In this document: in pieces, positions 1 to 64,000 of the stretch
Layout of the letters: each line of letters opens with the position of its first letter
Numbering within the stretch: the first letter of the stretch is position 1
IMG/VR virus record: IMGVR_UViG_3300000062_000003
Coordinates: 5,628 to 69,627 of that record
From: a virus
Direction: 5' to 3' (one strand)
Length of the DNA stretch: 64,000 nt
The notes under the pieces: generated by a model
Told to the model about the DNA's origin: nothing
Seen by the model: the letters and a program-made list of their open reading frames with translations, nothing else
Databases searched by the model: none
Translations under genes and position numbers: made by a program

Positions 1-317
1 TTGTACAATATAGAATCGTTTTTATTATCGTTTTCAATACTTGCAATTTCTTTAGCTGCATCGAAGTCACGCACTTGACCACACCAATCATACTCACATA
101 ATTTGTTATAGAAAACCGAAAAGTCGTCATCTGTAATGATTCCAGCTTCGGCAGCGTCATTTAAGATATTAGCTTGCTCATCGAAATAGTCTATATCCGC
201 CTGATACTGTGTTTCTACTTGGTCAAATACTATCTTTGTGGTCACGATAGAGGTACCGATAGATATTCCGATTACTAATACTACTACTGCTAATGCTTTA
301 AAAATGTTTGATTTCAT
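1..317 (-). CDS. Hypothetical protein with N-terminal signal/TM anchor, truncated by window edge
   Basis: Manual translation from ATG at 317 (MKSNIFKALAVVVLVIGISIGTSIVTTK...) is open to position 1. Not in the ORF track because no stop lies in the window. Confidence 0.7.
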   Translation of the reverse strand, partial: MKSNIFKALAVVVLVIGISIGTSIVTTKIVFDQVETQYQADIDYFDEQANILNDAAEAGIITDDDFSVFYNKLCEYDWCGQVRDFDAAKEIASIENDNKNDSILY

Positions 318-343
318 AATGTTTTGAATTTATAAATGAATAA

Positions 344-535
344 TTAAAATAATTTTGTTAATTTGTTGAGCAAGTACGCCATGTACCACAATGCTGCACC
401 GACTAGCTTAGATATTATCAGATACAGAAGAAGGATGTTACCGCCTTCTTCTACTATACCTGCAATTAGTAAAATAGTTCCCGCAATAATACAGATTATC
501 TGTAAAATGATTAAAATTACTTTTGTAAGTTTCAT
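344..535 (-). CDS. Small two-TM membrane protein
   Basis: 63 aa with two hydrophobic stretches, co-oriented with neighbours, AT-rich leader. Confidence 0.65.
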   Translation of the reverse strand: MKLTKVILIILQIICIIAGTILLIAGIVEEGGNILLLYLIISKLVGAALWYMAYLLNKLTKLF

Positions 536-651
536 GATGTTATATTATTTGATTTGTTGTTTTCTAAAAAGAATAAGCCCCGCGTTTCACAATGAAGAGC
601 TTAAAAAGAATTAATTTTTAACTTAAAACTTTATTTTTCCAAAGTTATTAA

Positions 652-963
652 TTATGAATTTAAATACTTATAAACTAACAGTAAGTCATCCAAGGTTATA
701 TCTTCTCCACTTGTTAATACATGGGAATCTTCTAATTGAACAGTGACCTCCCTGTCATTAAGCATTATGAACGCAATCTTTTCAGTGATTGCTACTTTTC
801 CATATGAATCTAGAAAACTATAAGTTAAGTATGGAATATTGTTGTTATAGTCTTCGAAAGGATTACATGCAACAGTTATTCCTTTGTATTTTTCAAGTAA
901 CAAACGTATAATCTCTGTTTCTATCTCGCTGTATAAATTATTTCTTTGTTGTGTTATGTTCAT
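652..963 (-). CDS. Hypothetical early protein
   Basis: 103-aa ORF with phage-like composition; start codon 15 nt from the parS palindrome. Confidence 0.7.
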   Translation of the reverse strand: MNITQQRNNLYSEIETEIIRLLLEKYKGITVACNPFEDYNNNIPYLTYSFLDSYGKVAITEKIAFIMLNDREVTVQLEDSHVLTSGEDITLDDLLLVYKYLNS

Positions 964-977
964 CGTTTCAAGTATTA

Positions 978-993
978 TGTTCCACGTGGAACA
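978..993. promoter_or_regulatory. parS: parS-type palindrome TGTTCCACGTGGAACA (copy 1)
   Basis: Perfect 16-bp palindrome matching the chromosomal ParB-binding consensus TGTTNCACGTGNAACA; intergenic. Confidence 0.85.
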
Positions 994-1045
994 ATTTTGT
1001 TATTACTTTGGTTTGTAACATGGCTGTAAGACGTGTTTAATGATG

Positions 1046-1353
1046 TGGAAACTTACGGATTCGAACCGTTACAAACCTTATTTAGTTCCTATTTAGTTCA
1101 CTTGTGGGCGGATTCAAAAAGTATGTCTCCGCCCTTAGTGAGTTTTTTTTGCTGTTATAATTTGCAACCCCAATAATCTCATACGTATTTCGATAGGCTC
1201 AAATTCGGTTAGTATTGTGCATATATTTTCCTCCGCTCATTCTTACATTATTCCGCTATAACATTCATGGAAAAGCTCAAACGTTCCACACCGTTGTTAG
1301 GTAGTACTTGTTGTCATGGCATTTATAAATGTGTCGGTCAGTAGGCAGACCCC
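1046..1353 (-). ncRNA. Possible tmRNA-like or tRNA-like structured RNA
   Basis: 3' end reads ACGG-TTCGAAT-CCGT-A-AGTTTCC-A (T-arm plus acceptor half). Candidate 5' half GGGGTCT at 1353 would give G3:U70, but pairing is imperfect. Confidence 0.3.
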
Positions 1354-1394
1354 TGTTTCTGCAATCAGAGGCTTTAATCCGATGGCTTATACAT

Positions 1395-1410
1395 TGTTCC
1401 ACGTGGAACA
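1395..1410. promoter_or_regulatory. parS: parS-type palindrome TGTTCCACGTGGAACA (copy 2)
   Basis: Second identical 16-mer, extended to a 20-bp palindrome (ATTGTTCCACGTGGAACAAT, 1393-1412). Confidence 0.85.
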
Positions 1411-1553
1411 ATCTTATAAGTTACTAACATCCATCTGCTTATTTTTAATAACTTACGTTATTAATTTCAGCCATCCATTCAAAGAAATTTTAAAAAAACC
1501 TATTTTACAATAGTAAATAATTTGTATCTCGCTCGTACGCTTTATTTATACTA

Positions 1554-1561
1554 CAAAGTAA
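1554..1561 (-). promoter_or_regulatory. Bacteroidota-type -7 promoter element (TTACTTTG variant)
   Basis: Near-match to TAnnTTTG; one of four tandem leftward elements. Confidence 0.5.
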
Positions 1562-1857
1562 AGACTTATTTCTGATATATGAAAACATTTTTAGTTAAAC
1601 TATTTGCTTTTAAATGTTAAAACTATGTTATCAAAATATCTAAGAACGCTTTATGAAGTTGTTTGAAATTAGGTAGGTTCATTAGTTGCTTGTATCAACT
1701 GTATATTGCTATATATCACTACCTTTGCGCCTTATCACTCTACTACTAATTTGCCAATTTTCGTTACAGTTCAGCCAGTTTGTAGCAAGTACCCTCTACT
1801 AGTACCTAATTTCAAGATTTCAACTTTATTTCTATATGTTAGCTTTCTAACACGTTA

Positions 1858-1888
1858 CAAAGTAACAAAGAATATTTTTAAGTACAAA
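1858..1888 (-). promoter_or_regulatory. Bacteroidota-type promoter (-33 TTTG, -7 TTACTTTG)
   Basis: TTTG at 1885-1888, 19-nt spacer, TTACTTTG at 1858-1865. Confidence 0.6.
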
Positions 1889-2071
1889 GGAAAAAGTGTT
1901 AAACTTTTAGTTAAAAATGTAAGTCGGTTTTTTACGGCGTTGGTAGGTCGCTCTCCTAACTTCATTACCCAATCTAATGGTATGGATAACGATAGCATAT
2001 AATTACTTATACAATTAGCCTACATTTCTATTTCAGTACCTTATAAACTTGTTATCTCTCTAACAACAATA

Positions 2072-2079
2072 CAAAGATA
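2072..2079 (-). promoter_or_regulatory. Bacteroidota-type -7 promoter element TATCTTTG
   Basis: Exact TAnnTTTG in AT-rich intergenic DNA. Confidence 0.6.
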
Positions 2080-2300
2080 TGGTTTACTTTTTATATATGC
2101 AAGCATTTTACAAATTATTTTTCAAAAAAGTTTCAATTTATTTAGTAATCTATTTTAAGACGATATAAAAGACTTTATAATTAAATGAATATCTAGTATT
2201 ATAATGGATATAAAGTTTATTAGAATTGATTTATATGTATAAATATAGTGGTCATGGTGGTGGTGTGATTCAATCCCCCTGTCCACTGGATTACACAAAC

Positions 2301-2326
2301 AAAAAAAGGACTACCAAAAGTAGTCC
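2301..2326 (-). terminator. Intrinsic terminator
   Basis: GGACTAC-TTTTG-GTAGTCC hairpin followed by T7 on the minus strand, downstream of CDS 2351-2872. Confidence 0.8.
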
Positions 2327-2350
2327 CTTATCTAAAATATTAATATAGTA

Positions 2351-2872
2351 CTATAAACGAATCTCCTTATTAGTTCTAAGGTTAAATATTGCCTTTTGAT
2401 TGTGTACAACACCCAACTTAACCGCCTCCGCTTTATAGTGTACAATAACTGAACATTCCAAATGATAAACCATTTCTTTTGTATCATACCTTCCACAGAT
2501 AATTCCACCATTCCAAAGAGCAAATAAAACAGCACTCTCAATACTAGCTCCTTGCGTCTCTGCAAATGCAACTAAATAACCCTTTTTAGCTATGTGTTTC
2601 TCTTTGAATAAGTCAAAAGTAAATCCATTTGGATGCTCAGAATACAAAGTACCTACTAACTCACTATAATAAACAAGGTCGCTTTCTGGTATCTCAGATA
2701 AGTATCTGGATATTAAGCCCTCATTTAAGCGCAATACGCAATCAGTATCATACATAAATAAGTATCTCATACTTGTAGCTTCATTGCTTCTCCCCTGATA
2801 ACAAACATACATATTAACCGCTCCACCTGTGTAAAGATAAACATTTCCTTTTGTTAATTGACTTGCTTTCAT
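2351..2872 (-). CDS. Early protein; C-terminal domain possibly SAM-lyase-like
   Basis: 173 aa with its own promoter and terminator. C-terminal pattern GxY...E.SV.V..KAEA..L....Q.AI resembles T3 SAMase by eye. Confidence 0.75.
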   Translation of the reverse strand: MKASQLTKGNVYLYTGGAVNMYVCYQGRSNEATSMRYLFMYDTDCVLRLNEGLISRYLSEIPESDLVYYSELVGTLYSEHPNGFTFDLFKEKHIAKKGYLVAFAETQGASIESAVLFALWNGGIICGRYDTKEMVYHLECSVIVHYKAEAVKLGVVHNQKAIFNLRTNKEIRL

Positions 2873-2933
2873 AATTGTAATTGTTAAAATTGTTAATTTA
2901 ATTTGTTGATTATATCCTCTCTCGAATACCCTA

Positions 2934-2965
2934 CAAAGTAAATACTTTTATTTTGAATAAACAAA
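2934..2965 (-). promoter_or_regulatory. Bacteroidota-type promoter (-33 TTTG, -7 TTACTTTG)
   Basis: TTTG at 2962-2965, 20-nt spacer, TTACTTTG at 2934-2941; precedes CDS 2351-2872. Confidence 0.65.
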
Positions 2966-3202
2966 CATTTCATCAATTATTTTTCAATTAAAATCAATTT
3001 CCCTATTATACATATAAAAAGGAAGCAAGAATATACATAACATAGACAGCGACTTAAATACAGCTTGTTTAAGACATTATTATAGCGAAAATGATACATT
3101 TATATACTTACAGAAAATAATGCCTTAAAATAAAAAAAATCTAGTTTTTAGTAAGGTGCAAATTATTTTTTGACCTGAGAATATTTACCGCTGCTCTCCG
3201 AT

Positions 3203-3350
3203 GGGTGGGGGTACAGGGAAAATGGTTTTCGGTGCGGGGAGCTGTGGGTAGGTGGATACTCACACACAACATACATCCTATTTTTTTTCACGCATAATAC
3301 ATACAGTAAATTTCTTCACACAACATATATTCTAATTTTTACACAACATA
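3203..3350. other. G-rich patch followed by three ACACAACATA direct repeats; putative genome-end/packaging region
   Basis: Five G3-G5 runs in 3203-3255, then ACACAACATA at 3264, 3318 and 3341, within about 550 bp of non-coding DNA. Confidence 0.4.
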
Positions 3351-3379
3351 TTCACAATAACTTTCAAATATCCACCCTT

Positions 3380-3415
3380 AAAAAGAAAATCCCCCAGTAT
3401 TTTACTACTGAGGGA
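3380..3415 (-). terminator. Intrinsic terminator ending the left-arm operon
   Basis: Imperfect TCCC-TCAGTA/TACTG-GGG hairpin followed by ATTTTCTTTTT on the minus strand. Confidence 0.6.
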
Positions 3416-3440
3416 CACCTTGATGTAACATTTTAAAATA

Positions 3441-3878
3441 TTACCACCTGTTTATCTTATCTAAAGACTCTTGTATTGTCAGCTGCCACTCAAGTAATCC
3501 TACAAAATGTAGTACATCTGATTTGCTTGGTGGCTCAGGCAATTGTGATGCCTTCTCCAGCATACTTGAAGCTAAAGCATTTATTATATCTCTAGGTATT
3601 ATATAATACCTATCAGCTCCCCACTCTGGAATATACACTCTCCACTCAACAGGTGTAAAAACAGTACGGTCTACCATTTCCACATTTCTGTATGTGTTTA
3701 TGAAAGTAGTTACCAAGTTGGAGATTTTTTTGTTATTGCTAACTGGAGCTGTAATTAGTTCGGCAGCTAATTTTTTTATATAGTTTTGTCCTTTCATTTT
3801 TGCTGAAAGATTCTCTTCAAGCAGTTTTTGATATTCTTCCTCTTTATTTTTATCTTCTTTACTTTTGAAAATTCCCAT
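3441..3878 (-). CDS. Hypothetical protein
   Basis: 145-aa ORF in a tightly packed operon. Confidence 0.75.
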   Translation of the reverse strand: MGIFKSKEDKNKEEEYQKLLEENLSAKMKGQNYIKKLAAELITAPVSNNKKISNLVTTFINTYRNVEMVDRTVFTPVEWRVYIPEWGADRYYIIPRDIINALASSMLEKASQLPEPPSKSDVLHFVGLLEWQLTIQESLDKINRW

Positions 3879-3985
3879 TTTATTGTGTTTTTATGTTTGT
3901 CATATAAATTTTCTATTTTTGCTATCGCCCATATGGTCATGGGCATGCCTAGTACTATTCCTAATATTATTAGTATATCCAACAT
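3794..3985 (-). CDS. Small membrane-anchored hypothetical protein
   Basis: N-terminal TM then basic tail; overlaps both neighbours. Confidence 0.5.
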   Translation of the reverse strand: MLDILIILGIVLGMPMTIWAIAKIENLYDKHKNTIKWEFSKVKKIKIKRKNIKNCLKRIFQQK

Positions 3986-4158
3986 ATCTTTTTTGGATAA
4001 TATTTTAGTAACTCTTTAATTTTAGCTAGCATTGGGGTTGTGGTAACAGGATGTTCAATAACTTCTTTATACCAACCACTGACAACTGATGTATCAACAG
4101 AACCCTCATAGGGGTCTAAACCTGCTAAATACTTACCACTAATTTTATTCTCCATCAC
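3970..4158 (-). CDS. Hypothetical protein
   Basis: 62-aa ORF with overlapping start/stop arrangement. Confidence 0.6.
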   Translation of the reverse strand: MMENKISGKYLAGLDPYEGSVDTSVVSGWYKEVIEHPVTTTPMLAKIKELLKYYPKKICWIY

Positions 4159-4570
4159 TCATTACTATTACATTAAGCTGATTCATCCTACCTGGCATTG
4201 CATAATTAGCTATGTCAACTGGTGCGTCTTTATCATAGTTAGTAGAAGTTAATCTACCATACAGGTCATCAGTATAAGTCCCTGAGATACATCGTTCAGG
4301 AATACAACTTCCTTCATTTCTAAGAGAATTTAATTTACCTCTAAGCTCTCTTATGTCTACACTTACCTTCTCCAATTCTTTCTGGTATTCCTTTTCTGTT
4401 GGAGTGAGAATATTATGAGACCTTAAGACTTGTTCGATAAATACCTTCGATATCCCTTCCCAATCAATATTATCCTGACTACCTAATTCTACTAGTTTGA
4501 CTTGTATCTCTAGCATTTGAATTAGTACTTGTGCTAATTTACGCTCCTTGTTTTCCGAAGATTGTTCCAT
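4145..4570 (-). CDS. Hypothetical protein with coiled coil
   Basis: 141-aa ORF in operon. Confidence 0.7.
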   Translation of the reverse strand: MEQSSENKERKLAQVLIQMLEIQVKLVELGSQDNIDWEGISKVFIEQVLRSHNILTPTEKEYQKELEKVSVDIRELRGKLNSLRNEGSCIPERCISGTYTDDLYGRLTSTNYDKDAPVDIANYAMPGRMNQLNVIVMSDGE

Positions 4571-4952
4571 ATTCTACTAAATTATTTGTTATATATTTTA
4601 AAGTCATTTGTATTACTTCATAGTATGTGAATGTTCCCATGTATGCAACAGGCCTATCATTTACTAAAACTTCATGTGTCTCTGGGTGTACTTCTATAGA
4701 TACTCCATATCTCTTTTCTAGCCATAAGCTTGTTTCTACATAACTAGGAGCACATAGCTTCTCGTTTCCACTATATAGAAGAGATTTTGACTTATATAAT
4801 GCACCGTTTTTATAAAAGTAATAAGAGTCAAATCCCATTTTAAGCTTTTTGAGATTTTCTGATACATGTATATCACATAACATCAAAGTAGCTGATGAAT
4901 CACTGCATTTAGTGTATTTTTTCTTTTTGAATAAATTACTTAACCATCCCAT
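4539..4952 (-). CDS. Hypothetical protein
   Basis: 137-aa ORF in operon. Confidence 0.7.
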   Translation of the reverse strand: MGWLSNLFKKKKYTKCSDSSATLMLCDIHVSENLKKLKMGFDSYYFYKNGALYKSKSLLYSGNEKLCAPSYVETSLWLEKRYGVSIEVHPETHEVLVNDRPVAYMGTFTYYEVIQMTLKYITNNLVEYGTIFGKQGA

Positions 4953-4953
4953 T

Positions 4954-5181
4954 TTATAATAGTTTTATGAATCCACCTAATGTTATTGCTAGTAAAATGC
5001 CAAATATTGTGGTCAGGGTTGCTGACTGAGTGAACTCATTTTTTAATCCTGGATTTTCTCCTACACCAAGTTGTTTCTCTCTTTCTATCTCTCTGTATGA
5101 TACATACATCACCAACATATTCGTTAGAAGACATAGCATTAAAATTGCAAGAGCTATTGTTGTTAGTATAAATGTTATCAT
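4954..5181 (-). CDS. Two-TM membrane protein
   Basis: 75 aa with two hydrophobic helices; 4-bp overlap with the upstream gene. Confidence 0.7.
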   Translation of the reverse strand: MITFILTTIALAILMLCLLTNMLVMYVSYREIEREKQLGVGENPGLKNEFTQSATLTTIFGILLAITLGGFIKLL

Positions 5182-5576
5182 TGCTTATCCCAAGTTGCTA
5201 CACTACCCTCAAAGAAATCACTTTTTTTATACCCTTTTATATATTTCCTAAGTGTCTCTGTAGATACTCCAACTTTACGTGTTCCTGGCAATACTTTATT
5301 GCTTGCTAAACTTGTTTTATATACTGAGATTGGTTTACGTGCTGTAACTGGAAATATTTCATTAGCAAATTGACGAGCAGTACTTACTGTTTTAAATTTA
5401 TGCTTTACTTCTCCTTTGTCAGTGGACGACCAATACACTGTTCTTCCATCTACTATACAACAAGTTTCTAATGTTTCTATTAAATCTCCTTCTGCAAACT
5501 CTTGTCCTTTTTCAAGACAAATAACATAGTGGTCAGAGGTCGAATTTCTATATGATGTTATTCTACTATATGACAT
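5178..5576 (-). CDS. Hypothetical protein
   Basis: 132-aa ORF in operon. Confidence 0.7.
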   Translation of the reverse strand: MSYSRITSYRNSTSDHYVICLEKGQEFAEGDLIETLETCCIVDGRTVYWSSTDKGEVKHKFKTVSTARQFANEIFPVTARKPISVYKTSLASNKVLPGTRKVGVSTETLRKYIKGYKKSDFFEGSVATWDKQ

Positions 5577-6193
5577 GGTTTTAAATCTTTTTCTTCTATT
5601 AATGTGTAAGTGAATGAATTTCCATATATTTTACTTGCTTTTTCTGCAAGTTTCATTACATAGTCAAAATCACTTACTTTCTGTGATACTTGACATCCTG
5701 CACTGTTGGCTCCTACCACCTGTGAATTAACTCCTGCCTTGTGGTAGTTGATTCCAAAGTATCCGTATTCAGTAGTTGCTTCGTCCAGGTCAAGTAAATT
5801 ATCTTTGTTTCCGTCTCTGTAAACAATACATCCGTTACCTCGCTGACATAAGGCTCTGTACTTGCCATTGTGAAGGTCTAACTTCCAAATACTTCTATAT
5901 TGTCCTGGCTTTAGAATTGCAACTCCTTTTTTAGCTGATGGATTGTTCATATAATGAAGTCCTGGTACAGTTGTCAGGGGATGGATATATCTCTTCCAGT
6001 CACCCTCATCATCTTTATACTCAACTACTAAAAAGTCGTCAAATGTGTTTTTGTTTTCGTTATTCTTTCGCCCTGCCCTGACCCCGATTATATTAAGATT
6101 ATAACTCCCTCTTTCAAAATAGGAGTATCCTTTACTCTTTAGTATATCTTCAAAATTAGCTTGGGCTACTTTACCTAATAATTTTTCATTCAT
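5558..6193 (-). CDS. YkuD/L,D-transpeptidase-fold peptidoglycan enzyme (putative endolysin)
   Basis: GINYH-x11-SAGCQV catalytic His/Cys signature; LNIIGVR, FDD and PGQY motifs. Confidence 0.75.
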   Translation of the reverse strand: MNEKLLGKVAQANFEDILKSKGYSYFERGSYNLNIIGVRAGRKNNENKNTFDDFLVVEYKDDEGDWKRYIHPLTTVPGLHYMNNPSAKKGVAILKPGQYRSIWKLDLHNGKYRALCQRGNGCIVYRDGNKDNLLDLDEATTEYGYFGINYHKAGVNSQVVGANSAGCQVSQKVSDFDYVMKLAEKASKIYGNSFTYTLIEEKDLKPCHIVE

Positions 6194-6422
6194 ATGCTTC
6201 AGTATCTTTAAAGTATGTATACTTACATTTTTCGCATTTCTTTACTTGTATCTTCCAATATTCGAATCGTTCATCATTGGTATTTATGAAATGCCCACCA
6301 CAATATGGACATCTACCTAATATATTCCACTTGAATCTTCTTATACAGGAAAAAATCTTTTCTACAATTTTATTCATATTTTTGCAATGAGTGAAATGGT
6401 ATGTCAAAACTTTCTTGTCCAC
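6186..6422 (-). CDS. Small zinc-ribbon protein
   Basis: CPYC...CEKC motif. Confidence 0.6.
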   Translation of the reverse strand: MDKKVLTYHFTHCKNMNKIVEKIFSCIRRFKWNILGRCPYCGGHFINTNDERFEYWKIQVKKCEKCKYTYFKDTEAYE

Positions 6423-6765
6423 ACTGTACTAAAAAAGAAACAGATATAGTAGATGTATTTCCACTTTCAGTAAAGCTTAATCCATGCATTATTACCATAC
6501 CTTCCTTTTCTTCACCTTCTAAATTCACATGTACTCTTGCAGGAGAGTTTCTACAAATCAATTCCCTGGCAAATTCATTAAATTCTAGAACATATTCTTC
6601 AGAAGAGCTTCTGGTCAATAATTCTGCCATGGTTAATGCCCCTACCAGATGAGAAGGTATTGCCTCTGTGGGTAAAATATCTCTAAACAAATAGTACTTT
6701 CCTTCTTTTTCCTTAATAGAAAAATACTCATAGATAAGTTTATGCAACAAAGTTATAAAGTTCAT
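6370..6765 (-). CDS. Hypothetical protein
   Basis: 131 aa, downstream of TAATTTTG at 6790-6797. Confidence 0.7.
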   Translation of the reverse strand: MNFITLLHKLIYEYFSIKEKEGKYYLFRDILPTEAIPSHLVGALTMAELLTRSSSEEYVLEFNEFARELICRNSPARVHVNLEGEEKEGMVIMHGLSFTESGNTSTISVSFLVQCGQESFDIPFHSLQKYE

Positions 6766-6789
6766 ATTATAATGTTTTTATTATACATA

Positions 6790-6797
6790 CAAAATTA
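6790..6797 (-). promoter_or_regulatory. -7 promoter element TAATTTTG
   Basis: Exact TAnnTTTG about 25 nt upstream of the operon's first ATG. Confidence 0.65.
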
Positions 6798-6840
6798 CCT
6801 ATTATTGTTCAATATATCAACCTATAATAGTTAATAAATA

Positions 6841-6871
6841 AAAAAAGTTCCAGATATAAAATCTAGAACCT
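6841..6871 (-). terminator. Intrinsic terminator downstream of the tRNA
   Basis: GTTCTAGA/TCTGGAAC hairpin plus T-run on the minus strand. Confidence 0.75.
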
Positions 6872-6950
6872 TGATTAAGTGTGGTCTTTCCTCACAGAGC
6901 ACCTCCCTGTTTTTTTGTCCGAAAAACACCTCTTATTTCGGACATCTTTG

Positions 6951-7022
6951 AGCACTGTGGGAGAGTCGAACTCCCGTATCCACTTTACAAGAGTGGTGTA
7001 ATAACCACTATACGAACAGTGC
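6951..7022 (-). tRNA. tRNA-Thr(UGU)
   Basis: Acceptor GCACTGT/ACAGTGC, anticodon arm CCACT-CTTGTAA-AGTGG, T-arm GGGAG-TTCGACT-CTCCC; CCA not encoded. Confidence 0.92.
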
Positions 7023-7030
7023 CTTCCTAT

Positions 7031-7174
7031 TTACCTATTGGCAAATGTTTTATCTTTGAATTTAGAAGCTACAGCTTCATTAACCTCAAACTTACGTTTA
7101 CCTTTAGCACATATTCCTTCGCGAGTACCAAAGATATTTATAGGTAATGTTGGTTTCATTTTGTTTTTCTTCAT
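7031..7174 (-). CDS. Small basic hypothetical protein (47 aa)
   Basis: Manual translation MKKNKMKPTLPINIFGTREGICAKGKRKF...; fills the gap between a CDS and the tRNA; below the ORF-track cutoff. Confidence 0.5.
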   Translation of the reverse strand: MKKNKMKPTLPINIFGTREGICAKGKRKFEVNEAVASKFKDKTFANR

Positions 7175-7186
7175 AGTAGTATTGGA

Positions 7187-7642
7187 TTAAGGTTTTGGAA
7201 TTAAATATCTTAAAGCTGTAGTATCATATTTATATGCTTTACCTGTTTCATATCTTTCCACTCCACCTAGTTTATCTGCCCAATTCTCTGGGTATACAGA
7301 GTAGTAACTATGTTGTAGAGAAAACCAATCTCTAATAAGTAAGTGAAGAATAGATGGAAGACCTACTAAAGGAAGATATAGCCATCCTAAATATTTACTT
7401 TGCTTGCAGTGACCATACTCATGTAATAAAGTAGGAATGTTACCCTCACTTTTGGAATTTATTATAATACATTTTCCTAAAGAAATGCCTCCAGTCATTT
7501 TAGAACTATACATAACATTCACATCTTTGAATGTGAATAATTTAGCAGTACTGTTATAACAAATGAGGCTAATAATAAACCCTAAAGTGTTCTGTGGTAA
7601 CTGCCATAAAAACAGTAAAGATTGTATAATATATTGTTTCAT
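7187..7642 (-). CDS. Membrane-associated HExxH zinc-metallopeptidase-like protein
   Basis: WQLPQN, GISLG, LLHEYGHCKQ and E.WAD motifs. Confidence 0.7.
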   Translation of the reverse strand: MKQYIIQSLLFLWQLPQNTLGFIISLICYNSTAKLFTFKDVNVMYSSKMTGGISLGKCIIINSKSEGNIPTLLHEYGHCKQSKYLGWLYLPLVGLPSILHLLIRDWFSLQHSYYSVYPENWADKLGGVERYETGKAYKYDTTALRYLIPKP

Positions 7643-7762
7643 TACTCTAAATTTTATTTGTTAAATAAGCACCCCTTTCGTAGTAGAGGTGCTCTGCATA
7701 GACATCTAGGTTTGTGGAGGGTAACGGACTCCTTAAGATGTTCTATATCATTGTTGTATATA

Positions 7763-7770
7763 CAAAGATA
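7763..7770 (-). promoter_or_regulatory. -7 promoter element TATCTTTG
   Basis: Exact TAnnTTTG followed by a structured ~110-nt leader. Confidence 0.6.
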
Positions 7771-7801
7771 CTATGTCTATTCTAAATAAACAACTTTATA
7801 T

Positions 7802-8107
7802 TTACAAAGTATCTGATTTATCTCTATAAACTAGTATATACTCTTCTTTTGTGCGTTTATAAATTATAGAATCTCTACCTTTTAAATCTTCCATTATTAA
7901 TTCTACATCCTTAACTTTACATCCACAATCACTTCTCCATTTGGGATGATTAACAATTACTGAGGTAGTAAGCCTAGTAGCTGTCATTCCATTAACTGGT
8001 TCACCAAATACTTTGATGCCACATGGATATGAATCAACTATTTCTACCTTTGATTCTAGTACTAACTTCTCAGCATTAAAAACTTCAACCTCTTTTTTCA
8101 TACTCAT
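7802..8107 (-). CDS. Hypothetical protein
   Basis: 101-aa ORF. Confidence 0.7.
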   Translation of the reverse strand: MSMKKEVEVFNAEKLVLESKVEIVDSYPCGIKVFGEPVNGMTATRLTTSVIVNHPKWRSDCGCKVKDVELIMEDLKGRDSIIYKRTKEEYILVYRDKSDTL

Positions 8108-8129
8108 GTTTGGGTTAATTTGTTATTAC

Positions 8130-8588
8130 TTAAATATTTAATTTGATGTACTCATACATCTTTGCTTTTAATTTTGTTATATATTGTTCGGTTCCTGCAC
8201 TGGCTGCATGCAACCTAATAGCTCTATCTATATCTTTTGTGGGATTATGATGTGCTTGTACTATATCAAACATCTCCCGTGACCTCTTGGGGTCAGTGCG
8301 GTCATCATACTCAAATTTCTTATACCCAACTAATCTGTTAGCCTCATCAACATAAATATATAATTGTTGAAATAAACCAAGTGCTGAACTGTTTGGATTC
8401 TTTGCAGTAGGGATACCTCTACTTTCCATCCATATTAATGCATTTATAAATGCTTCCCACCTTACTTCTTTACTTTCTACAACCTCTATTTTGTGTGTTA
8501 TTGTAGAAATCGGATGTGCTTTTTGCTCTGTTGATACTGCTGTAGAAGCAAGTAATAGTACAAGTAACATCCCTTTGATAATGTTCAT
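8130..8588 (-). CDS. Secreted lysozyme-like/lytic transglycosylase (SLT-type)
   Basis: Signal peptide, then LIWMESRG (catalytic E-S), NPNSSALGLFQ. Confidence 0.8.
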   Translation of the reverse strand: MNIIKGMLLVLLLASTAVSTEQKAHPISTITHKIEVVESKEVRWEAFINALIWMESRGIPTAKNPNSSALGLFQQLYIYVDEANRLVGYKKFEYDDRTDPKRSREMFDIVQAHHNPTKDIDRAIRLHAASAGTEQYITKLKAKMYEYIKLNI

Positions 8589-8649
8589 AATTTATAATTT
8601 AAAAATTCTCAGGGAGCAAAGTTACTGAAAATTACCAACATAGCAAAAA

Positions 8650-8925
8650 TTATATGTTAAAATAATAGTTAAAATCAGTTAAAATAATATTATATTGTTG
8701 TTTGGATAAGGCTTCAGGTATCGCACTAGTAATTTCTACAGGTACATTTTCCCTAAAATAAGAAAAGTCTTTATATTTTATAGCTAGGTAGAATTGTCGT
8801 TCAAAATCACAGTGGTCAAGGATGTGCTGACCAACTTCTTCAATCAATTCCCTATACAGCTGATGACTTACATATAATAAATCGTCCTGTTCTTTAGCTA
8901 CTACCTTTTGTCGAATACTATCCAT
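8650..8925 (-). CDS. Hypothetical protein
   Basis: 91-aa ORF. Confidence 0.65.
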   Translation of the reverse strand: MDSIRQKVVAKEQDDLLYVSHQLYRELIEEVGQHILDHCDFERQFYLAIKYKDFSYFRENVPVEITSAIPEALSKQQYNIILTDFNYYFNI

Positions 8926-8937
8926 TTAATTTGAATG

Positions 8938-8968
8938 AAAAAATGTGGCAGTATTCCACCACATTTTC
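8938..8968 (-). terminator. Intrinsic terminator after SSB
   Basis: AAAATGTGG/CCACATTTT inverted repeat plus T-run. Confidence 0.7.
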
Positions 8969-9002
8969 AAATTATGTAACTGTGTGTGTTTTCAATTAAT
9001 TA

Positions 9003-9827
9003 TCAAAAAGGCATCTCATCATCTATAGGAAGTTCTTTACCCTTTACTGTCTCCACATTCTTGGGAGCTACAGGTTTACTTTGCTTCTCATTAGATTTTG
9101 GTGAAGGTGCTGTAGAAGCCTTTAGTTCCTTCGCAATACGTTCTAATTGTTGTTCAAGTACAGTGTTCAAATATTCGTCTTGCTCTGAGAAATCCCATAC
9201 CTCTTTGCCAAATTTTTTAACGACTGCTGGTGATGGAATCACTCCATCTGGGTTCTTGTCTGATTTATATAGTATAGCTGACTTAACAAAATCTCTTTCT
9301 GTACCATTCATATAATTGAAGAATGCAGATATGGAATATGTTTTTTGACCATTATCTTTTACATACTCTTTCTTGCTGGTAGATACAGAATACTCAACAC
9401 TTAAATCAATATTTGGAAGTATTGTAATAATTCCTTTAACTATTTGATTTAGTCCAGTACCCTTTGTATTGTATACTGGTAGTGATATGCATTCTTGATT
9501 TCCTTCTGCTGCCTTTATAAAAATACGAAGCATTGGAACTTCTCCAGTATCAAATTTAGCATTACTAATATCAATGCCTGATATTTTACCATACTCAGTA
9601 CAGTTATATTGTTTGTGGTAGTATTTAGCTCCAGATTGAGAGCTTACTATTTCTGCTACTCCTATATCTGAGCCATCATAACCAGGATTCTCAGCCTGAC
9701 GTTGTAGGAAGATTGTTTTGTCAGTATCTCCTGCCTTATGGAACAATTTACCATTACTGTTTATCTTTAGATATAAAGTACTTGTACCTGCTCCATTTCC
9801 TCCATAATTGTTTGCTACTTCTGCCAT
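9003..9827 (-). CDS. ssb: Single-stranded DNA-binding protein (crAss-type)
   Basis: Flexible tail ending in acidic DDEMPF; next to recA; TAATTTTG promoter at 9879-9886. Confidence 0.75.
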   Translation of the reverse strand: MAEVANNYGGNGAGTSTLYLKINSNGKLFHKAGDTDKTIFLQRQAENPGYDGSDIGVAEIVSSQSGAKYYHKQYNCTEYGKISGIDISNAKFDTGEVPMLRIFIKAAEGNQECISLPVYNTKGTGLNQIVKGIITILPNIDLSVEYSVSTSKKEYVKDNGQKTYSISAFFNYMNGTERDFVKSAILYKSDKNPDGVIPSPAVVKKFGKEVWDFSEQDEYLNTVLEQQLERIAKELKASTAPSPKSNEKQSKPVAPKNVETVKGKELPIDDEMPF

Positions 9828-9929
9828 AATTGTTTAATTTTTTTGGTTGTTTAAAATATTATTGTTGTTTACTGAGTACAAAATTACTCATATAGTTTTA
9901 TATACTAAAATCTATTTTCTTAAAATATA

Positions 9930-10469
9930 TTAATTAGCATTATTAGGTTGTATGGCCTTCCTGAAAAACTTACCTAAAATATTGTCATTCACAAAGATAT
10001 CTTTATTTTGCGGCTCTAATACTCCTTCTGAAAATAAGAAAGCAGTTTCTAAAAATGTTAGTTGAGACTTTGTAGATGCTACTCCTAATACACAACGATG
10101 TACAACAGTCACTTTTCCTGATTGTAAGTCGGATATTAGTTGTTTATCTTTGAAACTACCGAAGTATAACTTCCAATCAGTCTCCCTGACCACCTTTTTC
10201 TTCTTACTACCACGTTTATCTTCCATAGCAGCCAATTCTTTCTTCCCTTTATCTACTTTATTTTCAGAAAGAATTTGTTTTCTACCTATATATCGTTTAC
10301 CATTAGAAAATTGTACCTCATATACAAATCCTATTATGTGGTCACGGTCAATGTCTATAATATGTTTTTCCGCATATGCCCTCTTGAAATCTTCTATTGT
10401 TTCTATATAAAAAGCAGTACCATACTTAGCGGTAGCTGACCATCTTGGTAGTCTTGAATTTATTCTCAT
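9930..10469 (-). CDS. GIY-YIG family nuclease
   Basis: GFVY-x8-YIGRKQ and ETDWKLYFGS motifs; 4-bp overlap with the recA stop. Confidence 0.75.
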   Translation of the reverse strand: MRINSRLPRWSATAKYGTAFYIETIEDFKRAYAEKHIIDIDRDHIIGFVYEVQFSNGKRYIGRKQILSENKVDKGKKELAAMEDKRGSKKKKVVRETDWKLYFGSFKDKQLISDLQSGKVTVVHRCVLGVASTKSQLTFLETAFLFSEGVLEPQNKDIFVNDNILGKFFRKAIQPNNAN

Positions 10470-11518
10470 ACAAAATTATCTATTTTCTCAATTAATTCTA
10501 AATTATCTTCTAGTAAATTTAACATAGCAATCTCTCCCTGTGCAAGGGAAACCTGTGTAAGTTCTCCATTTTCGTCCTTATCTAGGAACTTATACCAAGA
10601 ACCAGCTTTAATTATAGCTCCTTTAGTTAGTGCATCTGTAAGTACTTCTGACATAAATTTGAAACCATCCCCATAAAACATTTTCCATATAGTCTTACCT
10701 TTGGGCATTCCATTCTTATTCTTATATACAGTGACCTTTACATCATTTCCTATTTGCTCTTCTCCTGTTTTTATTGCAGTAGTACCAACCATGTCAATAC
10801 GGACAAATGCATAATACTCCTTAGCAGTTCCTCCAGGAGTAGTCGTTGGCGCACCATATCCACCAATATTCTCTCTGAATTGATTAATCATCACTACGGC
10901 TGTTTTAGTGCGATTTACGGCAGTCAATGCTTTTTTAATACCATTAGACATTCCGCTTGCTTTAAGTCCCATACGGTTAGATATCATGCTGTCATTTTGA
11001 AGGTCAGCCTCTACCATCATAGCATCTATAGAATCAATAACTATAAGGTCATAGTTTTGGAAATAAGTATTCTTTGTTTTGTCGGTCAGGGTGAATTTAT
11101 CTAAATCACAGCACGAAGCATATAAAGTAGAATAAATATCATCCATATCTAAAGTACGTGCAACATCTACTTTGCTCATATCAACACCTAATTTAATTGC
11201 ATATTGTACTTTAAAAGCATGCTCTGCGTCAATAAATAGCACTCTGAAGTCAGGGTTGATTTTTTGATTGTATGCAATTGTCTGTAATACTAATGTAGTT
11301 TTTCCACTAGATTGCATTCCATTTAATAATGTAAAATAACCTTTAGCAAATCCACCACCTATTTTATCATTTAACCAACGAGATGGTGTAGGGATAGCTT
11401 CTATTACATCATCCTTAGGAAGTTCATAGATATCAATATTAAGAGAGTTCTTAATTCTTGCTAGAGTACTTGCCTTAGATTCTCCTGGTTTAATTTCTGT
11501 AGTTTGTTTTCTTGCCAT
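10466..11518 (-). CDS. recA: RecA/UvsX-like recombinase
   Basis: Walker A GMQSSGKTT, FIDAEH, IVIDSI, INQFRENIG, TTPGG and KNK motifs; TAAATTTG promoter at 11540-11547. Confidence 0.95.
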   Translation of the reverse strand: MARKQTTEIKPGESKASTLARIKNSLNIDIYELPKDDVIEAIPTPSRWLNDKIGGGFAKGYFTLLNGMQSSGKTTLVLQTIAYNQKINPDFRVLFIDAEHAFKVQYAIKLGVDMSKVDVARTLDMDDIYSTLYASCCDLDKFTLTDKTKNTYFQNYDLIVIDSIDAMMVEADLQNDSMISNRMGLKASGMSNGIKKALTAVNRTKTAVVMINQFRENIGGYGAPTTTPGGTAKEYYAFVRIDMVGTTAIKTGEEQIGNDVKVTVYKNKNGMPKGKTIWKMFYGDGFKFMSEVLTDALTKGAIIKAGSWYKFLDKDENGELTQVSLAQGEIAMLNLLEDNLELIEKIDNFV

Positions 11519-12361
11519 ATATTATCTTTCTATTAAGTACAAATTTAATAATTTATATTTTAATACACAAATAGAAAAAGTTAATTTAATATAAATCAGA
11601 TATATAAGTAAAATTATGTATGTTTAACAATATAAATTTGTATACATTATTATATTGTAGTATCTTTACATCAGTTTAAAGAGATAAACTCTGTTATTTG
11701 ACTATGTGATATACGATTCTAACAGTAATTATTGGTACAGGTATTTTTACCAGACAGATATATAGTGAGTATTTTTCTGAATTGAAGAACTACGAAAAAC
11801 TTCTTTTCACTAAGGGCAACCGATTGCTTATTATATATTTCCGAAGCCAAGTTCAAACACGTTAAAGGGCGTGGGCTTTGTAGACGTTGGATTGTAGGCG
11901 CGCCATTAATTTGGAAACATAGTGCTGAGGTTTCTCCGATACTGTCAAAAATATCCTTAGTATAAGTATTATAATCATACTGTTGTCCTCTCCTTCGTAG
12001 GGAGTTACAGGCAAAAAGGACTTTAGGTAACATTAATCTTCGGATTATAGAGACGGGCAGTTTAAATGATTATGTGTGAAAGCTAAGGATGAAATCGGCG
12101 CAGGTAACTGTTGCTCAACTTTTTGAAGAAAATTCATTAAGGGCTTTTTCCTATGTACATACATTAAGTATTTAAAATAATATATTTTTCAGCCAATTAT
12201 AATATTTAAAGAATATAATATCAGCCAGTTAATAAGTTTAGCAGTTAATTTGTTATACTTATTATTAGTAAAGCAGATAATTTATATATCTTAAATATCT
12301 GGGTATACCCCTAGTGCAAACTAGACGCTTTCGAGGTCAGGGTACTAGCTTTTGAATCTTA

Positions 12362-12475
12362 TAGCTAGAATTTAAACTAGCTAGAATTTAAACTAGCTAG
12401 AATTTAAACTAGCTAGAATTTAAACTAGCTAGAATTTAAACTAGCTAGAATTTAAACTAGCTAGAATTTAAACTA
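12362..12475. repeat. Tandem array 7 x TAGCTAGAATTTAAAC (iteron-like; origin candidate)
   Basis: Seven perfect 16-bp units with no spacers, in the divergent intergenic region; flanked by GGTCAGGG (12335-12342) and CCCTGACC (12481-12488). Confidence 0.9.
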
Positions 12476-12661
12476 CACACCCCTGACCACCTTATTAAAG
12501 TTAAATATAGTTATAAATTAACTAATATCTTATATCCTGTATATTAGTAAGGCTATAGGCAATAACTATGTGAAATTCTTTCCTTTGCATGTTGTGATAA
12601 CAGTATATATCGGATACCGCATGTAGAAACCAATTACAATACAGTCAGGTATTTCGAGATT

Positions 12662-12694
12662 AAGTGTATTAGAGCCATCTAATACACTTTTTTT
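12662..12694 (+). terminator. Intrinsic terminator in the putative origin region
   Basis: AAGTGTATTAGA/TCTAATACACTT hairpin plus T-run. Confidence 0.75.
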
Positions 12695-12759
12695 CGTTTT
12701 ATACCATATGGAAATAGTTAAATTAAGTTAAAATATTTGGAAATGTAGTAATTATGTTG

Positions 12760-12767
12760 TATATTTG
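12760..12767 (+). promoter_or_regulatory. -7 promoter element TATATTTG for the rightward operon
   Basis: Exact TAnnTTTG 4 nt upstream of ATG 12772. Confidence 0.6.
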
Positions 12768-12771
12768 TTGG

Positions 12772-12927
12772 ATGAAGTTTATTCTTAGGTATTTTAAATC
12801 TCTATATTTTAAAAATAGAAAGATAGATAAGAAATGTGATAACTGTGTAAGACAACATACACTACACTGTCCAAATAGTTTCTTCTGTTATGCTACTGAA
12901 GAAAAACCGTTCTTTTTAAGTAAATAA
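12772..12927 (+). CDS. Small Cys/His-rich protein (51 aa), possibly leaderless
   Basis: MKFILRYF...KCDNCVRQHTLHCPNSFFC; manual translation, below the ORF-track cutoff. Confidence 0.55.
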   Translation: MKFILRYFKSLYFKNRKIDKKCDNCVRQHTLHCPNSFFCYATEEKPFFLSK

Positions 12928-12938
12928 AAAAATAAAGT

Positions 12939-13361
12939 ATGCAAAAGAGTTTTTCTTTGGATGTTACAGTTACAGCCAAAAGTAATTATGATAAGTTATT
13001 AAGTGCAATTAAGATGTATGTACGACTCAAGGAAGTTATCTTAATGAACGAAATATCTGATGAAGCTCTTGGAACTAAGTTAAAGGAGTTGCGCTTGCCT
13101 ATTGAGGAGAAATGCCTCAAGGTTCTTACATATTATGTAATGTATGGATTCTCAAAGGAGACTAATGCAGAATGTTGCAAGGAATTAAAACTTAGCAGAC
13201 AAACTAATACACAGATTATTTCATATCTAACAAAACAGGGGTTTTTAACAAAAGATATTTTCAATCAGACAATGCGCCATATTAATGAAGAATTAATAGC
13301 ATTGAAACAATTGATAACAAGACAAGAGAGGAGTATTATCTCTATTGAGTTTGTATCATGA
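12939..13361 (+). CDS. Hypothetical protein, possible HTH
   Basis: 140 aa; helical pattern CKELKLSRQTNTQIISYLTKQG. Confidence 0.75.
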   Translation: MQKSFSLDVTVTAKSNYDKLLSAIKMYVRLKEVILMNEISDEALGTKLKELRLPIEEKCLKVLTYYVMYGFSKETNAECCKELKLSRQTNTQIISYLTKQGFLTKDIFNQTMRHINEELIALKQLITRQERSIISIEFVS

Positions 13362-13798
13362 ACAATGGGAACAGGGAAATTTATGAAACAGAAGTTGAGA
13401 TATTAGAAAAGGTTTATCAACAATTACAACAACAAGGGGAGTATATAACAAGAACCCAATTACAATATCTATATAAGGTTATTACAAAATATATAACATC
13501 ACAGAGCCACTCCCCAGACACTCTTGGAATAGTACTACCACATCTAGGATGTCTTTACTTATCAGAAAAATCTATTTTAAGTAAGTTAAGAGGACTCAGG
13601 AAAACAAAACAATATGATAGGTTCGATTTATACACACAAAAGTTAGACAAATTATATAATGAAGTCCCTGAAGAGCAGATGTATAAATCTATATATTTTC
13701 AACCTAGGCTAAGAAATATAAAGAAATTAACTAATGGAATAACAATTCAAGAAGTTATTAGAAGGCAAAATAATGATTACGAAAAAATCAAAGGTTAA
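13358..13798 (+). CDS. HU/IHF-like DNA-binding protein (putative)
   Basis: Helix-helix then IVLPHLGCLYL, resembling the HU/IHF V.L.xFG.F strand. Confidence 0.5.
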   Translation: MNNGNREIYETEVEILEKVYQQLQQQGEYITRTQLQYLYKVITKYITSQSHSPDTLGIVLPHLGCLYLSEKSILSKLRGLRKTKQYDRFDLYTQKLDKLYNEVPEEQMYKSIYFQPRLRNIKKLTNGITIQEVIRRQNNDYEKIKG

Positions 13799-14438
13799 TA
13801 CAATAGTAAGCGCATTTTTATCTACCATACGAGGGATAGATGAAAATATGGATGTACCAGAGAAGGAGTTAGATAATCGCCGATTATCATGTGATGGGTG
13901 TCCTTATAATAGTAAAAACGTACCAGACGACAAGAAAAGTCTGTATAACACTGCACGAAACACTACATTAGGTACATTTTGTACTATTTGCAATTGTAAT
14001 ATAAAGGAAAAGACATTATCACCAAATGAGCAATGTGCATTAGTGGAAAAGGGCAGAAAACCACTATGGAATAGGCTGGCAGTTTTAACAGAGGGAAAGA
14101 CAGTTGACTTAATAAACCTATCTCCTGACAAAATAAATATAGATGCCGACAAAAACAACTACTTAATATATACTGATGTTATACTACTGGATTTAAATTT
14201 TAAGTTTGGTATTAGAACAAAGGAGATAATAGAAAACATTCTATATGTAAGGAGTACCTGCCCTTGCATAAAAGTAAATGATTTTACATCTAGTGATACC
14301 ATGATAGAGGTTAATGCTACAATTAAAGCAGGAACAATAAAACAAGGATTATTCAGTAAATTTTTATATGTTTCCTATACTTCCACCCAAGGAGAAACTG
14401 TGCGGTTAGGAATACAACTAAAGGGACAGAAAGCATGA
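13773..14438 (+). CDS. Cys-rich protein with C-terminal Ig-like domain
   Basis: RRLSCDGCP...CTICNC...QC cluster, then a beta-rich domain. Confidence 0.75.
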   Translation: MITKKSKVNTIVSAFLSTIRGIDENMDVPEKELDNRRLSCDGCPYNSKNVPDDKKSLYNTARNTTLGTFCTICNCNIKEKTLSPNEQCALVEKGRKPLWNRLAVLTEGKTVDLINLSPDKINIDADKNNYLIYTDVILLDLNFKFGIRTKEIIENILYVRSTCPCIKVNDFTSSDTMIEVNATIKAGTIKQGLFSKFLYVSYTSTQGETVRLGIQLKGQKA

Positions 14439-14665
14439 AAAAAGCAGTAATACAAAGAGAGTTAAGTACTCTCATAGACGAGTCACCCCTAACTATAGGA
14501 GAGATTCTATACTCTATAATGGTAGGAACAAAGGTAACTAAAATAGCCGAAATTAAGTACTTAGATAATGACACTATTATAAAAGCTATAGATAATGAAA
14601 GAAAAGCAGTAACTGACCAACCAATGTCAGATACAGAGTTTAATAATTGGATTAACAGTAAATAA
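14435..14665 (+). CDS. Hypothetical protein
   Basis: 76 aa; 4-bp overlap with the upstream gene. Confidence 0.7.
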   Translation: MKKAVIQRELSTLIDESPLTIGEILYSIMVGTKVTKIAEIKYLDNDTIIKAIDNERKAVTDQPMSDTEFNNWINSK

Positions 14666-14671
14666 TATATC

Positions 14672-15142
14672 ATGATAGATTTTGTAGTAAAAGAGATAAA
14701 AGATAAAGCTAGTTTATGTGGGTTTTATATGGGGAAAGGAACAGAGTTAGCCACTACCTTGACCAAGGAGATAGGAGATGTAAATACTAACCATACTGTA
14801 TTAATAAAACAAGGTACATATACTTTAGAGCAGTATATTGAGTTCAAGAAGAGATTTTATTTTTCAACATTACTAAGAGAAGACACTCATAAACATATAA
14901 TAGCTGCTAACACTTTGTATGAGTTATTTCTATTTTTATCTAAGCAAGAAAACAAAAAACCTGAGGATTACTTCACACCAGAGGAAATAAAGTTCTTAGA
15001 AAGTAATGCGGATGCCAGTCTTGGTGTAACAGCTAAAGTAAAGAATGAAATTGTGTTTAAAAATCCTGAGGTTGAAAAATTTATTAATGATAGACTTGCA
15101 GAGACTGCACCAGCTGAATTTGAAAAACTTTTAAACTCGTAA
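14672..15142 (+). CDS. Hypothetical protein
   Basis: 156 aa in operon. Confidence 0.75.
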   Translation: MIDFVVKEIKDKASLCGFYMGKGTELATTLTKEIGDVNTNHTVLIKQGTYTLEQYIEFKKRFYFSTLLREDTHKHIIAANTLYELFLFLSKQENKKPEDYFTPEEIKFLESNADASLGVTAKVKNEIVFKNPEVEKFINDRLAETAPAEFEKLLNS

Positions 15143-15145
15143 TAT

Positions 15146-15586
15146 ATGGCAAGTATTGGCAGGAAGCCGAAAAGTGGTGAGTTAGTAGTACTTGAGAATC
15201 ATATAAGAGTAGCACAAGATGTATTAGTAAGTTTGGATGCACAAATACAAGCATTTAATGCTAAAGGTAAGCGTTTCAAAACTATTATACAGAATATGGA
15301 TGAGTTCACCAAGCTATATAAATTTCACCTTGAGTATGCATCTGAATATTCTAGATTAATAGGGCTTATTAGGTACTGTGAAGATACACAAAAACAGTCT
15401 AAAAAACTACGGGAGGGGTCAGTTATCTCTCCTGTTATTGATTTAGTATCTAATGAAAGTACGTTAGCACAAGCATTGGCTAATCTACTTACCGAGTTTG
15501 GTATGGAACTTCCAGATAGCGTATTAAATACTTATTCTGATAATATGGAACCTAAGAGCAAGAGGAGCAAGAAAAACAAAGACTAA
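15146..15586 (+). CDS. Hypothetical protein, possible terminase small subunit
   Basis: Directly upstream of the terminase large subunit; N-terminal GRKPK and coiled coil. Assignment by position only. Confidence 0.55.
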   Translation: MASIGRKPKSGELVVLENHIRVAQDVLVSLDAQIQAFNAKGKRFKTIIQNMDEFTKLYKFHLEYASEYSRLIGLIRYCEDTQKQSKKLREGSVISPVIDLVSNESTLAQALANLLTEFGMELPDSVLNTYSDNMEPKSKRSKKNKD

Positions 15587-15595
15587 CCACTGACC

Positions 15596-17716
15596 ATGTT
15601 ATATAACACCTTTCACATATACAACAAAAACGCACCAGAGTGGGACAGTACAGTAGATAAATTCGAAGCCCAAGCTCCCGAAGTTCAACTCTATTATATG
15701 TTAGAGTTTTTAAAACTACGTAGAGGTGTTTCATTTGGTACTGTAAAAATACATCCTTGGTTATACTGGCATCTCAACTATTTTAATATAATGGTTGACC
15801 AGCAAGATGAATTTGGTAATTCTGCTGGGTCTAAAAGAATGTTGCCATCCTTCCGTGACAACGAATGGATAATAAATGAACACTTACTAGAGGCTGACTC
15901 TGGGAGAAAGAAAGGTATCATGATTATGGGAAGCCGTCGCTTGAGTAAATCAGTGTTCGAGGCATCCTATACAGGTTGGAACGCCACAGTTAAAGAGGGA
16001 GGTGATGACAGACCATGCCTGATTGCTGGAGGAAGTGTAAAGGATTTAAATAACATCACAGCTTATCTTGAAACTGGGATGAAACTAATGCATCCTATGT
16101 TTAATCTTTACCCTCCCACTACTACAAACTGGATGGGAGACAGTGGAGTTAAATTTGGATATAAAGATACTCGAAACGTAGGACATATTCACTCAACAGT
16201 AAGAGTTGTAAACCTAGCATCTGGTAGTCAATCTATGGCGGGATGGACTCCCATAAGTGCAGTATTTGATGAAGTTGGTAAAGTAGATATAAAGCATCAC
16301 TTCTCGGTCGCAAGTCCGTCATTATCCACACCTTACGGATGGCGTGTAGCCCCTGTGCTTTCTGGAACAGGAGGAAGCGTAGACTTAGTACAACCTTCAA
16401 AAGAGATGTTTTATCATCCAGAACTCCACAATTTCGTAAAAATGAAGTGGGATATGCTGGACAATCATACTCCTCCAGACCTTAGAACATGGTCAACAGG
16501 TTTAGAGTGCGGAGTATTTTTACCTGGACAAGTATCTCTAGAGTTTCCAAAACGGAAGACTACATTTGCAAAGTATTTAAAGGTTGAAAATGAGTATTTA
16601 GATAAAATAGAATTTAATGAGACCAATTGGGAATTTGCTACTCCGAAGTTAAAGGAAGACCAAGAGAATGCCAGGCTGGTAGATATGCAAACATATCTAA
16701 ATAGAAAGACCCATTACCCAGGAGATGTTCCTGATTGTTTTCTTGATAATAAAATAAACCCATTCCCTGCTGCGGATGCTCTTACTCATAGATTAGAACT
16801 AGAGAATAGCGGTCAAACAGACTTTGGATATGATGTAAAATTAGAACAAGGTACTAATAAACTAATAATAACTCCAAGTGAGAAATTATTAGCTGGATTC
16901 CCATTTGAAGGAGGTAACATTGATTCTCCAGTACAGATATTTATAAGTCCTCCAGAGATACCTAAATTTAATAATTTATTTGTAGGAGGACTGGACTGTT
17001 ACAAACAGGATAAGTCTTCCACATCTTCCTTAGGTACTTTCTACATCCTTCAACGGATGGGCAAGATTAATGACCGTAACTCTTACAAGATTGCTGCATC
17101 ATTAGCAACACGCCCCGACTCCTCCGAAGAGTTCTATACATCAATACGAACATTACAATTAGGGTATGGAGCTAAAACACTACAAGAAGCAGCCGACCTT
17201 GGGTATGAACAATTTCTCAAGTTAAAATATAAGAGCCAGCTCCATCTGTTGTTAGTAGATGGTAGAAGAATCTCCAAAACAGGTATAGGTAAACTGGGAG
17301 GGCAATCTAATGTACAATTTGGACTGTTTCCCACAAAACTTCATAAACAATTAGTATTAGATGCTGCTGTCAGATACTGCCAGGAAGAAGTAGAAATACG
17401 AAATGAAGATGGAGATTCCGAATTAAAAAAAGGAGTATATCGAATAGACGATGTTGCTCTTTTAAAAGAAATAGAAGGATATTCAGATGGTCGAAATGTA
17501 GACCGTATAGTAGCATTTGGACATGCTGTGTTATGGGCAGAGTATCTTGATTCAATTCACGCAGTCCCTGACACCAATACAACACAAGAGGAACAAGAAG
17601 CAGCCAATGTTAAACATAGACCACCAATAAATGAAATTAAAAAGTATAACGAGCATGCTATAAGACAGAGACGAAGGGTGTTAGGTGGTGGAAGAGCTTT
17701 TGGCTACAGAAGATAG
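15596..17716 (+). CDS. terL: Terminase large subunit
   Basis: ATPase GSRRLSKS (Walker A-like) and VFDEVGK (Walker B); nuclease GGLDCY and NVDRIVAFG. Confidence 0.92.
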   Translation: MLYNTFHIYNKNAPEWDSTVDKFEAQAPEVQLYYMLEFLKLRRGVSFGTVKIHPWLYWHLNYFNIMVDQQDEFGNSAGSKRMLPSFRDNEWIINEHLLEADSGRKKGIMIMGSRRLSKSVFEASYTGWNATVKEGGDDRPCLIAGGSVKDLNNITAYLETGMKLMHPMFNLYPPTTTNWMGDSGVKFGYKDTRNVGHIHSTVRVVNLASGSQSMAGWTPISAVFDEVGKVDIKHHFSVASPSLSTPYGWRVAPVLSGTGGSVDLVQPSKEMFYHPELHNFVKMKWDMLDNHTPPDLRTWSTGLECGVFLPGQVSLEFPKRKTTFAKYLKVENEYLDKIEFNETNWEFATPKLKEDQENARLVDMQTYLNRKTHYPGDVPDCFLDNKINPFPAADALTHRLELENSGQTDFGYDVKLEQGTNKLIITPSEKLLAGFPFEGGNIDSPVQIFISPPEIPKFNNLFVGGLDCYKQDKSSTSSLGTFYILQRMGKINDRNSYKIAASLATRPDSSEEFYTSIRTLQLGYGAKTLQEAADLGYEQFLKLKYKSQLHLLLVDGRRISKTGIGKLGGQSNVQFGLFPTKLHKQLVLDAAVRYCQEEVEIRNEDGDSELKKGVYRIDDVALLKEIEGYSDGRNVDRIVAFGHAVLWAEYLDSIHAVPDTNTTQEEQEAANVKHRPPINEIKKYNEHAIRQRRRVLGGGRAFGYRR

Positions 17717-17799
17717 TACACAACCACAAAAAACTATCCTGAACTACTTACAATAAGTCATCTACCAAATATATATTTTATTATACATATATTTGGTAG

Positions 17800-17807
17800 T
17801 ACCTTTG
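17800..17807 (+). promoter_or_regulatory. -7 promoter element TACCTTTG upstream of portal
   Basis: Exact TAnnTTTG immediately after the inverted repeat at 17762-17799. Confidence 0.6.
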
Positions 17808-17831
17808 TATATAAATTTGCAAATTTAAATT

Positions 17832-20573
17832 ATGGAGATTAATAGACGTGTTCGCAATTCATATTTTGGAGCTATACCACCACAAGCAATAAGTTCCAGT
17901 AAGAAAAATAAAAAGCATTATGAGGAAACTATGGATGCTTTGGAATATATTGGCGAACTTCAATATATAGATAATGCTAAGTATGAAGATGTACTTAGAA
18001 TGATTGCAGGACGACAATCTGTTAAAGAAGCACGCGAACTCCTTCCTTATTTAAAAAATGTTACTCCTGACATGCTGGAGGAGCATATACCTAGCTATAT
18101 ACGTCACTATGACCTTATTGGACAGATAATTAATGCTGTTAAGGAGACATATATGCTTACCAGGGATGATTATTTTATTAGTAGTACTGATGAAATATCC
18201 ACCAATGAGTTCATAAGGACGCGCAGTATGTTAATGCAAAATTATCTACAACAATCTTTTAGTAAGGAGCTTGATATGCTACTTCAAGCACAAGGTTATG
18301 AAGTAGATTTAAGTCTGGTACAATTCTCATCAGAAGAAGAGCAAGTAGAGTATTCTGATTTTCTAGAGAGAATGCGACAAGAGCTGACTCCAGAAGGAAT
18401 TGACTTATATATGAAAGATACTTACAAAGTAGCAGCTGTTAGATGGGGAGAAGGTATACTTGATAATGATTTTACTAGATTTAATGAGGAGGAGTTAATA
18501 CGCGAGAATCTCACAGAGTTTTTAGCAGCAGGAAAATGTTTTAGACATTATCGGGTTGGACATGATTTCTATGAACCAGAAGTATGGAGACTTCGTGAAA
18601 CATTCTATTCTAAAGAGTCTAACACAAGATATGCTAACAGACGTGAATATATCGGACGTATATTATTTTTGACAGCCTCACAACTAATAAATAGGTATGC
18701 CGAAAAACTACCCGCAAAGACAAGTGAGAAGTTACAGAGCAGAATGTATGAGGAACCTAATAATAGTCTTCTACCTCCAGAATTAACCACTCCTTTTAAT
18801 AGTGATAAACGCATGTTGATGCCATCATCTGACTATCTAGAGAGGCAGGTAACTAAGAACCTAGAGGATGTATTTAAAATACCCCTGACCTCCTTATTAG
18901 TACAAGATGACTGTAATGTAAGAGCAGTACCAGGATTTTCTAGTAGTACCTTTACAGGCTTACCAGGACATCCTATTGATTTATATAGTGCAGCTAGATT
19001 CCACAATAATGGAGAGCTTAGACAAGACGTATTCCAAGTCACAGAAGCATACTTTACTGACTATCAAAAGATGGGATTACTATGCTTAGAAAATGAATAT
19101 GGGATAAAAGTATTTGAATATGTAACTGATGATTTACTTGCTGACTTTATTAGTGAGTTAGGAATAACACAAATCCAAGCCAAGTCACTTGAGGAAATGG
19201 AACGAAATCCAGAGGCAAATACTGTCACTTGGTTTTATAAACAATATTCCAGAAAAGGCCTTAAAATAAATCTAGATAATATAGGGGAGAAATCATTCTA
19301 TCACACAGAGAAAACACCATATCAGATATATAGTCATAGTAACATGTTCGAAACTATGCACCCTGTTGCAGGGTATATAGGGTCAGGGATAGGGGATAAA
19401 CTTGAGAATACTCAAGCCTTGTATAATATGGCTATGAATCAACTTCAAGATATTGCAGAAAAAGAGGTTGGTGTAATATTTTTATTTGACCAAGCATTTT
19501 TAAGGTCTGACAATAAAGAAGATGGACAATCTTCAGAAGCAATGGAGATGGCCATGAGTATAGCCAAATCGTTAGGGTATTTAGGGATAAATACATCATC
19601 TGATGGATTTGCTTCTGCGATGTCGAGTGGACAATTCCACCCAATCAACTTATCTATGACTGAGAATATGCAGTCAAGAATGCAACTTGCATTATATTAC
19701 AAACAACAAGCATATGACCTAATTGGGGTACGATTAGGACAAGCAGCTCCTCCAGATGCATATAAAACAGCAGAAGGTATTAGAATTGACAGGGAAGCAA
19801 TGTATGCACAACTAGAGCATTATTATTCACAGTTTTCTGACTTCCTTCGTGAATCATATAATATCCATCTTGCAGTAGCACAGTTTTGTCAGAAGAATAA
19901 TAAGGATATTACTCTACAATATAGTAAAAGTGATGGAGAACAAGTATTCCTACAATTTACAGATGATAATTTTGCACTACGCAAATTAGGAGTTAATATT
20001 ACAACTAATGCAAAACAACGCAAACAACAGGAGCAAATGAAACAGTATCTTCTATCTAATAATACTATGATAGAAGACCCATTAATTTTTGCATCCATTC
20101 TGACTTCAGATAATATGACTACAATGTTAGCAGCAGCAAAACAACATGGAATAAAACAGCAAGCTCAACAACAGCAATCTCAACAACATGCTATGCAACA
20201 GATACAAGCACAATCTGAGGCAGCTAAAGACCAAGAATACTTTTCATGGTATCTTGAAGAAACTTCTAAACAACGAGATAGAGAGAACAAGATTCAACTT
20301 GAAGGTATAGAGGCAATGGGACGTGCTTTATATAGAAATGCAGGTACAGAAAACGCTGATGTAATTAATGACCAAGTTAGACAGAGTCTTCAACAGCAAA
20401 AGATAGAGGGAGAATTAGCAGATAAACAAGTAAAGAATGATATTAGAGTTAATGAGAGTCAACAAAGACTTGCTTACCAAGAACGCGCACTAGACCAAAG
20501 AGATAGAGAACTGGATTTGAAAGAGCGTAAGTTAGAGACAGATAAATTTATAGCAACTGTGAATAAAAATTGA
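17832..20573 (+). CDS. Portal protein (crAss-type)
   Basis: 913 aa after terL; long helical protein with Q-rich coiled-coil C-terminus; terL-portal-scaffold-MCP synteny. Confidence 0.88.
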   Translation: MEINRRVRNSYFGAIPPQAISSSKKNKKHYEETMDALEYIGELQYIDNAKYEDVLRMIAGRQSVKEARELLPYLKNVTPDMLEEHIPSYIRHYDLIGQIINAVKETYMLTRDDYFISSTDEISTNEFIRTRSMLMQNYLQQSFSKELDMLLQAQGYEVDLSLVQFSSEEEQVEYSDFLERMRQELTPEGIDLYMKDTYKVAAVRWGEGILDNDFTRFNEEELIRENLTEFLAAGKCFRHYRVGHDFYEPEVWRLRETFYSKESNTRYANRREYIGRILFLTASQLINRYAEKLPAKTSEKLQSRMYEEPNNSLLPPELTTPFNSDKRMLMPSSDYLERQVTKNLEDVFKIPLTSLLVQDDCNVRAVPGFSSSTFTGLPGHPIDLYSAARFHNNGELRQDVFQVTEAYFTDYQKMGLLCLENEYGIKVFEYVTDDLLADFISELGITQIQAKSLEEMERNPEANTVTWFYKQYSRKGLKINLDNIGEKSFYHTEKTPYQIYSHSNMFETMHPVAGYIGSGIGDKLENTQALYNMAMNQLQDIAEKEVGVIFLFDQAFLRSDNKEDGQSSEAMEMAMSIAKSLGYLGINTSSDGFASAMSSGQFHPINLSMTENMQSRMQLALYYKQQAYDLIGVRLGQAAPPDAYKTAEGIRIDREAMYAQLEHYYSQFSDFLRESYNIHLAVAQFCQKNNKDITLQYSKSDGEQVFLQFTDDNFALRKLGVNITTNAKQRKQQEQMKQYLLSNNTMIEDPLIFASILTSDNMTTMLAAAKQHGIKQQAQQQQSQQHAMQQIQAQSEAAKDQEYFSWYLEETSKQRDRENKIQLEGIEAMGRALYRNAGTENADVINDQVRQSLQQQKIEGELADKQVKNDIRVNESQQRLAYQERALDQRDRELDLKERKLETDKFIATVNKN

Positions 20574-20574
20574 T

Positions 20575-20907
20575 ATGAGATGTTTTCTTAAATTGTTAGG
20601 GTACAAAAAATATCAGTGTCCAAATTGTAAAAAGTATAATTACTTCAAAGGGAAAGTAGAATGGGACTCTATAGTTGGCTTTTGTCGAAAATGTGACCAT
20701 CCTGTATGGCTGGTAGTATTTTTATTCTTGTTAGTAGGATGTAATACATATAATATACACCTTTCATATACAACAGAAGACACCCAAGGAATATCTACAG
20801 AGATGCCTATAGGAAAATATAATAATAGATTTGATGCACAATTTCAACAAGCAGACAGTGTTTTTAAGTATCAACTTGTGAAGTATAAAGATATAAAATC
20901 AGAGTAA
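20575..20907 (+). CDS. Small accessory protein with Zn ribbon and lipobox-like segment
   Basis: CPNC...CRKC followed by VWLVVFLFLLVGC. Confidence 0.55.
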   Translation: MRCFLKLLGYKKYQCPNCKKYNYFKGKVEWDSIVGFCRKCDHPVWLVVFLFLLVGCNTYNIHLSYTTEDTQGISTEMPIGKYNNRFDAQFQQADSVFKYQLVKYKDIKSE

Positions 20908-21005
20908 TATGAATTAACTGATTTTAACTAGCGAATTAACATATATTTTTTGAGAGTTCAGATAAATTTTAACATAAAATATAAAAACAGTAAATTTGTA
21001 CGAAA

Positions 21006-22154
21006 ATGGAAACACCAATAGGCAATCAATCAGGGATTTTCAAATTTAGATTGGGGGATTTAACAGAAGTAGATGAATCACAAGCAATATCTAATGCAAG
21101 TAATATCCTGGATGAAGTAAATAAACCAGAAGAACCTAAACCTGCTAGTACAATAGAGGCAGGTACACAGTCAGTAGAATCAGCAAAGACACTGCCTTCA
21201 ACAAACGAAGAAAGTATCTCCTATTATAATACATATATGTATTTAGTAAGTATAGGTAAGTTACCCAAATACGAAGCAGTAACAATAGGAGAGGAGCAAG
21301 TTCCTATCGAAGAATACTTAACTTCTAGAGAGGCATTAGATGCATTATTAAAAACAGTAGAGACTGAGGAGAGAGCAGAGAAGGATACTAACTCTGTCGA
21401 TTTGAGTATTCTTTCACCTGTGATGCGAGCGGTAATTGAAACTATGGTAAATGGTGGAGATGTTAAAGCTGCACTTAGAGCATATGATGTTGCTAATGAT
21501 ACGATGGCTCAAATAGACCTTAGTACAGAGGAAGGACTTCAATTAGCAGTAGTAGCATATTATAGAAGCAAAGGCCTCCAAGATGATGCTATTGTAGCAA
21601 TGATTAAGGGATACATGGCTGAGGGTAAACTAGAATCGGAAGGAAGAATTTGTTATGAAAAACTGAATGCAGAGAACGAACAAACTATCATAGCCAAACA
21701 GCAAGCAGCTATCAAGGCTAAAAATGACGAGGTAGAACGTTTGAAGCAGGTAAAGGCTGAAATGCGTAATAAACTTCGGGATTCAGGAATGTCAGAAAGT
21801 AAAGCAAGGGTAGTAGTTGAGAAATATCTAGCACCTCTTCCAAATCAACAAGCAGGATTTTATATAGACTCTATTTATGCACAACGATTAGATGACCCAG
21901 AATATGGAGCAGACTTGATTCTTTTCTTGGATAACAAAGAAGAATATATAAAAACTAAAAGTGCAGAACTTGTAAACAAAACAAAGCTTGATGTAGTTAA
22001 AGGAGTAGTAGCTGGTACAGAAGGTGGAGGACGAAGTCTGAATTTAACTATGGCGAAACCTAATGTTTATAATAAACCTAAACCTGAGGCATTACCAGAA
22101 AATCCAACCCCTGACCAAGGAACAAACAGTACAACTATAAAAGTACAACTATAG
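21006..22154 (+). CDS. Capsid scaffold/assembly protein (putative)
   Basis: Acidic helical 382 aa between portal and MCP; TAAATTTG at 20991-20998. Confidence 0.7.
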   Translation: METPIGNQSGIFKFRLGDLTEVDESQAISNASNILDEVNKPEEPKPASTIEAGTQSVESAKTLPSTNEESISYYNTYMYLVSIGKLPKYEAVTIGEEQVPIEEYLTSREALDALLKTVETEERAEKDTNSVDLSILSPVMRAVIETMVNGGDVKAALRAYDVANDTMAQIDLSTEEGLQLAVVAYYRSKGLQDDAIVAMIKGYMAEGKLESEGRICYEKLNAENEQTIIAKQQAAIKAKNDEVERLKQVKAEMRNKLRDSGMSESKARVVVEKYLAPLPNQQAGFYIDSIYAQRLDDPEYGADLILFLDNKEEYIKTKSAELVNKTKLDVVKGVVAGTEGGGRSLNLTMAKPNVYNKPKPEALPENPTPDQGTNSTTIKVQL

Positions 22155-22195
22155 AATACAATAAGTAATAAAAACTATTAAATAACTTAAAAAGC

Positions 22196-23989
22196 ATGAG
22201 TAATCTAATTGACAAAGGACTTTTAATCACACGAAATGGTGATAGAGCCGTGCATCTGACTACAGCAGGCAAACTAAAGACTATACATAGTGGTCTGAAG
22301 GATTTGTCAACTGTAAACGAAATGTTCAAATTCAAGCAAGACCAGACACATCTTGGAATGTTACATACATTTGATGCCCTAGGTACTGCTATGGGACATA
22401 CTAACACTATCCCACGGATAATGACAGATATGTTGCAGAAGAAGGCTGTTATTAACCTGGAAGATGGCCGTACTACATTTACATATAGTACACCTATTAC
22501 TCGTTACAATGGTCTTAAAATAATGCGTACTACTTCTCCGTCAGAAGCAAATGACCGACCAGGACTTGATGGTACACCATTCCCTATTTATTTGAATAAA
22601 GCAATGCGTCAAGGCGATGTGTTGACTTATGATAAAGAGGATGGTATTCAAATTATAGTATCTGAGGACTATGATATTGAACCAGCTGGTGATATGTATA
22701 AACACTATGTAAAAATTACACAAGGAGCTGGTGATTTGTACTTCCCAATGGATAAACTTACTGCTGGTACAGAATATTTCAAAATCACACATTCAATGGG
22801 TGAGTTTTCAGAAGACTATTCTGAGTTCAACTATGATTTTGAAGTTGAAGAACTCGTACAAGAGTTTTCTTTGGCTAATCAGATTGGTGTTGCTACTGCT
22901 TCTACACTATATGGTGCAGAAAAGTCTATGAATGGACTGTCTGGAAGTACAAAGAATATACTTGATAAAGTATTGAATAGTGTAAATCTATTCCAATCGA
23001 GCACAAATAAACCATACGATATGTTGGTTCTTTTGGACAACTATGTTGCTGGAGAAACAGTTGGTGTTGATGGTTTACTAAGTATTAATCCAACAACAGA
23101 CTCTGTAATGTCTTTGTTTGAGGCTATGGCTGTATCTGAACTTATTAGACTTGAGACCTCACAGATGCTGTGGGCTAAGGAAGGTATGATTACAGAAATA
23201 AACGGCTACAAACGCATCAATGAAGGTCTATACACACAAATGAGACGTGGCAATATCCTTACTTATGCAGTTCCAGGAGGTGTGGATATGGCTTTCTTAC
23301 AGAAGTTGTCAGACTCTGTGTTTATTCACAACTTAGATATGCCAGTAACTAACCGTAGAATAAAACTTCGTGTAGGTAAAGGTCTTGCAGAAAATCTAGA
23401 CTTTATCAAGCAGAATCATGGTCGTTCAGTACTTTCTTCTCCTGCATATCAAACATTGATGGGAGCAGACAAGTTCTTACCTAAACCACCAGTACATGGC
23501 GACTTATCAAACCTTACTGTAGATGAAATACGTATCGGAAATGTGTATCTACCTGGAGTAGGATATCTTGATTACGAACATGAACCATCTTTGGATTATA
23601 CTTCAGGACAAGATAGATTTACAAATAAACTATACAATAGCAGCGGTCGTTCCAGAAGCACTTATTCTGGCTACCTAGATGTGAGGGATGCTAATGCTAC
23701 AAATGTGTTCTCTGACCCTAACATACGTTTTGCACAGCCCTTGGAAGGTAATAGCTCATTGATGGCTAGTTCAGTATTCTATGTAAAACCTCGCAGGTCA
23801 TTACATTGGGGATGGGAACAAGGTCGTATGAACAGTGTGTCACATTTGGTTGAGAATCTTTCTCATATTAGCTCTACCAAGTCAATGACTACAGAGTTCT
23901 GGATGCATGCTCGTTCAGCTGCTTGGATAGCAGACAAATCTGCAATGTTTGTAGTAGAACTTGAAAGACCTCGATTGACTATAATTTAA
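22196..23989 (+). CDS. Major capsid protein
   Basis: 597 aa in the canonical position; INEGLYTQMRRGN, YEHEPSLD and WGWEQGR motifs resemble crAss-like MCPs; strong terminator follows. Confidence 0.85.
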   Translation: MSNLIDKGLLITRNGDRAVHLTTAGKLKTIHSGLKDLSTVNEMFKFKQDQTHLGMLHTFDALGTAMGHTNTIPRIMTDMLQKKAVINLEDGRTTFTYSTPITRYNGLKIMRTTSPSEANDRPGLDGTPFPIYLNKAMRQGDVLTYDKEDGIQIIVSEDYDIEPAGDMYKHYVKITQGAGDLYFPMDKLTAGTEYFKITHSMGEFSEDYSEFNYDFEVEELVQEFSLANQIGVATASTLYGAEKSMNGLSGSTKNILDKVLNSVNLFQSSTNKPYDMLVLLDNYVAGETVGVDGLLSINPTTDSVMSLFEAMAVSELIRLETSQMLWAKEGMITEINGYKRINEGLYTQMRRGNILTYAVPGGVDMAFLQKLSDSVFIHNLDMPVTNRRIKLRVGKGLAENLDFIKQNHGRSVLSSPAYQTLMGADKFLPKPPVHGDLSNLTVDEIRIGNVYLPGVGYLDYEHEPSLDYTSGQDRFTNKLYNSSGRSRSTYSGYLDVRDANATNVFSDPNIRFAQPLEGNSSLMASSVFYVKPRRSLHWGWEQGRMNSVSHLVENLSHISSTKSMTTEFWMHARSAAWIADKSAMFVVELERPRLTII

Positions 23990-24008
23990 GTCAATACTAC
24001 ATAGCAAA

Positions 24009-24048
24009 TATTACTTGGAGGACTAAACCTCCTCCAAGTATATTTTTT
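24009..24048 (+). terminator. Intrinsic terminator after MCP
   Basis: TACTTGGAGG/CCTCCAAGTA stem plus T-run. Confidence 0.8.
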
Positions 24049-24066
24049 AAACTAAAAAAATATAAA

Positions 24067-25206
24067 ATGACAAAAAAATTATCACGAAAACTATTTGGGG
24101 TTACATTTGAAGAGGGGAAAGTTTATGTAGTTAAAGATAAAACTACCAGGTATTCAACTCCAGAAGAGAAAAAGAAAGGGTTTTTTAAAGACCCACATGA
24201 AGGAGTTCATGAATCACATCAGATTGGATTCAAAGAAATAGGAGACCAAAGAGGGGCTGATGGAATACCTCTAGGAACCTTCCTAACAGGATTTACAGTT
24301 GACTGTCCTATTTGGCAAACTCTAGGAGTAGATGATAGAACCAAACAGGAAATTGTAAAGTTTTTACAGGAATTTATTGTTACTCCTTATGAAAATAAAC
24401 TAGGATTGAAAGGACATCTTTCACCCTCTAATTACTTATTTTGGCGAGGTTACAGATACCTGATGCATACTGGGTCAATATTTAATTTAGATTTAGTGGA
24501 GCATCGAATGGCATTGTATTTTGCACTACTGAATGGTAATATTGCTACTCAAGAAAATCTTTCTAATCCTACATTGATTGAGACACCTTACAAGATAGAG
24601 GATTACAGCCTAGCAAAAGACGAGCAAGAAGAATTATTGGATAAAAAGGATGATGCACGTACTTATCTAGGAGATTTGCTGGAGAATGATTTCACATATT
24701 TACTATCAATTATGAAGTATATGAGTCTTTTCTCAGCAGACACAACCCCAGACAAGGATTATGTACGTAAAACATTCTTGAAGATATTAGAAGGAATGGA
24801 TTTAAAAACTTCTATGAGTCAGTTATTCCAAGTATTTGATATGGCACAGACTATGGAAGGAAAATCCAAAATAGAGTGGACTGCCAGAGTGAAAGACCTT
24901 CGCACATTCAACATCCTTGTTATTGCTAATAAAACTTGGAGATTCCAAGGAACAGCACTAGGAGTAACTATAGATGATGTTATTTACAAGTTAAGTGGTG
25001 CTGATGAGACTTTCGATGATTTCATTAGAGACGAGATACTTTCAAGGCTACAAGAAGAGTATGCTAAGAGAAAAGGGTACCAAGCACCTGTATTTTCTGA
25101 AAAGAAGGAAAAGGTTAATAAAGTAACTCCAAAAAAGAAAACAAAAAAGAAAACTGCTTCTACTAAAAAAGAGGGCAGTAGTAAAGATACCCCTGTTTCC
25201 ATTTAG
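24067..25206 (+). CDS. Conserved hypothetical protein of the capsid module
   Basis: 379 aa directly after MCP; basic C-terminus. Confidence 0.75.
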   Translation: MTKKLSRKLFGVTFEEGKVYVVKDKTTRYSTPEEKKKGFFKDPHEGVHESHQIGFKEIGDQRGADGIPLGTFLTGFTVDCPIWQTLGVDDRTKQEIVKFLQEFIVTPYENKLGLKGHLSPSNYLFWRGYRYLMHTGSIFNLDLVEHRMALYFALLNGNIATQENLSNPTLIETPYKIEDYSLAKDEQEELLDKKDDARTYLGDLLENDFTYLLSIMKYMSLFSADTTPDKDYVRKTFLKILEGMDLKTSMSQLFQVFDMAQTMEGKSKIEWTARVKDLRTFNILVIANKTWRFQGTALGVTIDDVIYKLSGADETFDDFIRDEILSRLQEEYAKRKGYQAPVFSEKKEKVNKVTPKKKTKKKTASTKKEGSSKDTPVSI

Positions 25207-25272
25207 TTGGTGATAATTAGAATCATGTGAGGGTAGCAAAAAGCCCTCCATGATTTAATTAAATGTTAAGTT

Positions 25273-25914
25273 ATGCAAGTTGAAGAAATATTTGACCTTA
25301 CTAAAGAACTAGTAGATACTAACTCTAACAATCAGGTAACAATAGATGAAGCTAGATTTGTTATCTTTTATAACAAAGCACAAGAGGTTTACTTGAGAAC
25401 TATACTTGACAATACCAGACAGAATGACAAGGTACAATATGCACAGAAGTTTCTTGTACCAGCTAAGAAGTTAAAAGGGAAGCCAGGTATGATTAAGCAA
25501 GAGCAGAGATTCCAACTACCTCCTGACTTCGTAAAGCGTGAAGAGATAATAGTAACAGGTACAAAAGGAGAGTGTAGTGATTTAATGTATGTAGAAGAAG
25601 TTAAACCAAGTGATATAACTTTTTTACTAACAGATGAATATCACAAACCTAGTTTTGATTTCAGAGAGAGTTTTTATTATATAGGAGATGACAGTATAGT
25701 TATTTATAATGATGGGAATTTTAAAATATCAGATGTCGGATTAGTATACTACAGACAGCCTAAAAGAATAGATATGGCTGGTAATCTAGATGCACTTGGA
25801 AATCCTACTAAGACTATAGAAACTGAATGGGAAGATACAGCAATTCATGATATAGTTGAGATATTAGTTTCTAGATATGCAGTGGCAAAACTACCAATTA
25901 GAGGCAAGAATTAA
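25273..25914 (+). CDS. Tail ring/head-tail connector protein (putative)
   Basis: 213 aa; FYNKAQ, FDFRE and YYRQPKRID pattern typical of crAss-like ring proteins. Confidence 0.65.
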   Translation: MQVEEIFDLTKELVDTNSNNQVTIDEARFVIFYNKAQEVYLRTILDNTRQNDKVQYAQKFLVPAKKLKGKPGMIKQEQRFQLPPDFVKREEIIVTGTKGECSDLMYVEEVKPSDITFLLTDEYHKPSFDFRESFYYIGDDSIVIYNDGNFKISDVGLVYYRQPKRIDMAGNLDALGNPTKTIETEWEDTAIHDIVEILVSRYAVAKLPIRGKN

Positions 25915-25939
25915 TAATAATTTTTAAAACAATAAAAAC

Positions 25940-27907
25940 ATGTTACATCAAGGAGAGCACCGTTATATAGCGGTAAATAATGTAAAAACAACTGGAGATG
26001 CATCAGTACTAGCAGTAGGACAAGCAGGGTTGTTTTTTGAGACTCGACTAGGCGAGAAAGGAAAGAAAGCAGTAGATATTAATACTGACCTAGTATTTCC
26101 AAAAAATGAGAAATTTGTACTAAGAGCTGGTATTCCTGGAGGACTTCCTTATCGTGGTCGACCATTTAAGTCAGCTGCCTCATTTCCGTTTGATAAATCA
26201 CAGATTGTAGAAGTAGGTGTTTCTGCACCACTCGACAATCAACTTACAGTAGATAAATTGGTTATAGGATTTGATGGTTCAGATGACTCTACAGCACCCG
26301 AACTATTTCCTGGAGAGACACGTGCCATTACACTACAACTAACAGGTGACATTCTGTCATTTCTAGGATTTTCAGATGGAATCGCAACATTTAACTACAC
26401 TGTAGCTGCACCAATATGTCCAGCTGATGAGTGTGTTAACTGTGACCCTTGTGCTCCTGTAGATATGCTTCCAATATTTGAAAAACTAATGGAAGAAATC
26501 AAGGATACAAGACTTCCAGGCGGAAATAAACTAGGTGATGTTATCAATGTTTATCTGGTTAAAAAATGCAATACTCTTCCTGGAGTAACTGAAGAGGATG
26601 TAAAAGAGTACATTATGATAGTACCAGATGGTGGTACACATCTTGATGGACAGGCAGTACAAGCAACTACTAATGGTGAGGTAACACGAGTAGGTCGCAC
26701 AGGTGGAATTTCTACTTATTCTGTAAAAGAGTTTCCAACATTTACCCTGACTAAGGAAGATTTAGTTATAAAAGAAGGAGATTTCTTCGCAGAATGTGAC
26801 GAATGTCCAACAGGATATACAGAATCTAACATTGGAGGTGTAGTTTATAATGTATCTTTCCGTCCTTCAGAAACAAATGCTGCTACAGTTATATCTGCAT
26901 TCCCTGGAACTAAGAATGGTAACAGTGTAAAATATGAAGATACTCGTAATGATGTTGGTGTTGTAGCAGTTATAGCTGAAAGTGTAGTAGCTCCAGCTGA
27001 CATTGACACTCTTCTAGCTACAGCTGGTATTATAGATGTATCTATACAAGGAGAAGTAGCTACTGTATGTTTAGCAACAGGTGAGACAAGATTCGAATGG
27101 AAAGAGGTAGATTCAACATGTAAAGTTACTAAGGCACTTTTCTATATTGACTTGCAAGATACGGATTGTGGAGGAGCAAATAGTCGTTTGGAGGAACTAC
27201 AACGTGCATATCCAAACAATAATGTAACTGCACTTGGACAACAAGCTGCTTGTATCTCACGCTACCAAGCTGAAGTATATACTAATGAAGTATGTATCAG
27301 CTGTCAAAATGCATCAGATACTTACAAAGCATCCGCCCCTAGGGACTATCAAGGTGCTGAGTGGAGATGTGTTGAAGGTGTAGCTGCTGTAGGCTGTAGA
27401 GTAGGATTGAAGTTGGAAGGTAAGGTTATGGACTTCTTCCCTAATGAATGCCTTCGTACTATTGTTCCTTATTACCTAGGTTCTGCGCACATTAAAGCAT
27501 CTGCTGGATGGAATCGCACAAATACATTGGCAAATCCAAGTATTGACCTTAAACCTTGGTCAGTTAAACAGTTGCAAGCAGCTAATGAGATTACACATCT
27601 TGGTGCAGGATTTATGCCACTTGTTCGCAAGGATATGGAGTTCTTCTTGGGAGAAAATGAAAGCGATACTTATATTGAACGTTTCTTTAAGGGCGAAGAA
27701 AGTATCTTGGATATGCGTACTCAATATGTTGACTACTGGGTTAAACTAGCGAAAACTAATAGATATGCACATGGTTATAAACACTCTAAAGAAGTTATTT
27801 ATCACTTCATTGTAGAGTTTGGACAACATCAGGAGGTTGAAGACCTTATAAATGCTATCGCCAAACTTGGCGGAGCAGATGCAGTAGCTGCGGATGCATC
27901 TCTATAA
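25940..27907 (+). CDS. Structural protein, probable auxiliary capsid/decoration protein
   Basis: 655 aa, Cys-rich and beta-rich; followed by a hairpin at about 27917-27945. Confidence 0.65.
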   Translation: MLHQGEHRYIAVNNVKTTGDASVLAVGQAGLFFETRLGEKGKKAVDINTDLVFPKNEKFVLRAGIPGGLPYRGRPFKSAASFPFDKSQIVEVGVSAPLDNQLTVDKLVIGFDGSDDSTAPELFPGETRAITLQLTGDILSFLGFSDGIATFNYTVAAPICPADECVNCDPCAPVDMLPIFEKLMEEIKDTRLPGGNKLGDVINVYLVKKCNTLPGVTEEDVKEYIMIVPDGGTHLDGQAVQATTNGEVTRVGRTGGISTYSVKEFPTFTLTKEDLVIKEGDFFAECDECPTGYTESNIGGVVYNVSFRPSETNAATVISAFPGTKNGNSVKYEDTRNDVGVVAVIAESVVAPADIDTLLATAGIIDVSIQGEVATVCLATGETRFEWKEVDSTCKVTKALFYIDLQDTDCGGANSRLEELQRAYPNNNVTALGQQAACISRYQAEVYTNEVCISCQNASDTYKASAPRDYQGAEWRCVEGVAAVGCRVGLKLEGKVMDFFPNECLRTIVPYYLGSAHIKASAGWNRTNTLANPSIDLKPWSVKQLQAANEITHLGAGFMPLVRKDMEFFLGENESDTYIERFFKGEESILDMRTQYVDYWVKLAKTNRYAHGYKHSKEVIYHFIVEFGQHQEVEDLINAIAKLGGADAVAADASL

Positions 27908-27963
27908 CAACAATAACTGTACACCTCTTAAATGGGGTGTACAGTATATTATATTTTTATAAT

Positions 27964-28692
27964 ATGACTAAAAAACTAATTATCATTTCATATGTTGTAT
28001 TGATACTTACTATAATAGGCTTAGTAGTATATTACAATATAGCTTTGGGGGCAAAGGATGACTTAAGCTATCAGTTAAAGAAACAACTTATAGAGGCAGA
28101 TAATGTGAAAAAGTTAGACTCAACAAACTATGTTAAAGTTGTTAATGATTTGAACACTGAGAAAGAGTTATCTAATATATTAAAAAATGAAAATAATGAG
28201 CTTTTTCAAAAAGCTAAGAAATATGAACTTCTTTATTTTGGAAGTTTACAAACACAAAAAGTAATTCAACTAGATACTGTATTGTTGTATGTTGATAAAC
28301 AAACTCAGGCAACCACCCTGACCGATTGGTTCCCAACAATAGACAACCCATTTATAAAATATACAGCAGTAATAGATAGTACAAATGCAAAAACTGAATT
28401 TACAGTATATCCATTTAAGTTGGACTTCTCAATAGTTAATGATACAGAAAATGTACAGAGAGTAATTTTTAACACTCCAACATGGTTACAGGTAGAAGAT
28501 ATCCAAATTTATTCTAAAAGCCAACATACAGCTTTAAAATCAGCCAAATGGTATATAGGAGCTGGGGTTATTCATACTAATAACACTTCTACTATTTTAG
28601 GAACATTGGATTATAGTAAAGATAGGTGGATGTATGGAGTCATGGGAGGTAGTAATCTTATTGGTGGCAGTATAAAATATAATATTTTTTAA
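27964..28692 (+). CDS. Membrane-anchored coiled-coil protein (spanin-like candidate)
   Basis: N-terminal TM (MTKKLIIISYVVLILTIIGLVVYY), coiled coil, beta-rich C-terminus; ATG 27964 preferred over the ORF-track start. Confidence 0.6.
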   Translation: MTKKLIIISYVVLILTIIGLVVYYNIALGAKDDLSYQLKKQLIEADNVKKLDSTNYVKVVNDLNTEKELSNILKNENNELFQKAKKYELLYFGSLQTQKVIQLDTVLLYVDKQTQATTLTDWFPTIDNPFIKYTAVIDSTNAKTEFTVYPFKLDFSIVNDTENVQRVIFNTPTWLQVEDIQIYSKSQHTALKSAKWYIGAGVIHTNNTSTILGTLDYSKDRWMYGVMGGSNLIGGSIKYNIF

Positions 28693-28696
28693 CAGA

Positions 28697-29236
28697 ATGG
28701 CACTTACAGCAATAAACATAGATTTTAATATATTAGATGATACTATTGAACCAAAACAGATTGTGTTAATAGACACTTCTGATTGGGGAGAAATAGAGAA
28801 TAATCCTGCTGTAATAGAGATTGTTCCACCAGGTTACAAAACTCCTGTAGTGAATCCATTTATGAAAAATGAGGTTACAGTAGTAACAGCCAAGTCATTA
28901 GGATTACAGAAAGAAACCTGTAGATATGATGTAGATTTACCAGATGGAGTTTATCAAATAACAGTTAAAGGCTCTCCCGATACTTTTTATAGAGAGAAAT
29001 TTTTTCTTAAAACAGACCAATTACGTTTAGAGTTTGATAAGTTACTGGTATCTATGTTAGATGGATGTAACAATATGAGTGCTGCTAATCAGGAAATGTT
29101 TGTTAAGATTTATTTTATGTTGTTGGCAGCAAGAGCACATATTAGGCTAGGAAACTGGTGTAAAGCACATGAGATATATTTAGAAGCAGAAAAATTACTA
29201 AAAAATATGAATTGTCATGGGGTGTTGCGGAAATAG
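28697..29236 (+). CDS. Tail hub-like structural protein
   Basis: LIDTSDW..NP.VIEIVPPG and LPDGVYQI motifs; position before the fibre genes. Confidence 0.6.
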   Translation: MALTAINIDFNILDDTIEPKQIVLIDTSDWGEIENNPAVIEIVPPGYKTPVVNPFMKNEVTVVTAKSLGLQKETCRYDVDLPDGVYQITVKGSPDTFYREKFFLKTDQLRLEFDKLLVSMLDGCNNMSAANQEMFVKIYFMLLAARAHIRLGNWCKAHEIYLEAEKLLKNMNCHGVLRK

Positions 29237-29525
29237 AAATAAAATAACTAGGAACTATTATCAAGAAAAGTTTACTAGTCCTACAGAGAAGAAAGGTAGT
29301 AAAGCAGTTAAGAAAGGAGCACAGCGAGACTGTCCTGTGACCTACGAAATGCTACTTCAACTATTTAATAAACTAGCACATTCTGACTCTCCCAAAGAAG
29401 AGAAAGAACAAATAAGGTATCAAATAGCTAAGTGGATAGACACTATATACAAAGAGTGTCCAGACGAAATGAAATACAACCAAATACTGATTAAGATAGA
29501 TGGCACAGACACTAGTCAGGATTAA
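29217..29525 (+). CDS. Small structural protein (MGCCG N-terminus)
   Basis: 102 aa, overlapping neighbours. Confidence 0.65.
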   Translation: MGCCGNRNKITRNYYQEKFTSPTEKKGSKAVKKGAQRDCPVTYEMLLQLFNKLAHSDSPKEEKEQIRYQIAKWIDTIYKECPDEMKYNQILIKIDGTDTSQD

Positions 29526-29748
29526 TGATAACAACTTACGATACATGATAGATTTACGGTTTGAAAGTTTAGCTGACAGATTTGTAAATCACAATAAATT
29601 TTATATTGGTGACATGATATCGGGATTTGACATGCTAACTACTATAGTTATGCAGGAAGTTATCTGTTTGACTGATTATACAAAGTGTGAGGAATGTACT
29701 ATATCTAATCAATTAAATATGTATAAAGGAAATGAGATGCGACTCTAG
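29500..29748 (+). CDS. Small structural/hypothetical protein
   Basis: 82 aa in operon. Confidence 0.6.
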   Translation: MAQTLVRINDNNLRYMIDLRFESLADRFVNHNKFYIGDMISGFDMLTTIVMQEVICLTDYTKCEECTISNQLNMYKGNEMRL

Positions 29749-29852
29749 AGGTTGCATTCCTCTTTAATATATAAAACATAGGTATTTGTACACATAAAGT
29801 TGGTTTAGTAACTTTGTAGTATATTTATTAAAAATAATAAACATATCAAAAT

Positions 29853-30278
29853 ATGTCATGTGATTATAGAATACCAGAGTGTAACTGCGGGTCAAGAGTA
29901 AATGCAGTTTGTGTGGACTACGAAGGTAATATACCAGAATGTTCAGATATAGCAGGTACTAGCCAGCGAATACATGCACAAATGGTATTAGAAGACCTGT
30001 ATACTCTAGCATGTGATTTGAAAAACGAACTGGATGTATCTGACATACAGCTTGCTTGTCTAGAACATGATGGCACCCTAAAGGATTTGTTGGTACAAAT
30101 TGGAGAAACTTTGTGTTCAATATCTTGTTCTTTAGGATGTGATGATGAGTTTTCTAATTGTCAGTTGAACTATGGTACCCTTATTGATAAGTGTGGTGCA
30201 CCAGTAGTTATAGTTAATCAGTGTGAGTTTAATCAGTTTGTATTAGATAAACTAAATGAGATAATCGACAATGCCTAA
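29853..30278 (+). CDS. Cys-rich tail fibre subunit
   Basis: C.C...AVCVDYEG motif shared with 30534; TAACTTTG at 29809-29816. Confidence 0.7.
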   Translation: MSCDYRIPECNCGSRVNAVCVDYEGNIPECSDIAGTSQRIHAQMVLEDLYTLACDLKNELDVSDIQLACLEHDGTLKDLLVQIGETLCSISCSLGCDDEFSNCQLNYGTLIDKCGAPVVIVNQCEFNQFVLDKLNEIIDNA

Positions 30279-30522
30279 TCCAGTTAGAAAAGTCAGAAAA
30301 TTAGGGGTTGACAATACTAGAAGTATCTGCGCTGCCCCAATGCTATCTAGGTGTATTGTAATGGAGAAACCAGAGCACTCTGACTCTGAGATTGTTATTG
30401 TAAATGGAGAAACACTAAATGATACCTTAGAAAGAATGTGGTCAGAGGTACTCTCTATGAGAAAGCAGTTAAAAGCAGCACAAGCAGAGATAAAAAATTT
30501 AAAAGCATTAAATAACAAATAA
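30271..30522 (+). CDS. Small tail fibre-associated protein
   Basis: 83 aa with C-terminal coiled coil. Confidence 0.65.
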   Translation: MPNPVRKVRKLGVDNTRSICAAPMLSRCIVMEKPEHSDSEIVIVNGETLNDTLERMWSEVLSMRKQLKAAQAEIKNLKALNNK

Positions 30523-30533
30523 AATATACAAAA

Positions 30534-31430
30534 ATGGCAAGAAATAACTGTAGTTGTGGAGGAAGCTCAGGATGTGCGCACTATAACACCTCTGGATGTG
30601 AGGTGACTGTAGCAACTGAATGTGTATTCTACCAAGGAAATAGACCTCTCGACAAAATTGGAGGTACCTATGGTGAGAGACTGGAGACATTGTTGGTCAA
30701 TATAAATAGTCTCTTTGGGTCTGTTTTGGAGCAGATTCAGGATGGATTTATTGGACAGAATGTAGGGGGTGGAATTGAGATATATAAGGGGCTAAACTCA
30801 GATGATATTGGAGAGATTAGGACTTTGAGAAGTACGGAAAGCATTGTAGTAACTAATGATGCTGATACTATTTCATTTGCTGTAAGAACTTCTTGGATAG
30901 AGTCTCTCTTAAACCCAATTAATTCTGACATTGATGATATCAAAAATCAACTGGTTGATATAAATTCTAAGTTAGTATTGTATGACCAACTAATTTCAGA
31001 TATCCAAATAAAAAATATAGCACAAGATGCAGATATTCAAGACCTTAAACAGAAATACCTGAATCTACAACAGGATGTTACTAACCTTCATTCTGAGGTA
31101 AATGTTATTCACCAGGAAATTTTAGATATCAAGTCTGATGTATCACAACTTCAATCTGATGTTAACAGTTTGATGCAAGAAGTCTCAGATATAAAGATTA
31201 AATTAGGTGGACTTACTAAAACATTGTCTGAGGAGTTTGTTGGACAAAATATTGTGGCTACTTCAAATACTATAGATAGTATTGTTGGTGTATATTTCCA
31301 AGGACTAAAACTGGATGCATCTAAATATACTTTCCAAGCACCAAATCAGATTGCACTTCAGTTAGCTTCTTCTGGAATATTAGTAGAGGCAGGTGATGTT
31401 GTTCAAGTTGTATATAATGTAAAACTATAA
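30534..31430 (+). CDS. Tail fibre protein with coiled coil
   Basis: Cys-rich N-terminus (ECVFYQG), NVGGGIEIYKG repeat, long heptad region. Confidence 0.75.
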   Translation: MARNNCSCGGSSGCAHYNTSGCEVTVATECVFYQGNRPLDKIGGTYGERLETLLVNINSLFGSVLEQIQDGFIGQNVGGGIEIYKGLNSDDIGEIRTLRSTESIVVTNDADTISFAVRTSWIESLLNPINSDIDDIKNQLVDINSKLVLYDQLISDIQIKNIAQDADIQDLKQKYLNLQQDVTNLHSEVNVIHQEILDIKSDVSQLQSDVNSLMQEVSDIKIKLGGLTKTLSEEFVGQNIVATSNTIDSIVGVYFQGLKLDASKYTFQAPNQIALQLASSGILVEAGDVVQVVYNVKL

Positions 31431-31442
31431 GAAAGTAAAAAT

Positions 31443-33722
31443 ATGGCAGGAATTTTAAGAGGTGCAGTTTTACTAGATAGGTCAGTTGCTGGTATTAAGT
31501 TAATGGATGGTACAGTAGGTACAGTACAACTTATGAATGCATCAGTTACTATGGCGAAACTAGCACAAGATGTAATTGATTATATAGATAATATAGGCAC
31601 TATAACTGTAGAGGATACACTTACCTCTACATCAACTGTGAATGCATTATCAGCAAATCAGGGAAGGGCTTTAAAAGCATTAATAGACTCTATTGCAATA
31701 CCTAGTGTATTAGATAGTTTAACATCAACTTCAACTACAGCAGCTTTGTCAGCAAATCAAGGACGAGTACTTAAAGGACAAGTTGACGGAAAACAAGCAA
31801 CACTAGTCTCTGGTACAAATATCAAGACTATTAATAACACAACTATACTAGGCTCAGGAAATATTGCAGTACAACCCGTATTAGTATCAGGTACTAGTAT
31901 AAAGACAATTAATGGGGAGTCAGTGTTAGGCGCAGGAGATATAGTCATTTCAGGAGGCTCTACCACAACAGTCCTAGACACCCTGACCTCTTCTTCCGCC
32001 ACCGATGCTCTTTCTGCTAACCAAGGTAGGGTTTTAAAGGCTCTTATAGATGCAATAACTGTACCTAGTGTAATAGATAATCTTACTTCTACTTCCACAA
32101 CTAATGCATTATCGGCTAATCAAGGTCGTGCACTAAAAACATTAGTGGATGGTAAACAAGCAACTTTAGTTAGTGGCACTAATATTAAGACAATTGCTGG
32201 CAATACTATTTTAGGAACAGGTGACTTGTCATTAGTATCATTGGGGGCAGCTCCAGCAAGTCATAGCCATGCTAATTTGGCAGTACAGGTGCAGGGAGTA
32301 ACTAGAGGTAATTATGATACAAGTTCTGCACAAACCATCAACATCACCCGTGACCAACTAAATGTATTTTCTAAGTCAGAGGTAATAACTGAAATAGAGA
32401 CTAGGGTAGTTGAGAATCCAAATATGATGCTTGTACCAGTAGAGGCAATAACATCTGTAACACCTACAGGAATCACGTTTTCTATGGTAGGAAACAGAGA
32501 TGTTTATGCAGAGATGGATATTGTTAACAATAAAAAACTTGAAGAGGTTTCTGCAAGTAGAGCAATAGCATGTGGTACACAGTGTAGATTATTTATCCGC
32601 AACTCAGGAACATCTGAATGTATAGTGGATATCTCTGATGTACAACCACGAAATAAATCTTTTCAAGATGATATAACAATACCTGTAGGTGGATTTGCTG
32701 AAGTAATTATTATGGGATATGGTCTTAATAGGGTAACAACAACCCTGACCACTGAAATACCAGCACCCCCAGAAACAACAACATATCATATAAGTGTAGA
32801 CCCACAACAAGATAATATAACATATGAAGCACAACCAGTACAGTTTGATGTAACATCATATTCTCTAACAGGCGGAGTACGTACTCCTGTACTTCCAACA
32901 ATTACTAACTTACCAACTTGGGCAAGCATAACTAATATTGGAGCACCATCTGCACAAGGAGTGTACCCAGTAGAAATAGCGGTAACTGCTTCAACAGAGG
33001 AATATACTAGAGTAGCTAATCTTATTATAGATAATGGACATGTGACTGGTGCCTTCTCACTAAGTCAAGCAGGAGCACCTGTAACTACATATCACCTATC
33101 ATTCGACCCTTCAGCAGCTGCTGTAGGAGATTTTCTTACAACAGCAACTGTAGATGTCACTTCTTATTCAGAGTTAAATGGAGTACGTACACCACTAGAA
33201 CCTATTGTACAAACAGCAACACTACCAAGTTGGTTAGCATCAACAGGTCTTACATATGTGTCAGGTGAGACTTACCAATGGACATTTGAATCACAACAGA
33301 ATAATTTGACAGGTTCTATAAGAAATGCAAATGTAGGTATAGGACACCAGAGTATATATGGAGTACACACTACATATAATGTATTACAGCCACCAACATC
33401 AGGAGACCTCTTTGATAGACATATTACATTTAATTTCTATGTTACACATCCTGAACAGGCACCAGTTTATTTGTTTAAAAATGAACCTACCTTATCTCCT
33501 GACCAATATTTAACCACTATGATGGTACCCCCTGTAGGAACTCCTGTAGTTCTGTTTTGGAATAGTAGTGAAGGATTTAGAATAAATAGCGGAGGTAGTT
33601 CTACATTTACAGAGCTGGTACAACCAGACACTCTAATTTTGCCATACATACTAGAAAATAATTCATTTGTACAAATGCCTATATTTGTTTTGGAGAACAA
33701 TTCACAGATAGTACAGATATAA
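31443..33722 (+). CDS. Tail fibre/receptor-binding protein with LSANQGR repeats and BACON-like domains
   Basis: 4x D.LTS.S...ALSANQGR, 3x LVSGT.IKTI, two Ig-like BACON-type units near the C-terminus. Confidence 0.8.
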   Translation: MAGILRGAVLLDRSVAGIKLMDGTVGTVQLMNASVTMAKLAQDVIDYIDNIGTITVEDTLTSTSTVNALSANQGRALKALIDSIAIPSVLDSLTSTSTTAALSANQGRVLKGQVDGKQATLVSGTNIKTINNTTILGSGNIAVQPVLVSGTSIKTINGESVLGAGDIVISGGSTTTVLDTLTSSSATDALSANQGRVLKALIDAITVPSVIDNLTSTSTTNALSANQGRALKTLVDGKQATLVSGTNIKTIAGNTILGTGDLSLVSLGAAPASHSHANLAVQVQGVTRGNYDTSSAQTINITRDQLNVFSKSEVITEIETRVVENPNMMLVPVEAITSVTPTGITFSMVGNRDVYAEMDIVNNKKLEEVSASRAIACGTQCRLFIRNSGTSECIVDISDVQPRNKSFQDDITIPVGGFAEVIIMGYGLNRVTTTLTTEIPAPPETTTYHISVDPQQDNITYEAQPVQFDVTSYSLTGGVRTPVLPTITNLPTWASITNIGAPSAQGVYPVEIAVTASTEEYTRVANLIIDNGHVTGAFSLSQAGAPVTTYHLSFDPSAAAVGDFLTTATVDVTSYSELNGVRTPLEPIVQTATLPSWLASTGLTYVSGETYQWTFESQQNNLTGSIRNANVGIGHQSIYGVHTTYNVLQPPTSGDLFDRHITFNFYVTHPEQAPVYLFKNEPTLSPDQYLTTMMVPPVGTPVVLFWNSSEGFRINSGGSSTFTELVQPDTLILPYILENNSFVQMPIFVLENNSQIVQI

Positions 33723-33738
33723 GTTAATGATATGTAAA

Positions 33739-33779
33739 TGACCTGGTAGTTAGATTGTAGTATCAGGTCGTTTTTTTTC
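33739..33779 (+). terminator. Intrinsic terminator after the fibre gene
   Basis: GACCTGGTA/TATCAGGTC stem plus T-run. Confidence 0.75.
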
Positions 33780-33812
33780 TAATTGATAAATATCCCCCCC
33801 CCTAGTAATTAT

Positions 33813-34436
33813 ATGAAATATATTATAACACCACAAAGACATTATTTAAGAAAAATTATTAACTGCCAACGTGGTGGGCTTCTTACTTTGGCAGCTATAC
33901 TGAGTACTTTTATACTAACTGGATGTACTAGTATAGTGGGAATGTCTTCGGAAACATTTATAGGAGGAGTACCAACTAAAGATGTAATGATGCCTGTTGT
34001 AATAGAGATATTTGGGGTTATCTTTTATCTTTTATTCTTAGTAGTAGATTTTGGTACTGGAGTATGGGCTGCTAAAAAGGCATCCTCAAGACGAAAGTCG
34101 AAAGATAGCGTTATTAGAGCAGATAAGCTGTATAGGACTTTCTGGAAGTTACTAGGAGTACTTCTTCTAACAGGGCTTATAGGTACATTAGGAGTATTTG
34201 CATCAGTAATTTACCATCAATGGGCATATAAGACCTTAATGTGGGTACAAATAGTTATTTTAGTAGCAGCATGTCTGTATGAATTTCAGAGCATAGGAGA
34301 GAACATAAAAAAAGCTACAGGAACTAAGCCAGCTATTTTTGACTTTATAGGAGTTCTTTTTACTATTTTTAGAAGACGAGTTGTGGATAAAGTAGCAGGT
34401 GCAAGTTCTACTGAGGAAGAGAATAAGTTAGTTTAA
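33813..34436 (+). CDS. Holin (phage holin family 4-like)
   Basis: Multiple TMs; VDFGTGVWAAKK, FWKL and YEFQSIGEN motifs. ATG 33813 used; TTG 33783 is an alternative start. Confidence 0.8.
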   Translation: MKYIITPQRHYLRKIINCQRGGLLTLAAILSTFILTGCTSIVGMSSETFIGGVPTKDVMMPVVIEIFGVIFYLLFLVVDFGTGVWAAKKASSRRKSKDSVIRADKLYRTFWKLLGVLLLTGLIGTLGVFASVIYHQWAYKTLMWVQIVILVAACLYEFQSIGENIKKATGTKPAIFDFIGVLFTIFRRRVVDKVAGASSTEEENKLV

Positions 34437-34467
34437 GTATTGATATTTTAAAGATATAATGATAATT

Positions 34468-34500
34468 AAAGTAGATGGAATATTTCGTCTACTTTTTTTG
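34468..34500 (+). terminator. Intrinsic terminator after holin
   Basis: AAAGTAGATG/CGTCTACTTT stem plus T-run. Confidence 0.75.
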
Positions 34501-34519
34501 ATTTTTTAAATATAGAAAT

Positions 34520-36124
34520 TTGATAATCAATGGTAAAAAGTGTATCTTTGTTGATTATCAAAATGATACTACATATATGACTACTGAAGTAAAAGAGTAT
34601 ATATTAAGTAATTACAAACAAGCTAGTAGTGTTAGTGAATTATCCAGAAATATAATAGACAAGTTTAAAATAACTTTTAAAAGAGAGGATTCTGTTAGAA
34701 GGTGGGTATCTTCGTTTTTAGCAAGGGAGTTACATAATAATGTTACACCTACTACAGATAAAACAACAGATATTAAACCCCTACAACTTAATGAGAGTAA
34801 GTATTACATCTTAACATGGGAGCAGAATAACAGCAAATTACACAAACAATTGTGGGAGAATATACTAGCATATAAGGAGTTTTTAAATGCAGAATTAGCA
34901 GTTATATTAGGTGTTTACCACAAACCCGACCCTAGAAATGGGTCTGTATATTATAATAAGGAAACCAATCCTTACTGGGATTTTACAAGACATGATATCC
35001 ATAAATATGTAAATATTCTTTCGGATGTTAATGTATCTCCTACAGCAGAGTACCCACTTAGAGGTCTGGAGGGTATCAGTAGAGATAAAACATCTATTAT
35101 AGGACATCCTAAACGTCATTTTCAATGTTTACCCACATTAGAAGGCACACCTCACAAAGCGTTATTTACAACTATGTCAATAACTTTGCCAAATTATATA
35201 CATTCTAAGTTAGGTAAGAAAGCAGAATTTGTTCATAAGAATGGATTTGTTATAGTTGAAATTCGCAATGAAGATGTGTTTCATATAAGGCAAGTAGAAG
35301 CAGAAATAAATGGTTCATTCATAGATTTAATACATGAAGTAAGCAATGGGGAGGTAAAAATAAATGACTATGCTGCTGCTATTGTTTGGGGAGATATTCA
35401 TGTAGGTAGTACAGATACACATGTTAAGATGGAAACTGATAGGTTAGTTAACAGACTTAATATTCCTATATCAATATTTCATGACCTTGCAGATGGTGAA
35501 TCTGTAAATAATCATATAGTAAACGACCCAATACAGCAGATTAAGAGGTTAGATAAATTTCAAGATGATGTATTTGAGGAGATTAATCAAATAACAAAGT
35601 TTATAAAGGAAGTTCCTACTTCACAAAATATTATTGTCAACTCCAATCACGACAACCGATTCGACAGATGGATAAAAGATATAGATTGGAAAAAGGATAT
35701 AAAAAATGCCAGAGCCTACCTATGGTTAGCAGACATAGCTTTAAATGCTCAAAATGACAAGGGTATTTTAGCAAATATATTGGATAATAACCCAGATATA
35801 AACACAAAAGTAACAACACTAGGTCTTAATGATTCATATAGAATAGGTGGGTTTGAATTAGGAATGCATGGACATATTGGACAGGGGGGGACAAGAGGTT
35901 CTTTAACCCAGTTTGCAAAATTAAATACACCAACTATAACAGGCCACAGCCATTCTCCAGGGGTAATAAATGATAGTTATTCAGTAGGAACTTCAACATA
36001 CTTGCGACTTGGATATAATGTAGGAGCATCTAATTGGGCGCAAGCACACTGTTTGTTACATAAGAATAATACAGTACAACATATAATGTTTACTAGAGGA
36101 CATTATACAACTTTTGATATTTAA
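34520..36124 (+). CDS. Calcineurin-like metallophosphoesterase with N-terminal HTH-like region
   Basis: GDIH, HDLADG, SNHD, MHGH and GHSH metal-binding motifs. Confidence 0.85.
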   Translation: MIINGKKCIFVDYQNDTTYMTTEVKEYILSNYKQASSVSELSRNIIDKFKITFKREDSVRRWVSSFLARELHNNVTPTTDKTTDIKPLQLNESKYYILTWEQNNSKLHKQLWENILAYKEFLNAELAVILGVYHKPDPRNGSVYYNKETNPYWDFTRHDIHKYVNILSDVNVSPTAEYPLRGLEGISRDKTSIIGHPKRHFQCLPTLEGTPHKALFTTMSITLPNYIHSKLGKKAEFVHKNGFVIVEIRNEDVFHIRQVEAEINGSFIDLIHEVSNGEVKINDYAAAIVWGDIHVGSTDTHVKMETDRLVNRLNIPISIFHDLADGESVNNHIVNDPIQQIKRLDKFQDDVFEEINQITKFIKEVPTSQNIIVNSNHDNRFDRWIKDIDWKKDIKNARAYLWLADIALNAQNDKGILANILDNNPDINTKVTTLGLNDSYRIGGFELGMHGHIGQGGTRGSLTQFAKLNTPTITGHSHSPGVINDSYSVGTSTYLRLGYNVGASNWAQAHCLLHKNNTVQHIMFTRGHYTTFDI

Positions 36125-36126
36125 TA

Positions 36127-36819
36127 TTGAATACTATGACAAATCGGGAATTAGTTAGTCAAATTTCTGGACAATTAAAAATGATAAACAAAGATGACCG
36201 AATTTCTCGTAGGCTCATCTTAGGAACAGCATTAAGATATTCTACAACTTTACATTCTCAGAAATTATTAGAAGGTACACTATTCAGAGAGGATAGTTTG
36301 TTTACTAAGTTGGAATGTGTGGAAATGGAGAAGGTAACTGCACAACGATGCGGATTAGCAGTACGGTGTAGTGTATTGATGAGAAGTAAAGAAAAACTAC
36401 CACATTCAGTCAGCAGTCGTTTTGGAAATTCAGTAATTATGGTTACCAACATCACTGACACTGTAGAGTTAAAAAAGGTAATATATGAAAATATAGTAGA
36501 TAAAACAACCCCCAGATATGCAGATTTAATTCCCAATACTCCATCATGGTTTGTATTTGATGATTATTTATATATTAAAGACTTCTCGATAGAGGCTGTA
36601 AATGTCCTTATTTTCTCCCTTCAACGGGATGACACTGCTAATAATGACAAAGGTAAGACAGGGGAATGCACCAATCACTGGGACTTAACATTTGTTTGCT
36701 CTGATAAGTTATTAGTTCCTATCATGCAATATACCATTCAGGAGTTAACTACCACGCGACAAATTGTGGAGGATGAACTTCCAGATGGAAATAGTAATGC
36801 TAAAGGAGGACAAGTTTAA
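36127..36819 (+). CDS. Tail ring/tubular protein (putative)
   Basis: MTNRELVS..., C..M..V...C...C and C.DKLL pattern of crAss-like ring proteins. Confidence 0.65.
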   Translation: MNTMTNRELVSQISGQLKMINKDDRISRRLILGTALRYSTTLHSQKLLEGTLFREDSLFTKLECVEMEKVTAQRCGLAVRCSVLMRSKEKLPHSVSSRFGNSVIMVTNITDTVELKKVIYENIVDKTTPRYADLIPNTPSWFVFDDYLYIKDFSIEAVNVLIFSLQRDDTANNDKGKTGECTNHWDLTFVCSDKLLVPIMQYTIQELTTTRQIVEDELPDGNSNAKGGQV

Positions 36820-36821
36820 GA

Positions 36822-37310
36822 ATGTCAGAAAAAATTAGTAGAGCTAAGGGAAAAGTATATTTAACAGGAAGTGATTTTGTTAAATTTTATACACATCAAG
36901 TCCATCAGTGTTCGCGACCTAAAGAAAAAAGAATTGTAGGCACAAACAAGGTAATTAATATTGTGGGCATGATTTTTGATGAAGTTGCCAAATCAGTAAC
37001 TCAAAATATAGCAGGAATACATTTATACAATATTGGATATTTTGGAGTCTGGAGAAGTTCTACAAATTTACTAGTATCTACTTATAAAAATAAAGAGATA
37101 TTCCTTAACAGCCATACAGATGGATATCAATATGTCTTAGATTTCTTCCCTGACACCACTAACAATACAGTTCTACATGGTTGGACAATGGATAGAATGT
37201 TCAGTAGACCAGTAAAACAAACATTAAGTGCAAATCTAAGGAAGGGGTATAAGTATAAGAATTTTTATGAAATATTCCTAAATAATAGGGAAAATGGTAT
37301 AAAAAATTGA
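36822..37310 (+). CDS. IHF/HU-like protein
   Basis: IFDEVAK...GIHLYNIGYFGVW; crAss-like phages carry IHF-like genes next to the tail genes. Confidence 0.6.
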   Translation: MSEKISRAKGKVYLTGSDFVKFYTHQVHQCSRPKEKRIVGTNKVINIVGMIFDEVAKSVTQNIAGIHLYNIGYFGVWRSSTNLLVSTYKNKEIFLNSHTDGYQYVLDFFPDTTNNTVLHGWTMDRMFSRPVKQTLSANLRKGYKYKNFYEIFLNNRENGIKN

Positions 37311-37314
37311 CATT

Positions 37315-38235
37315 ATGAATATTTTTGAAGACAAAATAGGTATAGACCAACTTATCAGCGAGGTACAAACTATGCTTCGTAAGTATAAGGACTCAGGATT
37401 TGTGACTGAGGCCAACATTATAGCTTTTACAATGGATAAACTAAAAGTGTTTGGAAATAATGTCATGGTAGACTATGAAGATGTAGTACCTATTGCTGAT
37501 TTTAGAGGCATGTTACCAAGTAATCTGTATAGAGTAAATGCAATGTATAAATGTCATTCTTGCGAGCCTATACAATCTCCATGTGACCCTTGTTCCAGTT
37601 GTGAGAGCGAAGAAGACAACTTATGTAAGCCAAGACCATACCCAGTAGCACAAAAGATGTTTAAATGGGCTGAAACTACCAGATATAGAGAGACAGAAAA
37701 TTCATGTGAGAATTGTGATTCTGAAATAGAGACTACAGTTGGCTGTGAAATGACCTATGTACCAGAAGTGGCACGGTTTCGGCTTAGAGGTAGGACACCC
37801 CTGACCTTTGGGAAAGGAATGCTTTCAGGAATGTGTACAGATGAATGTAGAAATTGTCAAGATAGGTCTTCTAAGTATCAAGTGGAAATAATGAGCGAAA
37901 GGATGCTTAAGACATCTTTTCCAAGTGGCTCTATTTATGTTCAATACTATGGGATTCCTTTGGATGAGAATAACAGACCAATGATTCAGAACTCAAATAA
38001 AGGATTTGTTTATGAGCACATAAAGTACTATGTGTTGATGAAGATTTTAGAGTACATTATTATTGAAAACGAACAAGCAATACCAGTATATCAATTGATG
38101 AGTCAGAAAGCTATGGAAACAGCAAGACCAGCATCAGTAGATGCGAAAGTTAGCACCTTCTCTAACACATCATATGTTCGTATGCGTGCTCAGAATAGAC
38201 GTAATACAGAACAGTATTTTCGTACTCGACCTTAA
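37315..38235 (+). CDS. Tail ring/tubular protein (putative)
   Basis: 306 aa, Cys-rich insert, SGSIYVQYYG..LDE motif; precedes the muzzle gene. Confidence 0.65.
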   Translation: MNIFEDKIGIDQLISEVQTMLRKYKDSGFVTEANIIAFTMDKLKVFGNNVMVDYEDVVPIADFRGMLPSNLYRVNAMYKCHSCEPIQSPCDPCSSCESEEDNLCKPRPYPVAQKMFKWAETTRYRETENSCENCDSEIETTVGCEMTYVPEVARFRLRGRTPLTFGKGMLSGMCTDECRNCQDRSSKYQVEIMSERMLKTSFPSGSIYVQYYGIPLDENNRPMIQNSNKGFVYEHIKYYVLMKILEYIIIENEQAIPVYQLMSQKAMETARPASVDAKVSTFSNTSYVRMRAQNRRNTEQYFRTRP

Positions 38236-38266
38236 TTATTTCTAAACAACCTAAAACTAACATACT

Positions 38267-41200
38267 GTGGTTAGACAAGATAAATATAATGTCCCGCAAG
38301 CAGGGATGGATACTGATACACATCCAATGGAACTTAAGGATGCATCATATACTTTCGCTAAAAATGCAATCCTAAATAGTGAAGGAGGAGATGGTATGGT
38401 AAAGCTACAAAATGAACCATCCAATTTATTAAATAGTGTTCTTCCTGTAGGATTTGTAGTAATAGGTAATATTTATGATGCACTTACTAACAGGGTGTAC
38501 TTATTCTTGGCTAATGACACTACGAAAGTTTCTGAAATAGGATTTATAACATTAGGAAGTGAGCTAGACCTTAAAGATAATGATTGGAGCTACGCCTGTG
38601 ACCACAAAGAGATTATTACAGAGAAGTTAGAGGAAATAGCACAATTACCATCTAATGTGTACACTACCTTACTTTCAGATGATTGTAATGGTACATTGAA
38701 TTTCTCTATTACACATCCATTTCGCGAAGGTACTATTGATTTAAAAAATGAGAAGTGTGGAAAAGTATTATATTTTACAGATAATCTGAATCCAACAAGG
38801 AGGTTAGAGTTAGATAATATTGATTGGTACAAGCAAAGTGATGAGGAGTCAGAAGGAGTTCGAACCAACTTAGATTACAATATCATTTCCCCAATCCCTG
38901 ACTGGGTACATCAAGTAAAAACAGCTACAGGATATTCATATACAGTGGATAATAACACTGAAGTAGCAGGACGTAATACTACTCTATTACTACAGCAAGA
39001 CGAAAGTGGAAGACAAGTTGCAATAACCATTAGACAAGATGGTATATTTATTCCTCCTACACCAGTAGATTGGAAATATACATTTGAATTAGTACCTGAA
39101 ACAATAGCTGCGTCAGGCTTAGGTGGAGTGTTTCCAGTATCTTTAGACAGTTTTAGAGATAATCAATTGACTCCATTTCAACATGAAGAACTTTCAGTAA
39201 GTTTAGAAGGACTCCCAAATTGGATTCAGTATGATTCTGAAACTAAGGAGTTTGTTATAAGTGAAAATTTAGGAACCATACCCAGGGAGACCAGCCTTTT
39301 ACTAAGACAGGCTGAAAGTAATAGTATACTTAGACTTACTATTATACAGGAGGTGGCTCCTCCAGCACCAGACCCTGACCCCGAATGGCGATATATACTT
39401 AATGTAGCACCAGTATCTCAACAATGCTCCAGTGCATCACATATAATTCCTTATAGTATTCTAAGCTATAAACAAGATATACATCACCCTGACATATTAA
39501 ATAACATTGATTACACTATAACCAGTGATTCTCCTTGGTTAGTAGTAGATACTTTCTTTGGACAATTAAATATAGCAGCTAATACTACAAGTGCAGTTAG
39601 GGAAGGAATAGTTACAGTAACTCAGAACGAGTCAGGATATACTGAAACAATAACTATAAAGCAAGGAGTAACGATAAATATTTATCCTGACCCGCCAGCA
39701 CCTCAGTTACCCATAGATTTTTTATTTACAGAAAGTAGTTTAACTAATACAGAGTTTTTCTTTATTGGTACTGATATTTCTGCCAGAAATACAGATGTAA
39801 GTAGTTACCGATATCTATTCAGTAATCCAGATAACCATATTCCCATAGATTTCAGGTTGAGAGCATTGGATAGTTGGGTTACTATAGAAAACACTTCTGA
39901 TAATACTTATTCAATTACTCCAAGTACAAATTCAGGAGATGACAGGGAGACATATGTTGTGTTTGAACAACGTATTAATGGAGTAGTGATTGAAGTTGGG
40001 AGGTATAAAGTGTTCCAACAAGGTATCCCTTTTACCTATACTTTCAGGCTATTACCTACTGTAATGGTATTTAGTAATACTGAAGGACAACAAACAATAA
40101 ATCCTCGAACAAGCAATAAAAGCAATTCTTCCACACCAATACCAGTAGGTTATGCAATTGAGTCAGGATACCCATCTTGGGTAACTCCTGCATTAGATAG
40201 GATTTCTGTAGAAAATAATCTAGGAGGATATCGTACTACAAGTGTTACTTATACACAAGAAGAATCAGGAAAACAGATTGTAATTGAAGTTAGACAGCAG
40301 GCACAGCCAGTTGTAACATTTTCGAGTGCATATTCTTCTGAAATAGAAATATCTGCAATATCAGATGCACAAGTTTCAGAATCACCATCTGACTTATTAA
40401 GAGATTCTATATTGCAAGCAAATTCTTCGCTCACTACATCTTTTATTTTATTTGCCAATCCTTCAAATTTATCTTTTACAGCAGATGATACAAGTAGTAA
40501 GCATATATTTGTGACAAGTTATAGGGAGGACTTTGACCCCTCATCCACGCCCCTGACCTGTGTAAATGTTGAAAGACTAAGACTAAGACCTAGATACAGT
40601 AAACCATGTATAACTCCTATTGCTATCTCTAATGGAGGTAATCTAAAAATGGGAGTATATGAGTATGTTGTAGCAGCATGTGACAAACAAGGCAATGAGT
40701 TCACTCCATTTTATGCAGCTACTACACCAGTATCTATATTTAATAAGGCAGATGTTATTATGGGGCAGCCAGAAATGGCTGGTAATTCAAATATGGGAGT
40801 CCTATTACAAGTGGAATGGGATGACCCCAGGGTAAAATATTATAAAATAGTAGTTGCTCAAACAGCCAGTTTAGATAGTACTACAACATATTATGAAGAG
40901 GGTATTTATCCAATATACACTAGAACTATAACTCATACTGATGATTTCAGTAAACAACCTACTACATTACAGCATCTTTATCAGATGCCGATGGTGTATG
41001 AGAAAACCAGAATGTTAACTTCTTCAAATGGGTATTTATTTGAAGGTGGAATAACTGTTAAGAAAGCCTTAAATTTGCAGCCAGCAGCTCTTCTGATAGG
41101 AGCATTAGCATTGTGGCAAACAGTAGAAACACTAGAAGGACTATACTCAAATGGAACATCTTCTGCACTATATAAATCAGCATTACGAGATGAAGTGTAT

Positions 41201-44200
41201 CCATATGGAATCAGATTCACAGGTAAAAGTGGATATGTGTCAGATACTTTTGTAATGGCTTCCAGACCTTCAAGACCTTTTGATGTAGAAGTATTACTTA
41301 GTACAAATATGAATGTAGAGTCTATTCGTAATGGAGCACAAGCTTGTACAATGGAGACTAGGTTGTTTAGATATCAGTTTGAAAATACTGCAACATTATT
41401 AGATTATAAAATTGAAGATGAATCATTAGTAGATGTAGGAGGCGGGGCAATAAATTTAAGTACAAATTGTAATGTAAAACCATATGAGACAGGTGAATTT
41501 GCATATTGGGAATCTGAGACAACCTACCCTGACAACGATGAGTTGTTTAATGCACAAAATCTACATATAGAGGAGTCTGATTTACCAGATATACCATATG
41601 TAAAAGATACTTTTGAAGAATTTTTTGTAGAAAGTAAAACTGGAGGACAATACACACTAAATTCTAATGCAGACTTTAGAAATAAAGGTATAAGACATTT
41701 TAAATATCCAGATTTCAATGTCTCTCCATTTATGGATTGTACAGAAGAAGCAACCTCTGACCCAAAAGCTCAGTTTACAGATAGTAATATATATCCTATT
41801 GGATTTTATATACATGAAGATGTGGTTAAATTTGCTTTAGATATATCTTTAAAAAATGGCTTATTGACACAAGAGGAGTACAATGATATAGATGGGTTTG
41901 AAATACTTCGAGGAGATAGAACAATTCACAAAAGTATTATAGCAAAAGGACTTGGCTATGACATGTACAGCTATAATGATACTACTAGCCAACCTGAACA
42001 AGAAATATGGTATCCTAATTTTCCTTACAATGATTTAACTTCCAATAAGTTACAATATATAAGAAGAGGTAGTGATAGAGATTCTGGTACTATAATACCA
42101 CACCCATATGAGGGTAAAAAAAATAATAAATTTGCTTTCCATTCCCCTGACATCTCTTTCCACAAACCACAACTACCCCAAGAACTAGTACTAGAAGGAT
42201 ATCAATATGGATGGTCTAAGGGAGTGTTCAATCAAGTAAGAGACCATTCTAGGTGGGTGATACTGACTAGCAATGCTTTTAATATAGCAAGAACACTAGC
42301 AATGGCTGAGGTGTTATTAGATGTACTAGGTAAGTATGGTGATAACATAATGGCACAAGCAACAATAAAGGATAGGGATATAACAGGTACAGTGGATTAT
42401 ACGAGTGGGCTAGGCCTAACCTCTACTAAGGTAGTTACAGTAACTTCTGTACCACCAGCTGTTGCTACTGATACTACAACAAGTGCACCATTTAAGGTAG
42501 ATTATGACTTGACACTATCTACAGACACAGGATGGCAAGAAAAGATAGTGATGGGACTATCTGCTGCTACTATATTGGGAAGTATAGGAGCATCCTATGC
42601 AGAAGCATATACAAGATGGTTAGAAATATTTAAAAAGTTTGGAGAACCAATAAATTTTGCATACTATTACACTTCAGTAGGACACTACAATAAAGGAGTC
42701 AAAAACTTAGATAATAATAACAATACTACAGAGAGTAACTTACGAACATTAATGGCTGCACATTATATATCCAATGCAGGCATGGTTAGTGTGAGTGAGC
42801 AGACAGGAATAAATACAAGAGAACAAGTTAAACTAAATGCTAGAGATAGAGAATCTTTCGTATATTTAAGTACAGGAGAACACTATCCATTAGATGTAAA
42901 TAGTAATGTAAGAAAAGAATTTGATGAGAGTAGAGTAATTGCAGGCGATGATGGATATACTGGTAATAATGACAGAGAAGTTTTTGCAGATATAGCATCT
43001 CCTTACTTCTCATTAAAACAGTATTTACCAAACCAATATGCATCAGTAAATTCTATTAAATGGTTACCCACAGGCCATTGTGGTATTTTTGGAAGGAAAA
43101 AACACCACCAAATATTTGGAGGAGATACTTTCATAACTAGATATGCACTAAAGAGAAAGGTTCCATTTTGGTATTCTACAGCACATGGCTTACGGGACAG
43201 GGAGCAATTTAATTATACACAGTATGACAATATAGGACAAAATGTTTATTATGCTAATTATGATACTTCAGATATAGAAGAGTTGGATATTCAAGGGATA
43301 CCAGCTGCAATTGCAGCATTAATTGGCATCAATGCTCCAACGCCCAAATGGAGAACAGATGCGAAGTTTGATACACTGCATGAAAGTGGAAATTATGTAA
43401 GAGAGTCTAGTAAACTATACTTATACTACTATGGTATCCCATCATTCTTATGTGAGTCAAGTGTAAATTGTGATTATAGATTTGCGAAAGCCAGACCAGA
43501 AGAAATGTTTTACCCACAAGTAGAAGATTATGTAGAATGGACACAGGAGAGTACAGTTAGTATTAGAGAAGATAATAAATTCTTTTATAATAATGTTTAC
43601 TCTAAAAATGCCATGTTAGCAAATGGCGGGGTACTACCAGAAACATATGAAAAAGAAGAGTATGATTGTAGGTTTGATATGCCAAATGGAGTAATCTACT
43701 CTATGCAAGATACTGGTGAGCAGGATATGACAGACCCTTGGTCAGTGTTCAGACCTTTAGATTTCTATCAATTTCCATCAAGTTTTGGAAGACTAGTACG
43801 ACTTAAAGGGATAGAGTCGAGTCAGGTATTAGGATTATTTGAAAATCAAGTGGTATTATATAATGCTATAGATGTTTTACGTGAAAGAACTGAATCTACT
43901 ACTAGAGAACTTGGAACAGGTGGAATATTTGCTAAGAGACCAGTAGAGTTCTTCAAAAGTGATTTAGGCTATGGAGGTTCACAGCACAGTGCTTTACTAT
44001 CTACTCCATATGGACATTTCTATATAGATTGTCAAAGAGGATTTTTTATGTTAATCCAACCAAATGGGAAAGGTATGCAGCCAATTTCTAAAGGTAAAAG
44101 TCGTTGGTTTAAGAAACATCTTCCATTTAAGATTCTAAAGGGAGGCATTAAGGGATTAACCTCTTTAGATGTAGATAATAATTACAATCATCTAGGAGTG

Positions 44201-45079
44201 ACTTTAGGGTGGGATAACAAGTATGATAGGATTATTTTCACAAAAGTTGATTATATTGTAAATAAGGAATGGAGAAATAAATTAATGTACGAAGAGGGTC
44301 GCCTCTACAAATTAACCGAAGAAGGATTTAGAGGAGAAGAAGTAGTTATCACTGATTCGAATATATTTAAGAATGCTTCGTTTACAATGTCCTACTCACC
44401 AGTTCAAGGGTATTGGTCATCGTATCACTCCTATACTCCTAATTATATTATTAGTAATTCTGAAACTTTTGCAACAGGATATAATATTGGTAATAAAAAT
44501 GGAATAGTTGATTCTAGTATATGGGAACATAACAGAACGGAACAATCTTTCTGCGTATTTCAGAATAAGTTATATTCATTTGAGATTGAGTATCCAGTTA
44601 CAAATACTGCTGCTAACAACTCATTGAGTAATGTAGCATACTGGCTGGATTGTAGGAGGTATAAAGATGCCACTAATTACGCAGCCCTGACCAGGATAGG
44701 ATTTGACGAAACCTTCATATACAATGAAACTGAAAACACAGGAGTAATGAATCTTGTTGTCGAAGAGAAAAATAATAGAAGGCAGTATATAGAATATCCA
44801 AAATATGTAGGAAACAATTTGCACATTTTAGTAGCTAACAGAGATAAAGAATGGAATCTTAACTCTATATATAATAGAATAAGAAGAGAAAATGTAAATG
44901 TCCCACAATTATTGTCTGATGTAAATGAGATTGATTTTGAGCCTAATTCTTCTGTTATTGACCGTAGTACAAGAAAACAAGATTTTCTTCGTGGAAACTG
45001 GTTTAAAATGCGCCTGAGAGCTAAGAAATCATCCTATAAGTTAATTTCAAATTGGTTTAGAAGTTCTATACAATCTTGA
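38267..45079 (+). CDS. Tail stabilisation (muzzle) protein with an inserted BACON array
   Basis: 2270 aa; G.DTD.HP...Y..AKNA N-terminus, RDEVYPYGIRF, GGDTFI.R and FGRL motifs; BACON-like repeats at 38849-40528. Confidence 0.85.
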   Translation: MVRQDKYNVPQAGMDTDTHPMELKDASYTFAKNAILNSEGGDGMVKLQNEPSNLLNSVLPVGFVVIGNIYDALTNRVYLFLANDTTKVSEIGFITLGSELDLKDNDWSYACDHKEIITEKLEEIAQLPSNVYTTLLSDDCNGTLNFSITHPFREGTIDLKNEKCGKVLYFTDNLNPTRRLELDNIDWYKQSDEESEGVRTNLDYNIISPIPDWVHQVKTATGYSYTVDNNTEVAGRNTTLLLQQDESGRQVAITIRQDGIFIPPTPVDWKYTFELVPETIAASGLGGVFPVSLDSFRDNQLTPFQHEELSVSLEGLPNWIQYDSETKEFVISENLGTIPRETSLLLRQAESNSILRLTIIQEVAPPAPDPDPEWRYILNVAPVSQQCSSASHIIPYSILSYKQDIHHPDILNNIDYTITSDSPWLVVDTFFGQLNIAANTTSAVREGIVTVTQNESGYTETITIKQGVTINIYPDPPAPQLPIDFLFTESSLTNTEFFFIGTDISARNTDVSSYRYLFSNPDNHIPIDFRLRALDSWVTIENTSDNTYSITPSTNSGDDRETYVVFEQRINGVVIEVGRYKVFQQGIPFTYTFRLLPTVMVFSNTEGQQTINPRTSNKSNSSTPIPVGYAIESGYPSWVTPALDRISVENNLGGYRTTSVTYTQEESGKQIVIEVRQQAQPVVTFSSAYSSEIEISAISDAQVSESPSDLLRDSILQANSSLTTSFILFANPSNLSFTADDTSSKHIFVTSYREDFDPSSTPLTCVNVERLRLRPRYSKPCITPIAISNGGNLKMGVYEYVVAACDKQGNEFTPFYAATTPVSIFNKADVIMGQPEMAGNSNMGVLLQVEWDDPRVKYYKIVVAQTASLDSTTTYYEEGIYPIYTRTITHTDDFSKQPTTLQHLYQMPMVYEKTRMLTSSNGYLFEGGITVKKALNLQPAALLIGALALWQTVETLEGLYSNGTSSALYKSALRDEVYPYGIRFTGKSGYVSDTFVMASRPSRPFDVEVLLSTNMNVESIRNGAQACTMETRLFRYQFENTATLLDYKIEDESLVDVGGGAINLSTNCNVKPYETGEFAYWESETTYPDNDELFNAQNLHIEESDLPDIPYVKDTFEEFFVESKTGGQYTLNSNADFRNKGIRHFKYPDFNVSPFMDCTEEATSDPKAQFTDSNIYPIGFYIHEDVVKFALDISLKNGLLTQEEYNDIDGFEILRGDRTIHKSIIAKGLGYDMYSYNDTTSQPEQEIWYPNFPYNDLTSNKLQYIRRGSDRDSGTIIPHPYEGKKNNKFAFHSPDISFHKPQLPQELVLEGYQYGWSKGVFNQVRDHSRWVILTSNAFNIARTLAMAEVLLDVLGKYGDNIMAQATIKDRDITGTVDYTSGLGLTSTKVVTVTSVPPAVATDTTTSAPFKVDYDLTLSTDTGWQEKIVMGLSAATILGSIGASYAEAYTRWLEIFKKFGEPINFAYYYTSVGHYNKGVKNLDNNNNTTESNLRTLMAAHYISNAGMVSVSEQTGINTREQVKLNARDRESFVYLSTGEHYPLDVNSNVRKEFDESRVIAGDDGYTGNNDREVFADIASPYFSLKQYLPNQYASVNSIKWLPTGHCGIFGRKKHHQIFGGDTFITRYALKRKVPFWYSTAHGLRDREQFNYTQYDNIGQNVYYANYDTSDIEELDIQGIPAAIAALIGINAPTPKWRTDAKFDTLHESGNYVRESSKLYLYYYGIPSFLCESSVNCDYRFAKARPEEMFYPQVEDYVEWTQESTVSIREDNKFFYNNVYSKNAMLANGGVLPETYEKEEYDCRFDMPNGVIYSMQDTGEQDMTDPWSVFRPLDFYQFPSSFGRLVRLKGIESSQVLGLFENQVVLYNAIDVLRERTESTTRELGTGGIFAKRPVEFFKSDLGYGGSQHSALLSTPYGHFYIDCQRGFFMLIQPNGKGMQPISKGKSRWFKKHLPFKILKGGIKGLTSLDVDNNYNHLGVTLGWDNKYDRIIFTKVDYIVNKEWRNKLMYEEGRLYKLTEEGFRGEEVVITDSNIFKNASFTMSYSPVQGYWSSYHSYTPNYIISNSETFATGYNIGNKNGIVDSSIWEHNRTEQSFCVFQNKLYSFEIEYPVTNTAANNSLSNVAYWLDCRRYKDATNYAALTRIGFDETFIYNETENTGVMNLVVEEKNNRRQYIEYPKYVGNNLHILVANRDKEWNLNSIYNRIRRENVNVPQLLSDVNEIDFEPNSSVIDRSTRKQDFLRGNWFKMRLRAKKSSYKLISNWFRSSIQS
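38849..40528 (+). repeat. In-frame 560-aa array of BACON-like Ig domains
   Basis: Repeated P.W...N....R......Q.ES......I.Q units: one C-terminal half, four complete units, a linker and one N-terminal half. Confidence 0.8.
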
Positions 45080-45097
45080 CCATAAATAAAATACTAT

Positions 45098-46951
45098 ATG
45101 CCTACACGAGATTTAAGAAATAATCAAGTTGAACCTTTAGCTAGTGAGAGTACCAGCACCTCAACCCCTGACCCCTCACTACAAATAGTCAAAAGAAAAC
45201 AAAGAAATACTAAAGAAACACCTAATACTACTAATAGTACCAATACAACACATACTATTGTTTCAGGGGATATCCTTAGTCGTATTGCTAAAGATAATGG
45301 AGTAACCTTAGAAGGACTTTTAGCTGTAAATCCAGGTATAAGTAATCCTAACAATGTACCAATAGGACAGGTAGTGAACATACCTAGACCAGATGGAATA
45401 TCATCTACTATTACTCAAGAGTTAGTACAAGCAGAGCAGGAGTATCGACAAAAAAGACAAAAAGCGCGCCCAAAAGATAATGTAAGTTCTGTATACTCTG
45501 TAATAAAAGGAGATAATTTAAGTAAGATAGCAAGAGCACATAATGTATCAGTTCAAACTATATTACAGAACAACCCTGACATTAGAGATGCTAATCAAAT
45601 AGAAATAGGGCAGGAAATAAAAATTCCTACTAATCCTTCTAACCAGCGTACTATACCTATGAACTTTTCTACTATTCAGAAAAGGGAAGAAGAAATAAAT
45701 CAGATGTCAGATGTTGATATTATCAATCATTATCATAAGACCCAGAAAACGGGTAAAGCATACATGATAGATGATAAAGCAAATGGGAGAACATCAGTCT
45801 ATAGAAATGGACAGTTAATTAAATCATATGTAAGTGTACATGGAAAAGCTGCTGACCTGGACGATATGACCATTACTTATGTAGATAAGAAAACAAAAGA
45901 GATTATAGATGGAGCAGGTAATATGTCCACTCCAGCAGGTGTCTATAAACTTGTTCCTAGTGGTAGGTATTATGGAGCACCTGCTTTTATGAGGCAGTTA
46001 CCCATACAGTTTGCTAAGAAAATGGAAGATGGTATTCCTTCTTCTGTACATGTGCGAAATGTAAGAGATGGGTCTAAGTTTAAGACTAATGGATGTACAG
46101 GGATGGCAGCCTGTGACCTAAGGGATATGGCTAAGTATATAAAAGAACCTACTGAATCATACATTTTACCTGTAGAGGAAGGTAATAGATTTTATTTACG
46201 CAATGGAGAGCTACAATTTAGAACTAATAACGTAGCAGAAACTCCAGCACATAATACTATGAACTATGCACCAGCTACTAGTATACTGAGCAACAAACAT
46301 CGTAATTTAACAGAACATCAACAAGAAGTTGCTGCTGCCTTCGTAAAATCTTTAGCTGATAATAAGGTAGCCATACAACAAGCAACAGGGCTTAATAATG
46401 ATAGTTATATTCAATTAGCTAAAGTAGCTTATGGAATGCTAGGAGCAGAGTCTACTTTTGGTAAGGAAAACTCTGCACTAGAAAATGTAGGTAAATTTTT
46501 AGGAAAGGCTACTGGACTGCATTCTACAAGTCCTGATATATATTCTAAGCATGATACCTATGAGCCAGTATTAAGGTTTTTAGGCCAATCTACAAATAAT
46601 AGGTCAGTTGGACTTACTCAAATAAGAATGACCCAATTATCAAAGGAAGATAAGAAGTTATTAAAGCAATTTAGGATACATAGACATTCACTAGTCAATT
46701 CTCCTGAAAAGGCTGCAATAGCCACAATGATAAAACTAGCAACTGCATATAAAAATCATGGACATAATATAGAAAGAGCACTCAGTAAAGAGTGGAATAG
46801 TGGGGTACATTATCAGGATATTGTTAATGACTATAGCAGAGACTTGGAGTTTAATCAAGACTATCCAGTAACTGAGGAAGAGTACAACAAGTACTGGGGG
46901 GGGGGTCGCCAGTTACACCAACATTCAAGGAAGGAGGTACTACTATGGTAA
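45098..46951 (+). CDS. Virion peptidoglycan enzyme: 2x LysM + YkuD/LDT-like + lysozyme-like domain
   Basis: HTIVSGDILSRIA and YSVIKGDNLSKIA (LysM); STPAGVY...SVH...TNGC (YkuD); GMLGAES...GLTQ (lysozyme-like). Confidence 0.85.
   Translation: MPTRDLRNNQVEPLASESTSTSTPDPSLQIVKRKQRNTKETPNTTNSTNTTHTIVSGDILSRIAKDNGVTLEGLLAVNPGISNPNNVPIGQVVNIPRPDGISSTITQELVQAEQEYRQKRQKARPKDNVSSVYSVIKGDNLSKIARAHNVSVQTILQNNPDIRDANQIEIGQEIKIPTNPSNQRTIPMNFSTIQKREEEINQMSDVDIINHYHKTQKTGKAYMIDDKANGRTSVYRNGQLIKSYVSVHGKAADLDDMTITYVDKKTKEIIDGAGNMSTPAGVYKLVPSGRYYGAPAFMRQLPIQFAKKMEDGIPSSVHVRNVRDGSKFKTNGCTGMAACDLRDMAKYIKEPTESYILPVEEGNRFYLRNGELQFRTNNVAETPAHNTMNYAPATSILSNKHRNLTEHQQEVAAAFVKSLADNKVAIQQATGLNNDSYIQLAKVAYGMLGAESTFGKENSALENVGKFLGKATGLHSTSPDIYSKHDTYEPVLRFLGQSTNNRSVGLTQIRMTQLSKEDKKLLKQFRIHRHSLVNSPEKAAIATMIKLATAYKNHGHNIERALSKEWNSGVHYQDIVNDYSRDLEFNQDYPVTEEEYNKYWGGGRQLHQHSRKEVLLW
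46896..46905 (+). repeat. G10 homopolymer at the junction of two hydrolase genes
   Basis: Ten consecutive G in a roughly one-third GC genome. Confidence 0.9.
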
Positions 46952-48618
46952 CTAATAAAAAGCCAGCATTCCTTTCCACACCCTGCCCATGTTCTTTTGA
47001 GATTGGTGGCAGTATAAAGCAATCAGCATTACAATCTCTAGTAACATCACAACTAGGTAATTTTTCAGTTCCTAGATTTTTCACAGGAGGCCAAGTAGAA
47101 GGAGACAGATTGAGAAAATTAGCTTCTGAAGGGGGGCAGTATTCCAGAGCCAACACAGCCCTGACCCCAGAAGCTGAAGCAGAAAAAGAAGCAGGACTAG
47201 CAGGTGGAATAGGTACAATTGGTGTTAGTAATATCCTCCAAGCTTCTCATCCAAAAGTTGATAAGTTTTTTGATGCTGTAGGCCTAGGGGTTAGTGCTGT
47301 AGATGTAGCAGGATATACCTTAGGATTTGAAGATGGAGGACAAGTACTCTATGGTGAGAATGGGTTTACTGCACCTGCCTACACAACTTATGGTTCGATA
47401 GCACCTCAACCATCAACTGTTGAGCCAACTGTTCCTGTTACACCAAGTTACGATGCTCCAGCAAGAAGAAGCAACCTTATTTGGAAGCCAGGAGTAACTT
47501 CTGCCAATCTAGACCCTGAGATGGTAAGTATTTTAGATGAGTATGACAGACGAGGGGTAGGAATCAGAATCACCAGTGGATTTGCTCAGAATGGACATAG
47601 TGATAAAAGTAGACATTATCATGGTAGGGCTATTGATATCACACCAATACCAGGACAGACATATCAACAACTACTGGCTAATATCAACGCGCACCCTGAC
47701 CTCGTAGATAGATTTATAGCAGCAGGATATAAAATACATGATGAAACTCAAGGGGGCGGTAAAGGATGGTCAGGTGCACATTTACATATCGGAGACGACT
47801 CTAAATTGAGTACTAATAGTTGGAGAACAATGACAGTAAAAGATAATACAGCAATGAATAACTATTTGTCAAATAATGCAAATGAGGCATATAATTTCTT
47901 TATAGGAAAAGGCCTGTCTCCTGTAGCAGCTGCTGGAATTGTTGGTAATTTTATGCAAGAATCTTCGAAAGACCTTAAAACTACAGCATGGAATAAGGCA
48001 GAGGGTGCATTTGGAGTAGGACAATGGAGAGGAGAAAGGTACACTGCATTGAGTGCTTTTGCAAGTAAAAGAGGAGCTTTTAAACATGAGTTTCCTACAC
48101 AATTAGAATTTACATGGCATGAGATGAATACCACACATAAATCAGCACTCAATAAATTAATGGCTGCTACAACAGTAGAGGAGGCAACAGATGCATTCAA
48201 TGCAGAGTTTGAACGTTCTGCGGATAGGAAAGGTACAGCAGGATGGAATAATAGAGTAACATTTGCCAACCAAGTATATAATAGTCATAATACACCTGAG
48301 TTGGGATATCCAGAGTATGCGCCCAGTTATGATATTCCTTCCCAACCACACACCCCTGACCCCCTATACCAATTCAGTAAATACATGGAAGAGTATCTAT
48401 CAAAACAACAAGAGGTTCAACAATACAACTCTGAACAGTTTAATAAGATACAGGAAGAACACCAACAACAACAGACAGAAAAGAAAGCTAAAAAAGCACA
48501 AGATGATGCAATAAAACAAGAATTATTAAATCGACAAAAAGAACGAGATGCAGTATTACAAGCAGCTTCTACATTAGAAATACCAACTGACCAATTAATC
48601 AGAGATTTTGGTATTTGA
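46945..48618 (+). CDS. Virion protein: peptidase M15-like + phage tail lysozyme domain
   Basis: RITSG...SRHYHGRAIDI...HLHI (M15); GLSPVAAAGIVGNFMQES...GVGQW (tail lysozyme). Confidence 0.85.
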   Translation: MVTNKKPAFLSTPCPCSFEIGGSIKQSALQSLVTSQLGNFSVPRFFTGGQVEGDRLRKLASEGGQYSRANTALTPEAEAEKEAGLAGGIGTIGVSNILQASHPKVDKFFDAVGLGVSAVDVAGYTLGFEDGGQVLYGENGFTAPAYTTYGSIAPQPSTVEPTVPVTPSYDAPARRSNLIWKPGVTSANLDPEMVSILDEYDRRGVGIRITSGFAQNGHSDKSRHYHGRAIDITPIPGQTYQQLLANINAHPDLVDRFIAAGYKIHDETQGGGKGWSGAHLHIGDDSKLSTNSWRTMTVKDNTAMNNYLSNNANEAYNFFIGKGLSPVAAAGIVGNFMQESSKDLKTTAWNKAEGAFGVGQWRGERYTALSAFASKRGAFKHEFPTQLEFTWHEMNTTHKSALNKLMAATTVEEATDAFNAEFERSADRKGTAGWNNRVTFANQVYNSHNTPELGYPEYAPSYDIPSQPHTPDPLYQFSKYMEEYLSKQQEVQQYNSEQFNKIQEEHQQQQTEKKAKKAQDDAIKQELLNRQKERDAVLQAASTLEIPTDQLIRDFGI

Positions 48619-48690
48619 TATACATATAAACTTGCACAAAATTTATAAATAAGTTAACTTTGTGGTTCTAAAGTACTAAAAATCATCCAC

Positions 48691-51384
48691 ATGGCATATA
48701 TTACAGATGAATATTTCTATAACAACCCTATTCCTACAAATCAAGGAATAGCACCTGTACCTGCTTCAAATCAAGGTATTACCCCATTTACACCAGGTAC
48801 ATCCGAACCTTCTACAAATGATTTAACCAGATTATTCAATTTTCGACCAGGAAGTGATGTATTAAGTGATGAAGATTTATTAAGAGAATTGAGAAGCACT
48901 GCATCCCCTGCTCTGACTAATAAATATGGACTTTATAATTCTCCATCTGAGATAATGGGAGAACCTACAGACGAACCTTTAGTTCCTCAAACTAACAATA
49001 CACCCCAAACAAATCAACCAAGTAGCTTTCAACAGTTTTTAAATGACCCATCTCTTTTAGCTGGCATATCTGATATGGGAACTAATCTTAATAGGCTAGG
49101 ACGTGCTATTGGCTATAATCCTACTGGAGAAAATATTAGAAATCAAGGACAAGCCAGAAGAGGTAAAACCTTAAGTATTATTGGACATACAGGAGGTGCG
49201 CTATTACAAGGGGCTAAAAATATTCTAGGAGGAATGGCAAGTCAGAGACTCTACCAAGAAACTATGGATGCTTATTATCGTCAACAACGAGAAGCAATGC
49301 AAAACAAGGTAGAGTTTATAGGAAGAAAAGGAGGAGTAATCAGAGAATTTGCCAATGGAGGTGTTTTAGCTGAGTTGGAAGCTGGTGAGTATATTAGAAC
49401 TCCTGATGGACAAGTAGAACAAGTACAAGGTAGGACACATGAGCAAGGAGGAGAGTTGTATAATTTGGAGGCAATGACTGAGGTGACCTCTGACAACCTT
49501 AAAATAGGAAAAGCAGGAATAACTCAGCTAGAAAAAATGTATCCAAATCTAAAGCTTAAACTGAATCCTACTGATACATATGCAGACGTTATTAGAAAAG
49601 CTGAAGCTAGAATAGGTATTCCAAAAAAAGATGAAGAAATACTAGCAGCACAAGAACAGCTGGATACCTTAAATAGAGAAGATACTGCAACATATGGAAT
49701 GAATAGTGTATTCCTCCAAAAGAAACTAGAAACATTACAACAGGAGAAACAATTCTTGGAAGATACTAGATTGGAGTTTATAGATGTGATATTTGGACTG
49801 CAAGAAAGTGGGAAAAGAGGTAAAACACCTAAGACTGACCAGTTTTTTGAGAATGGTGGGTCAGTATCCGAAAACCAGATGAAGATTTTTGCACGCAAGA
49901 CTGGATATCCAATGTCTTATGTTCAAGAATATTTTAAGAGAAAGTCTATTCCTAAATTTGATAATGGAGGGGGAGTAGCTCGTGAATTTGAATTAATGTT
50001 AAATCCACATAGAGTAGGAGCAGATGCTCCAGGTAGTTATACTCATCAAAGTTTGACACCAACTGAAGTAGGCTCTCCAACCTCAGGAGATGTGACAGAA
50101 TCCACATTCACTGACCGCGTAAATACCATACTAAACCTGTTTCCAAAAGCTAATGATTATTTCAACATAGAAAGAGATAAAGCAGGTACAGTAACAAAGT
50201 TAACATTTAAAGAAGCAGATTCAGCCAGACACTTCCAAAAATATATCAACAGGGTTTATGATAACTATGAAAAGTATGCAGGGAAACATATAAAGGATGA
50301 AGCACAAAGAAAAGAATTTAGAGAGGCAGTAGCCTCATTTAGGTTCGATGAGACAGAGAAAGACCCAGTACGTGCCTTTGATAATATATTTGGTAACTTT
50401 ACATCTTCTCGAAGTAATATTGCACTTCCACTAGTAACAACTTCAGAGTTGGAGGCATTAAAAGGTAAGAATATTAATAATTTTTCACAACTTTTTGGGG
50501 ATGGAGTTGATTTAAAATCACTATCTTTGTCTGATGAAACAATAAAACGAATAGAAGGGCTAAAAGAAGAGTTTGGGGATGACTTTGCACCTATGTTAAT
50601 GGGCATTCCAACTCCTACAACACCTTCGCCAACCGCACCAGCAACAACTTCAGAGACTCCACAAGAAAAAATAGACCCTAACAAAGGGTTAGATAATCCA
50701 CCAAATCTACAAACTAATAAAGCTCCATTTAGAACTCCATACATACCAAATCAATATAGGTATGATTATGATACAGTGGATGCGCATTTAATGGTGACAC
50801 CTAGGTTTGGAAGGTTAAATCCAGTTGCAGTAGACCCTACAAGACAAATTAAAGAGGTGTATAATGCAGCAGATGCTGGTTTCGGTAAAATGGAAGGTAT
50901 GGCAGATGCACAAAGACTGGCTGTTACTTCGAATATAATAGCTAATTCGCAAGCAGCTGTTAATCAAGCAATAGCTGATGCTGAGGCGAAAAACACTATT
51001 AATCAATATACAACAGACCAGTTTAATATTGGACAAGGAGATAAAGAAGAGGCTGCTAGAATAGGTGCAATGATGAGTTATGAGCAGAGACAACTAACAG
51101 CAGATGCTATTACTAGAGCAAATAATTTTGAGTTGGAGAATTATAATAGAAGAACAACTATACAGAACTATAATCGTGTTATAAATATGAGAAATACTCA
51201 TAATTTATTTGAAGATTATGGAGTAGACCAGTTTGGTGGGGTATACAGAGCAACTCAAAATGATAAGCTAACACTTGCTGAAAATATAGCTGCAAGACAA
51301 GCACTGTTATCACAAATGGAAGCAGCACAAGCAGGTATAACTGCTCCAACAAGACAACATAATAAAACTACAAGGACATCATGA
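48691..51384 (+). CDS. Cargo/ejection protein
   Basis: 897 aa; ELEAGE...G.THEQGG motif and FxxGG repeats; TAACTTTG at 48655-48662. Confidence 0.75.
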   Translation: MAYITDEYFYNNPIPTNQGIAPVPASNQGITPFTPGTSEPSTNDLTRLFNFRPGSDVLSDEDLLRELRSTASPALTNKYGLYNSPSEIMGEPTDEPLVPQTNNTPQTNQPSSFQQFLNDPSLLAGISDMGTNLNRLGRAIGYNPTGENIRNQGQARRGKTLSIIGHTGGALLQGAKNILGGMASQRLYQETMDAYYRQQREAMQNKVEFIGRKGGVIREFANGGVLAELEAGEYIRTPDGQVEQVQGRTHEQGGELYNLEAMTEVTSDNLKIGKAGITQLEKMYPNLKLKLNPTDTYADVIRKAEARIGIPKKDEEILAAQEQLDTLNREDTATYGMNSVFLQKKLETLQQEKQFLEDTRLEFIDVIFGLQESGKRGKTPKTDQFFENGGSVSENQMKIFARKTGYPMSYVQEYFKRKSIPKFDNGGGVAREFELMLNPHRVGADAPGSYTHQSLTPTEVGSPTSGDVTESTFTDRVNTILNLFPKANDYFNIERDKAGTVTKLTFKEADSARHFQKYINRVYDNYEKYAGKHIKDEAQRKEFREAVASFRFDETEKDPVRAFDNIFGNFTSSRSNIALPLVTTSELEALKGKNINNFSQLFGDGVDLKSLSLSDETIKRIEGLKEEFGDDFAPMLMGIPTPTTPSPTAPATTSETPQEKIDPNKGLDNPPNLQTNKAPFRTPYIPNQYRYDYDTVDAHLMVTPRFGRLNPVAVDPTRQIKEVYNAADAGFGKMEGMADAQRLAVTSNIIANSQAAVNQAIADAEAKNTINQYTTDQFNIGQGDKEEAARIGAMMSYEQRQLTADAITRANNFELENYNRRTTIQNYNRVINMRNTHNLFEDYGVDQFGGVYRATQNDKLTLAENIAARQALLSQMEAAQAGITAPTRQHNKTTRTS

Positions 51385-54300
51385 GTTCAGCATACGGAAT
51401 AGTTAGAAATTATAGCCAGCAATATATTGCTCCATATGATACAGAGCAGTTGATGCAGATTGCTTCATTTAAACAAAATACATTAGACCAGAATAGGAAG
51501 TTGGTAGATACTTATGTAGACCAAATGACTAATTTGGATTTGATTAAAGGGATAGATAGAGACTATTTGAATGCACGTCTTGCAAAAACAATGTCAAATA
51601 TCAACAGTACTGGGGCTGACTTAGGTTCCAGCACTGTTGTACGTAATATCCAGAGACATTTACTATCTGCTGTTGATGAAAATGTAATGGAGGCAATTAA
51701 CTCTACTGCATTAGTACGTAGAGATATGGCCACTATTCAGGCATCTAAAGATAGAAATGATAAAACATATGGGTTGACAAATGAAGCTTGGACGATGGCA
51801 GGGGTGAATGAATACATGGCTTCCAACTCCCTGACCACAAAATATTCTAAATATAACTCAAGACCATATGTAAACTTTATAGATGTAGATGCTGAAGTAG
51901 ATAAAAGAGTAGCCGATTTGATGAATAATAGAGGAGAGACTACAATAGATACTCCTATGAACGATGGTAGGATATTGACTACTAAAGCTAAGAATTTATC
52001 TCCTGACCAGTTGAGAGCTTATGTGCTCAAGACCCTGACTCCGAATGAGCAACAACAACTAATGATAAATGGATGGTATAGATACGGACAAACAGGAGAC
52101 CAAGCATTATCAGAAGCATTCACAGGATATACAACATCTAAACTAACAGGCTTAGATGCAGATATAGGTAGTTACGAAAATAAACTACCATCTTTATCAG
52201 GTACAGAAAAGGACAGAGCATTGGCTCAAATCCAAGAATTGAAAGCTGAAAGGCAAAGGATTGTTTCTACAGTTGAAAACACTACCTCTTCTGATGGTAT
52301 GAAATTATTTTTAGAATCTGAAAGGTTAGTTGAAGGATTAGCCTATAAGTATTCTATGAATCCTACTTCTTACACTTATTCAGAAGATAAAGCATTCTTC
52401 TCTTGGCAGAATTTACAACTAGCACATAGAAAGGATGCTCGTGAAGAAATTGAACTAGGACTCAAACAACAAGAATTTGCACTTAAAGCATCAAATGCAC
52501 AACAACAGCAAGATTTATTGTATGCCCCTACTGTTACCCCAACTCCACCACATGGTAGAACCAATGCAGAGAACAATGCAGCTTTAATGGCAGAGTTTGC
52601 AACCAGTATTCAAATACAAGCAGAGAATATTATTGCTGAGTTAGGTAAGTTAGATACGACTAATTTAACCACTCCAAATAACCCAGAGAGTCTTACTAAA
52701 ATAAGTAAACTTATATCAGATAATCTAGATAAAGTAAAACAAGATACACCTGGAATAACAGATGAAGAGGCTACTATACAGGCATTAGATATGATAGTTT
52801 CAGACCCTAATAATGCTATATATTCAGTACTTCCTAAGAATAGTACACTTGTTAAGCAAATGCAAGACTATCACACTGCTAGGGTAGATTACAGAGCAGT
52901 AGAGGCTTTCTCATATCAACTAATAAGTGATAAGGTAAATTCGGAGACAGTGAATTGGCGTGTATTTGAGAATGCAATAACTGCTGGACTTGGTTATGGG
53001 GAAGCATCTAATCTGATGTACATACCAGGCCTCGGAAAAACAGCTCGTGAGTTTTTCGCTGAGAATCCTCAACTTAGAGATGGAAGAGCTCTGGAGGTAC
53101 ACATGAAGAACAATCCAGAAGATGCAAAAGCTTTTACACAAGCATTAAGTGTTGATAAGTTAATTGAAAATATAAGGACTCTTACTGGACAACATGCTGG
53201 AGCAATAACACGAGTAGCTGCTGATGGTACTATACAGATAAGAATGAATGCTGAAAAATCTGGAGAAAATACTCAAACTACCAGAAATAGGATAACTAGT
53301 GCATTAGTAGCTGATATGGTTCGTGTACAGAAAAATATAGGCAATTCATTTAACCCAAGTTCATTTTTAAGGATGGAGGAGGATAGCCAAGGGCATTTAG
53401 TAATGACTATTAGGCCAACTAAAAATGAGACTGTAGATACATTAGTAGCTAATAGAATACGACAATCAAACTATCAAAGAGATATGTTATCTATGATGGT
53501 TGACCACTCTCCAATACCTACTATGCTTAACTCTGTGCAAGGTTTACTAGAATACACTAAGGCAGGAGAGAGGTCTATACTACCAGGTACCAATATTTAT
53601 GAACGTTATAATAGCACTCTTTCCTCTGTATTTCCAGATGCTGACCTAGAAGCAGTACACACAGAGATTGCAGGTAAGTTACCACAGAATAATGGAATAG
53701 TTGTGACAAAAAAGGATAACCCATATAGACAAGCTCAATTAGTAGGATTAATTTCAGCTGTAACTGATGCAGATGGAAAGGGGGTGGCTGTGGATGAAAA
53801 TGCACCTGTCTTAGTAACACCAAGTAATACTCCTCAAACTGTAAAACTAATCCAACAAGTATACAAAGTGAACAAAGGAGAGTCTGTAGGGTATCCAGTA
53901 GAAAGAGAAGTTCCAGTAAACTATGTACAACATTTGTTTCCTCAGGGTACTGATTTATTAAGACCTTCTAACACAGGGTTTGGAGCAGGTGCCCCTATTG
54001 TAAGGACATCAATCCCATCCTATATGAAGACGGGGGGGAACAGTAATGCCACAGATAGATTAGAAGATTTAGGTATTAGAAGAGAAACTATAGCATGGGG
54101 AGTAGGAAATGATGCTACACAATTTCTACTGGAAAAAGGTAATTTTAATATGTCAGAACAAGAGGCTGCTGCTAGAGGATTTACCCAACAAGCATGGCAG
54201 GAGTATACCACATTAAGAGATGGTATTAAAAGTATCATAGCGACTCCTCAACGATTCTCCCTAGACTCAAGTGATTCTCCTAGAGGTAAGATTCAAATGA

Positions 54301-54503
54301 GTATATATAGGGGTGAGGACAATGCACCATTATTCACATTAGATACAGGGAGAGCCAGTGATGATGTAGCTTTTAAAAGAGCTGTTGCACATTGTCCTAA
54401 CATAGGATTAACAGCTACATTGGCCATTTTGATAGAAAAGATGCATAGGGATGAAGGGGCAAAGGAGCTTCTTCTCCAAATGATAAATACTGAAAGTAAA
54501 TAA
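51381..54503 (+). CDS. Cargo/ejection protein
   Basis: 1040 aa; N-terminal Y..PYD..Q....KQ...DQN pattern; 4-bp overlap with the upstream gene. Confidence 0.75.
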   Translation: MSSAYGIVRNYSQQYIAPYDTEQLMQIASFKQNTLDQNRKLVDTYVDQMTNLDLIKGIDRDYLNARLAKTMSNINSTGADLGSSTVVRNIQRHLLSAVDENVMEAINSTALVRRDMATIQASKDRNDKTYGLTNEAWTMAGVNEYMASNSLTTKYSKYNSRPYVNFIDVDAEVDKRVADLMNNRGETTIDTPMNDGRILTTKAKNLSPDQLRAYVLKTLTPNEQQQLMINGWYRYGQTGDQALSEAFTGYTTSKLTGLDADIGSYENKLPSLSGTEKDRALAQIQELKAERQRIVSTVENTTSSDGMKLFLESERLVEGLAYKYSMNPTSYTYSEDKAFFSWQNLQLAHRKDAREEIELGLKQQEFALKASNAQQQQDLLYAPTVTPTPPHGRTNAENNAALMAEFATSIQIQAENIIAELGKLDTTNLTTPNNPESLTKISKLISDNLDKVKQDTPGITDEEATIQALDMIVSDPNNAIYSVLPKNSTLVKQMQDYHTARVDYRAVEAFSYQLISDKVNSETVNWRVFENAITAGLGYGEASNLMYIPGLGKTAREFFAENPQLRDGRALEVHMKNNPEDAKAFTQALSVDKLIENIRTLTGQHAGAITRVAADGTIQIRMNAEKSGENTQTTRNRITSALVADMVRVQKNIGNSFNPSSFLRMEEDSQGHLVMTIRPTKNETVDTLVANRIRQSNYQRDMLSMMVDHSPIPTMLNSVQGLLEYTKAGERSILPGTNIYERYNSTLSSVFPDADLEAVHTEIAGKLPQNNGIVVTKKDNPYRQAQLVGLISAVTDADGKGVAVDENAPVLVTPSNTPQTVKLIQQVYKVNKGESVGYPVEREVPVNYVQHLFPQGTDLLRPSNTGFGAGAPIVRTSIPSYMKTGGNSNATDRLEDLGIRRETIAWGVGNDATQFLLEKGNFNMSEQEAAARGFTQQAWQEYTTLRDGIKSIIATPQRFSLDSSDSPRGKIQMSIYRGEDNAPLFTLDTGRASDDVAFKRAVAHCPNIGLTATLAILIEKMHRDEGAKELLLQMINTESK

Positions 54504-54510
54504 TTTAAGT

Positions 54511-57500
54511 ATGGCAGAACAAGTAGCTCCAGCACAAGAATTTTTAGCACCTACTGCACCAGCTTCTACTCTACAGCAGTTTATGGCTCCCACAGCACCT
54601 GTAAGTACATCTCCTGAAGTGCAGTACCCTACTGAGCTGAATCTGAATCAGAGTGCAATGTTTCCTCAGATAGGACTTAATACACAAACTTCTGTAGGAG
54701 GATTAGGCTTTACCAACCAACCCATGACTCCTGAGTATAAATCATTATCTAAGGCACAAGTACCCTTTATTGCTCAAGATATAAGAAGAAAAGAAAATAC
54801 TGGACTCACTTATCTTGACGACCAAGCCATAAGAGATAATATTTGGGGACAAATAGCACCTCCCAGACGTTCTATGGTGGAGTATACTGTTAATCAAGAT
54901 GAGGTATTCGGACGATTATCAGATGGAACATTAATAGCTAAAGTTCCAAATTATATAGGTGGAACTGACAATCAAGACAGATTAGCAAAAGGACAGAGCA
55001 CAGCAGAGAGATGGGTAAATGGTATAGGTAAACTTGTAGGTAATACATTTACTAATTTATTAGGTGGAACTATTGGAGTAGCAACAGGGATTACTAATGC
55101 TTTTCAAGAAGGTAGACTATCTGCTATCTATGATGATTCATTTAACAACTGGTTAGATGATTTAAATACCAGAATGGACTATCAGTTGCCTAACTATAAG
55201 TCAATTGAAGAACGTCAGATGGGTCTACTTAGCTCACTAACTACAGCTAATTTCTGGGCTAATGATGTTTTAAAAGGACTTTCTTTCTTGACAGGTGCGG
55301 TATTATCAGAAGCAGTCTGGGGCACTCTCACAGGAGGTGCAGCAACCCCTATAGTAGCAGCTAGAGCAGCAATGCGTGCTAAAAATATATTTTCTACTAC
55401 ACACAGGTTGGGAGATGCAGCAAGAGCTGGAAAGAATGTACTACAAGCATATAATAGGGCATTAATGGCTAATAAAACTGTAGGGGCAGCAAATCAACTT
55501 AGGTTCTTTGTTACTTCTTCATTTTATGAGTCAGGGGTGGAGGCTCGACATATGTTCAATGAGGCGATGGATAATTATATGGATACCTTCCAACAAGCAC
55601 ATGGTCGTACACCAAATCAAGAAGAACTTGCAGAGTTTGTAGATAAAGCACGGGATACTTCTAATGCTGTATTTGGAGCTAATGTAGCCATAGTAGGTAG
55701 TTCAAATTTCTTTCAATTAGGGTCGTATTTTGGACTCAAACCATCCCTGACCCCGAAACTAAAAAACTTTGTAGCCAGAAATGTATTTGGACATAAAGTA
55801 ACAACAAAAGCAGGTAATACATTAGTACAAACTGCTACTAGAGGAAATAGATTACAACGTACATTAGAAACAGGGGTTAATGTATTAAAAAGACCTGTAG
55901 TAGAAGGAGTATGGGAAGAGGGGTCACAGGGAGTTGTAAGTAATGCTGGAAAAGCATGGTTAGATAGTAGATTTAATCCAAAAGCTACAAAAGAAAATAT
56001 AGACCTATCAGAGGCTCTAGCACAAGGATTTTCACAAGCATATGGTACAACAGAAGGTCAGAAAGAAATAGCCTTAGGATTCATTATAGGTATCTTAGGT
56101 GGAGGCATGGCTAAAGGTGAACAAGGCAAGAACATGGTCTTCGGATTTAATGAAGCATCTCAGCAACTATCTGCCGAACAAGCACGGGCTAATGTCTTTA
56201 ATACAGCTGCTGATAATGTGATAAAACAAGGCCTGCCAGCTCATGCACAGAAGCTGCTACGACTAAACCAAGCCTCTACATCACTAGAGGAGGCAAATGA
56301 GTATGCTGAACAAGGGAAGTTAACAGAGGCAGACATTAAACTGTCAGAATCTAATTTTACACAATTACTTGCTGCTACTGAACAAGACAAACTGGATGAG
56401 GTACAACATAACATGAATACTGTTATTGATAGTGCTGACAGGTCTATGTTTGGTAGCGAATTTTCTGAAATTTCGGACGAGGAGTTTGCGTCTTATAAAA
56501 GTGATATGAAAAGCATGTATGCTAGAGATGTTGCAAATTATAAAAAGGCTCTTGAGTATGCACAGGCACTTTCTCCTACTTTTACAGCAGCTGGAAAAAT
56601 AAAAGAAGTAGATAATCTAACTTCAGTGTTAGCTCTTAATATCTTTCAAGGGATGGATAGACAAGGTGCTACACGAGAATTAACAACAGCTATTGGCACC
56701 TTATTGGGTGACACTGGAATTACTAACTCAATGAACACTTTACAAGGTGTATCTGATAGGTCTAGACAGTTAGGTCAGGATTATAATTATAGACAGCAAC
56801 AGTTAGCACAGTTGCAAGATAAGTTGGTTGCTACCCAACAAAAACTAGCTGCTATAGTACCTGGGAACACAGTTTCACAAGAAGCTGCACAAGAACGTAT
56901 AGCAGAGGAAGACAAACTGCGTGGTGATATTGCACAGGTTATAGCTGAAATAACTATAGTACAAAATGAAATAGATGCATTAGGCCAACAGGCTAGTACA
57001 GTTGATGATAGTATGCAGCTTCTCACACATCAGTTTGGACTAACTAATGATGGTACATATCGTGGACATATTTCTCCTATAACAATTGCACAAGTTGCTG
57101 AAGCTATTACTAAAGGAGAGCAATTGCAAAATCTCCTTAACTCAATGCGTCGAGACCCTAATGTTACAGATTCTCAAGTACAAACAGTAGAGTTTCTGTT
57201 ACAGGAGTATCAAAAGAATGTAGCTGCCACAGATAGATTTTTATCTACAGCTGCTAGGTTATCTGATAGACGAATGACTATGGCAGCCCCAGCAGTGGGA
57301 CAATTTAAATGGCTTCCAAATATCGCAGGCAAGTTCATTGAAGCAGCACATAGAAGTAATGAAACAGATGCACCGATTCCCTCAGCATTAGCAGAAAAGA
57401 TAGAACAGGAACATCCTAATTTGACTGAAGAACAGAAGTTTTCTTTAGCTACTCTATTAGCTATGCAGCAACCAACAGCAGAGACTGCAAATAGTACTCC

Positions 57501-59799
57501 TGTAGCTGTACCTCGTACTAATGATATTTCTGACCAGCAATGGGAAGAGGTGATGAATGGCAATATATCAGATGCATTAATGGGACAAGTGAGAGATAAA
57601 CTATTAATGAAACAACCTCTGACACCAAGGGAAATGGAAGTATTCAGAAGACGTTCAGAGATATGGCAACAAGTATATGATGAACGATTAAGAAGAGGTA
57701 GACAACTACCTAAACCTATAGCATCAGATGCAAGCCCTATAGTACAGGTAGAACACAGTATAGAGACTGCTTTTGCAATGTCACCAACTTTACAAGCACG
57801 CAGTAAAGGAGAATTGAAACCTCCTACTCCTGCTGAGATAGCTGAGTTTAAAAGGCTGGATAAACAAATACGTAAGAAATCATTTAACAGACCTACCTTG
57901 TCAGCTAAACAGCAAGCAAAAGTAAGACGACATGCTGAGTTATGGGAAAAAATTGACCAATATGGCATGTTAGTAGGTACTATACTTCCTGGAGGAGTAA
58001 CTTTAGCAGAGGCCTATGCTAATTTAGCAATGTTAGAGGAGCATAATCAACCTTCGACTACTGCGGTTGTTTCAGAAGTAGATGTTAATTTAATGTTGGA
58101 AACACAGCCTTCTTTGGAAGCAGAGACTAGAGGAGATACAAATATGCATTCTTTAGTGTATGATAAAGTTACTGTAGGTTCATCTGGTAAAGCTGAATGG
58201 GTACCTGGACAAGTGGTTGAAAATACAGTAACACTACAAGGACTTACTCTAAATGGATTTCTTCAATATTTTGTAGGAAATACAGTAGTAATGAGGTTAG
58301 GCCAAGCTCTAGAAGTGGTAGACCCACAGAGTTATTCTCCTAACCCAGGGGATACCTTCACTGTACAACTAGAAAATGGCAGTAAAATAGCAGTACATAT
58401 TTCAGAGAGAGGTACTTTAGCACTTGATATAAATGATGCAACAACTATTGAGGCAAATTCAATTCTTCAGTTTGCGTATCTAGGGAACTTTTCATCTAAT
58501 TATAAATTTTTGTTAACTCAAGATTATCAAGTAGTTCAATCAGATTACAATGGGGAGCTAGGAGTTGATTTGAATGTGGAGCATATTTACAATTTGGAAG
58601 CAGGTACACCCGTGACCCCGAAAGTTAATCTAGATTTACCATACAATCAACAACTACTAGAGGAATATAATAATAGTGATAAAGGAGAAACAGCTTATAA
58701 GAGATTACGAGATAATCTAGTAATAGAAGTATATGATGCACAAGGAAACTGGGTGTCACTGATGAAAGCAATGCATTCCGACTCTGCTAACACACCATCT
58801 TTCTATGCACTTAAAAAGTTACGTACTGAGATGACTAATAAACTCACAGCAGTGCAGCCTATATCCAGATTAGATGGACATCTTGAGGTACAACCAATTA
58901 CAGTAGGTACAGCAGAGGGAAGTGAGGTAGCAGAGGATACAGAATATCAAATATTTGACAATAGAACTGGGTTACCACATTCAAGCACTACTTATTCGAC
59001 TATTGAGGAGGCTGAAACAGCTGTAGCACAGACTATTAAGGAGGATGTTCAATCAATGAGGGATTCTGCTATAAATTCAGACAAGCAATTAATAGTGGAA
59101 GATGTTTTGCCAGGTGCGCCTTATATTAATGTAGTGGATGGTGCAGTTCAATTTACTGCTATCCCAGACAGTCCAAATGCAAGGGGTAAGATAGCTGATG
59201 TAGGATACATAGAAGATGGGAAGTTGGTCTTATTAGGAAATACCAGCAATGTCCAAATGTACCCTTGGACATCTCATATTACACAGGATACAAAAGGCCT
59301 TTATAAAGGACGCAGGGTGCCTGTAGTAGCTTTAAGAATAGGTAATAAGATTTACGCTTATCAGGCGCAATTATCCACTCAGGAGATAAGTATTGTACCT
59401 GAGATAGATATAGTGATTGCTAATGAGAGCCTGTCCTCATTTGAGAAATTACAATCTATAAATCAAATTATAGCAGATGCAGGACTATCTACAGGACAGT
59501 ATGGATTCTCAGCATTTGATTTAAATCAAGATGCATATGATAAGAAGACTGCTGCAATAGAACAGGCAACAATTGCTACTGATATAAGAACAATCATCAC
59601 CAACCCTGACTCCACATTAGATTCAGTATTAAACCAAATGGCACTTGATGTAAACCTAGAGCAGGATATCGCACATTCACCAAAACTAAAATTACGATTA
59701 GACTCACCTGGAACAGAGGTAGAAAACATCTCTCAGGTAGTAAATATATCAGTAGAAGACCAAGCTGAAGTAAGTAATGAAATTATCACACCTTGTTAA
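54511..59799 (+). CDS. Giant cargo/ejection protein with TM-like Gly/Ala-rich segments
   Basis: 1762 aa; QST.ERW.NG..K, ESGVEAR and EG..EEG.QG motifs. Confidence 0.8.
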   Translation: MAEQVAPAQEFLAPTAPASTLQQFMAPTAPVSTSPEVQYPTELNLNQSAMFPQIGLNTQTSVGGLGFTNQPMTPEYKSLSKAQVPFIAQDIRRKENTGLTYLDDQAIRDNIWGQIAPPRRSMVEYTVNQDEVFGRLSDGTLIAKVPNYIGGTDNQDRLAKGQSTAERWVNGIGKLVGNTFTNLLGGTIGVATGITNAFQEGRLSAIYDDSFNNWLDDLNTRMDYQLPNYKSIEERQMGLLSSLTTANFWANDVLKGLSFLTGAVLSEAVWGTLTGGAATPIVAARAAMRAKNIFSTTHRLGDAARAGKNVLQAYNRALMANKTVGAANQLRFFVTSSFYESGVEARHMFNEAMDNYMDTFQQAHGRTPNQEELAEFVDKARDTSNAVFGANVAIVGSSNFFQLGSYFGLKPSLTPKLKNFVARNVFGHKVTTKAGNTLVQTATRGNRLQRTLETGVNVLKRPVVEGVWEEGSQGVVSNAGKAWLDSRFNPKATKENIDLSEALAQGFSQAYGTTEGQKEIALGFIIGILGGGMAKGEQGKNMVFGFNEASQQLSAEQARANVFNTAADNVIKQGLPAHAQKLLRLNQASTSLEEANEYAEQGKLTEADIKLSESNFTQLLAATEQDKLDEVQHNMNTVIDSADRSMFGSEFSEISDEEFASYKSDMKSMYARDVANYKKALEYAQALSPTFTAAGKIKEVDNLTSVLALNIFQGMDRQGATRELTTAIGTLLGDTGITNSMNTLQGVSDRSRQLGQDYNYRQQQLAQLQDKLVATQQKLAAIVPGNTVSQEAAQERIAEEDKLRGDIAQVIAEITIVQNEIDALGQQASTVDDSMQLLTHQFGLTNDGTYRGHISPITIAQVAEAITKGEQLQNLLNSMRRDPNVTDSQVQTVEFLLQEYQKNVAATDRFLSTAARLSDRRMTMAAPAVGQFKWLPNIAGKFIEAAHRSNETDAPIPSALAEKIEQEHPNLTEEQKFSLATLLAMQQPTAETANSTPVAVPRTNDISDQQWEEVMNGNISDALMGQVRDKLLMKQPLTPREMEVFRRRSEIWQQVYDERLRRGRQLPKPIASDASPIVQVEHSIETAFAMSPTLQARSKGELKPPTPAEIAEFKRLDKQIRKKSFNRPTLSAKQQAKVRRHAELWEKIDQYGMLVGTILPGGVTLAEAYANLAMLEEHNQPSTTAVVSEVDVNLMLETQPSLEAETRGDTNMHSLVYDKVTVGSSGKAEWVPGQVVENTVTLQGLTLNGFLQYFVGNTVVMRLGQALEVVDPQSYSPNPGDTFTVQLENGSKIAVHISERGTLALDINDATTIEANSILQFAYLGNFSSNYKFLLTQDYQVVQSDYNGELGVDLNVEHIYNLEAGTPVTPKVNLDLPYNQQLLEEYNNSDKGETAYKRLRDNLVIEVYDAQGNWVSLMKAMHSDSANTPSFYALKKLRTEMTNKLTAVQPISRLDGHLEVQPITVGTAEGSEVAEDTEYQIFDNRTGLPHSSTTYSTIEEAETAVAQTIKEDVQSMRDSAINSDKQLIVEDVLPGAPYINVVDGAVQFTAIPDSPNARGKIADVGYIEDGKLVLLGNTSNVQMYPWTSHITQDTKGLYKGRRVPVVALRIGNKIYAYQAQLSTQEISIVPEIDIVIANESLSSFEKLQSINQIIADAGLSTGQYGFSAFDLNQDAYDKKTAAIEQATIATDIRTIITNPDSTLDSVLNQMALDVNLEQDIAHSPKLKLRLDSPGTEVENISQVVNISVEDQAEVSNEIITPC

Positions 59800-59805
59800 A
59801 TAGAT

Positions 59806-62145
59806 ATGGGACTAGCATGTAGAATAATAAGAAAAGAAGATGGTGGAATCTCTGTATTAGATAGATATGGAGAGACATCTGCTTTATATAGGGATTTAGT
59901 CAGCACACTCACAGTACAACAGCAGAATCAAGCTACTATACCTATTTCTAGTGTAGTATCCGCAGAAGAAAGGGCTGTGTACGACCAAGCTGTTTTCAGA
60001 GGAACTTTACTAATTGCTCCTAATGGAGAATTGTCTAATTTATCCAAGTCACAGTGGTTATTAACAAGAACTCCATCTTTTATAGGTAGTTATGGAAACT
60101 GGTCAGCAGGAGAGACTAATTTGGATTTAGATGCTAATGGTGAACCCATCTTTAATAACAATAGTGTCCCTGATGGTGTTGGATTAATAGAACAAGAAAC
60201 AAGAGACTCTTTGGAGTCTTTAGTTAGTTTTTCTGGAGTAGAAAACCAAGCCCTGTTGCTTTGGGGGTTTTCTAACTTGCCAGAATTTCAACAGAATTTT
60301 GGAACTGAAGAAGAGCCTGGTATAGAGCAGTTTTTAGATTTTTACTATAATTTTGGTAAAGGAGAGGTGCGGACAGCACAAGACAGGTCTAATTTGATGG
60401 CAGCAGCAAGTGCAACAGATTTAACTACTGCTCAATTGATGGCTTCACAGAGAAGCAACGACCCTGACCCTATAATTAAGCATGAATTAAGCTCTTCTAC
60501 AGAGTTTAATGTTTCCCCTATAGAGAAGTCTAGTATAGTAGAGAAACTTCAATATGCGAGCTCTCAGGCATCTATTTTGGGTACTACAGAGCAGCATACT
60601 GAATCGGATATTTTTGAACTACTAGATGCTACATATGCAATGAGGGTGTCAGGGGTGGAAGATATTAGAAAACTAGCTACAGAGCTTCCAGAAGCACTTG
60701 CAGAGAGTATTTTATCAAATGCTTCACTTCAACAAGAATTACTTGATTACTATCAGTATCTAGAGCCAGTAACACATTTTACAGTAGTAGAAGGACAACT
60801 TATACCTGTACAAGATACTCATGTACGTACTACATTAGATAATACTATTATACAAGGGGCAAACATGGGGGATGTAAGCACTACTTTAAATACATTAACT
60901 TCAATAGATGAAACTACTTGGGAGCGCTCATTGCCTTTAGTATATAGATTATTACAATCTGTGGAAGAGCAAACTATTGCAGCGAATATAGATACTATAG
61001 GCCTATCTAATAAAGCAATGACAAAACCATTTGTGGAAACACAGGTATATTTACAACAAGTAGCAGTGTTAGTAGAATTGGTACAGGAGGGAGTAGCAAC
61101 ACAGGATGAGGTGACTCAGTTTGTAGATAGTCATATAAGTTATTTTGATATTCAGGAACCTGTTGTTACTTCATTAGAGTCGAATCAAGAGGCTGCTCCA
61201 TTAGCTATTATAGAGGGACAAGTAGACGAGAGTAGTTTATTTTCTGATAACCTATTGGTGAGAGTACGTGATAATGTGTATACATCTGTAGATGCTGATA
61301 ATATATTTACTGAGTTGTTGCAAATTGGTAACCCAACAATACCTGCTTACTTGTATGAAGGAGTAATGCTAGGAAGTTCTTTATTAGAAAATAGGTTAAA
61401 GGATTTCTTCACCCGTGTGGATTATGGAGTATATTTCACTGATAGGGATACACAGGCTAAGTATAATATGTCTAGGTATATGTTTTCTCTTGAGCAACAA
61501 GTCCCTGACCTCGCCAATGAATCATCCAAGTTAAGTGTTATCAATAATGATATAGATTTCGACTATCTTACTACTTCATTTGTTCCAGAGTTTATGAATT
61601 ATATATTAGAGGAAAAGTTAAATAATTCTCAGATATATAATAGATTATTAAAGAATTTTTATGTTAGTGATATAGGTTTAGAGGTCAGGGGGGATATATC
61701 AGCAATGCAACAAGAACTCTCTAATTGGATTTCTGAGATACCATTAGCCAAAGACTTATTTGATTATGCTGCCATTAGTGATAATCAAAACCTGTTAAAT
61801 ATTATGGAGTTTGTACCAGAAGCAGTAATGAGTCCACAAAGTTTAGTTGAGATTGCATCTTTAAATCCTGAAGCAATTCTTCCATTAACTGGAGTACCTA
61901 CAAATCCACTGTTAAATGGAAATATGCAGTTACCTAGTTATGCAGGTGAGGTTGTAAAAGTACGAGGTATATTACATAAAATAGTTGATAGAGTAAATAA
62001 CATATACTCACCAGATTTACAAGCACCAGAAATTCTTACAATAGCCAATCCTTTAACATCAGAGTCAGGAGTAGAGGCGCAAACCCAAACCATGACCACT
62101 GCACAACAAACAGAAATGAATCAAAGAATAGACGAATGTAGTTAA
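59806..62145 (+). CDS. Large virion/polyvalent-type protein
   Basis: 779 aa; APNG..SNL...QW...RTPSF...GNW motif; N-terminus similar to the protein at 62682. Confidence 0.75.
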   Translation: MGLACRIIRKEDGGISVLDRYGETSALYRDLVSTLTVQQQNQATIPISSVVSAEERAVYDQAVFRGTLLIAPNGELSNLSKSQWLLTRTPSFIGSYGNWSAGETNLDLDANGEPIFNNNSVPDGVGLIEQETRDSLESLVSFSGVENQALLLWGFSNLPEFQQNFGTEEEPGIEQFLDFYYNFGKGEVRTAQDRSNLMAAASATDLTTAQLMASQRSNDPDPIIKHELSSSTEFNVSPIEKSSIVEKLQYASSQASILGTTEQHTESDIFELLDATYAMRVSGVEDIRKLATELPEALAESILSNASLQQELLDYYQYLEPVTHFTVVEGQLIPVQDTHVRTTLDNTIIQGANMGDVSTTLNTLTSIDETTWERSLPLVYRLLQSVEEQTIAANIDTIGLSNKAMTKPFVETQVYLQQVAVLVELVQEGVATQDEVTQFVDSHISYFDIQEPVVTSLESNQEAAPLAIIEGQVDESSLFSDNLLVRVRDNVYTSVDADNIFTELLQIGNPTIPAYLYEGVMLGSSLLENRLKDFFTRVDYGVYFTDRDTQAKYNMSRYMFSLEQQVPDLANESSKLSVINNDIDFDYLTTSFVPEFMNYILEEKLNNSQIYNRLLKNFYVSDIGLEVRGDISAMQQELSNWISEIPLAKDLFDYAAISDNQNLLNIMEFVPEAVMSPQSLVEIASLNPEAILPLTGVPTNPLLNGNMQLPSYAGEVVKVRGILHKIVDRVNNIYSPDLQAPEILTIANPLTSESGVEAQTQTMTTAQQTEMNQRIDECS

Positions 62146-62233
62146 CCTGTTTTAACAATATTATTTAGTTAAATTATATAATTGTATGTACCTTTGCATT
62201 TTAGTATCATAGGTACAGTAAAATAAGTTACAG

Positions 62234-62692
62234 ATGGCAATAAAGGAAGAAGAATGCAAACTACGATACTTTTATGGGGAAAGCTATATAGCAGTTAATA
62301 AGACTAAAGAGTATGAGCTTGACCCATGTAGTGGAGGTGGTACACATAAGGTTGAATATGAGGTTACTAAGTATCATCCAGATATTTTTGGATTAATGCA
62401 TCTCCAAGGATTTGGAATGCGTAAAGTAACAGTAAATAAGATGCGTATGACAGTACCTCCAACTCTACGAGAAGACAGAGGTGAAGTAGGGCTTTACTAT
62501 AGAGTTCGTCAAGGTCTTATTTTTGCCTTTGATAAATCACCAGATGTTAACTATAAAATGATTAAATTAAAATCTATCAGACCAAGGGATGTTAGAATTT
62601 TGTTTAGACGAGTAGATGGTACTCCAATTACCTCAGAAGAGTTAGAATTAGTAAAAACTTCCAAATATATATTTATAAGAAATGGCTTGTAA
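62234..62692 (+). CDS. Hypothetical protein with its own promoter, between giant virion genes
   Basis: 152 aa; TACCTTTG at 62189-62196; overlaps the next gene by 11 nt. Confidence 0.7.
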   Translation: MAIKEEECKLRYFYGESYIAVNKTKEYELDPCSGGGTHKVEYEVTKYHPDIFGLMHLQGFGMRKVTVNKMRMTVPPTLREDRGEVGLYYRVRQGLIFAFDKSPDVNYKMIKLKSIRPRDVRILFRRVDGTPITSEELELVKTSKYIFIRNGL

Positions 62693-64000
62693 TATTGAGC
62701 GTAAACGAGGACAGGCAGTAAATGTTAAGTTAGAAAATGGACAAGACTCTGTTTTGTTTAATAAACTTGCTACATCTCCTCTTATTTCAAATACAGAAGA
62801 TGCTTTGGTGGAGTATGAGAAAATAGCAATCAAAGCCCCTGACAACTTACTAGAAGGATATCCTACAAACTTATTGGAAAGTACAGGAGAACCGAAGATG
62901 TTCTACAAATCAGGAGACTACATCTCTACCTCACTCAATCAAGTACTGAACAATAAACAAAGCAATGTAATTGAAATAGGGGTAGTATATCCAAATGGAA
63001 GAGAAGTCCTTAATACTGACAGAAGAGTCAACATAAAATTACCAATGTCCCATATAGTTACTATGGAAACCAGCTTAGGTATAGAGGGGGCTATAGTAAA
63101 CTCTGATAACTTTGTTACATACAGACAGTACGAGCTACCAAATCAGGAATCTGGTATGGGTGCAGTACTTGATGGTGTTAAAAACTCTCTGATAAGTGAT
63201 ACTAAACGTATTACAAATGAGGGACAATCTGTGTTTGTAAGTACTGGAGTGGATATTACTGAAAGGCGTTCCAATAAACAGTCAGTAATGAGTGATGTTA
63301 GAATCAAGGCTGATGTAATGAACTTAGAGAGTACAGAAACAGATTCCTTCTCATTTACAGTAGATTCTCGTTCAGAGTTCCGTACCGACAACCAAACTCT
63401 GACCCAGGAAGAGTTCGAACAAAAACTATTACAGAATGATGCTGAAGTCTTAGGGGATAGTAATATCTTTGGTAATCTACAGAAATTAACAGATAATAAA
63501 GGATTGGAAGAACAGCCTTTTAGACTTACATCAGAAAATACTTCCCCTGTTTTATCAAAGGAACTGAGAGAAAAGTTAGAGAGAGCACTACTAGACTTAG
63601 GTGTTAGTAGAGAGTCCCTAGAGGCTTACAAGGAGAGACATAGAGCAAAATATGGTAAGGAAGTAGATATTGCTGGATTTGCAGACTTAGCAAATAGAAC
63701 TATTGGGTTTCTAGATGGAGACACTACTACCTTTACAGAAGAGGTCTCTCACTTTCTGGTAGAGGCTATGCAAGGCACCCCTGAGTTTGCAGCAGCAATG
63801 CTTGAAGTGATATCTACACAGGAATATGCAGAGGCGCGCGCGCAGTATAAAACAGTGTATGAGGCAATGTATGAAGGTGTACAGTTGGAAGAAGCATATC
63901 GGAAGGAGGCACTGGGTAAAGTACTTCAGAGGTATCTACTTGACCAATCTTATACTCCTACTGCAACTGCTACATCTCAATCAACAAGTATATGGCAACA
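62682..64000 (+). CDS. Giant virion protein with zincin-like motif, truncated by window edge
   Basis: Manual translation MACNIERKRGQAVNVKLENGQDSVLF... is open to the window end; TFTEEVSHFLVE...RKEALGK resembles the zincin-like domains of giant crAss-like proteins. Confidence 0.8.
   Translation, partial: MACNIERKRGQAVNVKLENGQDSVLFNKLATSPLISNTEDALVEYEKIAIKAPDNLLEGYPTNLLESTGEPKMFYKSGDYISTSLNQVLNNKQSNVIEIGVVYPNGREVLNTDRRVNIKLPMSHIVTMETSLGIEGAIVNSDNFVTYRQYELPNQESGMGAVLDGVKNSLISDTKRITNEGQSVFVSTGVDITERRSNKQSVMSDVRIKADVMNLESTETDSFSFTVDSRSEFRTDNQTLTQEEFEQKLLQNDAEVLGDSNIFGNLQKLTDNKGLEEQPFRLTSENTSPVLSKELREKLERALLDLGVSRESLEAYKERHRAKYGKEVDIAGFADLANRTIGFLDGDTTTFTEEVSHFLVEAMQGTPEFAAAMLEVISTQEYAEARAQYKTVYEAMYEGVQLEEAYRKEALGKVLQRYLLDQSYTPTATATSQSTSIWQ

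Follow-up and report, generated by a model that had tools for sequence, protein, structure and literature searches.

Six perfect chromosomal-type parS sites in one gene arm of a distant crAss-like phage and a possible role for the host ParB

Partition sites on phages, plasmids, and chromosomes

To our knowledge, the borrowing of a host ParB protein by a phage has been shown experimentally only for the Bacillus phage phi29. Phage phi29 carries five parS sites, with Spo0J contributing to the segregation of the phage genome into the prespore (PMC2731898); spore entrapment of the genome is Spo0J dependent (Meijer et al. 2005, as cited in PMC2731898). In our own scan of the phi29 genome (NC_011048), we found four perfect parS sites, all of them the variant TGTTTCACGTGGAACA, together with weaker ones; the perfect sites span 9 kb, with three falling within genes. 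The 0A boxes of phi29 are companion sites for the host master regulator. The phage analyzed here resembles phi29 in being of the virulent type, in having no ParB of its own in the available sequence, and in carrying several perfect copies of the host parS consensus that are identical even at its degenerate N positions. Since the phi29 copies show the same identity, identical N positions in the present sites are no argument against recognition by ParB. The two phages differ in order, in host phylum, and in host biology, the Bacteroidota being bacteria that form no spores. Moreover, whereas the phi29 sites are spread out and mostly intragenic, those described here are all intergenic and promoter proximal and are confined to 5.3 kb of one gene arm.

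The parS clusters of chromosomal ParABS-SMC systems share with the phage array an identical 16-bp sequence, a short multicopy cluster, and intergenic placement; in contrast to them, the phage array has no par genes or oriC context and contains more perfect copies. Chromosomal par genes together with a single parS site can stabilize an unstable plasmid, and P. aeruginosa ParB represses neighboring promoters when it is bound at the intergenic sites parS3 and parS4, members of the same 16-mer family (review, PMC7022226). As at parS3/parS4 and at the OB operators of KorB on the IncP-1 plasmid RK2, the sites described here are candidate ParB-family sites at or near promoter-like sequences of several units, and in this respect the placement of the phage array resembles that of the KorB operators and is unlike that of the phi29 sites. 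RK2 uses one protein for both partition and transcriptional control. It encodes this protein, KorB, and the operator is private to it, whereas the phage record contains no KorB or ParB gene and its site is that of the host. P1 (parABS) and N15 (sopAB/sopC) likewise carry centromere sites on a phage genome, those of N15 being dispersed and linked to promoters. In contrast to the present phage, P1 and N15 have their own ParA and ParB, private centromeres, and plasmid replication and immunity genes, none of which were found in the record examined here. A preprint proposes that the prototypic crAssphage is a phage-plasmid but reports no partition system (PMC10983915).

Sequence and placement of the six sites

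The stretch of DNA that was analyzed (the window; 64,000 nt) comprises bases 5628 to 69627 of the 110,764-bp IMG/VR record IMGVR_UViG_3300000062_000003, for which CheckV gives a completeness of ~73% and both contig ends of which are open. The preliminary description of this DNA had reported two copies of a parS-like 16-mer, and its positions were exact: TGTTCCACGTGGAACA occurs at window positions 978 to 993 and 1395 to 1410, with a start-to-start distance of 417 bp, and both copies are intergenic. A scan of the whole record turned these two sites into six, with perfect copies at record positions 1727, 3235, 3929, 5513, 6605, and 7022, all of them within a 5.3-kb stretch of a single gene arm. 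The window sites are the last two members of this array (record positions 6605 to 6620 and 7022 to 7037), and the other four lie just to the left of the window. No degenerate variants of TGTTCCACGTGGAACA with one or two mismatches were found in the whole 110.8-kb record, no copy appeared in 100 dinucleotide-preserving shuffles of the window, and the sequence is the sole repeated 16-bp palindrome in the record. Outside the array, only two CACGTG hexamers occur in 110 kb, and parS half-sites beyond the full sites are not enriched (7 observed versus 7.1 expected). The earlier assignment of the motif to the chromosomal parS consensus was borne out by all six copies, each of which matches the 16-bp palindromic consensus TGTTNCACGTGNAACA perfectly; the chance that a given 16-bp palindrome is one of the four palindromic forms of this consensus is ~6e-5. 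Judged by its sequence, the phage 16-mer is canonical chromosomal parS. All 16 positions are invariant in the six copies and the flanks are unrelated beyond ~12 nt, which is consistent with reading by a host ParB.

All six sites lie between minus-strand open reading frames (ORFs), in a stretch of which ~64% is coding. The array is located distally on an arm transcribed leftward (record position 1 to ~17.7 kb); this arm holds small genes along with a RecA/UvsX-like gene, a GIY-YIG nuclease gene, an SLT gene, and tRNA-Thr. Every site is at the 5′ edge of a predicted transcription unit (6/6). Three of them are 14 to 18 nt upstream of an ATG, the ORFs concerned starting at record positions 3910, 5496, and 6590 (6590 being the start of window ORF 652 to 963), and the remaining three head noncoding stretches of ~280 to 530 nt. 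The site at window positions 978 to 993 had been placed 15 nt from a start codon; the proximity was confirmed, with an exact gap of 14 nt between the site and the ATG of minus-strand ORF 652 to 963, a 103-amino-acid (aa) orphan with no Pfam match and only a weak PHROG match. The site at 1395 to 1410 is embedded in a 20-bp palindrome, ATTGTTCCACGTGGAACAAT, and lies ~140 nt downstream of a promoter-like repeat at 1551 to 1590. This host-type repeat (D1; AAATGTTT...TTTACTTTGTAG, minus strand) has further copies at 2069 to 2108 and 2931 to 2970, and by its sequence the copy at 1551 to 1590 is the likely start of a transcript that crosses both window sites. The three D1 repeats punctuate a 1.3-kb noncoding zone (window positions 964 to 2350, minus strand). 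Between the two window sites is a 401-nt noncoding spacer (994 to 1394, minus strand) with one parS half-site, GTTCCAC, at 1283 to 1289.

Four of the six copies have a one-sided extension, TAACA-N4, before the site on the gene strand. In a simple sigma-70 scan, exactly these four copies showed a −35-like (T/A/G)TAACA and a −10-like CATAAT or TGgAACAAT, so that sigma-70-like hexamers overlap 4/6 sites and parS occupies the spacer and −10 region of the promoter-like matches, which are found 14 to 18 nt upstream of small genes and, in one case, 278 nt upstream. In the window, the match is ATAACA-18-CATAAT at 974 to 1003 on the minus strand, with parS in the spacer and −10 region, and the same arrangement is seen at record sites 3235, 3929, and 5513. 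Site 5513 is ~30 nt past the intrinsic terminator of the upstream gene.

A phage-specific operator or promoter would likewise show a one-sided flank and a fixed distance to the start codon, and this counts against reading by a host ParB. The sites could, formally, be operators or core promoter elements for a phage factor, either a dimeric regulator of early or accessory operons or a virion RNA polymerase that acts, as in N4, on extruded hairpins, and their identity to parS would then be coincidental. N4 early promoters contain a short conserved hairpin (5- to 7-bp stem, 3-nt loop) upstream of early genes that is read by the injected RNA polymerase; the parS 16-mer could form a 6-bp stem with a 4-nt loop. 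The location of six of six sites at the 5′ edges of units, with three of them at a set distance from an ATG, the coincidence of the TAACA-N4 flank with sigma-70-like hexamers on the same four copies, and the little room left for a separate promoter between the terminator and site 5513 would all fit such a factor. It is nevertheless unlikely, in our judgment, that a phage factor accounts for the sites: a chance identity to parS would be a matter of ~6e-5, and no DNA-binding domain was found among the ~45 ORFs scanned against Pfam and PHROGs. The N4-like version is further weakened by the crAss-like phage phi14:2, in which the virion RNA polymerase makes early transcripts that have no upstream motif in common. 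Phage phi14:2 produces abundant long noncoding RNAs from a place similar to window positions 964 to 2350 (bioRxiv 10.1101/2020.03.07.982082).

The palindromes might also act as RNA, either as intrinsic terminators on the plus strand, where they would stop antisense read-through, or as hairpins in 5′ untranslated regions that control translation. A simple scan does call five of the six sites terminator-like on the plus strand (6-bp stem, 4-nt loop, T-rich tail), and the side with the T-rich flank is the same in every case. However, the predicted hairpins reach −6.3 to −7.1 kcal/mol, compared to −13 for a real terminator of the phage, and RNA elements tolerate compensatory change, yet 16 of 16 bases are invariant in the six copies. 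Since a role as RNA would moreover leave the parS identity unexplained, we regard it as very improbable.

In the preliminary description, the two window sites were also said to flank a candidate structured RNA. This candidate found no support: the 401-nt spacer folds no better than shuffled sequence (minimum free energy z-scores of −0.3 and +0.4), a search of the region against Rfam at gathering or E ≤ 1 thresholds yielded nothing beyond noise, and ARAGORN called nothing but the tRNA-Thr at 6950 to 7022. Within window positions 1009 to 1077, on the minus strand, a 10-bp inverted repeat, GGTTTGTAAC...GTTACAAACC, surrounds a T-arm-like ACGG-TTCGAAT-CCGT; the T-arm-like GGTTCGAATCC, recognized by sequence resemblance, is at ~1058 to 1068. 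This element was called by neither ARAGORN nor Rfam, and, judging by its sequence, it could be what is left of a tRNA or else a tRNA-like element. A miniature inverted-repeat transposable element (MITE) or other insertion bounded by the two window palindromes was rejected, as four more copies occur in unrelated contexts. A chimera with host DNA was rejected as well. GC content is flat (0.30 to 0.33) across the first 20 kb of the record, and the strand-polarized GTCAGGG motif of the phage occurs 8 times in the first 7 kb; given this uniform composition and the presence of the phage's own motif within it, the array region is genuine phage DNA.

Distribution of the site in Bacteroidota and in other phages

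The large terminase (TerL) of the phage is 34% identical to those of epsilon-group csAssE-Sib and of Cellulophaga phi17:2 and ~24% identical to those of the Suoliviridae. The label "crAss-like" given in the preliminary description is thus appropriate in a wide sense only. The TerL of this phage is 706 aa long and intein free; the large terminases of many relatives (P0003, P0014 to P0016, P0027, and others) are 900 to 1,200 aa long and have Hint and LAGLIDADG intein domains. To the right of the leftward-transcribed arm, the remainder of the record encodes a terminase, a portal, structural proteins, a giant BACON-domain protein, PolA, a DnaB-like helicase, and a GroEL-like chaperonin. The chaperonin, of the GroEL/Cpn60 family, is 569 aa long (record positions 102824 to 104533). 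A 494-aa protein (record positions 106015 to 107499) has a treble-clef zinc finger (DUF4379), a Mom-family domain, and an REase_MTES_1575-like stretch, and on the basis of these domains it may be a DNA-modification enzyme. The kinship to Cellulophaga phages and the gut crAss-like phage csAssE-Sib, the BACON domain, and the Bacteroidota-style promoter motifs, which are near consensus in this phage and clear in a relative, suggest that the host phylum is probably Bacteroidota.

The exact 16-mer is present in many bacterial phyla, many Bacteroidota among them. In a sample of 301 Bacteroidota genomes, spread evenly across the phylum, perfect TGTTNCACGTGNAACA was found in 206 genomes at 1 to 5 copies each, compared to 1 of 301 for a reversed control pattern; the site that had been called host type is thus the same as that in the probable host phylum. 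In three checked genomes (G299, G043, and G243), parS flanks or precedes mnmG/gidA, next to ybeY, and the ParB_N genes are elsewhere. The occurrence of mnmG/gidA beside ybeY marks a classical origin-proximal neighborhood. Several Bacteroidota genomes have a fixed pair of parS sites ~1.9 kb apart that brackets mnmG. One Bacteroidota copy is located 12 nt before the mnmG start codon. Proximity to a start codon is therefore no argument against a real parS, and the spacing seen in the phage loses some of its force as evidence for a phage factor.

With six perfect sites in 5.3 kb, the phage carries more than any of the 301 Bacteroidota genomes (maximum, 5). Such an excess would suit a decoy, in which six sites per phage copy titrate host ParB and thereby disrupt the segregation of origins, the loading of SMC, or cell division as the phage takes over, and the gene content is virulent looking (PolA, DnaB, RecA-like, and GIY-YIG proteins, with no integrase seen). 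However, a decoy would have no need for sites exactly at the 5′ ends of the phage's own transcription units, and nothing known of Bacteroidota ParB makes its loss quickly harmful. In addition, phi29, the one studied precedent, uses its sites for carriage and not for attack. For these reasons, we consider a decoy function to be quite unlikely.

Conservation among relatives had been named in the preliminary description as a check on its proposal, and at the distances covered here it was not found. TGTTCCACGTGGAACA was absent at up to two mismatches from csAssE-Sib, phi17:2, phi4:1, and Lbo-JY46 (0/4) and at up to one mismatch from seven Suoliviridae and bajarodcaudo virus 1 (0/8). Since the eight reference Crassvirales genomes lack the site, the array does not represent a general crAss mechanism. 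A scan of IMG/VR with TerL gave nothing close, and the best TerL homologues among 5.8 billion proteins were 76% and 49% identical. The contig of the 76% relative terminates in a repeat without reaching the corresponding region, and at record position ~10.8 kb synteny has already broken down. The syntenic arm of the 49% relative, read out to the contig end, contains no parS, so that the sites are absent from 12 of 12 named relatives and from this arm. The 49% relative does have an analogous 1.66-kb noncoding zone with four clear Bacteroidota-type promoters (L277:11182-12841), plus a tRNA array. Its tRNA gene array, with repeated GGTTCGAATCC T-arms (L133:9900-12000/L277:700-4500), stands where the present phage has small orphan genes. 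No homologues of the 89-aa and 173-aa early proteins were found among the 5.8 billion proteins. The genes adjoining the sites are orphans, and since they are without homologues, conservation of the array is not demonstrable. As far as can be seen from these genomes, the parS array is lineage specific, and lineage-specific presence, being typical of phage regulatory motifs, is a further point on the side of a phage factor.

The motif plus its flank had no other match in IMG/VR and 21 single matches in metagenomes, many of which lie on large contigs of probably bacterial origin. The exact 16-mer is present on at least 120 IMG/VR contigs. Among the matches listed, the 32 long contigs bearing the 16-mer have 1 to 2 copies each, and ParB_N is missing from 31 of them; these 31 include 14 of the 15 that are at least 90% complete. 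Orphan host-type parS looks, on these counts, widespread in phages. A crAss-type terminase profile (phrog_6681) run on five large parS-bearing IMG/VR contigs rang nowhere and was uninformative. One contig (G337; IMGVR_UViG_3300028027_000193) is a 27-kb fragment of a large unrelated phage (GC content, 0.32) with RNR, DnaB-like, and FEN-like exonuclease genes. It has two perfect parS sites (record positions 18228 to 18243 and 18525 to 18540) with nearly the same polar flank, TTAATAACCAAAAA preceding the site, and each site directly adjoins the ATG of its own gene; one of the two genes encodes a 5′-3′ exonuclease. The use of the same 16-mer by an unrelated phage argues against a factor specific to the present one.

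The preliminary description knew of no account of such sites for Crassvirales. With host-type parS on a virulent phage without ParB already established for phi29 and the 16-mer on so many IMG/VR contigs, a claim that the principle is new must be given up. What appears to be new here, at the level of sequence, is the occurrence in another phage order and in a probable host phylum that does not sporulate, the densest array seen in our analysis, and the location of the sites in promoter-like regions.

Candidate readers of the sites and their possible consequences

A six-frame search of the record at E ≤ 1 gave no match to ParB_N (PF02195), AAA_31 (PF13614), PF17762, KorB (PF08535), or CbiA (PF01656), and the ParB_N, HTH_ParB, KorB, AAA_31, and CbiA profiles do detect their targets in control genomes. 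No parA-parB operon adjoining or serving the array was found in the 110-kb record, and no regulator of the KorB/ParB family is encoded in it (PF08535, PF02195, and PF17762). The absence of parA and parB, noted previously for the 64-kb window, thus extends to the whole record, itself ~73% complete. The sites could be read by a ParB- or KorB-like protein whose gene lies in the ~27% of the genome that is missing, and this protein would serve the phage's own partition or global regulation, as in P1, N15, and RK2, and the incompleteness of the record and its two open ends leave room for such a gene. Several observations make this improbable. There is no match to a ParB-type N-terminal domain, helix-turn-helix, or KorB in 110 kb, and element-encoded ParBs usually read private sites, by which they avoid cross talk with the chromosome. 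Moreover, of the complete IMG/VR phages with the exact 16-mer among the matches listed, 14 of 15 have no ParB_N, and phi29 itself lacks a ParB.

With no phage ParB gene in the 110 kb of the record, our candidate for the reader is the ParB of the host. ParB is a CTP-gated clamp. We hypothesize that the host's own ParB would load at the six phage parS sites and would thereby link the phage DNA to the cell's ParABS machinery for segregation. A phage genome that replicates slowly or not at all could then reach the daughter cells in a carrier or episomal state, following the logic of phi29. Given that the sites are at the 5′ edges of units and that four of the six lie over promoter-like hexamers, ParB bound at the sites might also lower the expression of the adjoining units, as P. 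aeruginosa ParB does at parS3/parS4 and as KorB does on RK2. Tethering and the damping of six accessory or early units would together favor a quiet, carried state.

The low chance of the identity (~6e-5), the phi29 precedent, and the presence of the same 16-mer in other ParB-less phages argue for reading by a host ParB, and we think it probable that host ParB binds the phage sites, an estimate that includes the case in which they serve as a decoy. Toward the whole reading, in which binding is accompanied by carriage and by promoter damping, we lean slightly. Of the two consequences, we infer that segregation coupling and carriage is likelier than promoter damping; of the three roles put forward in the preliminary description (partition, titration of ParB, and gating of early genes), the promoter-proximal placement lends gating some weight. 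Against an episomal state, no integrase, repressor, or plasmid replication gene was identified in the record. A bolder proposal would have host ParB double as a borrowed centromere-binding protein and a global repressor, acting through parS in the promoters of six units, so that the phage would reach an inherited episomal carrier state without a partition, repressor, or integrase gene of its own; we see this as possible but doubtful.

The array is known from a single incomplete metagenomic genome without close relatives, and the value of the example is limited to that extent. It bears on how crAss-like phages persist with their hosts for years without classical lysogeny. If host ParB does read these sites, then copying the host centromere would give a phage stable inheritance that needs no phage genes. 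The strategy of phi29, spore entrapment in Firmicutes, would then have a counterpart in a phylum that does not sporulate, and a regulatory twist would be added to it, in that the sites are inside promoter-like regions.

Follow-up and report, generated by a model that had tools for sequence, protein, structure and literature searches.

A strand-polar heptamer maintained by synonymous-codon choice in a crAss-like phage lineage, with a Chi-like signal as its tentative reading

The stretch of DNA analyzed here, hereafter the window, covers 64,000 nucleotides (positions 5,628 to 69,627) of the IMG/VR virus record IMGVR_UViG_3300000062_000003, and counts given for the record refer to its full 110,764 bp (110.8 kb). 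Transcription of all gene blocks runs outward from an AT-rich gene-divergence region that holds a perfect tandem array, and the heptamer CCCTGAC, which reads GTCAGGG on the other strand, recurs on both sides of it. The features are as follows, in window coordinates.

5012..12342, minus strand: left arm in the window, with five copies of CCCTGAC on the minus (coding) strand and two on the plus strand
10466..11518, minus strand: RecA/UvsX-like recombinase gene (phrog_97, E 4e-48; PF00154 in an orthologue)
12335..12342, minus strand: last left-arm copy, GGTCAGGG, 20 bp left of the array
12362..12475, no strand: perfect tandem array, 7.1 x 16 bp, unit TAGCTAGAATTTAAAC, located where the polarity flips, within the AT-rich gene-divergence region
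12481..12499, plus strand: first right-arm copy, CCCTGACCACCTTATTAAA, 6 bp right of the array
12481..62843, plus strand: right arm, with 29 copies of CCCTGAC on the plus (coding) strand and four on the minus strand, within structural and cargo genes
15596..17716, plus strand: large terminase (TerL) gene, the landmark used to find relatives
31614-31628: paralogous DTLTS repeat without the word, GAT ACA CTT ACC TCT
31977..31991, plus strand: DTLTS repeat with the word, GAC ACC CTG ACC TCT

A recount of the window reproduced exactly the coordinates and strands of all 40 copies of CCCTGAC reported in the earlier note, while 100 dinucleotide shuffles of the window gave 3.1 ± 1.7 copies and at most 8. 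The whole record contains 82 copies, approximately one per 1.35 kb, and a maximal-order Markov model ranks CCCTGAC first among its 7-mers by enrichment. All seven positions of the word are sharp and G is barred from both flanks (HCCCTGACH), in a context that has few G residues and is rich in C and A; on the G-rich strand, 47 of the 82 copies (57%) read GGTCAGGG. A literature search on the word itself returned nothing relevant.

When synonymous codons were shuffled with all proteins and the per-gene codon usage held constant, 2.4 sense and 2.6 antisense copies were expected against 55 and 15 observed, and the fold over codon expectation is 28 for the sense and 7.8 for the antisense orientation (15 observed, 1.9 expected). 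The enrichment also persists under the dicodon-preserving shuffles that had been proposed as a check, which predict 13.4 of the 55 sense copies under a null that soaks up much of the signal by construction. Because both nulls lie far below 55, peptide repeats and amino-acid, codon, or dicodon usage fail as the cause, and a peptide-level explanation is countered further by the occurrence of copies in intergenic DNA and by the use of two reading frames, which the earlier note had pointed out correctly: 27 copies are written as xCC-CTG-ACN and 28 as CCT-GAC, with none in the frame that would contain TGA. The codons used for this purpose are rare ones, CTG accounting for 7% of Leu codons and ACC for 11% of Thr codons. 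Among the peptide contexts able to carry the word, approximately 38% of the sense opportunities and 11% of the antisense opportunities are used, and thus the polarity is real; a bias in opportunity is ruled out as its source, given 144 sense and 135 antisense opportunities. The DTLTS repeats of the tail-fiber gene illustrate the choice of codons, since the word occurs in one repeat and is absent from its paralogue, but the exact repeats there are two, not four as had been claimed, and a third DTLTS copy, which carries CCCTGAC, lies outside the window. The RecA/UvsX-like gene itself holds two sense copies (11085 and 11249). The proposal that the word is a selected cis-signal is therefore borne out by selection on synonymous sites, the two frames, the enrichment on both strands, and the turnover of sites at constant density described below: selection maintains CCCTGAC/GTCAGGG, through the choice of synonymous codons, as a strand-polar recognition word in the DNA.

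The word changes orientation at a single place, the gene-divergence region with its array. When the whole record is split at this point, 13 minus and 4 plus copies lie to the left and 53 plus and 12 minus copies to the right (Fisher p = 2.5e-5), and the cumulative orientation curve of the record has its minimum at the copy immediately left of the 16-bp array. The array thus lies between two inverted copies of the word, of which the CCCTGACCACCTTATTAAA copy is the sole intergenic copy kept in place in the relative described below, which reads CCCTGACCACCTAATTAAA. The array could be an origin, a promoter/operator region, or a packaging site. The earlier note had located the flip at a putative origin; the flip at the array is observed, but the link to an origin stays unproven because the genes also diverge there, and the strand expected is the same whether it is set by the direction of transcription, by bidirectional replication starting in the divergence region, or by entry at the contig ends. 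In other words, the divergence of the genes at the array makes the coding strand identical both to the lagging-strand template, if the origin lies there, and to the 3′-ended strand seen from the contig ends. As a description, the orientation does follow the coding strand genome-wide, which the earlier note had named, in the case of no link to replication, recombination, or packaging, as grounds for rejecting its claim, and the analysis turned up no independent link to replication. The replication module shows a weaker polarity (8:4 in L215, ~20:8 in the record) despite its co-oriented genes. Opposite-strand ORFs, which might have separated the polarity of genes from that of blocks, turned out to be unsupported or spurious, one of them overlying the plus-strand tail-fiber-like repeat.

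Copies in the major orientation are spaced 1.8 kb apart, slightly more evenly than random (CV 0.74, p = 0.014), and no positional preference inside genes was detected. Copies in the proper orientation come to within 52 bp of the right contig end and 251 bp of the left, and the word is densest in the first 5 kb, while a scan statistic for terminal clustering was nonsignificant (p = 0.29). As a separate observation, 9 of the 12 antisense copies in the plus block have a sense copy no more than 320 bp away (p ~0.004), and 11 of the 12 have one within 500 bp (p ~0.002); this pairing is a lead only, as its threshold was picked post hoc and the other three blocks were nonsignificant.

A relative whose TerL is 76% identical (rel1) carries the same word at 0.72 copies per kb and with 39% opportunity use, while only 6 of 34 word sites are in a conserved position. 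That so few sites are shared at equal density indicates that selection acts on copy number and orientation rather than on position. The GC contents of the two carriers are 35% and 42%, 7% apart, and their hosts may be different, a point against the Chi-like reading discussed below. Sister phages have no copy of CCCTGAC, and all 80 loci found in IMG/VR with a TerL profile (≤38% identity) are without the word; a search of IMG/VR with the single TerL protein yielded no further relatives, the conserved 19-mer had no IMG/VR match and five chance matches in metagenomes, and a search of genome contigs with the primase gave no match. The word is confined to one crAss-like lineage. No phage gene that tracks the presence of the word was found. 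The primase-like gene and the gene of an A1-like nuclease (phrog_1745) both occur in word-free sisters, a situation that fits a reader determined by the host, and the HNH/Mom-like gene is absent from the same place in the word-sharing relative. In addition, a sister phage has a contig with a homologous start, TerL beginning 21,961 bp from the end versus 21,223 bp here and the length being 111,699 bp versus 110,764 bp, which suggests that the matching contig starts may be real termini.

What, then, reads the word? A Chi-like polar signal is the likeliest mechanism, to which we assign a probability of roughly 0.35 by analogy with Chi-rich phages. We infer that a helicase-nuclease of the AddAB/RecBCD kind would enter at a double-strand end, move along the phage DNA, read the word on one strand, and cease degrading; the 3′ tail would then be passed to a RecA-type recombinase, either that of the host or the RecA/UvsX-like protein of the phage, so that the linear DNA would be protected and recombination-dependent replication begun. 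For ends located at the contig termini, the proper strand on both arms would be 5′-CCCTGAC-3′, approached from its 3′ side. The word is short, strict, and nonpalindromic and is enriched with a strong orientation bias, as expected of the Chi class. Also in favor of this reading are the turnover of sites at equal density in the relative, the slightly even spacing, and the properly oriented copies near both contig ends, whereas the nonsignificant terminal clustering counts against it. Among the three candidates offered by the earlier note, this one fits best, owing to the resemblance to Chi-rich phages, but the geometry gives it no edge over its rivals because the coding, lagging-template, and end-proximal 3′ strands coincide. 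We know of no Chi sequence in Bacteroidota. The Chi recognized by the AddAB of Bacteroides (B. fragilis) was described as unknown (PMC2887965). Among 406 Bacteroidota genomes (5, then 401), CCCTGACC never came near the 0.42 copies per kb of the phage, which counts against a Chi-like signal within a sample of ~400 out of many thousands of species. The strongest leads in this search dissolved: the top one (G340) has 64% GC and its excess is a codon effect, the replichore-scale run on one strand in G172 was a listing artifact, with just a twofold excess in a 400-kb sample, and the short runs of the word in G383 track operons.

One alternative is that the Zn-ribbon/TOPRIM primase-like protein of the phage, together with its DnaB-like helicase, primes at 5′-CC-CTG-AC-3′ on the lagging-strand template of forks leaving the divergence region, where the origin would lie. 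Genes are indeed present for a protein with Zn_ribbon_16 and DUF6371 (E 1e-38) at record positions ~100,246–101,235, a DnaB-like helicase, and a family A polymerase; the word includes CTG, the template triplet of E. coli DnaG; the flip lies in an AT-rich region whose 7 x 16-bp perfect array stands between inverted copies of the word; the 1.8-kb, slightly even spacing in the major orientation is agreeable; and the scarcity by chance of a GC-rich site in DNA of 35% GC would explain why it had to be selected. However, a strict 7-mer with flank rules is unprecedented for a primase site, those known to us being 3–5 nt long, the placement on the lagging template rests on an inferred origin, and priming does not account for the 7.8-fold enrichment in the opposite orientation. 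Moreover, orthologous primases (45–51% identity) are present in L216 and L217, both of which have zero copies, so that the word does not accompany the primase lineage, though altered specificity among orthologues is possible. Nor do the pentamers recognized by the T7 primase behave similarly in the T7 genome, where they are neither enriched nor polar: GGGTC occurs 39 times on the top strand and 55 times on the bottom versus 38 and 32 expected. The primase candidate of the earlier note is thus weakened, as its protein and helicase are indeed encoded but the zero-copy relatives and the T7 sites speak against it, and we consider it improbable. The broader proposal that the reader is a phage-encoded machine whose 7-nt specificity evolved in this lineage, for example, a primase or another replication/recombination protein, seems similarly doubtful.

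Another alternative is that the word is read on the nontemplate strand or in mRNA, by an elongation/antitermination factor, an RNA-binding protein, or an RNase, which would account for its coding-strand orientation. Such a reading agrees with the match between orientation and coding strand in every block, with four intergenic sense copies situated 30–45 nt upstream of start codons, with the G-poor, C/A-rich surroundings, and with a hairpin that closes the plus block and has the word in both arms. In the crAss-like phage phi14:2, the middle and late genes are transcribed by the host RNA polymerase (10.1101/2020.03.07.982082), which would also be in line with it. An RNA signal, however, does not predict the antisense enrichment (15 vs 1.9), the weaker polarity of the co-oriented replication module, or the lack of a preferred position within genes. 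In addition, we know of no transcription signal that recurs every 1–2 kb inside ORFs, and we therefore regard this explanation as unlikely.

Guidance of a double-strand DNA translocase in the manner of KOPS/SRS, by a host FtsK-type protein or a phage motor, is less probable still. The arrangement is polar and bipolar, and the resemblance raised in the earlier note is real, GGTCAGGG agreeing with the KOPS consensus GGGNAGGG at seven of eight positions, but the supporting context is absent: the 7/8 match is reached in only the 47 of 82 copies, the skew of 80% is below that typical of KOPS, the G-rich form opposes the GC skew of the genome, the phage proteins scanned included none of the FtsK/HerA type, and no role of KOPS in any phage is known to us. 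A strand-specific nick or base-modification site of a phage enzyme, comparable with the nicked genomes of T5, tf, and phiKMV, is also very unlikely, since such sites need no 20-fold enrichment and the HNH/Mom-like gene is missing in the word-sharing relative, although the word is strand-specific and strictly defined and several endonucleases of the HNH and GIY-YIG families are encoded in the genome, as is one with a borderline Mom-like domain.

No matter which machine reads it, the word gives an unusually clean measure of selection for a DNA word inside genes, with 38% of eligible contexts used in two phages and little positional conservation, and it could be used as a marker when predicting hosts. 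If the word is a true Chi of a host AddAB/RecBCD, then a Chi candidate would for the first time be linked with a crAss-like phage, and possibly with a Bacteroidota host. If instead the reader is encoded by the phage, the phage would have recoded its synonymous sites on a large scale for the benefit of one enzyme, rewriting ~40% of the eligible codon contexts into a bipolar track that leads outward from the divergence region, and enzyme and genome word would form a self-contained, co-evolving system rather than a mimic of host Chi.

Comparison with known systems places the word closest to Chi. The stoperators of cluster A mycobacteriophages are repressor sites of 13–14 bp, mostly intergenic, in temperate phages; they share with the word its asymmetry, tens of copies genome-wide, and a single orientation relative to transcription, whereas the word here is 7 bp long and lies inside ORFs in two frames. 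KOPS and SRS, read by FtsK and SpoIIIE, are likewise polar G-rich octamers ending in AGGG, but they are chromosomal, are read by septal translocases, have a skew above 90%, and are co-oriented with GC skew, whereas the word here has a skew of 80% and its G-rich form opposes the GC skew. The T7 gp4 primase, whose sites are GGGTC, TGGTC, and GTGTC, offers a parallel in strand-specific words on the lagging template that are read by a Zn-ribbon/TOPRIM primase with a DnaB-family helicase, and the complement of the longer word in the relative contains TGGTC; however, the T7 words are 5-mers at chance frequency without polarity, in contrast with a 7-mer at 20–30 times chance. Known Chi words, such as GCTGGTGG in E. 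coli, AGCGG in B. subtilis, GCGCGTG in L. lactis, and GAAGCGG in S. aureus, are 5–8 nt long, are spaced on the kilobase scale, and are enriched on both strands with a skew of ~3:1 to 4:1. The word studied here resembles them in being a strict 7-nt sequence enriched in both orientations at ~4:1 with kilobase-scale spacing. All Chi words known to us are G-rich on the strand read, whereas ends at the contig termini would make the C-rich strand the one read, which counts against the Chi-like interpretation. Among phages, the E. coli lambdoid phage LLS has 23 Chi sites, one per 1.86 kb versus 0.85 expected per genome, with 20:3 in the active orientation, and Pseudomonas phage MD8 has 32:0 and P1 has 50 (PMC12315714); Chi-rich phages were treated earlier by Bobay et al. 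2013 (PMC3784561). In these three phages, the word is the experimentally known Chi of the host, its orientation is uniform relative to cos, and copies cluster near one end, whereas here the word is a candidate Chi, the arrangement is bipolar, flipping where the genes diverge, and copies are spread over 110 kb. Phages of the LLS type also mostly lack recombination genes, and the RecA-like protein encoded here is accordingly counted against a Chi-like signal. The crAss-like phage nevertheless shares with LLS, MD8, and P1 a short nonpalindromic word far above chance, with a strong orientation bias, a minor orientation that is also above chance, and a distribution restricted to one lineage among related phages.

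CCCTGAC (GTCAGGG on the other strand) is a real, strongly selected and strand-polar DNA word in one lineage of crAss-like phages. The window holds 40 copies, all at the positions and on the strands listed in an earlier note, against 3.1 ± 1.7 in dinucleotide shuffles, and the whole record holds 82, which makes this the 7-mer with the greatest over-representation. Single-base variants occur at about their expected counts, so all seven positions are informative; a flanking G is avoided (3/82 and 1/82 at the two flanks) and the 3' flank favours C, giving an effective word HCCCTGACH around which no longer conserved context was found. Inside ORFs, 55 copies are sense (CCCTGAC on the coding strand) and 15 antisense, where within-gene synonymous-codon shuffles give 2.4 and 2.6. 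Two reading frames are used (27 and 28 copies), the remaining one being that which would make a TGA stop: the spelling xCC-CTG-ACN occupies 27 of 60 [S/T/P/A]-Leu-Thr contexts (0.4 expected), CTG making up only 7% of leucine codons, and xxC-CCT-GAC occupies 28 of 84 x-Pro-Asp contexts (1.6 expected). The earlier note had named loss of enrichment under dicodon-preserving shuffles as a refutation, but that null predicts 13.4 copies where 55 are observed, and the refutation thus fails; the word is under selection as DNA.

The window covers positions 5628-69627 of an IMG/VR virus record (110,764 bp, 34.9% GC; CheckV completeness 73%, no terminal repeat). Its large terminase and portal match PHROGs of the crAss-like group, and the terminase shares about 34% identity with its nearest named kin, those of phage csAssE-Sib and Cellulophaga phages phi17:2 and phi4:1. 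CrAss ring-protein domains are found in the orthologues of a relative, and a BACON domain in a 2270-aa protein. On such matches the phage can be placed among distant crAss-like phages, and its host is probably a member of the Bacteroidota. Many terminase homologues of the group (P0003, P0014-P0016, P0027 and others) are 900-1200 aa long with intein/LAGLIDADG domains (PF14890, PF14528).

The polarity of the word is also real, since the peptide contexts able to hold it are nearly balanced (144 sense and 135 antisense) while 38% and 11% of them, respectively, are used. One gene block runs leftward from ~17.7 kb and another rightward from 18.5 kb, each as far as the corresponding end of the record; GC skew and AT skew switch sign where the blocks diverge, and the cumulative orientation curve turns exactly at the copy immediately left of the perfect 7.1 x 16-bp tandem array in this AT-rich region (orientation versus side of the array, Fisher p = 2.5e-5). 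The flip at a putative origin reported in the earlier note therefore holds as a description but is unproven as an interpretation, because all gene blocks are transcribed away from the divergence region, so that the coding strand is at once the lagging-strand template for an origin assumed in that region and the strand with its 3' end at each contig end; no credible gene opposing its block was found to break this tie. Spacing of all copies is Poisson-like, and that of major-orientation copies in the right arm is slightly evener than random (CV 0.74, p = 0.014).

Copies in the proper orientation are found 52 bp inside the right end of the record and 251 bp inside its left end. The contig of a sister phage begins at the homologous position, and the two independent assemblies are near-equal in length (110,764 and 111,699 bp), which, like the terminal copies, hints that the contig ends are true, fixed termini at the point of gene convergence; because another assembly of the sister spans the end junction, however, such termini are something we infer. 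Other elements of the record are the following.

Record 110,690-110,720, outside the window: hairpin AGTCAGGGGAGG-GATGAG-CCTCCCTGACT, with the word in both arms, closing the rightward gene block ~50 bp from the record end
Window 978-993 and 1395-1410: parS-like 16-bp palindrome TGTTCCACGTGGAACA
Record ~1727, 3235, 3929 and 5513, upstream of the window: further copies of TGTTCCACGTGGAACA
Record 89.8 kb, outside the window: duplicate, at the start of the gene for a 1554-aa protein, of a ~100-nt tail-fibre segment (window 31,9xx) encoding ...GGSTTTVLDTLTSSSATDALSANQG..., word included

The palindrome thus has six copies, not two, all within the leftmost 7 kb, mostly intergenic and each followed by an AT-rich stretch; none was found in the sequenced part of the relative. 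It could be an early-gene operator or promoter element, or a set of ParB sites.

The relative, whose terminase is 76% identical, is represented by 59.4 kb stitched from contig sequence of another sample (41.9% GC) and carries 43 copies, or 0.72 per kb, the density of the studied phage; the word fills 39% of its sense opportunities there and 8% of its antisense ones. Of 34 sites in orthologous genes, just 6 are kept in place, and sites turn over even at conserved residues, since these are written with different codons; the constraint is thus on the number and orientation of the word, not on its place. A second contig from that sample, with the word at 8+/4-, probably carries this phage's replication module. 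One intergenic copy of the word, CCCTGACCACCT(T/A)ATTAAA, is kept in place in both phages, immediately right of the divergence region. The relative also has a longer polar word overlapping CCCTGAC, CCTGACCACC (24 copies in ~59 kb, 0.05 expected), which is much weaker in the studied phage and unflipped in the relative's left arm (CCTGACC 9+/5-). No copies or no comparable word were found in sister phages (terminase 49% or primase-like protein 45-51% identical), in the first 50 kb of csAssE-Sib or in 80 IMG/VR loci with terminase identities of 35-38%, and on these surveys the word is restricted to a single small lineage.

The phage encodes several candidate readers of the word.

RecA/UvsX-like protein
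Family A DNA polymerase, DnaB-like helicase, exonuclease and DHH phosphoesterase
A1-like "DNA transfer" protein
Record 100,246-101,235 (L006:10631-11620), outside the window: protein with Zn_ribbon_16 and DUF6371 (TOPRIM-like) domains

The best reading, to which we give a probability of roughly 0.35, is that the word would act as a Chi-like signal. No Chi sequence is known for the AddAB of Bacteroides (PMC2887965), and in 406 Bacteroidota genomes, a small sample of ~400 species, the density of CCCTGACC was nowhere near that in the phage; the best-looking cases did not hold up on closer analysis. With so small a sample, this survey counts neither for nor against host mimicry. One Bacteroidota genome (G172:C1:1-400000, 41.6% GC) has strand-biased enriched words of its own, ACCCCTGC(A) (67 copies, 22/45) and ACCTATAC (68 copies, 17/51), which are unrelated to the phage word and could be repeat elements or signals of genome architecture.

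A priming signal seems doubtful. The Zn_ribbon_16/DUF6371 protein is likely a primase, and its gene, which shares ~60 nt with the end of the exonuclease gene upstream, holds the word once per orientation; against priming, this protein is present in word-free sister phages, and T7 primase pentamers, taken as a control, occur at chance frequency without polarity. The A1-like protein is present in word-free sisters too, and the search for a phage gene that comes and goes with the word found none. A transcription or RNA signal, for which the coding strand would be the relevant one of the three, is likewise unlikely: the replication and structural modules are co-oriented, but polarity is lower in the former (major:minor ~20:8 and 33:5 in the studied phage, 8:4 and 31:4 in the relative). 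The minor orientation is also clearly enriched, and the two findings jointly speak somewhat against a purely RNA-level signal. A translocase guide, as in the KOPS-like proposal of the earlier note, and a nick or modification site are both quite improbable, and part of the probability is given to none of these readings.

Among published cases, the one most like this word is the build-up of host Chi sites in certain phages, such as LLS with 23 Chi, one per 1.86 kb and 20:3 in the active orientation, MD8 with 32:0 and P1 with 50 (PMC12315714). The studied phage differs from these in its bipolar arrangement, in a word matched to no known Chi or host, in a read strand that would be C-rich were the contig termini the true ends, in encoding a recombinase and in belonging to another, crAss-like group. 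Shared with that phenomenon are a strict short word, its density and orientation bias, a minor orientation above chance and a patchy spread among kin.

Follow-up and report, generated by a model that had tools for sequence, protein, structure and literature searches.

At the point where two gene blocks diverge, the genome of an uncultured crAss-like phage carries seven perfect copies of a 16-bp unit. We regard this array, with about an even chance of being right, as a recent, slippage-driven tandem repeat of unstable copy number (VNTR) that lies in a long control spacer beside a conserved motif box. The analysis shows that the array is real, that two assemblies of this phage differ in its copy number, that it occurs once and in one lineage only, and that the neighbouring box is conserved. 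The original prediction for this stretch of DNA had proposed an iteron-type bidirectional origin with one polar site per replication fork. Most of the sequence features that it described are there as stated, while the functional reading placed on them finds less support than a repeat that grows and shrinks by slippage.

The array lies in a long spacer between divergent gene blocks

The window analyzed here is a 64-kb stretch (bases 5628-69627) of the 110,764-bp IMG/VR record IMGVR_UViG_3300000062_000003; all coordinates refer to the window unless stated otherwise, and the features of the spacer are collected in Table 1. The record is classed as linear, has 35% GC and a CheckV completeness estimate of 73%, and no end repeats were found in it. 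Its TerL shares about 34% identity with its counterparts in phage csAssE-Sib and in the Cellulophaga phages phi17:2 and phi4:1, with weaker matches to crAss-like gut phages. The source virus is a distant crAss-like phage with a putative Bacteroidota-type host. A TerL search of the viral_contigs collection gave zero matches, and the sole match of a TerL profile search of genome_contigs, a relative at 31%, comes from a metagenome bin with the label Lachnospiraceae and is uninformative on the host. Many TerL homologues of this phage group (P0003, P0014-P0016, P0027, P0037 and others) are 900-1240 aa long because of intein and LAGLIDADG insertions. The genome is also devoid of GATC (0 in 110.8 kb versus about 352 expected), TCGA is three-fold depleted (113 versus 352 expected) and CTAG occurs at expectation. 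Such a composition is a sign that sites for a GATC-specific restriction system of the host are strongly avoided.

Table 1. Coordinates of the array, the surrounding spacer elements and the adjoining genes in the window
Feature	Position	Strand	Basis or remark
RecA/UvsX-like gene	10466-11518	-	left of the array
Bacteroidota-type promoter of the leftward RecA-like operon (TTTG, 20 nt, TAAATTTG)	11540-11571	-	pattern
Probable rightward promoter (TTTG, 20 nt, TATCTTTA)	11637-11668	+	predicted from match in sequence and spacing to L001 6885-6925
104-codon ORF, sole spacer ORF	11719-12033	-	weak NUMOD1 match, odd composition
AT-rich left flank of the array	12100-12300		about 18-26% GC
Left polar-motif copy GGTCAGGG, directed at the array	12335-12342	+	motif search
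Decayed eighth unit TAGCTTTTGAATCTTA, left array edge	12346-12361	+	repeat-family comparison
Tandem array, seven exact TAGCTAGAATTTAAAC units plus TA	12362-12475	+	Tandem Repeats Finder, pattern search
Box CCCTGACCACCTTATTAAA, right array edge; first 8 nt are GGTCAGGG on the - strand	12481-12499	+	conserved in L001
AT-rich right flank of the array	12489-12560		about 24% GC
Terminator-like hairpin, 12-bp stem and T-rich tail, between array and next promoter	12662-12699	+	hairpin search
Consensus Bacteroidota-type promoter of the rightward operon (TTTG, 20 nt, TATATTTG)	12736-12767	+	pattern
First right-arm gene, 140 aa, winged-helix (MarR/CodY-HTH-like)	12939-13361	+	Atlas features and structure (a lead only)

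The array is hosted by a spacer of about 1.4 kb (11519-12938) without a called gene, which separates leftward early genes, the RecA-like gene first among them, from a rightward packaging and structural operon. A GIY-YIG endonuclease gene and small ORFs are also encoded on the - strand to the left, and six small ORFs, then TerL (15596-17716) and then the structural genes follow on the + strand to the right. The third right-arm gene encodes an Ig-like protein of the DUF1573/HYDIN type. The ORF immediately before TerL occupies the same position as the annotated putative small terminase of csAssE-Sib, and the array lies about 2.7 kb upstream of this ORF and 3.1 kb upstream of TerL. Genes for DNA polymerase A and a DnaB-like helicase are found far down the right arm (genome 80-106 kb, 62-88 kb from the array).

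Promoters were identified with the Bacteroidota-type pattern TTTG, 20 nt, TAnnTTTG. The leftward promoter falls inside the most AT-rich 200 bp of the whole genome (11489-11690, 16% GC), about 0.8 kb left of the array. The probable rightward promoter next to it has an imperfect -7 box; if active, it may transcribe the spacer including the array. The 104-codon spacer ORF is uncalled in the second assembly described below and absent from L001, the closest relative found, and is probably a decayed or spurious gene. Between the consensus rightward promoter and the first right-arm gene lies a 51-codon ORF with a C-x2-C ... H-C pattern (12772-12927), which the gene finder of the second assembly did not call. 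An Rfam search of the spacer produced sub-threshold microRNA-like matches only, because the array repeat is palindromic. No tRNA was found near the array. A dif-like site at the array was considered and dropped, since the only matches nearby were weak ones with 5-6 mismatches, as expected of AT-rich DNA; a putative likeness of the array unit to the arms of B. subtilis dif was dropped as well.

The array itself is by far the strongest tandem repeat of the window, with a Tandem Repeats Finder score of 228 (period 16, 7.1 copies, 100% matches) versus 61 for the next-best array. The seven exact units span 12362-12473. Each unit consists of CTAGCTAG followed by AATTTAAA, and the palindromes CTAGCTAG and TTTAAA arise at the unit junctions. 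No further copy of the unit with up to two mismatches was found in the 64-kb window or in the 110,764-bp genome, and CTAGCTAG does not occur elsewhere in the genome. The exact two-unit pattern had no match in IMG/VR contigs or JGI metagenome contigs. BLAST of 12330-12500 returned a single 23-nt chance match in the phage collection and zero matches in the plasmid collection, and BLAST of 11000-14000 against the phage collection returned zero matches.

The seven perfect units, the junction palindromes and the divergence of leftward genes on the - strand from rightward genes on the + strand thus stand as originally described, as does the AT-rich DNA on both sides of the array (18-25% GC), with the most AT-rich DNA of the genome lying 0.8 kb further left. 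The inverted motif pair around the array needs a small correction. Both copies are present, the right one as CCCTGACC, the reverse complement of GGTCAGGG, at 12481-12488, but the gaps to the array are 19 bp on the left and 5 bp on the right (7 bp if the trailing TA counts as spacer) and not 20 and 6 bp. With 47 copies of GGTCAGGG in 110.8 kb, both array edges would have one of them no more than 25 bp away with a probability of about 1e-4. Folded as single-stranded DNA, the region 12325-12498 forms a single long, imperfect hairpin with the motif pair at its base (-35.9 kcal/mol, z = -10 versus shuffles). The fold is this strong because the array unit is palindromic; it agrees with a sequence prone to slippage, and possibly with a cruciform or a hairpin in RNA, and is not proof of function.

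Two assemblies of the same phage differ in repeat copy number

The same phage is represented by two contigs (names k141_...) in a second, independent assembly, ENA ERZ27245258, and these show zero substitutions relative to the record across the roughly 33 kb compared. These contigs break exactly at the array. The left-arm contig (18,216 bp) ends with the left flank, seven units and TAGCTA, and the right-arm contig (92,815 bp) begins with AAAC, followed by seven units, TA and the right flank. Each broken end is made of 23 unique nt and 118 nt of pure repeat, together 141 nt, which equals k. The 118-nt repeat ends are incompatible with the 114-nt array of the window. Since neither end fits a 114-nt array, at least eight units must be present in that sample; judging from how the assembler is expected to behave, this minimum would rise to nine if a k = 119 step had been the source of the 118 nt. 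The window's count of seven copies is not secure, because an independent assembly has more than seven units when approached from both sides.

The sole other difference between the assemblies in the roughly 33 kb compared is likewise a repeat. A 12-bp sequence, TTGTGTTATGTA, at genome positions of about 1410-1470 (left of the window), is present in 5 copies in the record and in 3 copies in ERZ27245258, a difference of 24 bp. This difference is real, because both arrays are far shorter than k and are spanned by a single k-mer. Repeat differences without any substitution mean that repeat length in this phage changes faster than point substitutions accrue. The suggestion in the original prediction of a recent expansion with variable copy number fits these data well, as two assemblies that lack any substitution disagree both at the array and at TTGTGTTATGTA. 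The 12-bp repeat adjoins a C-rich box, CCACCTCCCCCACCC.

The left-arm contig of ERZ27245258 extends 134 bp past the start of the record into another - strand gene, which has an N-terminal CPHCG zinc-ribbon motif (L006:16562-16699). The 110,764-bp record is therefore truncated at its start (CheckV 73%). We take this N-terminus to resemble an IS1595-type transposase. A mobile element at this position might explain why both assemblies break there.

A 19-bp box, and not the array, is conserved between spacers

The closest relative, L001, has a TerL with 76% amino-acid identity and is about 70% identical in nucleotide sequence over 69% of the locus. Its gene order is that of the phage studied here, and the array is missing. 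At the corresponding place L001 has a weak 15-bp repeat in three copies and a single unit-like sequence, AATTTA..AAACTAG. The two spacers were compared by short-word BLAST, as their MAFFT alignment was uninformative in this AT-rich DNA. The sole clearly conserved block is CCCTGACCACCT[T/A]ATTAAA (CCCTGACCACCTWATTAAA), which is 18/19 identical in L001 and lies at the right edge of the array. Judged by this comparison, the conserved element of the spacer is the 19-bp box and not the array.

More distant relatives show neither element or do not reach the region. L002 (TerL 49%) has neither the array nor the box, and the equivalent spacer of csAssE-Sib is 54 bp long. Two more relatives with about 50% TerL identity do not cover the spacer: one contig starts inside the first right-arm gene and the other is without the region. 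The expectation that the array is kept in relatives does not hold for L001, although L001 is only about 70% identical in nucleotide sequence, nor does it hold for L002 and csAssE-Sib. Given this distance, the absence from L001 is only weak evidence against a function.

Further repeated elements occur in the left arm and at the genome end. The left arm contains six perfect host-type parS sites, TGTTCCACGTGGAACA, 11-16 kb from the array. All six are located between two elements of like construction that are inverted and about 7.4 kb apart (G000:C1:1380-1620 and window 3150-3350), each with short TATGTTGTGT-type repeats beside a G/C-rich box, CCACCT.CCC..CCGAAA.CCA. Judging from contig geometry, the 67-kb L001 contig appears to stop near the equivalent of the 3150-3350 element. 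The last 80 bases of the genome (window-equivalent 105062-105095) contain a hairpin made by a converging motif pair, AGTCAGGGGAGG, 6 nt and CCTCCCTGACT. This hairpin is located just past the last right-arm gene and is followed by CCTAGAATTTCAATC, which is similar to the array unit.

The motifs flanking the array belong to a genome-wide strand-polar family

The 8-mer GGTCAGGG is the most over-represented 8-mer of the genome (68-fold), with 25 copies in the window versus 0.6 expected and 47 copies in the genome versus 0.7 expected. The 7-mer GTCAGGG it contains occurs 82 times, nearly always within genes, and the two arms differ in its orientation: 13 copies on the + strand and 4 on the - strand in the left arm, 12 and 53 in the right arm. 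Taken 5' to 3', the copies of both arms run towards the array. Within genes the sense strand carries CCCTGAC, with no preference between the two stop-free frames (25 and 25); selection therefore acts on the nucleic acid and not on a peptide.

A similar flip of polarity is seen in L001, which lacks the array (3:1 left, 1:7 right). There the top motif is shifted to CTGACCACC, distributed 11:2 on the two strands of the whole locus. This version and CCCTGACC of the window overlap by CCTGACC, and the conserved 19-bp box contains both versions. From the sequences it looks as if the motif and its reader co-evolve.

The polarity of the motif is perfectly confounded with gene direction. The claim of one polar site per fork is therefore unsupported: the motif has 82 copies, nearly all of them in genes, and its polarity flips in an array-less relative too. 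The 8-mers that flank the array are part of a genome-wide strand-polar motif that switches at the spacer and are not origin-specific fork sites.

Slippage may account for an identical, variable and lineage-specific repeat

The array consists of identical head-to-tail units, its copy number differs between near-identical genomes, and it is lineage-specific and derived from local sequence. Local derivation is indicated by the decayed unit at the left edge and by the single unit-like sequence at the same place in L001. In its perfect head-to-tail units, its location in a long non-coding region, its varying copy number and its restriction to one lineage, the array resembles known VNTRs. Unlike them, it has a doubly palindromic unit and is bracketed by two inverted copies of a polar motif found across the genome.

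We infer that slipped-strand mispairing of a local 16-bp sequence composed of the two palindromes, CTAGCTAG and TTTAAA, would have generated the array. The hairpin-prone unit would promote slippage, and repeated gain and loss of units would keep the copies identical. Under such a mechanism the array would be dispensable or at most modulatory, acting for instance through spacing, cruciform potential or the number of protein-binding sites.

Three points speak against this reading. A unit of two perfect palindromes and a motif copy no more than 25 bp from either edge have the look of design and not of neutral sequence. Absence of the array from L001 is weak evidence, since this nearest relative is distant and the sites that proteins bind, iterons included, change fast along with those proteins. 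Furthermore, a difference in copy number does not exclude a function, as arrays of plasmid centromeres and iterons vary too.

Functional alternatives are individually less probable

A functional reading that we hold to be rather unlikely is that of a multimerised binding platform or an RNA element. A dimeric phage protein would coat the palindromic units, which would then serve as operator, silencer or centromere-like site; alternatively, the array would be part of a leader or non-coding RNA of about 1 kb, running from the probable rightward promoter to the terminator-like hairpin. A unit made of two palindromes is what dimeric proteins prefer. The first right-arm gene product is winged-helix-like, and the csAssE-Sib counterpart of the second carries the annotation 'DNA-binding'. 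However, the winged-helix protein is 70% identical in L001, which is without the array, and the array is more than 260 bp away from the nearest consensus promoter and hence is no classical operator. Plasmid centromeres such as F sopC and R1 parC are typically near-identical tandem arrays, and the six host-type parS sites suggest episomal maintenance. In the partition systems F sopC, R1 parC and tubC each near-identical repeat is a binding site for a dimeric adaptor, but those arrays adjoin an operon for the NTPase and the adaptor. None was found at the phage array: the scanned ORFs, flanking ones included, gave no ParA-, ParM- or TubZ-type match, and the parS sites of the phage are 11-16 kb away. 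As for an RNA element, a promoter homologous to one in L001 lies upstream and a terminator downstream, and the single-stranded region folds as one long hairpin closed by the motif pair. Against this stands the imperfect -7 box of that promoter.

The iteron-type bidirectional origin of the original prediction is, in our estimate, unlikely. An initiator from phage or host would bind the seven units, the AT-rich flank would melt and forks would leave both ways, co-oriented with transcription. The location in a spacer without a called gene at the gene divergence, the flanks with 18-25% GC, which provide an adjacent AT-rich element for unwinding, and a cumulative GC-skew minimum close by all agree with this. 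In a linear genome whose ends fall at the convergent point, the origin would sit at 16% of the length, for which the T7 origin offers a comparison. Such a linear genome is hinted at by the matching arm geometry (19 kb / 92 kb) of the 111.7-kb L002 contig. Prototypic crAssphage origins have been predicted at the strand switch by OriFinder, skew and nanopore coverage, where they lie beside repL genes and are backed by a gradient of nanopore coverage (PMC10983915). The array shares with them the boundary of oppositely transcribed gene blocks and the change of GC-skew sign, but no repL-like gene was found at the array.

The skew does not single out the array. It changes sign near 11-12 kb, as does gene direction, with which it is fully confounded. 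The right-arm sign (G 131, C 105) is already present in 816 bp of spacer to the left of the array, and both the skew switch and the most AT-rich DNA (11489-11690) are about 0.8 kb left of the array. The predicted skew minimum is thus found near the spacer, whereas the switch itself misses the array and coincides with the switch in gene direction. An origin somewhere within the 11519-12938 spacer is possible.

The array also departs from known iterons, which are imperfect repeats of 17-22 bp, mostly with a phase of about 11 or 22 bp, and are located in or beside a Rep gene, often with DnaA or IHF sites. Like the iteron origins lambda ori, P1 oriR, R6K gamma and pSC101, the array combines several direct repeats with adjoining AT-rich DNA that melts easily, within non-coding control DNA. 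Its units, by contrast, have a length of 16 bp (1.5 helical turns), are contiguous and perfectly identical, and vary in number. Searches of the array-flanking ORFs with Pfam, PHROGs and Atlas, which could miss very divergent initiators, gave no Rep, RepL, O or DnaD-type match, and the genes for PolA and the DnaB-like helicase are 62-88 kb off. The DnaA box TTATCCACA is absent within 8701-13414 at up to one mismatch, while 57 are present genome-wide versus about 41 in shuffles. With no initiator-type gene found beside it, no DnaA box in the spacer, a unit that is unique in the genome and no array in L001 or L002, the iteron reading is unsupported.

The third alternative, a DNA-end or terminus site, is in our view quite unlikely. 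Packaging would start there, or the genome would end there, or the array would be a point of dimer resolution or termination, with a Chi- or KOPS-like motif converging on it. For Chi, convergence indicates a terminus, which amounts to a DNA end that a RecBCD-type enzyme leaves in the outward direction. Were the array broken, an enzyme of the RecBCD/AddAB type loading at the break would run into a motif in the proper orientation after 5-19 bp, whichever side it took. The abundance of the motif, its selection at the level of nucleic acid and its convergence on the array, as described above, fit this reading. KOPS is GGGNAGGG and SRS is GAGAAGGG, and convergence of KOPS marks dif or the terminus, while origins show divergence (PMC3384302). 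The phage 8-mer is like KOPS, SRS and Chi in being G-rich, strongly over-represented and strand-polar with a flip between arms, and a single base separates it from GGGCAGGG, the best KOPS of E. coli (PMC3384302). By those rules the phage copies, which point at the array, would indicate a terminus or DNA end rather than an origin. The relative L001, however, uses the shifted motif CTGACCACC. A literature search for GGTCAGGG as Chi or KOPS found nothing relevant.

The position of the array upstream of the small-terminase-position ORF (about 2.7 kb) and of TerL (3.1 kb) would likewise suit a packaging site. The R sites of lambda cosB and the hexamer repeats of P1 pac are also found upstream of terminase genes. 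These repeats differ from the array in being dispersed, imperfect and adjacent to a cleavage site. CrAss-like phages package by short terminal repeats or by a pac-type mechanism (PMC8042965). The convergence point of an 82-copy Chi/KOPS-like motif and the six left-arm parS sites would together make a chromosome-like layout, with the array as a DNA-end, packaging or termination site that a host translocase or nuclease guards or addresses, and not an origin; this, too, strikes us as doubtful. The polarity of the motif can equally be attributed to gene direction, it flips in the array-less L001 as well, and no good dif-like site was found near the array.

That an assembler created the array or its seven copies is highly improbable, for although the copy number differs between assemblies and one assembler failed to cross the array, the independent assembly ERZ27245258 has the identical unit, location and flanks, and a 114-nt array is below common final k values and can be a real allele.

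Implications for crAss-like phages

What is solid in this region is a hypervariable repeat, a conserved 19-bp box and the polarity switch of a very abundant 7-8-mer; the iteron origin was an assumption. The array can be used as a strain-typing marker for this phage. Replication, packaging and persistence of crAss-like phages are largely unknown, and any mapped cis-acting site would therefore be useful. Experiments on replication, packaging or end protection would do better to target the conserved box and the polar motif than the repeat.

Follow-up and report, generated by a model that had tools for sequence, protein, structure and literature searches.

How can an array of β-sandwich modules, whose two ends lie far apart, be accommodated in a loop of a structural tail protein? 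Such arrays are for this reason usually found at protein termini or in fibres. The question is raised by a gene located in the window, the whole stretch of 64,000 nucleotides of viral DNA that was analysed, for which the first-pass annotation had described a circularly permuted array of BACON-like domains. Two explanations had been offered there: integration of an excised DNA circle, or a split domain that closes a looped-out adhesin chain. The evidence presented below favours the split domain over the integration of a circle. The features of the locus are compiled in Table 1.

Host protein and insertion site

By sequence comparison, the gene carrying the array, which belongs to an uncultured crAss-like phage, encodes a muzzle protein of the crAss type. 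The label 'muzzle' given earlier was right: the protein matches PHROG 37948 ('virion structural protein', E 2.7e-296), the homologue of csAssE-Sib carries the annotation 'Muzzle protein', a profile of 14 homologues matches 7QOK_A, the muzzle gp44 of PhicrAss001 (E 4e-8), and two ring protein genes are placed upstream, an order that is also found in a second phage (contig L007). A phmmer search of PDB with the whole protein as single sequence gave no match. The AlphaFold model of aa 1-1000 reached a pTM of 0.35, and Foldseek retrieved with it only generic multi-Ig arrays, such as cadherins, and nothing on the host fold. The gp44 muzzle of PhicrAss001 is a hexamer built of nested insertions: IG1 separates blades 2 and 3, blade 3 contains IG2, and the loops of IG2 carry the crass fold; variation in muzzle length has been reported for the crass and IG2 regions (PMC10172136).

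Table 1. Coordinates of the muzzle gene, its insert and related features in the window
Feature	Position (nt)	Residues (aa)	Strand	Remarks
Two whole in-phase BACON-like units, tail fibre gene (31443-33722)	32778..33398		+	HMM 70.7 and 71.9 bits
CrAss_Ring_2 gene	36127-36819		+	Pfam PF25702, E 7e-19; upstream of muzzle gene
CrAss_Ring_1 gene	37315-38235		+	Pfam PF24228, E 1.7e-13; directly upstream of muzzle gene
Muzzle protein gene, host of insert	38267..45079		+	ORF, 2270 aa
U0 C-piece, last ~2/3 of a BACON-like unit	38849..39046	195-260	+	after host WYKQSDEE
U1, whole BACON-like unit	39071..39361	269-365	+	HMM positions 1-97, 100 bits
U2, whole BACON-like unit	39386..39673	374-469	+	HMM positions 1-96, 104 bits
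U3, whole BACON-like unit	39713..40030	483-588	+	HMM positions 1-97, 83.6 bits
U4, whole BACON-like unit	40031..40309	589-681	+	HMM positions 1-97, 82.1 bits
Tether, 43 aa, Ser- and acid-rich, not BACON-like	40310..40438	682-724	+	no HMM match
U0 N-piece, first ~1/3 of a BACON-like unit	40439..40528	725-754	+	before host DFDPSSTPLTC

Re-reading of the sequence confirmed the coordinates and the junction DNA reported for the insert, which occupies nt 38849-40528 (1680 bp, 560 in-frame codons, aa 195-754), with AGT GAT GAG GAG/TCA GAA at the left junction and AGT TAT AGG GAG/GAC TTT at the right one. Homologues lacking the insert, all of them at most 42% identical to the muzzle protein of the window, have a loop of about 20 aa ('Y.YTGEE.CGDD...TC') at the exact insertion point, as seen in 15 of them. 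Alignment of muzzle homologues with and without the insert leaves its boundaries where the earlier annotation had put them. Since the flanks WYKQSDEE and DFDPSSTPLTC total 19 aa, no host residues were lost, and the insert is a clean insertion into a short host loop whose length has been kept. In gp44 terms the site falls where propeller blade 2 meets domain IG1. Insert and remaining muzzle gene have equal GC content.

The same insert, with the same boundaries, is present in a protein (P0004) encoded on an independent 66,967-bp contig, L007, which rules out misassembly. P0004 is 56% identical to the protein of the window, and synonymous sites are saturated between the two muzzle genes (pS 0.64-0.96). 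The arrangement is therefore old and selected. No other insert-bearing relative was found in viral_contigs or metagenome_contigs, and P0004 was the sole one among 1.84 billion representative proteins searched.

Order of the units in the insert

Identity between units is only 16-32%, and BLASTP comparison of the insert with itself and with the tail fibre gave nothing significant; units were therefore located with a profile HMM of 97 positions made from 10 whole units, the two end pieces being left out. As judged by the Pfam BACON profile PF13004, whose cut-off of 25 bits is passed by the whole muzzle protein with 45.8 bits (E 6.2e-12, three stretches, the best one at aa 417-466 within U2), the units of the insert are members of the BACON family; the score with PF19190, 12.7 bits, is under its cut-off. 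About 10 strands per unit are predicted by AlphaFold, with pLDDT 70-86 in U1 and U2 and poor values in U3.

The four whole units are preceded by a piece matching HMM positions 28-96 (aa 188-260, 33.6 bits), with six predicted strands (pLDDT 64-80); this piece is conserved in P0004. The tether that follows the whole units, at whose start the model drops below pLDDT 50 (aa 679-706), leads to a piece matching positions 2-33 (aa 725-757), which alone gives a weak score of 0.5 bits. These terminal segments had been described as the two halves of a domain; they do belong to a BACON-like unit, in the proportion of about one third (30 aa) to two thirds (66 aa).

When the N-piece is joined to the C-piece, the HMM finds one match covering positions 2-96 with 48.2 bits. 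Control joins with random host 54-mers scored 38.2 ± 1.5 bits and those with a shuffled N-piece 39.6 ± 2.0 bits, none of the 1000 and none of the 500, respectively, reaching the real score; the same join in P0004 gave 43.2 bits against 32.8 ± 1.0 for its controls. Moreover, ordinary BACON units from unrelated array proteins align colinearly with the joined unit in BLASTP, straight through the junction, as in P0026 (residues 359-452, 34% identity, E 6e-11, query 2-95 of 98). The permuted order proposed earlier is thus borne out by HMM coordinates, by the join test and by BLASTP across the junction, and it is the same in P0004; the register match with VTSYSE-LNGVRTPL of the tail fibre unit also proved correct. 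Hence, the insert is permuted: it runs from the C-piece through four whole units and the tether to the N-piece, and its joined ends make a full-length unit. A shifted phase, in which the true unit borders would lie between SYR and E and nothing would be permuted, is rejected because the Pro-rich linkers and pLDDT dips are located elsewhere (at 260-267, 366-371 and 679-706) and because ordinary arrays keep, in BLASTP, the same unit phase as the whole units here.

Fold of the end pieces and proposed architecture

The contribution of both pieces to a common module was addressed by a two-chain prediction with aa 189-268 and aa 712-760. The ipSAE values were 0.62, 0.64 and 0.01 (median 0.62), the best of three controls giving 0.01; the chain alignments included matching pieces of whole units, so that resemblance to the BACON fold accounts for part of the score. 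In the calibration, 58 of 80 solved complexes and 2 of 110 mismatched pairs attained the score mark. At least 1% of contacts are shared among the three runs, and the pLDDT of the partner was 73, 73 and 33. The contacts predicted with lowest error pair aa 254-258, in the last strand, with aa 735-739, and aa 222-226 with aa 745-749; we assign them to the A'-G and B-E strand pairs in an Ig-like sandwich. Two strands, at 724-731 and 746-755, are seen in the N-piece when aa 1-1000 are modelled with AlphaFold (pLDDT 46-69). The prediction of the insert alone, made from a two-sequence alignment, had a mean pLDDT of 52 and left aa 679-760 without strands (pLDDT 22-31); this run was deemed uninformative on closure. 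The insert carriers, two sequences, are too few for covariation.

Conservation points in the same direction as the complex prediction. Comparison with P0004 gives an identity of 0.60 for the N-piece, 0.41-0.57 for the units and 0.23 for the tether, the N-piece being the best conserved part of the insert, and the length of the tether is alike in the two phages (43 aa in the window, 46 aa in P0004). Both pieces adjoin host residues with no linker between. The two end pieces, as modelled, probably fold together into one module. Closure of a looped-out chain by a split domain, one of the two earlier explanations, is consequently backed by the conserved N-piece, the missing linkers and the pairing in two of three runs, although the disordered N-piece in the prediction of the insert alone speaks against it.

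An unlikely, but not negligible, alternative is that the end pieces are leftovers of truncated units, either disordered or each packed against the host or an adjacent unit, and build no joint domain. The disorder of the N-piece in the insert-only model, the one complex run at 0.01 and the weak HMM score of the isolated N-piece would agree with it. However, leftovers would not be expected to include a segment conserved above any unit and far above the adjacent tether, nor to keep the N-terminal pattern of the unit in both phages, a pattern that neither random joins nor shuffles reproduced; the break points match to the residue, for which truncation gives no reason, and the complex score of 0.62 compares with 0.01 for the best control.

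Hence, we propose a five-module BACON-like array standing on a surface loop of the muzzle and held there by the circularly permuted module U0, an architecture that we regard as reasonably probable. In the model, the chain would, on leaving the host, first form the six C-terminal strands of U0 (aa 195-260). It would then run outward through the whole modules U1-U4 (aa 269-681) and return via the flexible 43-aa tether (aa 682-724), to provide finally the first strands of U0 (aa 725-754) before re-entering the host. Entry and exit of U0 would be located at one turn (...VTSYRE/SEGVRT...), placing the ends of the insert side by side, as the host loop of about 19 residues needs; an ordinary head-to-tail β-sandwich array could not bring its ends together. 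U1-U4 and the tether would thereby make a closed arch, a geometry that we infer, and, since the muzzle is a hexamer, six arrays would be displayed at the tail tip. The arrays would likely give the tail tip additional contact with, or adhesion to, the cell surface, a role drawn solely from the presumed function of BACON arrays in phage tail proteins.

Two further ideas go beyond the cis-closed arch. Little probability is given to a wider conjecture, that phages may have a general device for lodging whole Ig-like or BACON arrays in loops of core tail proteins, namely the circular permutation of a single module, with the doubly anchored arch acting as a mechanical sensor, in which surface binding pulls the split module and helps to open the muzzle gate, or with pieces complementing between subunits and chaining the hexamer. 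Trans complementation as such, the N-piece of one subunit completing the C-piece of its neighbour so as to chain the six subunits, is likewise improbable: the hexameric muzzle (PMC10172136) would allow it and the prediction, made with two separate chains, does not distinguish cis from trans pairing and fits both, but the pieces adjoin the host without linker, aa 194 and 755 share one loop of about 19 aa, and the SYRE/SEG turn would presumably need aa 755 within a few ångströms of aa 194 of the next subunit.

Origin of the insert and relation to known systems

With regard to the origin of the split-domain array, one old event in the common ancestor of both phages would suffice. A tandem BACON array would have been the source of about five unit lengths, copied out of phase by the route proposed for swaposin; we infer this origin. 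An out-of-phase copy explains the register equally well as a DNA circle does, and the DNA intermediate may have been either linear or circular.

The Campbell-type integration suggested in the first-pass annotation, in which a five-unit circle excised from a tandem array by recombination between repeats entered the muzzle gene via microhomology, is improbable in our judgement; it bears only on how the insert arose and does not conflict with a split-domain structure. The register that it predicts is exact, as the pieces of 30 and 66 aa plus an inter-unit linker equal one array unit, no host residues are missing at the site, and the junction 12-mers match at 9 of 12 positions, with P about 0.002 for a fixed position pair. 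However, a pair of crossovers, each at the conserved SYR-E motif of a different unit of a linear tandem array, would explain that register equally, and so would selection favouring complementary pieces. When the boundaries are given a freedom of ±4 codons, 11% of random site pairs reach 9/12 (P about 0.11), and the junction 12-mers of L007 match at 6 of 12 positions (counted from the printed sequence), GGAG being missing at the right junction. The shared core at both junctions that had been claimed therefore does not exceed chance. Because the event predates a divergence with saturated synonymous sites, present-day junction DNA would keep no footprint of it. A tether of 43 aa unrelated to BACON is also unexpected from a plain circle of units. 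The circle-junction and empty-site sequences proposed for checking the idea were searched in viral_contigs as 33-mers and neither was found, a weak point against it since exact matches are needed. In all, the exact register being explained otherwise and the 9/12 match lying within chance, a circular origin is neither supported nor refuted, and no new mechanism of DNA mobility is demonstrated by this case.

The tail fibre pair (Table 1) comprises the only other BACON-like units in the 110.8-kb genome. It is not supported as donor: these two units resemble U0 no more than they resemble the remaining units (23-32% identity), and at the L007 locus BACON units are confined to the muzzle gene.

Formation of one domain from two distant stretches of chain, with others looped out between them, is known from RrgA, the pneumococcal pilus adhesin, and from split PH domains. 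The order in those proteins is N-part to C-part and the guest is inserted into the split domain, whereas here the C-part comes first and it is the split domain that sits as guest in another protein. A closer parallel is swaposin, the plant-specific insert of plant aspartic proteases, whose circular permutation relative to saposin has been attributed to a stretch of a tandem repeat being taken over out of phase (PMC3320104). As in swaposin, a domain with swapped parts is placed inside a loop of a host protein, the family also exists as tandem repeats, and the permutation brings the ends of the insert close. Unlike the muzzle insert, which has four units and a 43-aa tether between its pieces and is made of β-sandwiches, swaposin is a helical bundle whose halves, with a short linker between them, constitute the whole insert.

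The homologous host protein gp44 of PhicrAss001 (PDB 7QOK) is likewise encoded after ring protein genes; it differs from the muzzle protein of the window in having no BACON units, and the length variation reported lies in the crass and IG2 regions, whereas the present insert is located at the blade 2/IG1 junction. The case suggests a solution to the problem of distant ends, namely to permute one module so that the chain goes in and out at a single turn, which would allow a phage to mount an adhesin of several modules straight onto a conserved machine of the tail tip. Should a structure confirm this, the swaposin principle would be extended from one domain to a whole array, the blade 2/IG1 junction would be a third variable site in the crassvirus muzzle, and a design rule would be provided for grafting repeat arrays into loops.

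The BACON arrays in tail proteins of crAss-like and other gut phages described by de Jonge et al. (2019; PMC6949934), without mention of permutation, share with the insert the family PF13004, an old age and strongly diverged units, but they are in phase and belong to fibre-type proteins, whereas the array studied here is nested in the muzzle and out of phase. The nearest ordinary arrays are phage proteins encoded next to tail genes, with BACON scores of E 1e-20 to 1e-33.

The muzzle gene and the extended loop

The ORF 38267-45079 (+) encodes a 2270-aa protein that matches PHROG 37948 'virion structural protein' (E 2.7e-296) and in which Pfam finds BACON (PF13004, E 6.2e-12). Its nearest named relatives are structural proteins from two Cellulophaga phages (phi17:2 and phi4:1), the 'Muzzle protein' of csAssE-Sib (an epsilon crAss-like phage) and a protein of a Leptolyngbya phage, each of them 30-37% identical to it over the N-terminal part. 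A profile of 14 homologues matched gp44, the PhicrAss001 muzzle protein (7QOK_A), at E 4e-8, and the CrAss_Ring_2 and CrAss_Ring_1 genes flank a small ORF just upstream, the order from ring genes to muzzle being common to the window and the related contig L007. The profile match and the ring-gene neighbours therefore show that the gene had been correctly labelled as muzzle in the first-pass annotation.

The window's genome is a single contig of 110,764 bp. Directly 3' of the muzzle gene, gene 45098-46951 contains, besides two LysM domains, a weak match to YkuD (L,D-transpeptidase-like). ORF 33783-34436, matching phage holin family PF05105 (E 1e-5), sits within the tail/ring gene block, with the tail fibre gene on one side and the ring genes on the other. 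In csAssE-Sib (L002, OR575929.1, 359-6786) two annotated TnpB-type transposase genes separate the muzzle gene from that of the ring protein, so mobile-DNA insertions are tolerated at that junction.

In 15 homologues, three of them from cultured or annotated phages, the insertion site is a short variable loop of ~20 aa (typically 'Y.YTGEE.CGDD...TC') between the conserved blocks 'YFTDNLNP.RY..LD' and 'TC..CEKLR'. The window protein has here WYKQSDEE, 560 residues and DFDPSSTPLTC; without the 560 residues its loop measures 19 aa, and the insert is therefore a clean addition. Alignment with insert-free homologues thus bears out the borders first proposed, an in-frame 1680-bp insert at nt 38849-40528 (aa 195-754). 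By alignment with gp44 the loop lies at about residues 150-168, and the gp44 domain map shows IG1 (residues 163-292) interrupting the propeller after blade 2 and before blade 3 (PMC10172136); hence, the loop is the junction of blade 2 and IG1. Since the published muzzle length variation concerns the crass and IG2 regions (PMC10172136), this junction would be a further variable site. The phi17:2 and csAssE-Sib homologues (L001, L002), without the BACON insert, yet total 2257-2289 aa, their length being made up by a large extra region farther downstream (~aa 450-900) that the alignment shows to be absent from the window protein. GC skew falls to ~0 across 38800-40600 and is 0.1-0.2 elsewhere in the muzzle gene, with the insert and the rest of the gene equal in GC content.

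One unit divided between the ends of the insert

BLAST gave no self-matches of the insert, its units being too diverged, and for that reason they were cut at Pro-rich linkers. A unit HMM of 97 positions was built from ten whole units: four of the window muzzle protein, four of P0004 (the insert-bearing homologue on L007) and two of the tail fibre, the two end pieces (U0) being left out. The insert had been described as beginning and ending with halves of a BACON-like unit; the HMM confirms complementary parts, which are the last two thirds and the first third.

Parts of the window muzzle protein, with unit HMM matches and amino acid identity to P0004
Feature	Residues (aa)	HMM match	Identity to P0004
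Host parts (muzzle outside insert)			0.67-0.75
U0 C-piece	188-260	positions 28-96	0.41
U1	269-365	full	
U2	374-469	full	
U3	483-588	full	
U4	589-681	full	
U1-U4			0.41-0.57
Tether, 43 aa	682-724	none	0.23
U0 N-piece	725-757	positions 2-33, weak alone	0.60

When the end of the N-piece is joined to the start of the C-piece, a single full-length match results (positions 2-96, 48.2 bits). Control joins with random 54-aa host segments gave 38.2 +/- 1.5 bits and those with shuffled N-piece 39.6 +/- 2.0 bits, 48.2 being reached by 0/1000 and 0/500, respectively; the joined pieces of P0004 scored 43.2 bits against 32.8 +/- 1.0. Plain BLASTP aligns the joined unit colinearly, junction included, with in-phase BACON units found in unrelated array proteins, for example P0026 (residues 359-452, 34% identity, E 6e-11, query 2-95 of 98), P0021 and P0025. 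The register noted earlier between the tail fibre unit VTSYSE-LNGVRTPL and the joined VTSYRE-SEGVRTNL was also right. That the unit phase is an artefact of cutting is ruled out by the Pro-rich linkers and pLDDT dips (260-267, 366-371, 679-706) at unit borders, and by ordinary arrays having the same phase. At the level of sequence, the permuted array is a solid observation.

P0004 (2232 aa, from an independent 66,967-bp contig) is 56% identical to the window protein over the N-terminal 1000 residues searched. Its insert is again of 560 aa, with the same borders (...YYQESDE / GGTGTITNL ... VYVTSYQE / EFDPDT). Misassembly, which the first-pass annotation had set against a permuted insert, is excluded because this independent contig has identical borders. 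At synonymous sites, divergence between the two genes has reached saturation (pS 0.64-0.96). Judging by identity, the N-piece is the best conserved part of the insert, and the tether has about kept its length (43 vs 46 aa) and not its sequence. Among 1.84 billion representatives no protein besides P0004 carried the insert, the next matches being ordinary BACON arrays at ~30% identity, and identity to the window protein does not exceed 42% in the remaining muzzle homologues; on these sequence comparisons, the data show one insertion event, in the common ancestor of the two phages. At least one ordinary array adjoins a tail-fibre-type gene on a 100-kb phage-like contig. The nearest such protein, P0018 (L008, ENA k119_137792, 8001-10958; contig 100.5 kb), adjoins a Peptidase_S74 tail-fibre-type gene and can be translated only if TAG is read as Q, suggesting a phage with a recoded stop codon.

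Predicted closure of the divided unit and its possible role

Both pieces abut host residues without linker and the host ends belong to a single short loop; the C-piece should therefore begin close to where the N-piece ends, as expected if the two form the sides of a single turn (SYRE/SEG) in one sandwich. Complex prediction with chains aa 189-268 and aa 712-760, whose alignments were matching pieces of whole units, gave scores of 0.62, 0.64 and 0.01, with a median of 0.62, the best of three controls scoring 0.01; the mark is reached by 58/80 solved complexes and 2/110 mismatched pairs. Agreement between runs extends to at least 1% of contacts, with partner pLDDT 73, 73 and 33. Contacts of lowest error join the last strand, 254-258, with 735-739, and 222-226 with 745-749, presumably the A'-G and B-E pairings typical of Ig-like sandwiches. 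The pass partly reflects likeness to the BACON fold, because the alignments show the model pieces of a BACON-like unit. AlphaFold placed N-piece strands at 724-731 and 746-755 (pLDDT 46-69) in aa 1-1000 (mean pLDDT 62), and left tether and N-piece unfolded in the insert alone with a two-sequence alignment (mean pLDDT 52). Closure of U0 from both pieces is thus predicted and plausible, and on balance we favour a split, permuted U0 module holding the array in the muzzle loop.

In the proposed architecture, each muzzle subunit would display a BACON arch of five modules. The chain would enter and leave permuted U0 at one turn, and U1-U4 with the flexible tether would link its natural C- and N-termini, at opposite poles of the sandwich, which would remove what mainly stands in the way of fitting a head-to-tail array into a loop. 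A hexameric muzzle would bear six arches near the propeller/IG1 region. The role of the arch may be host surface contact, given the association of BACON arrays with tails in gut phages (PMC6949934) and its own position at the tail tip. The closest known principle is swaposin, likewise a permuted member of a tandem-repeat family inside a host loop; the muzzle insert differs in its four whole units and tether between the two pieces and in its beta-sandwich fold. Our literature search found no permuted BACON domain: the BACON array paper (PMC6949934) does not mention permutation, and the one paper with both terms uses 'circularly permuted' once, presumably of genomes.

Possible routes to the permutation

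The exact register of the pieces is what one would expect had a stretch been copied out of phase from a tandem array, as has been proposed for swaposin (PMC3320104). It would likewise follow if crossing over or template switching took place twice at the same conserved motif, S-Y-R-E/D, once in each of two units of a linear array; selection for complementing pieces would enforce it too. Integration of a DNA circle, proposed in the first-pass annotation, predicts the same register and would account for the junction microhomology, AGTGATGAGGAG vs AGTTATAGGGAG, which does match at 9/12 positions in the window (P ~0.002 for a fixed pair of positions). However, taking into account that: (i) the register can be explained otherwise; (ii) P becomes 0.11 if each border is free to move +/-4 codons; (iii) the L007 junctions match at 6/12, counted from the printed sequence, with GGAG absent on the right, and (iv) no footprint of the event could survive because synonymous sites are saturated, circle integration is not needed, and we consider it improbable.

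In the window's genome the fibre units resemble U0 no more than they do the other units, and at the L007 locus BACON units are confined to the muzzle gene; these comparisons thus do not identify the tail fibre as donor of the array. The window tail fibre (31443-33722, 759 aa) consists of four Phage_fiber_rpt repeats, two BACON-like units and a C-terminal domain. In its place L007:2644-6099 encodes a fibre-repeat protein of 277 aa and, after it, three more ORFs, all lacking BACON units; from this comparison, the fibre module has been exchanged and the muzzle insert kept.
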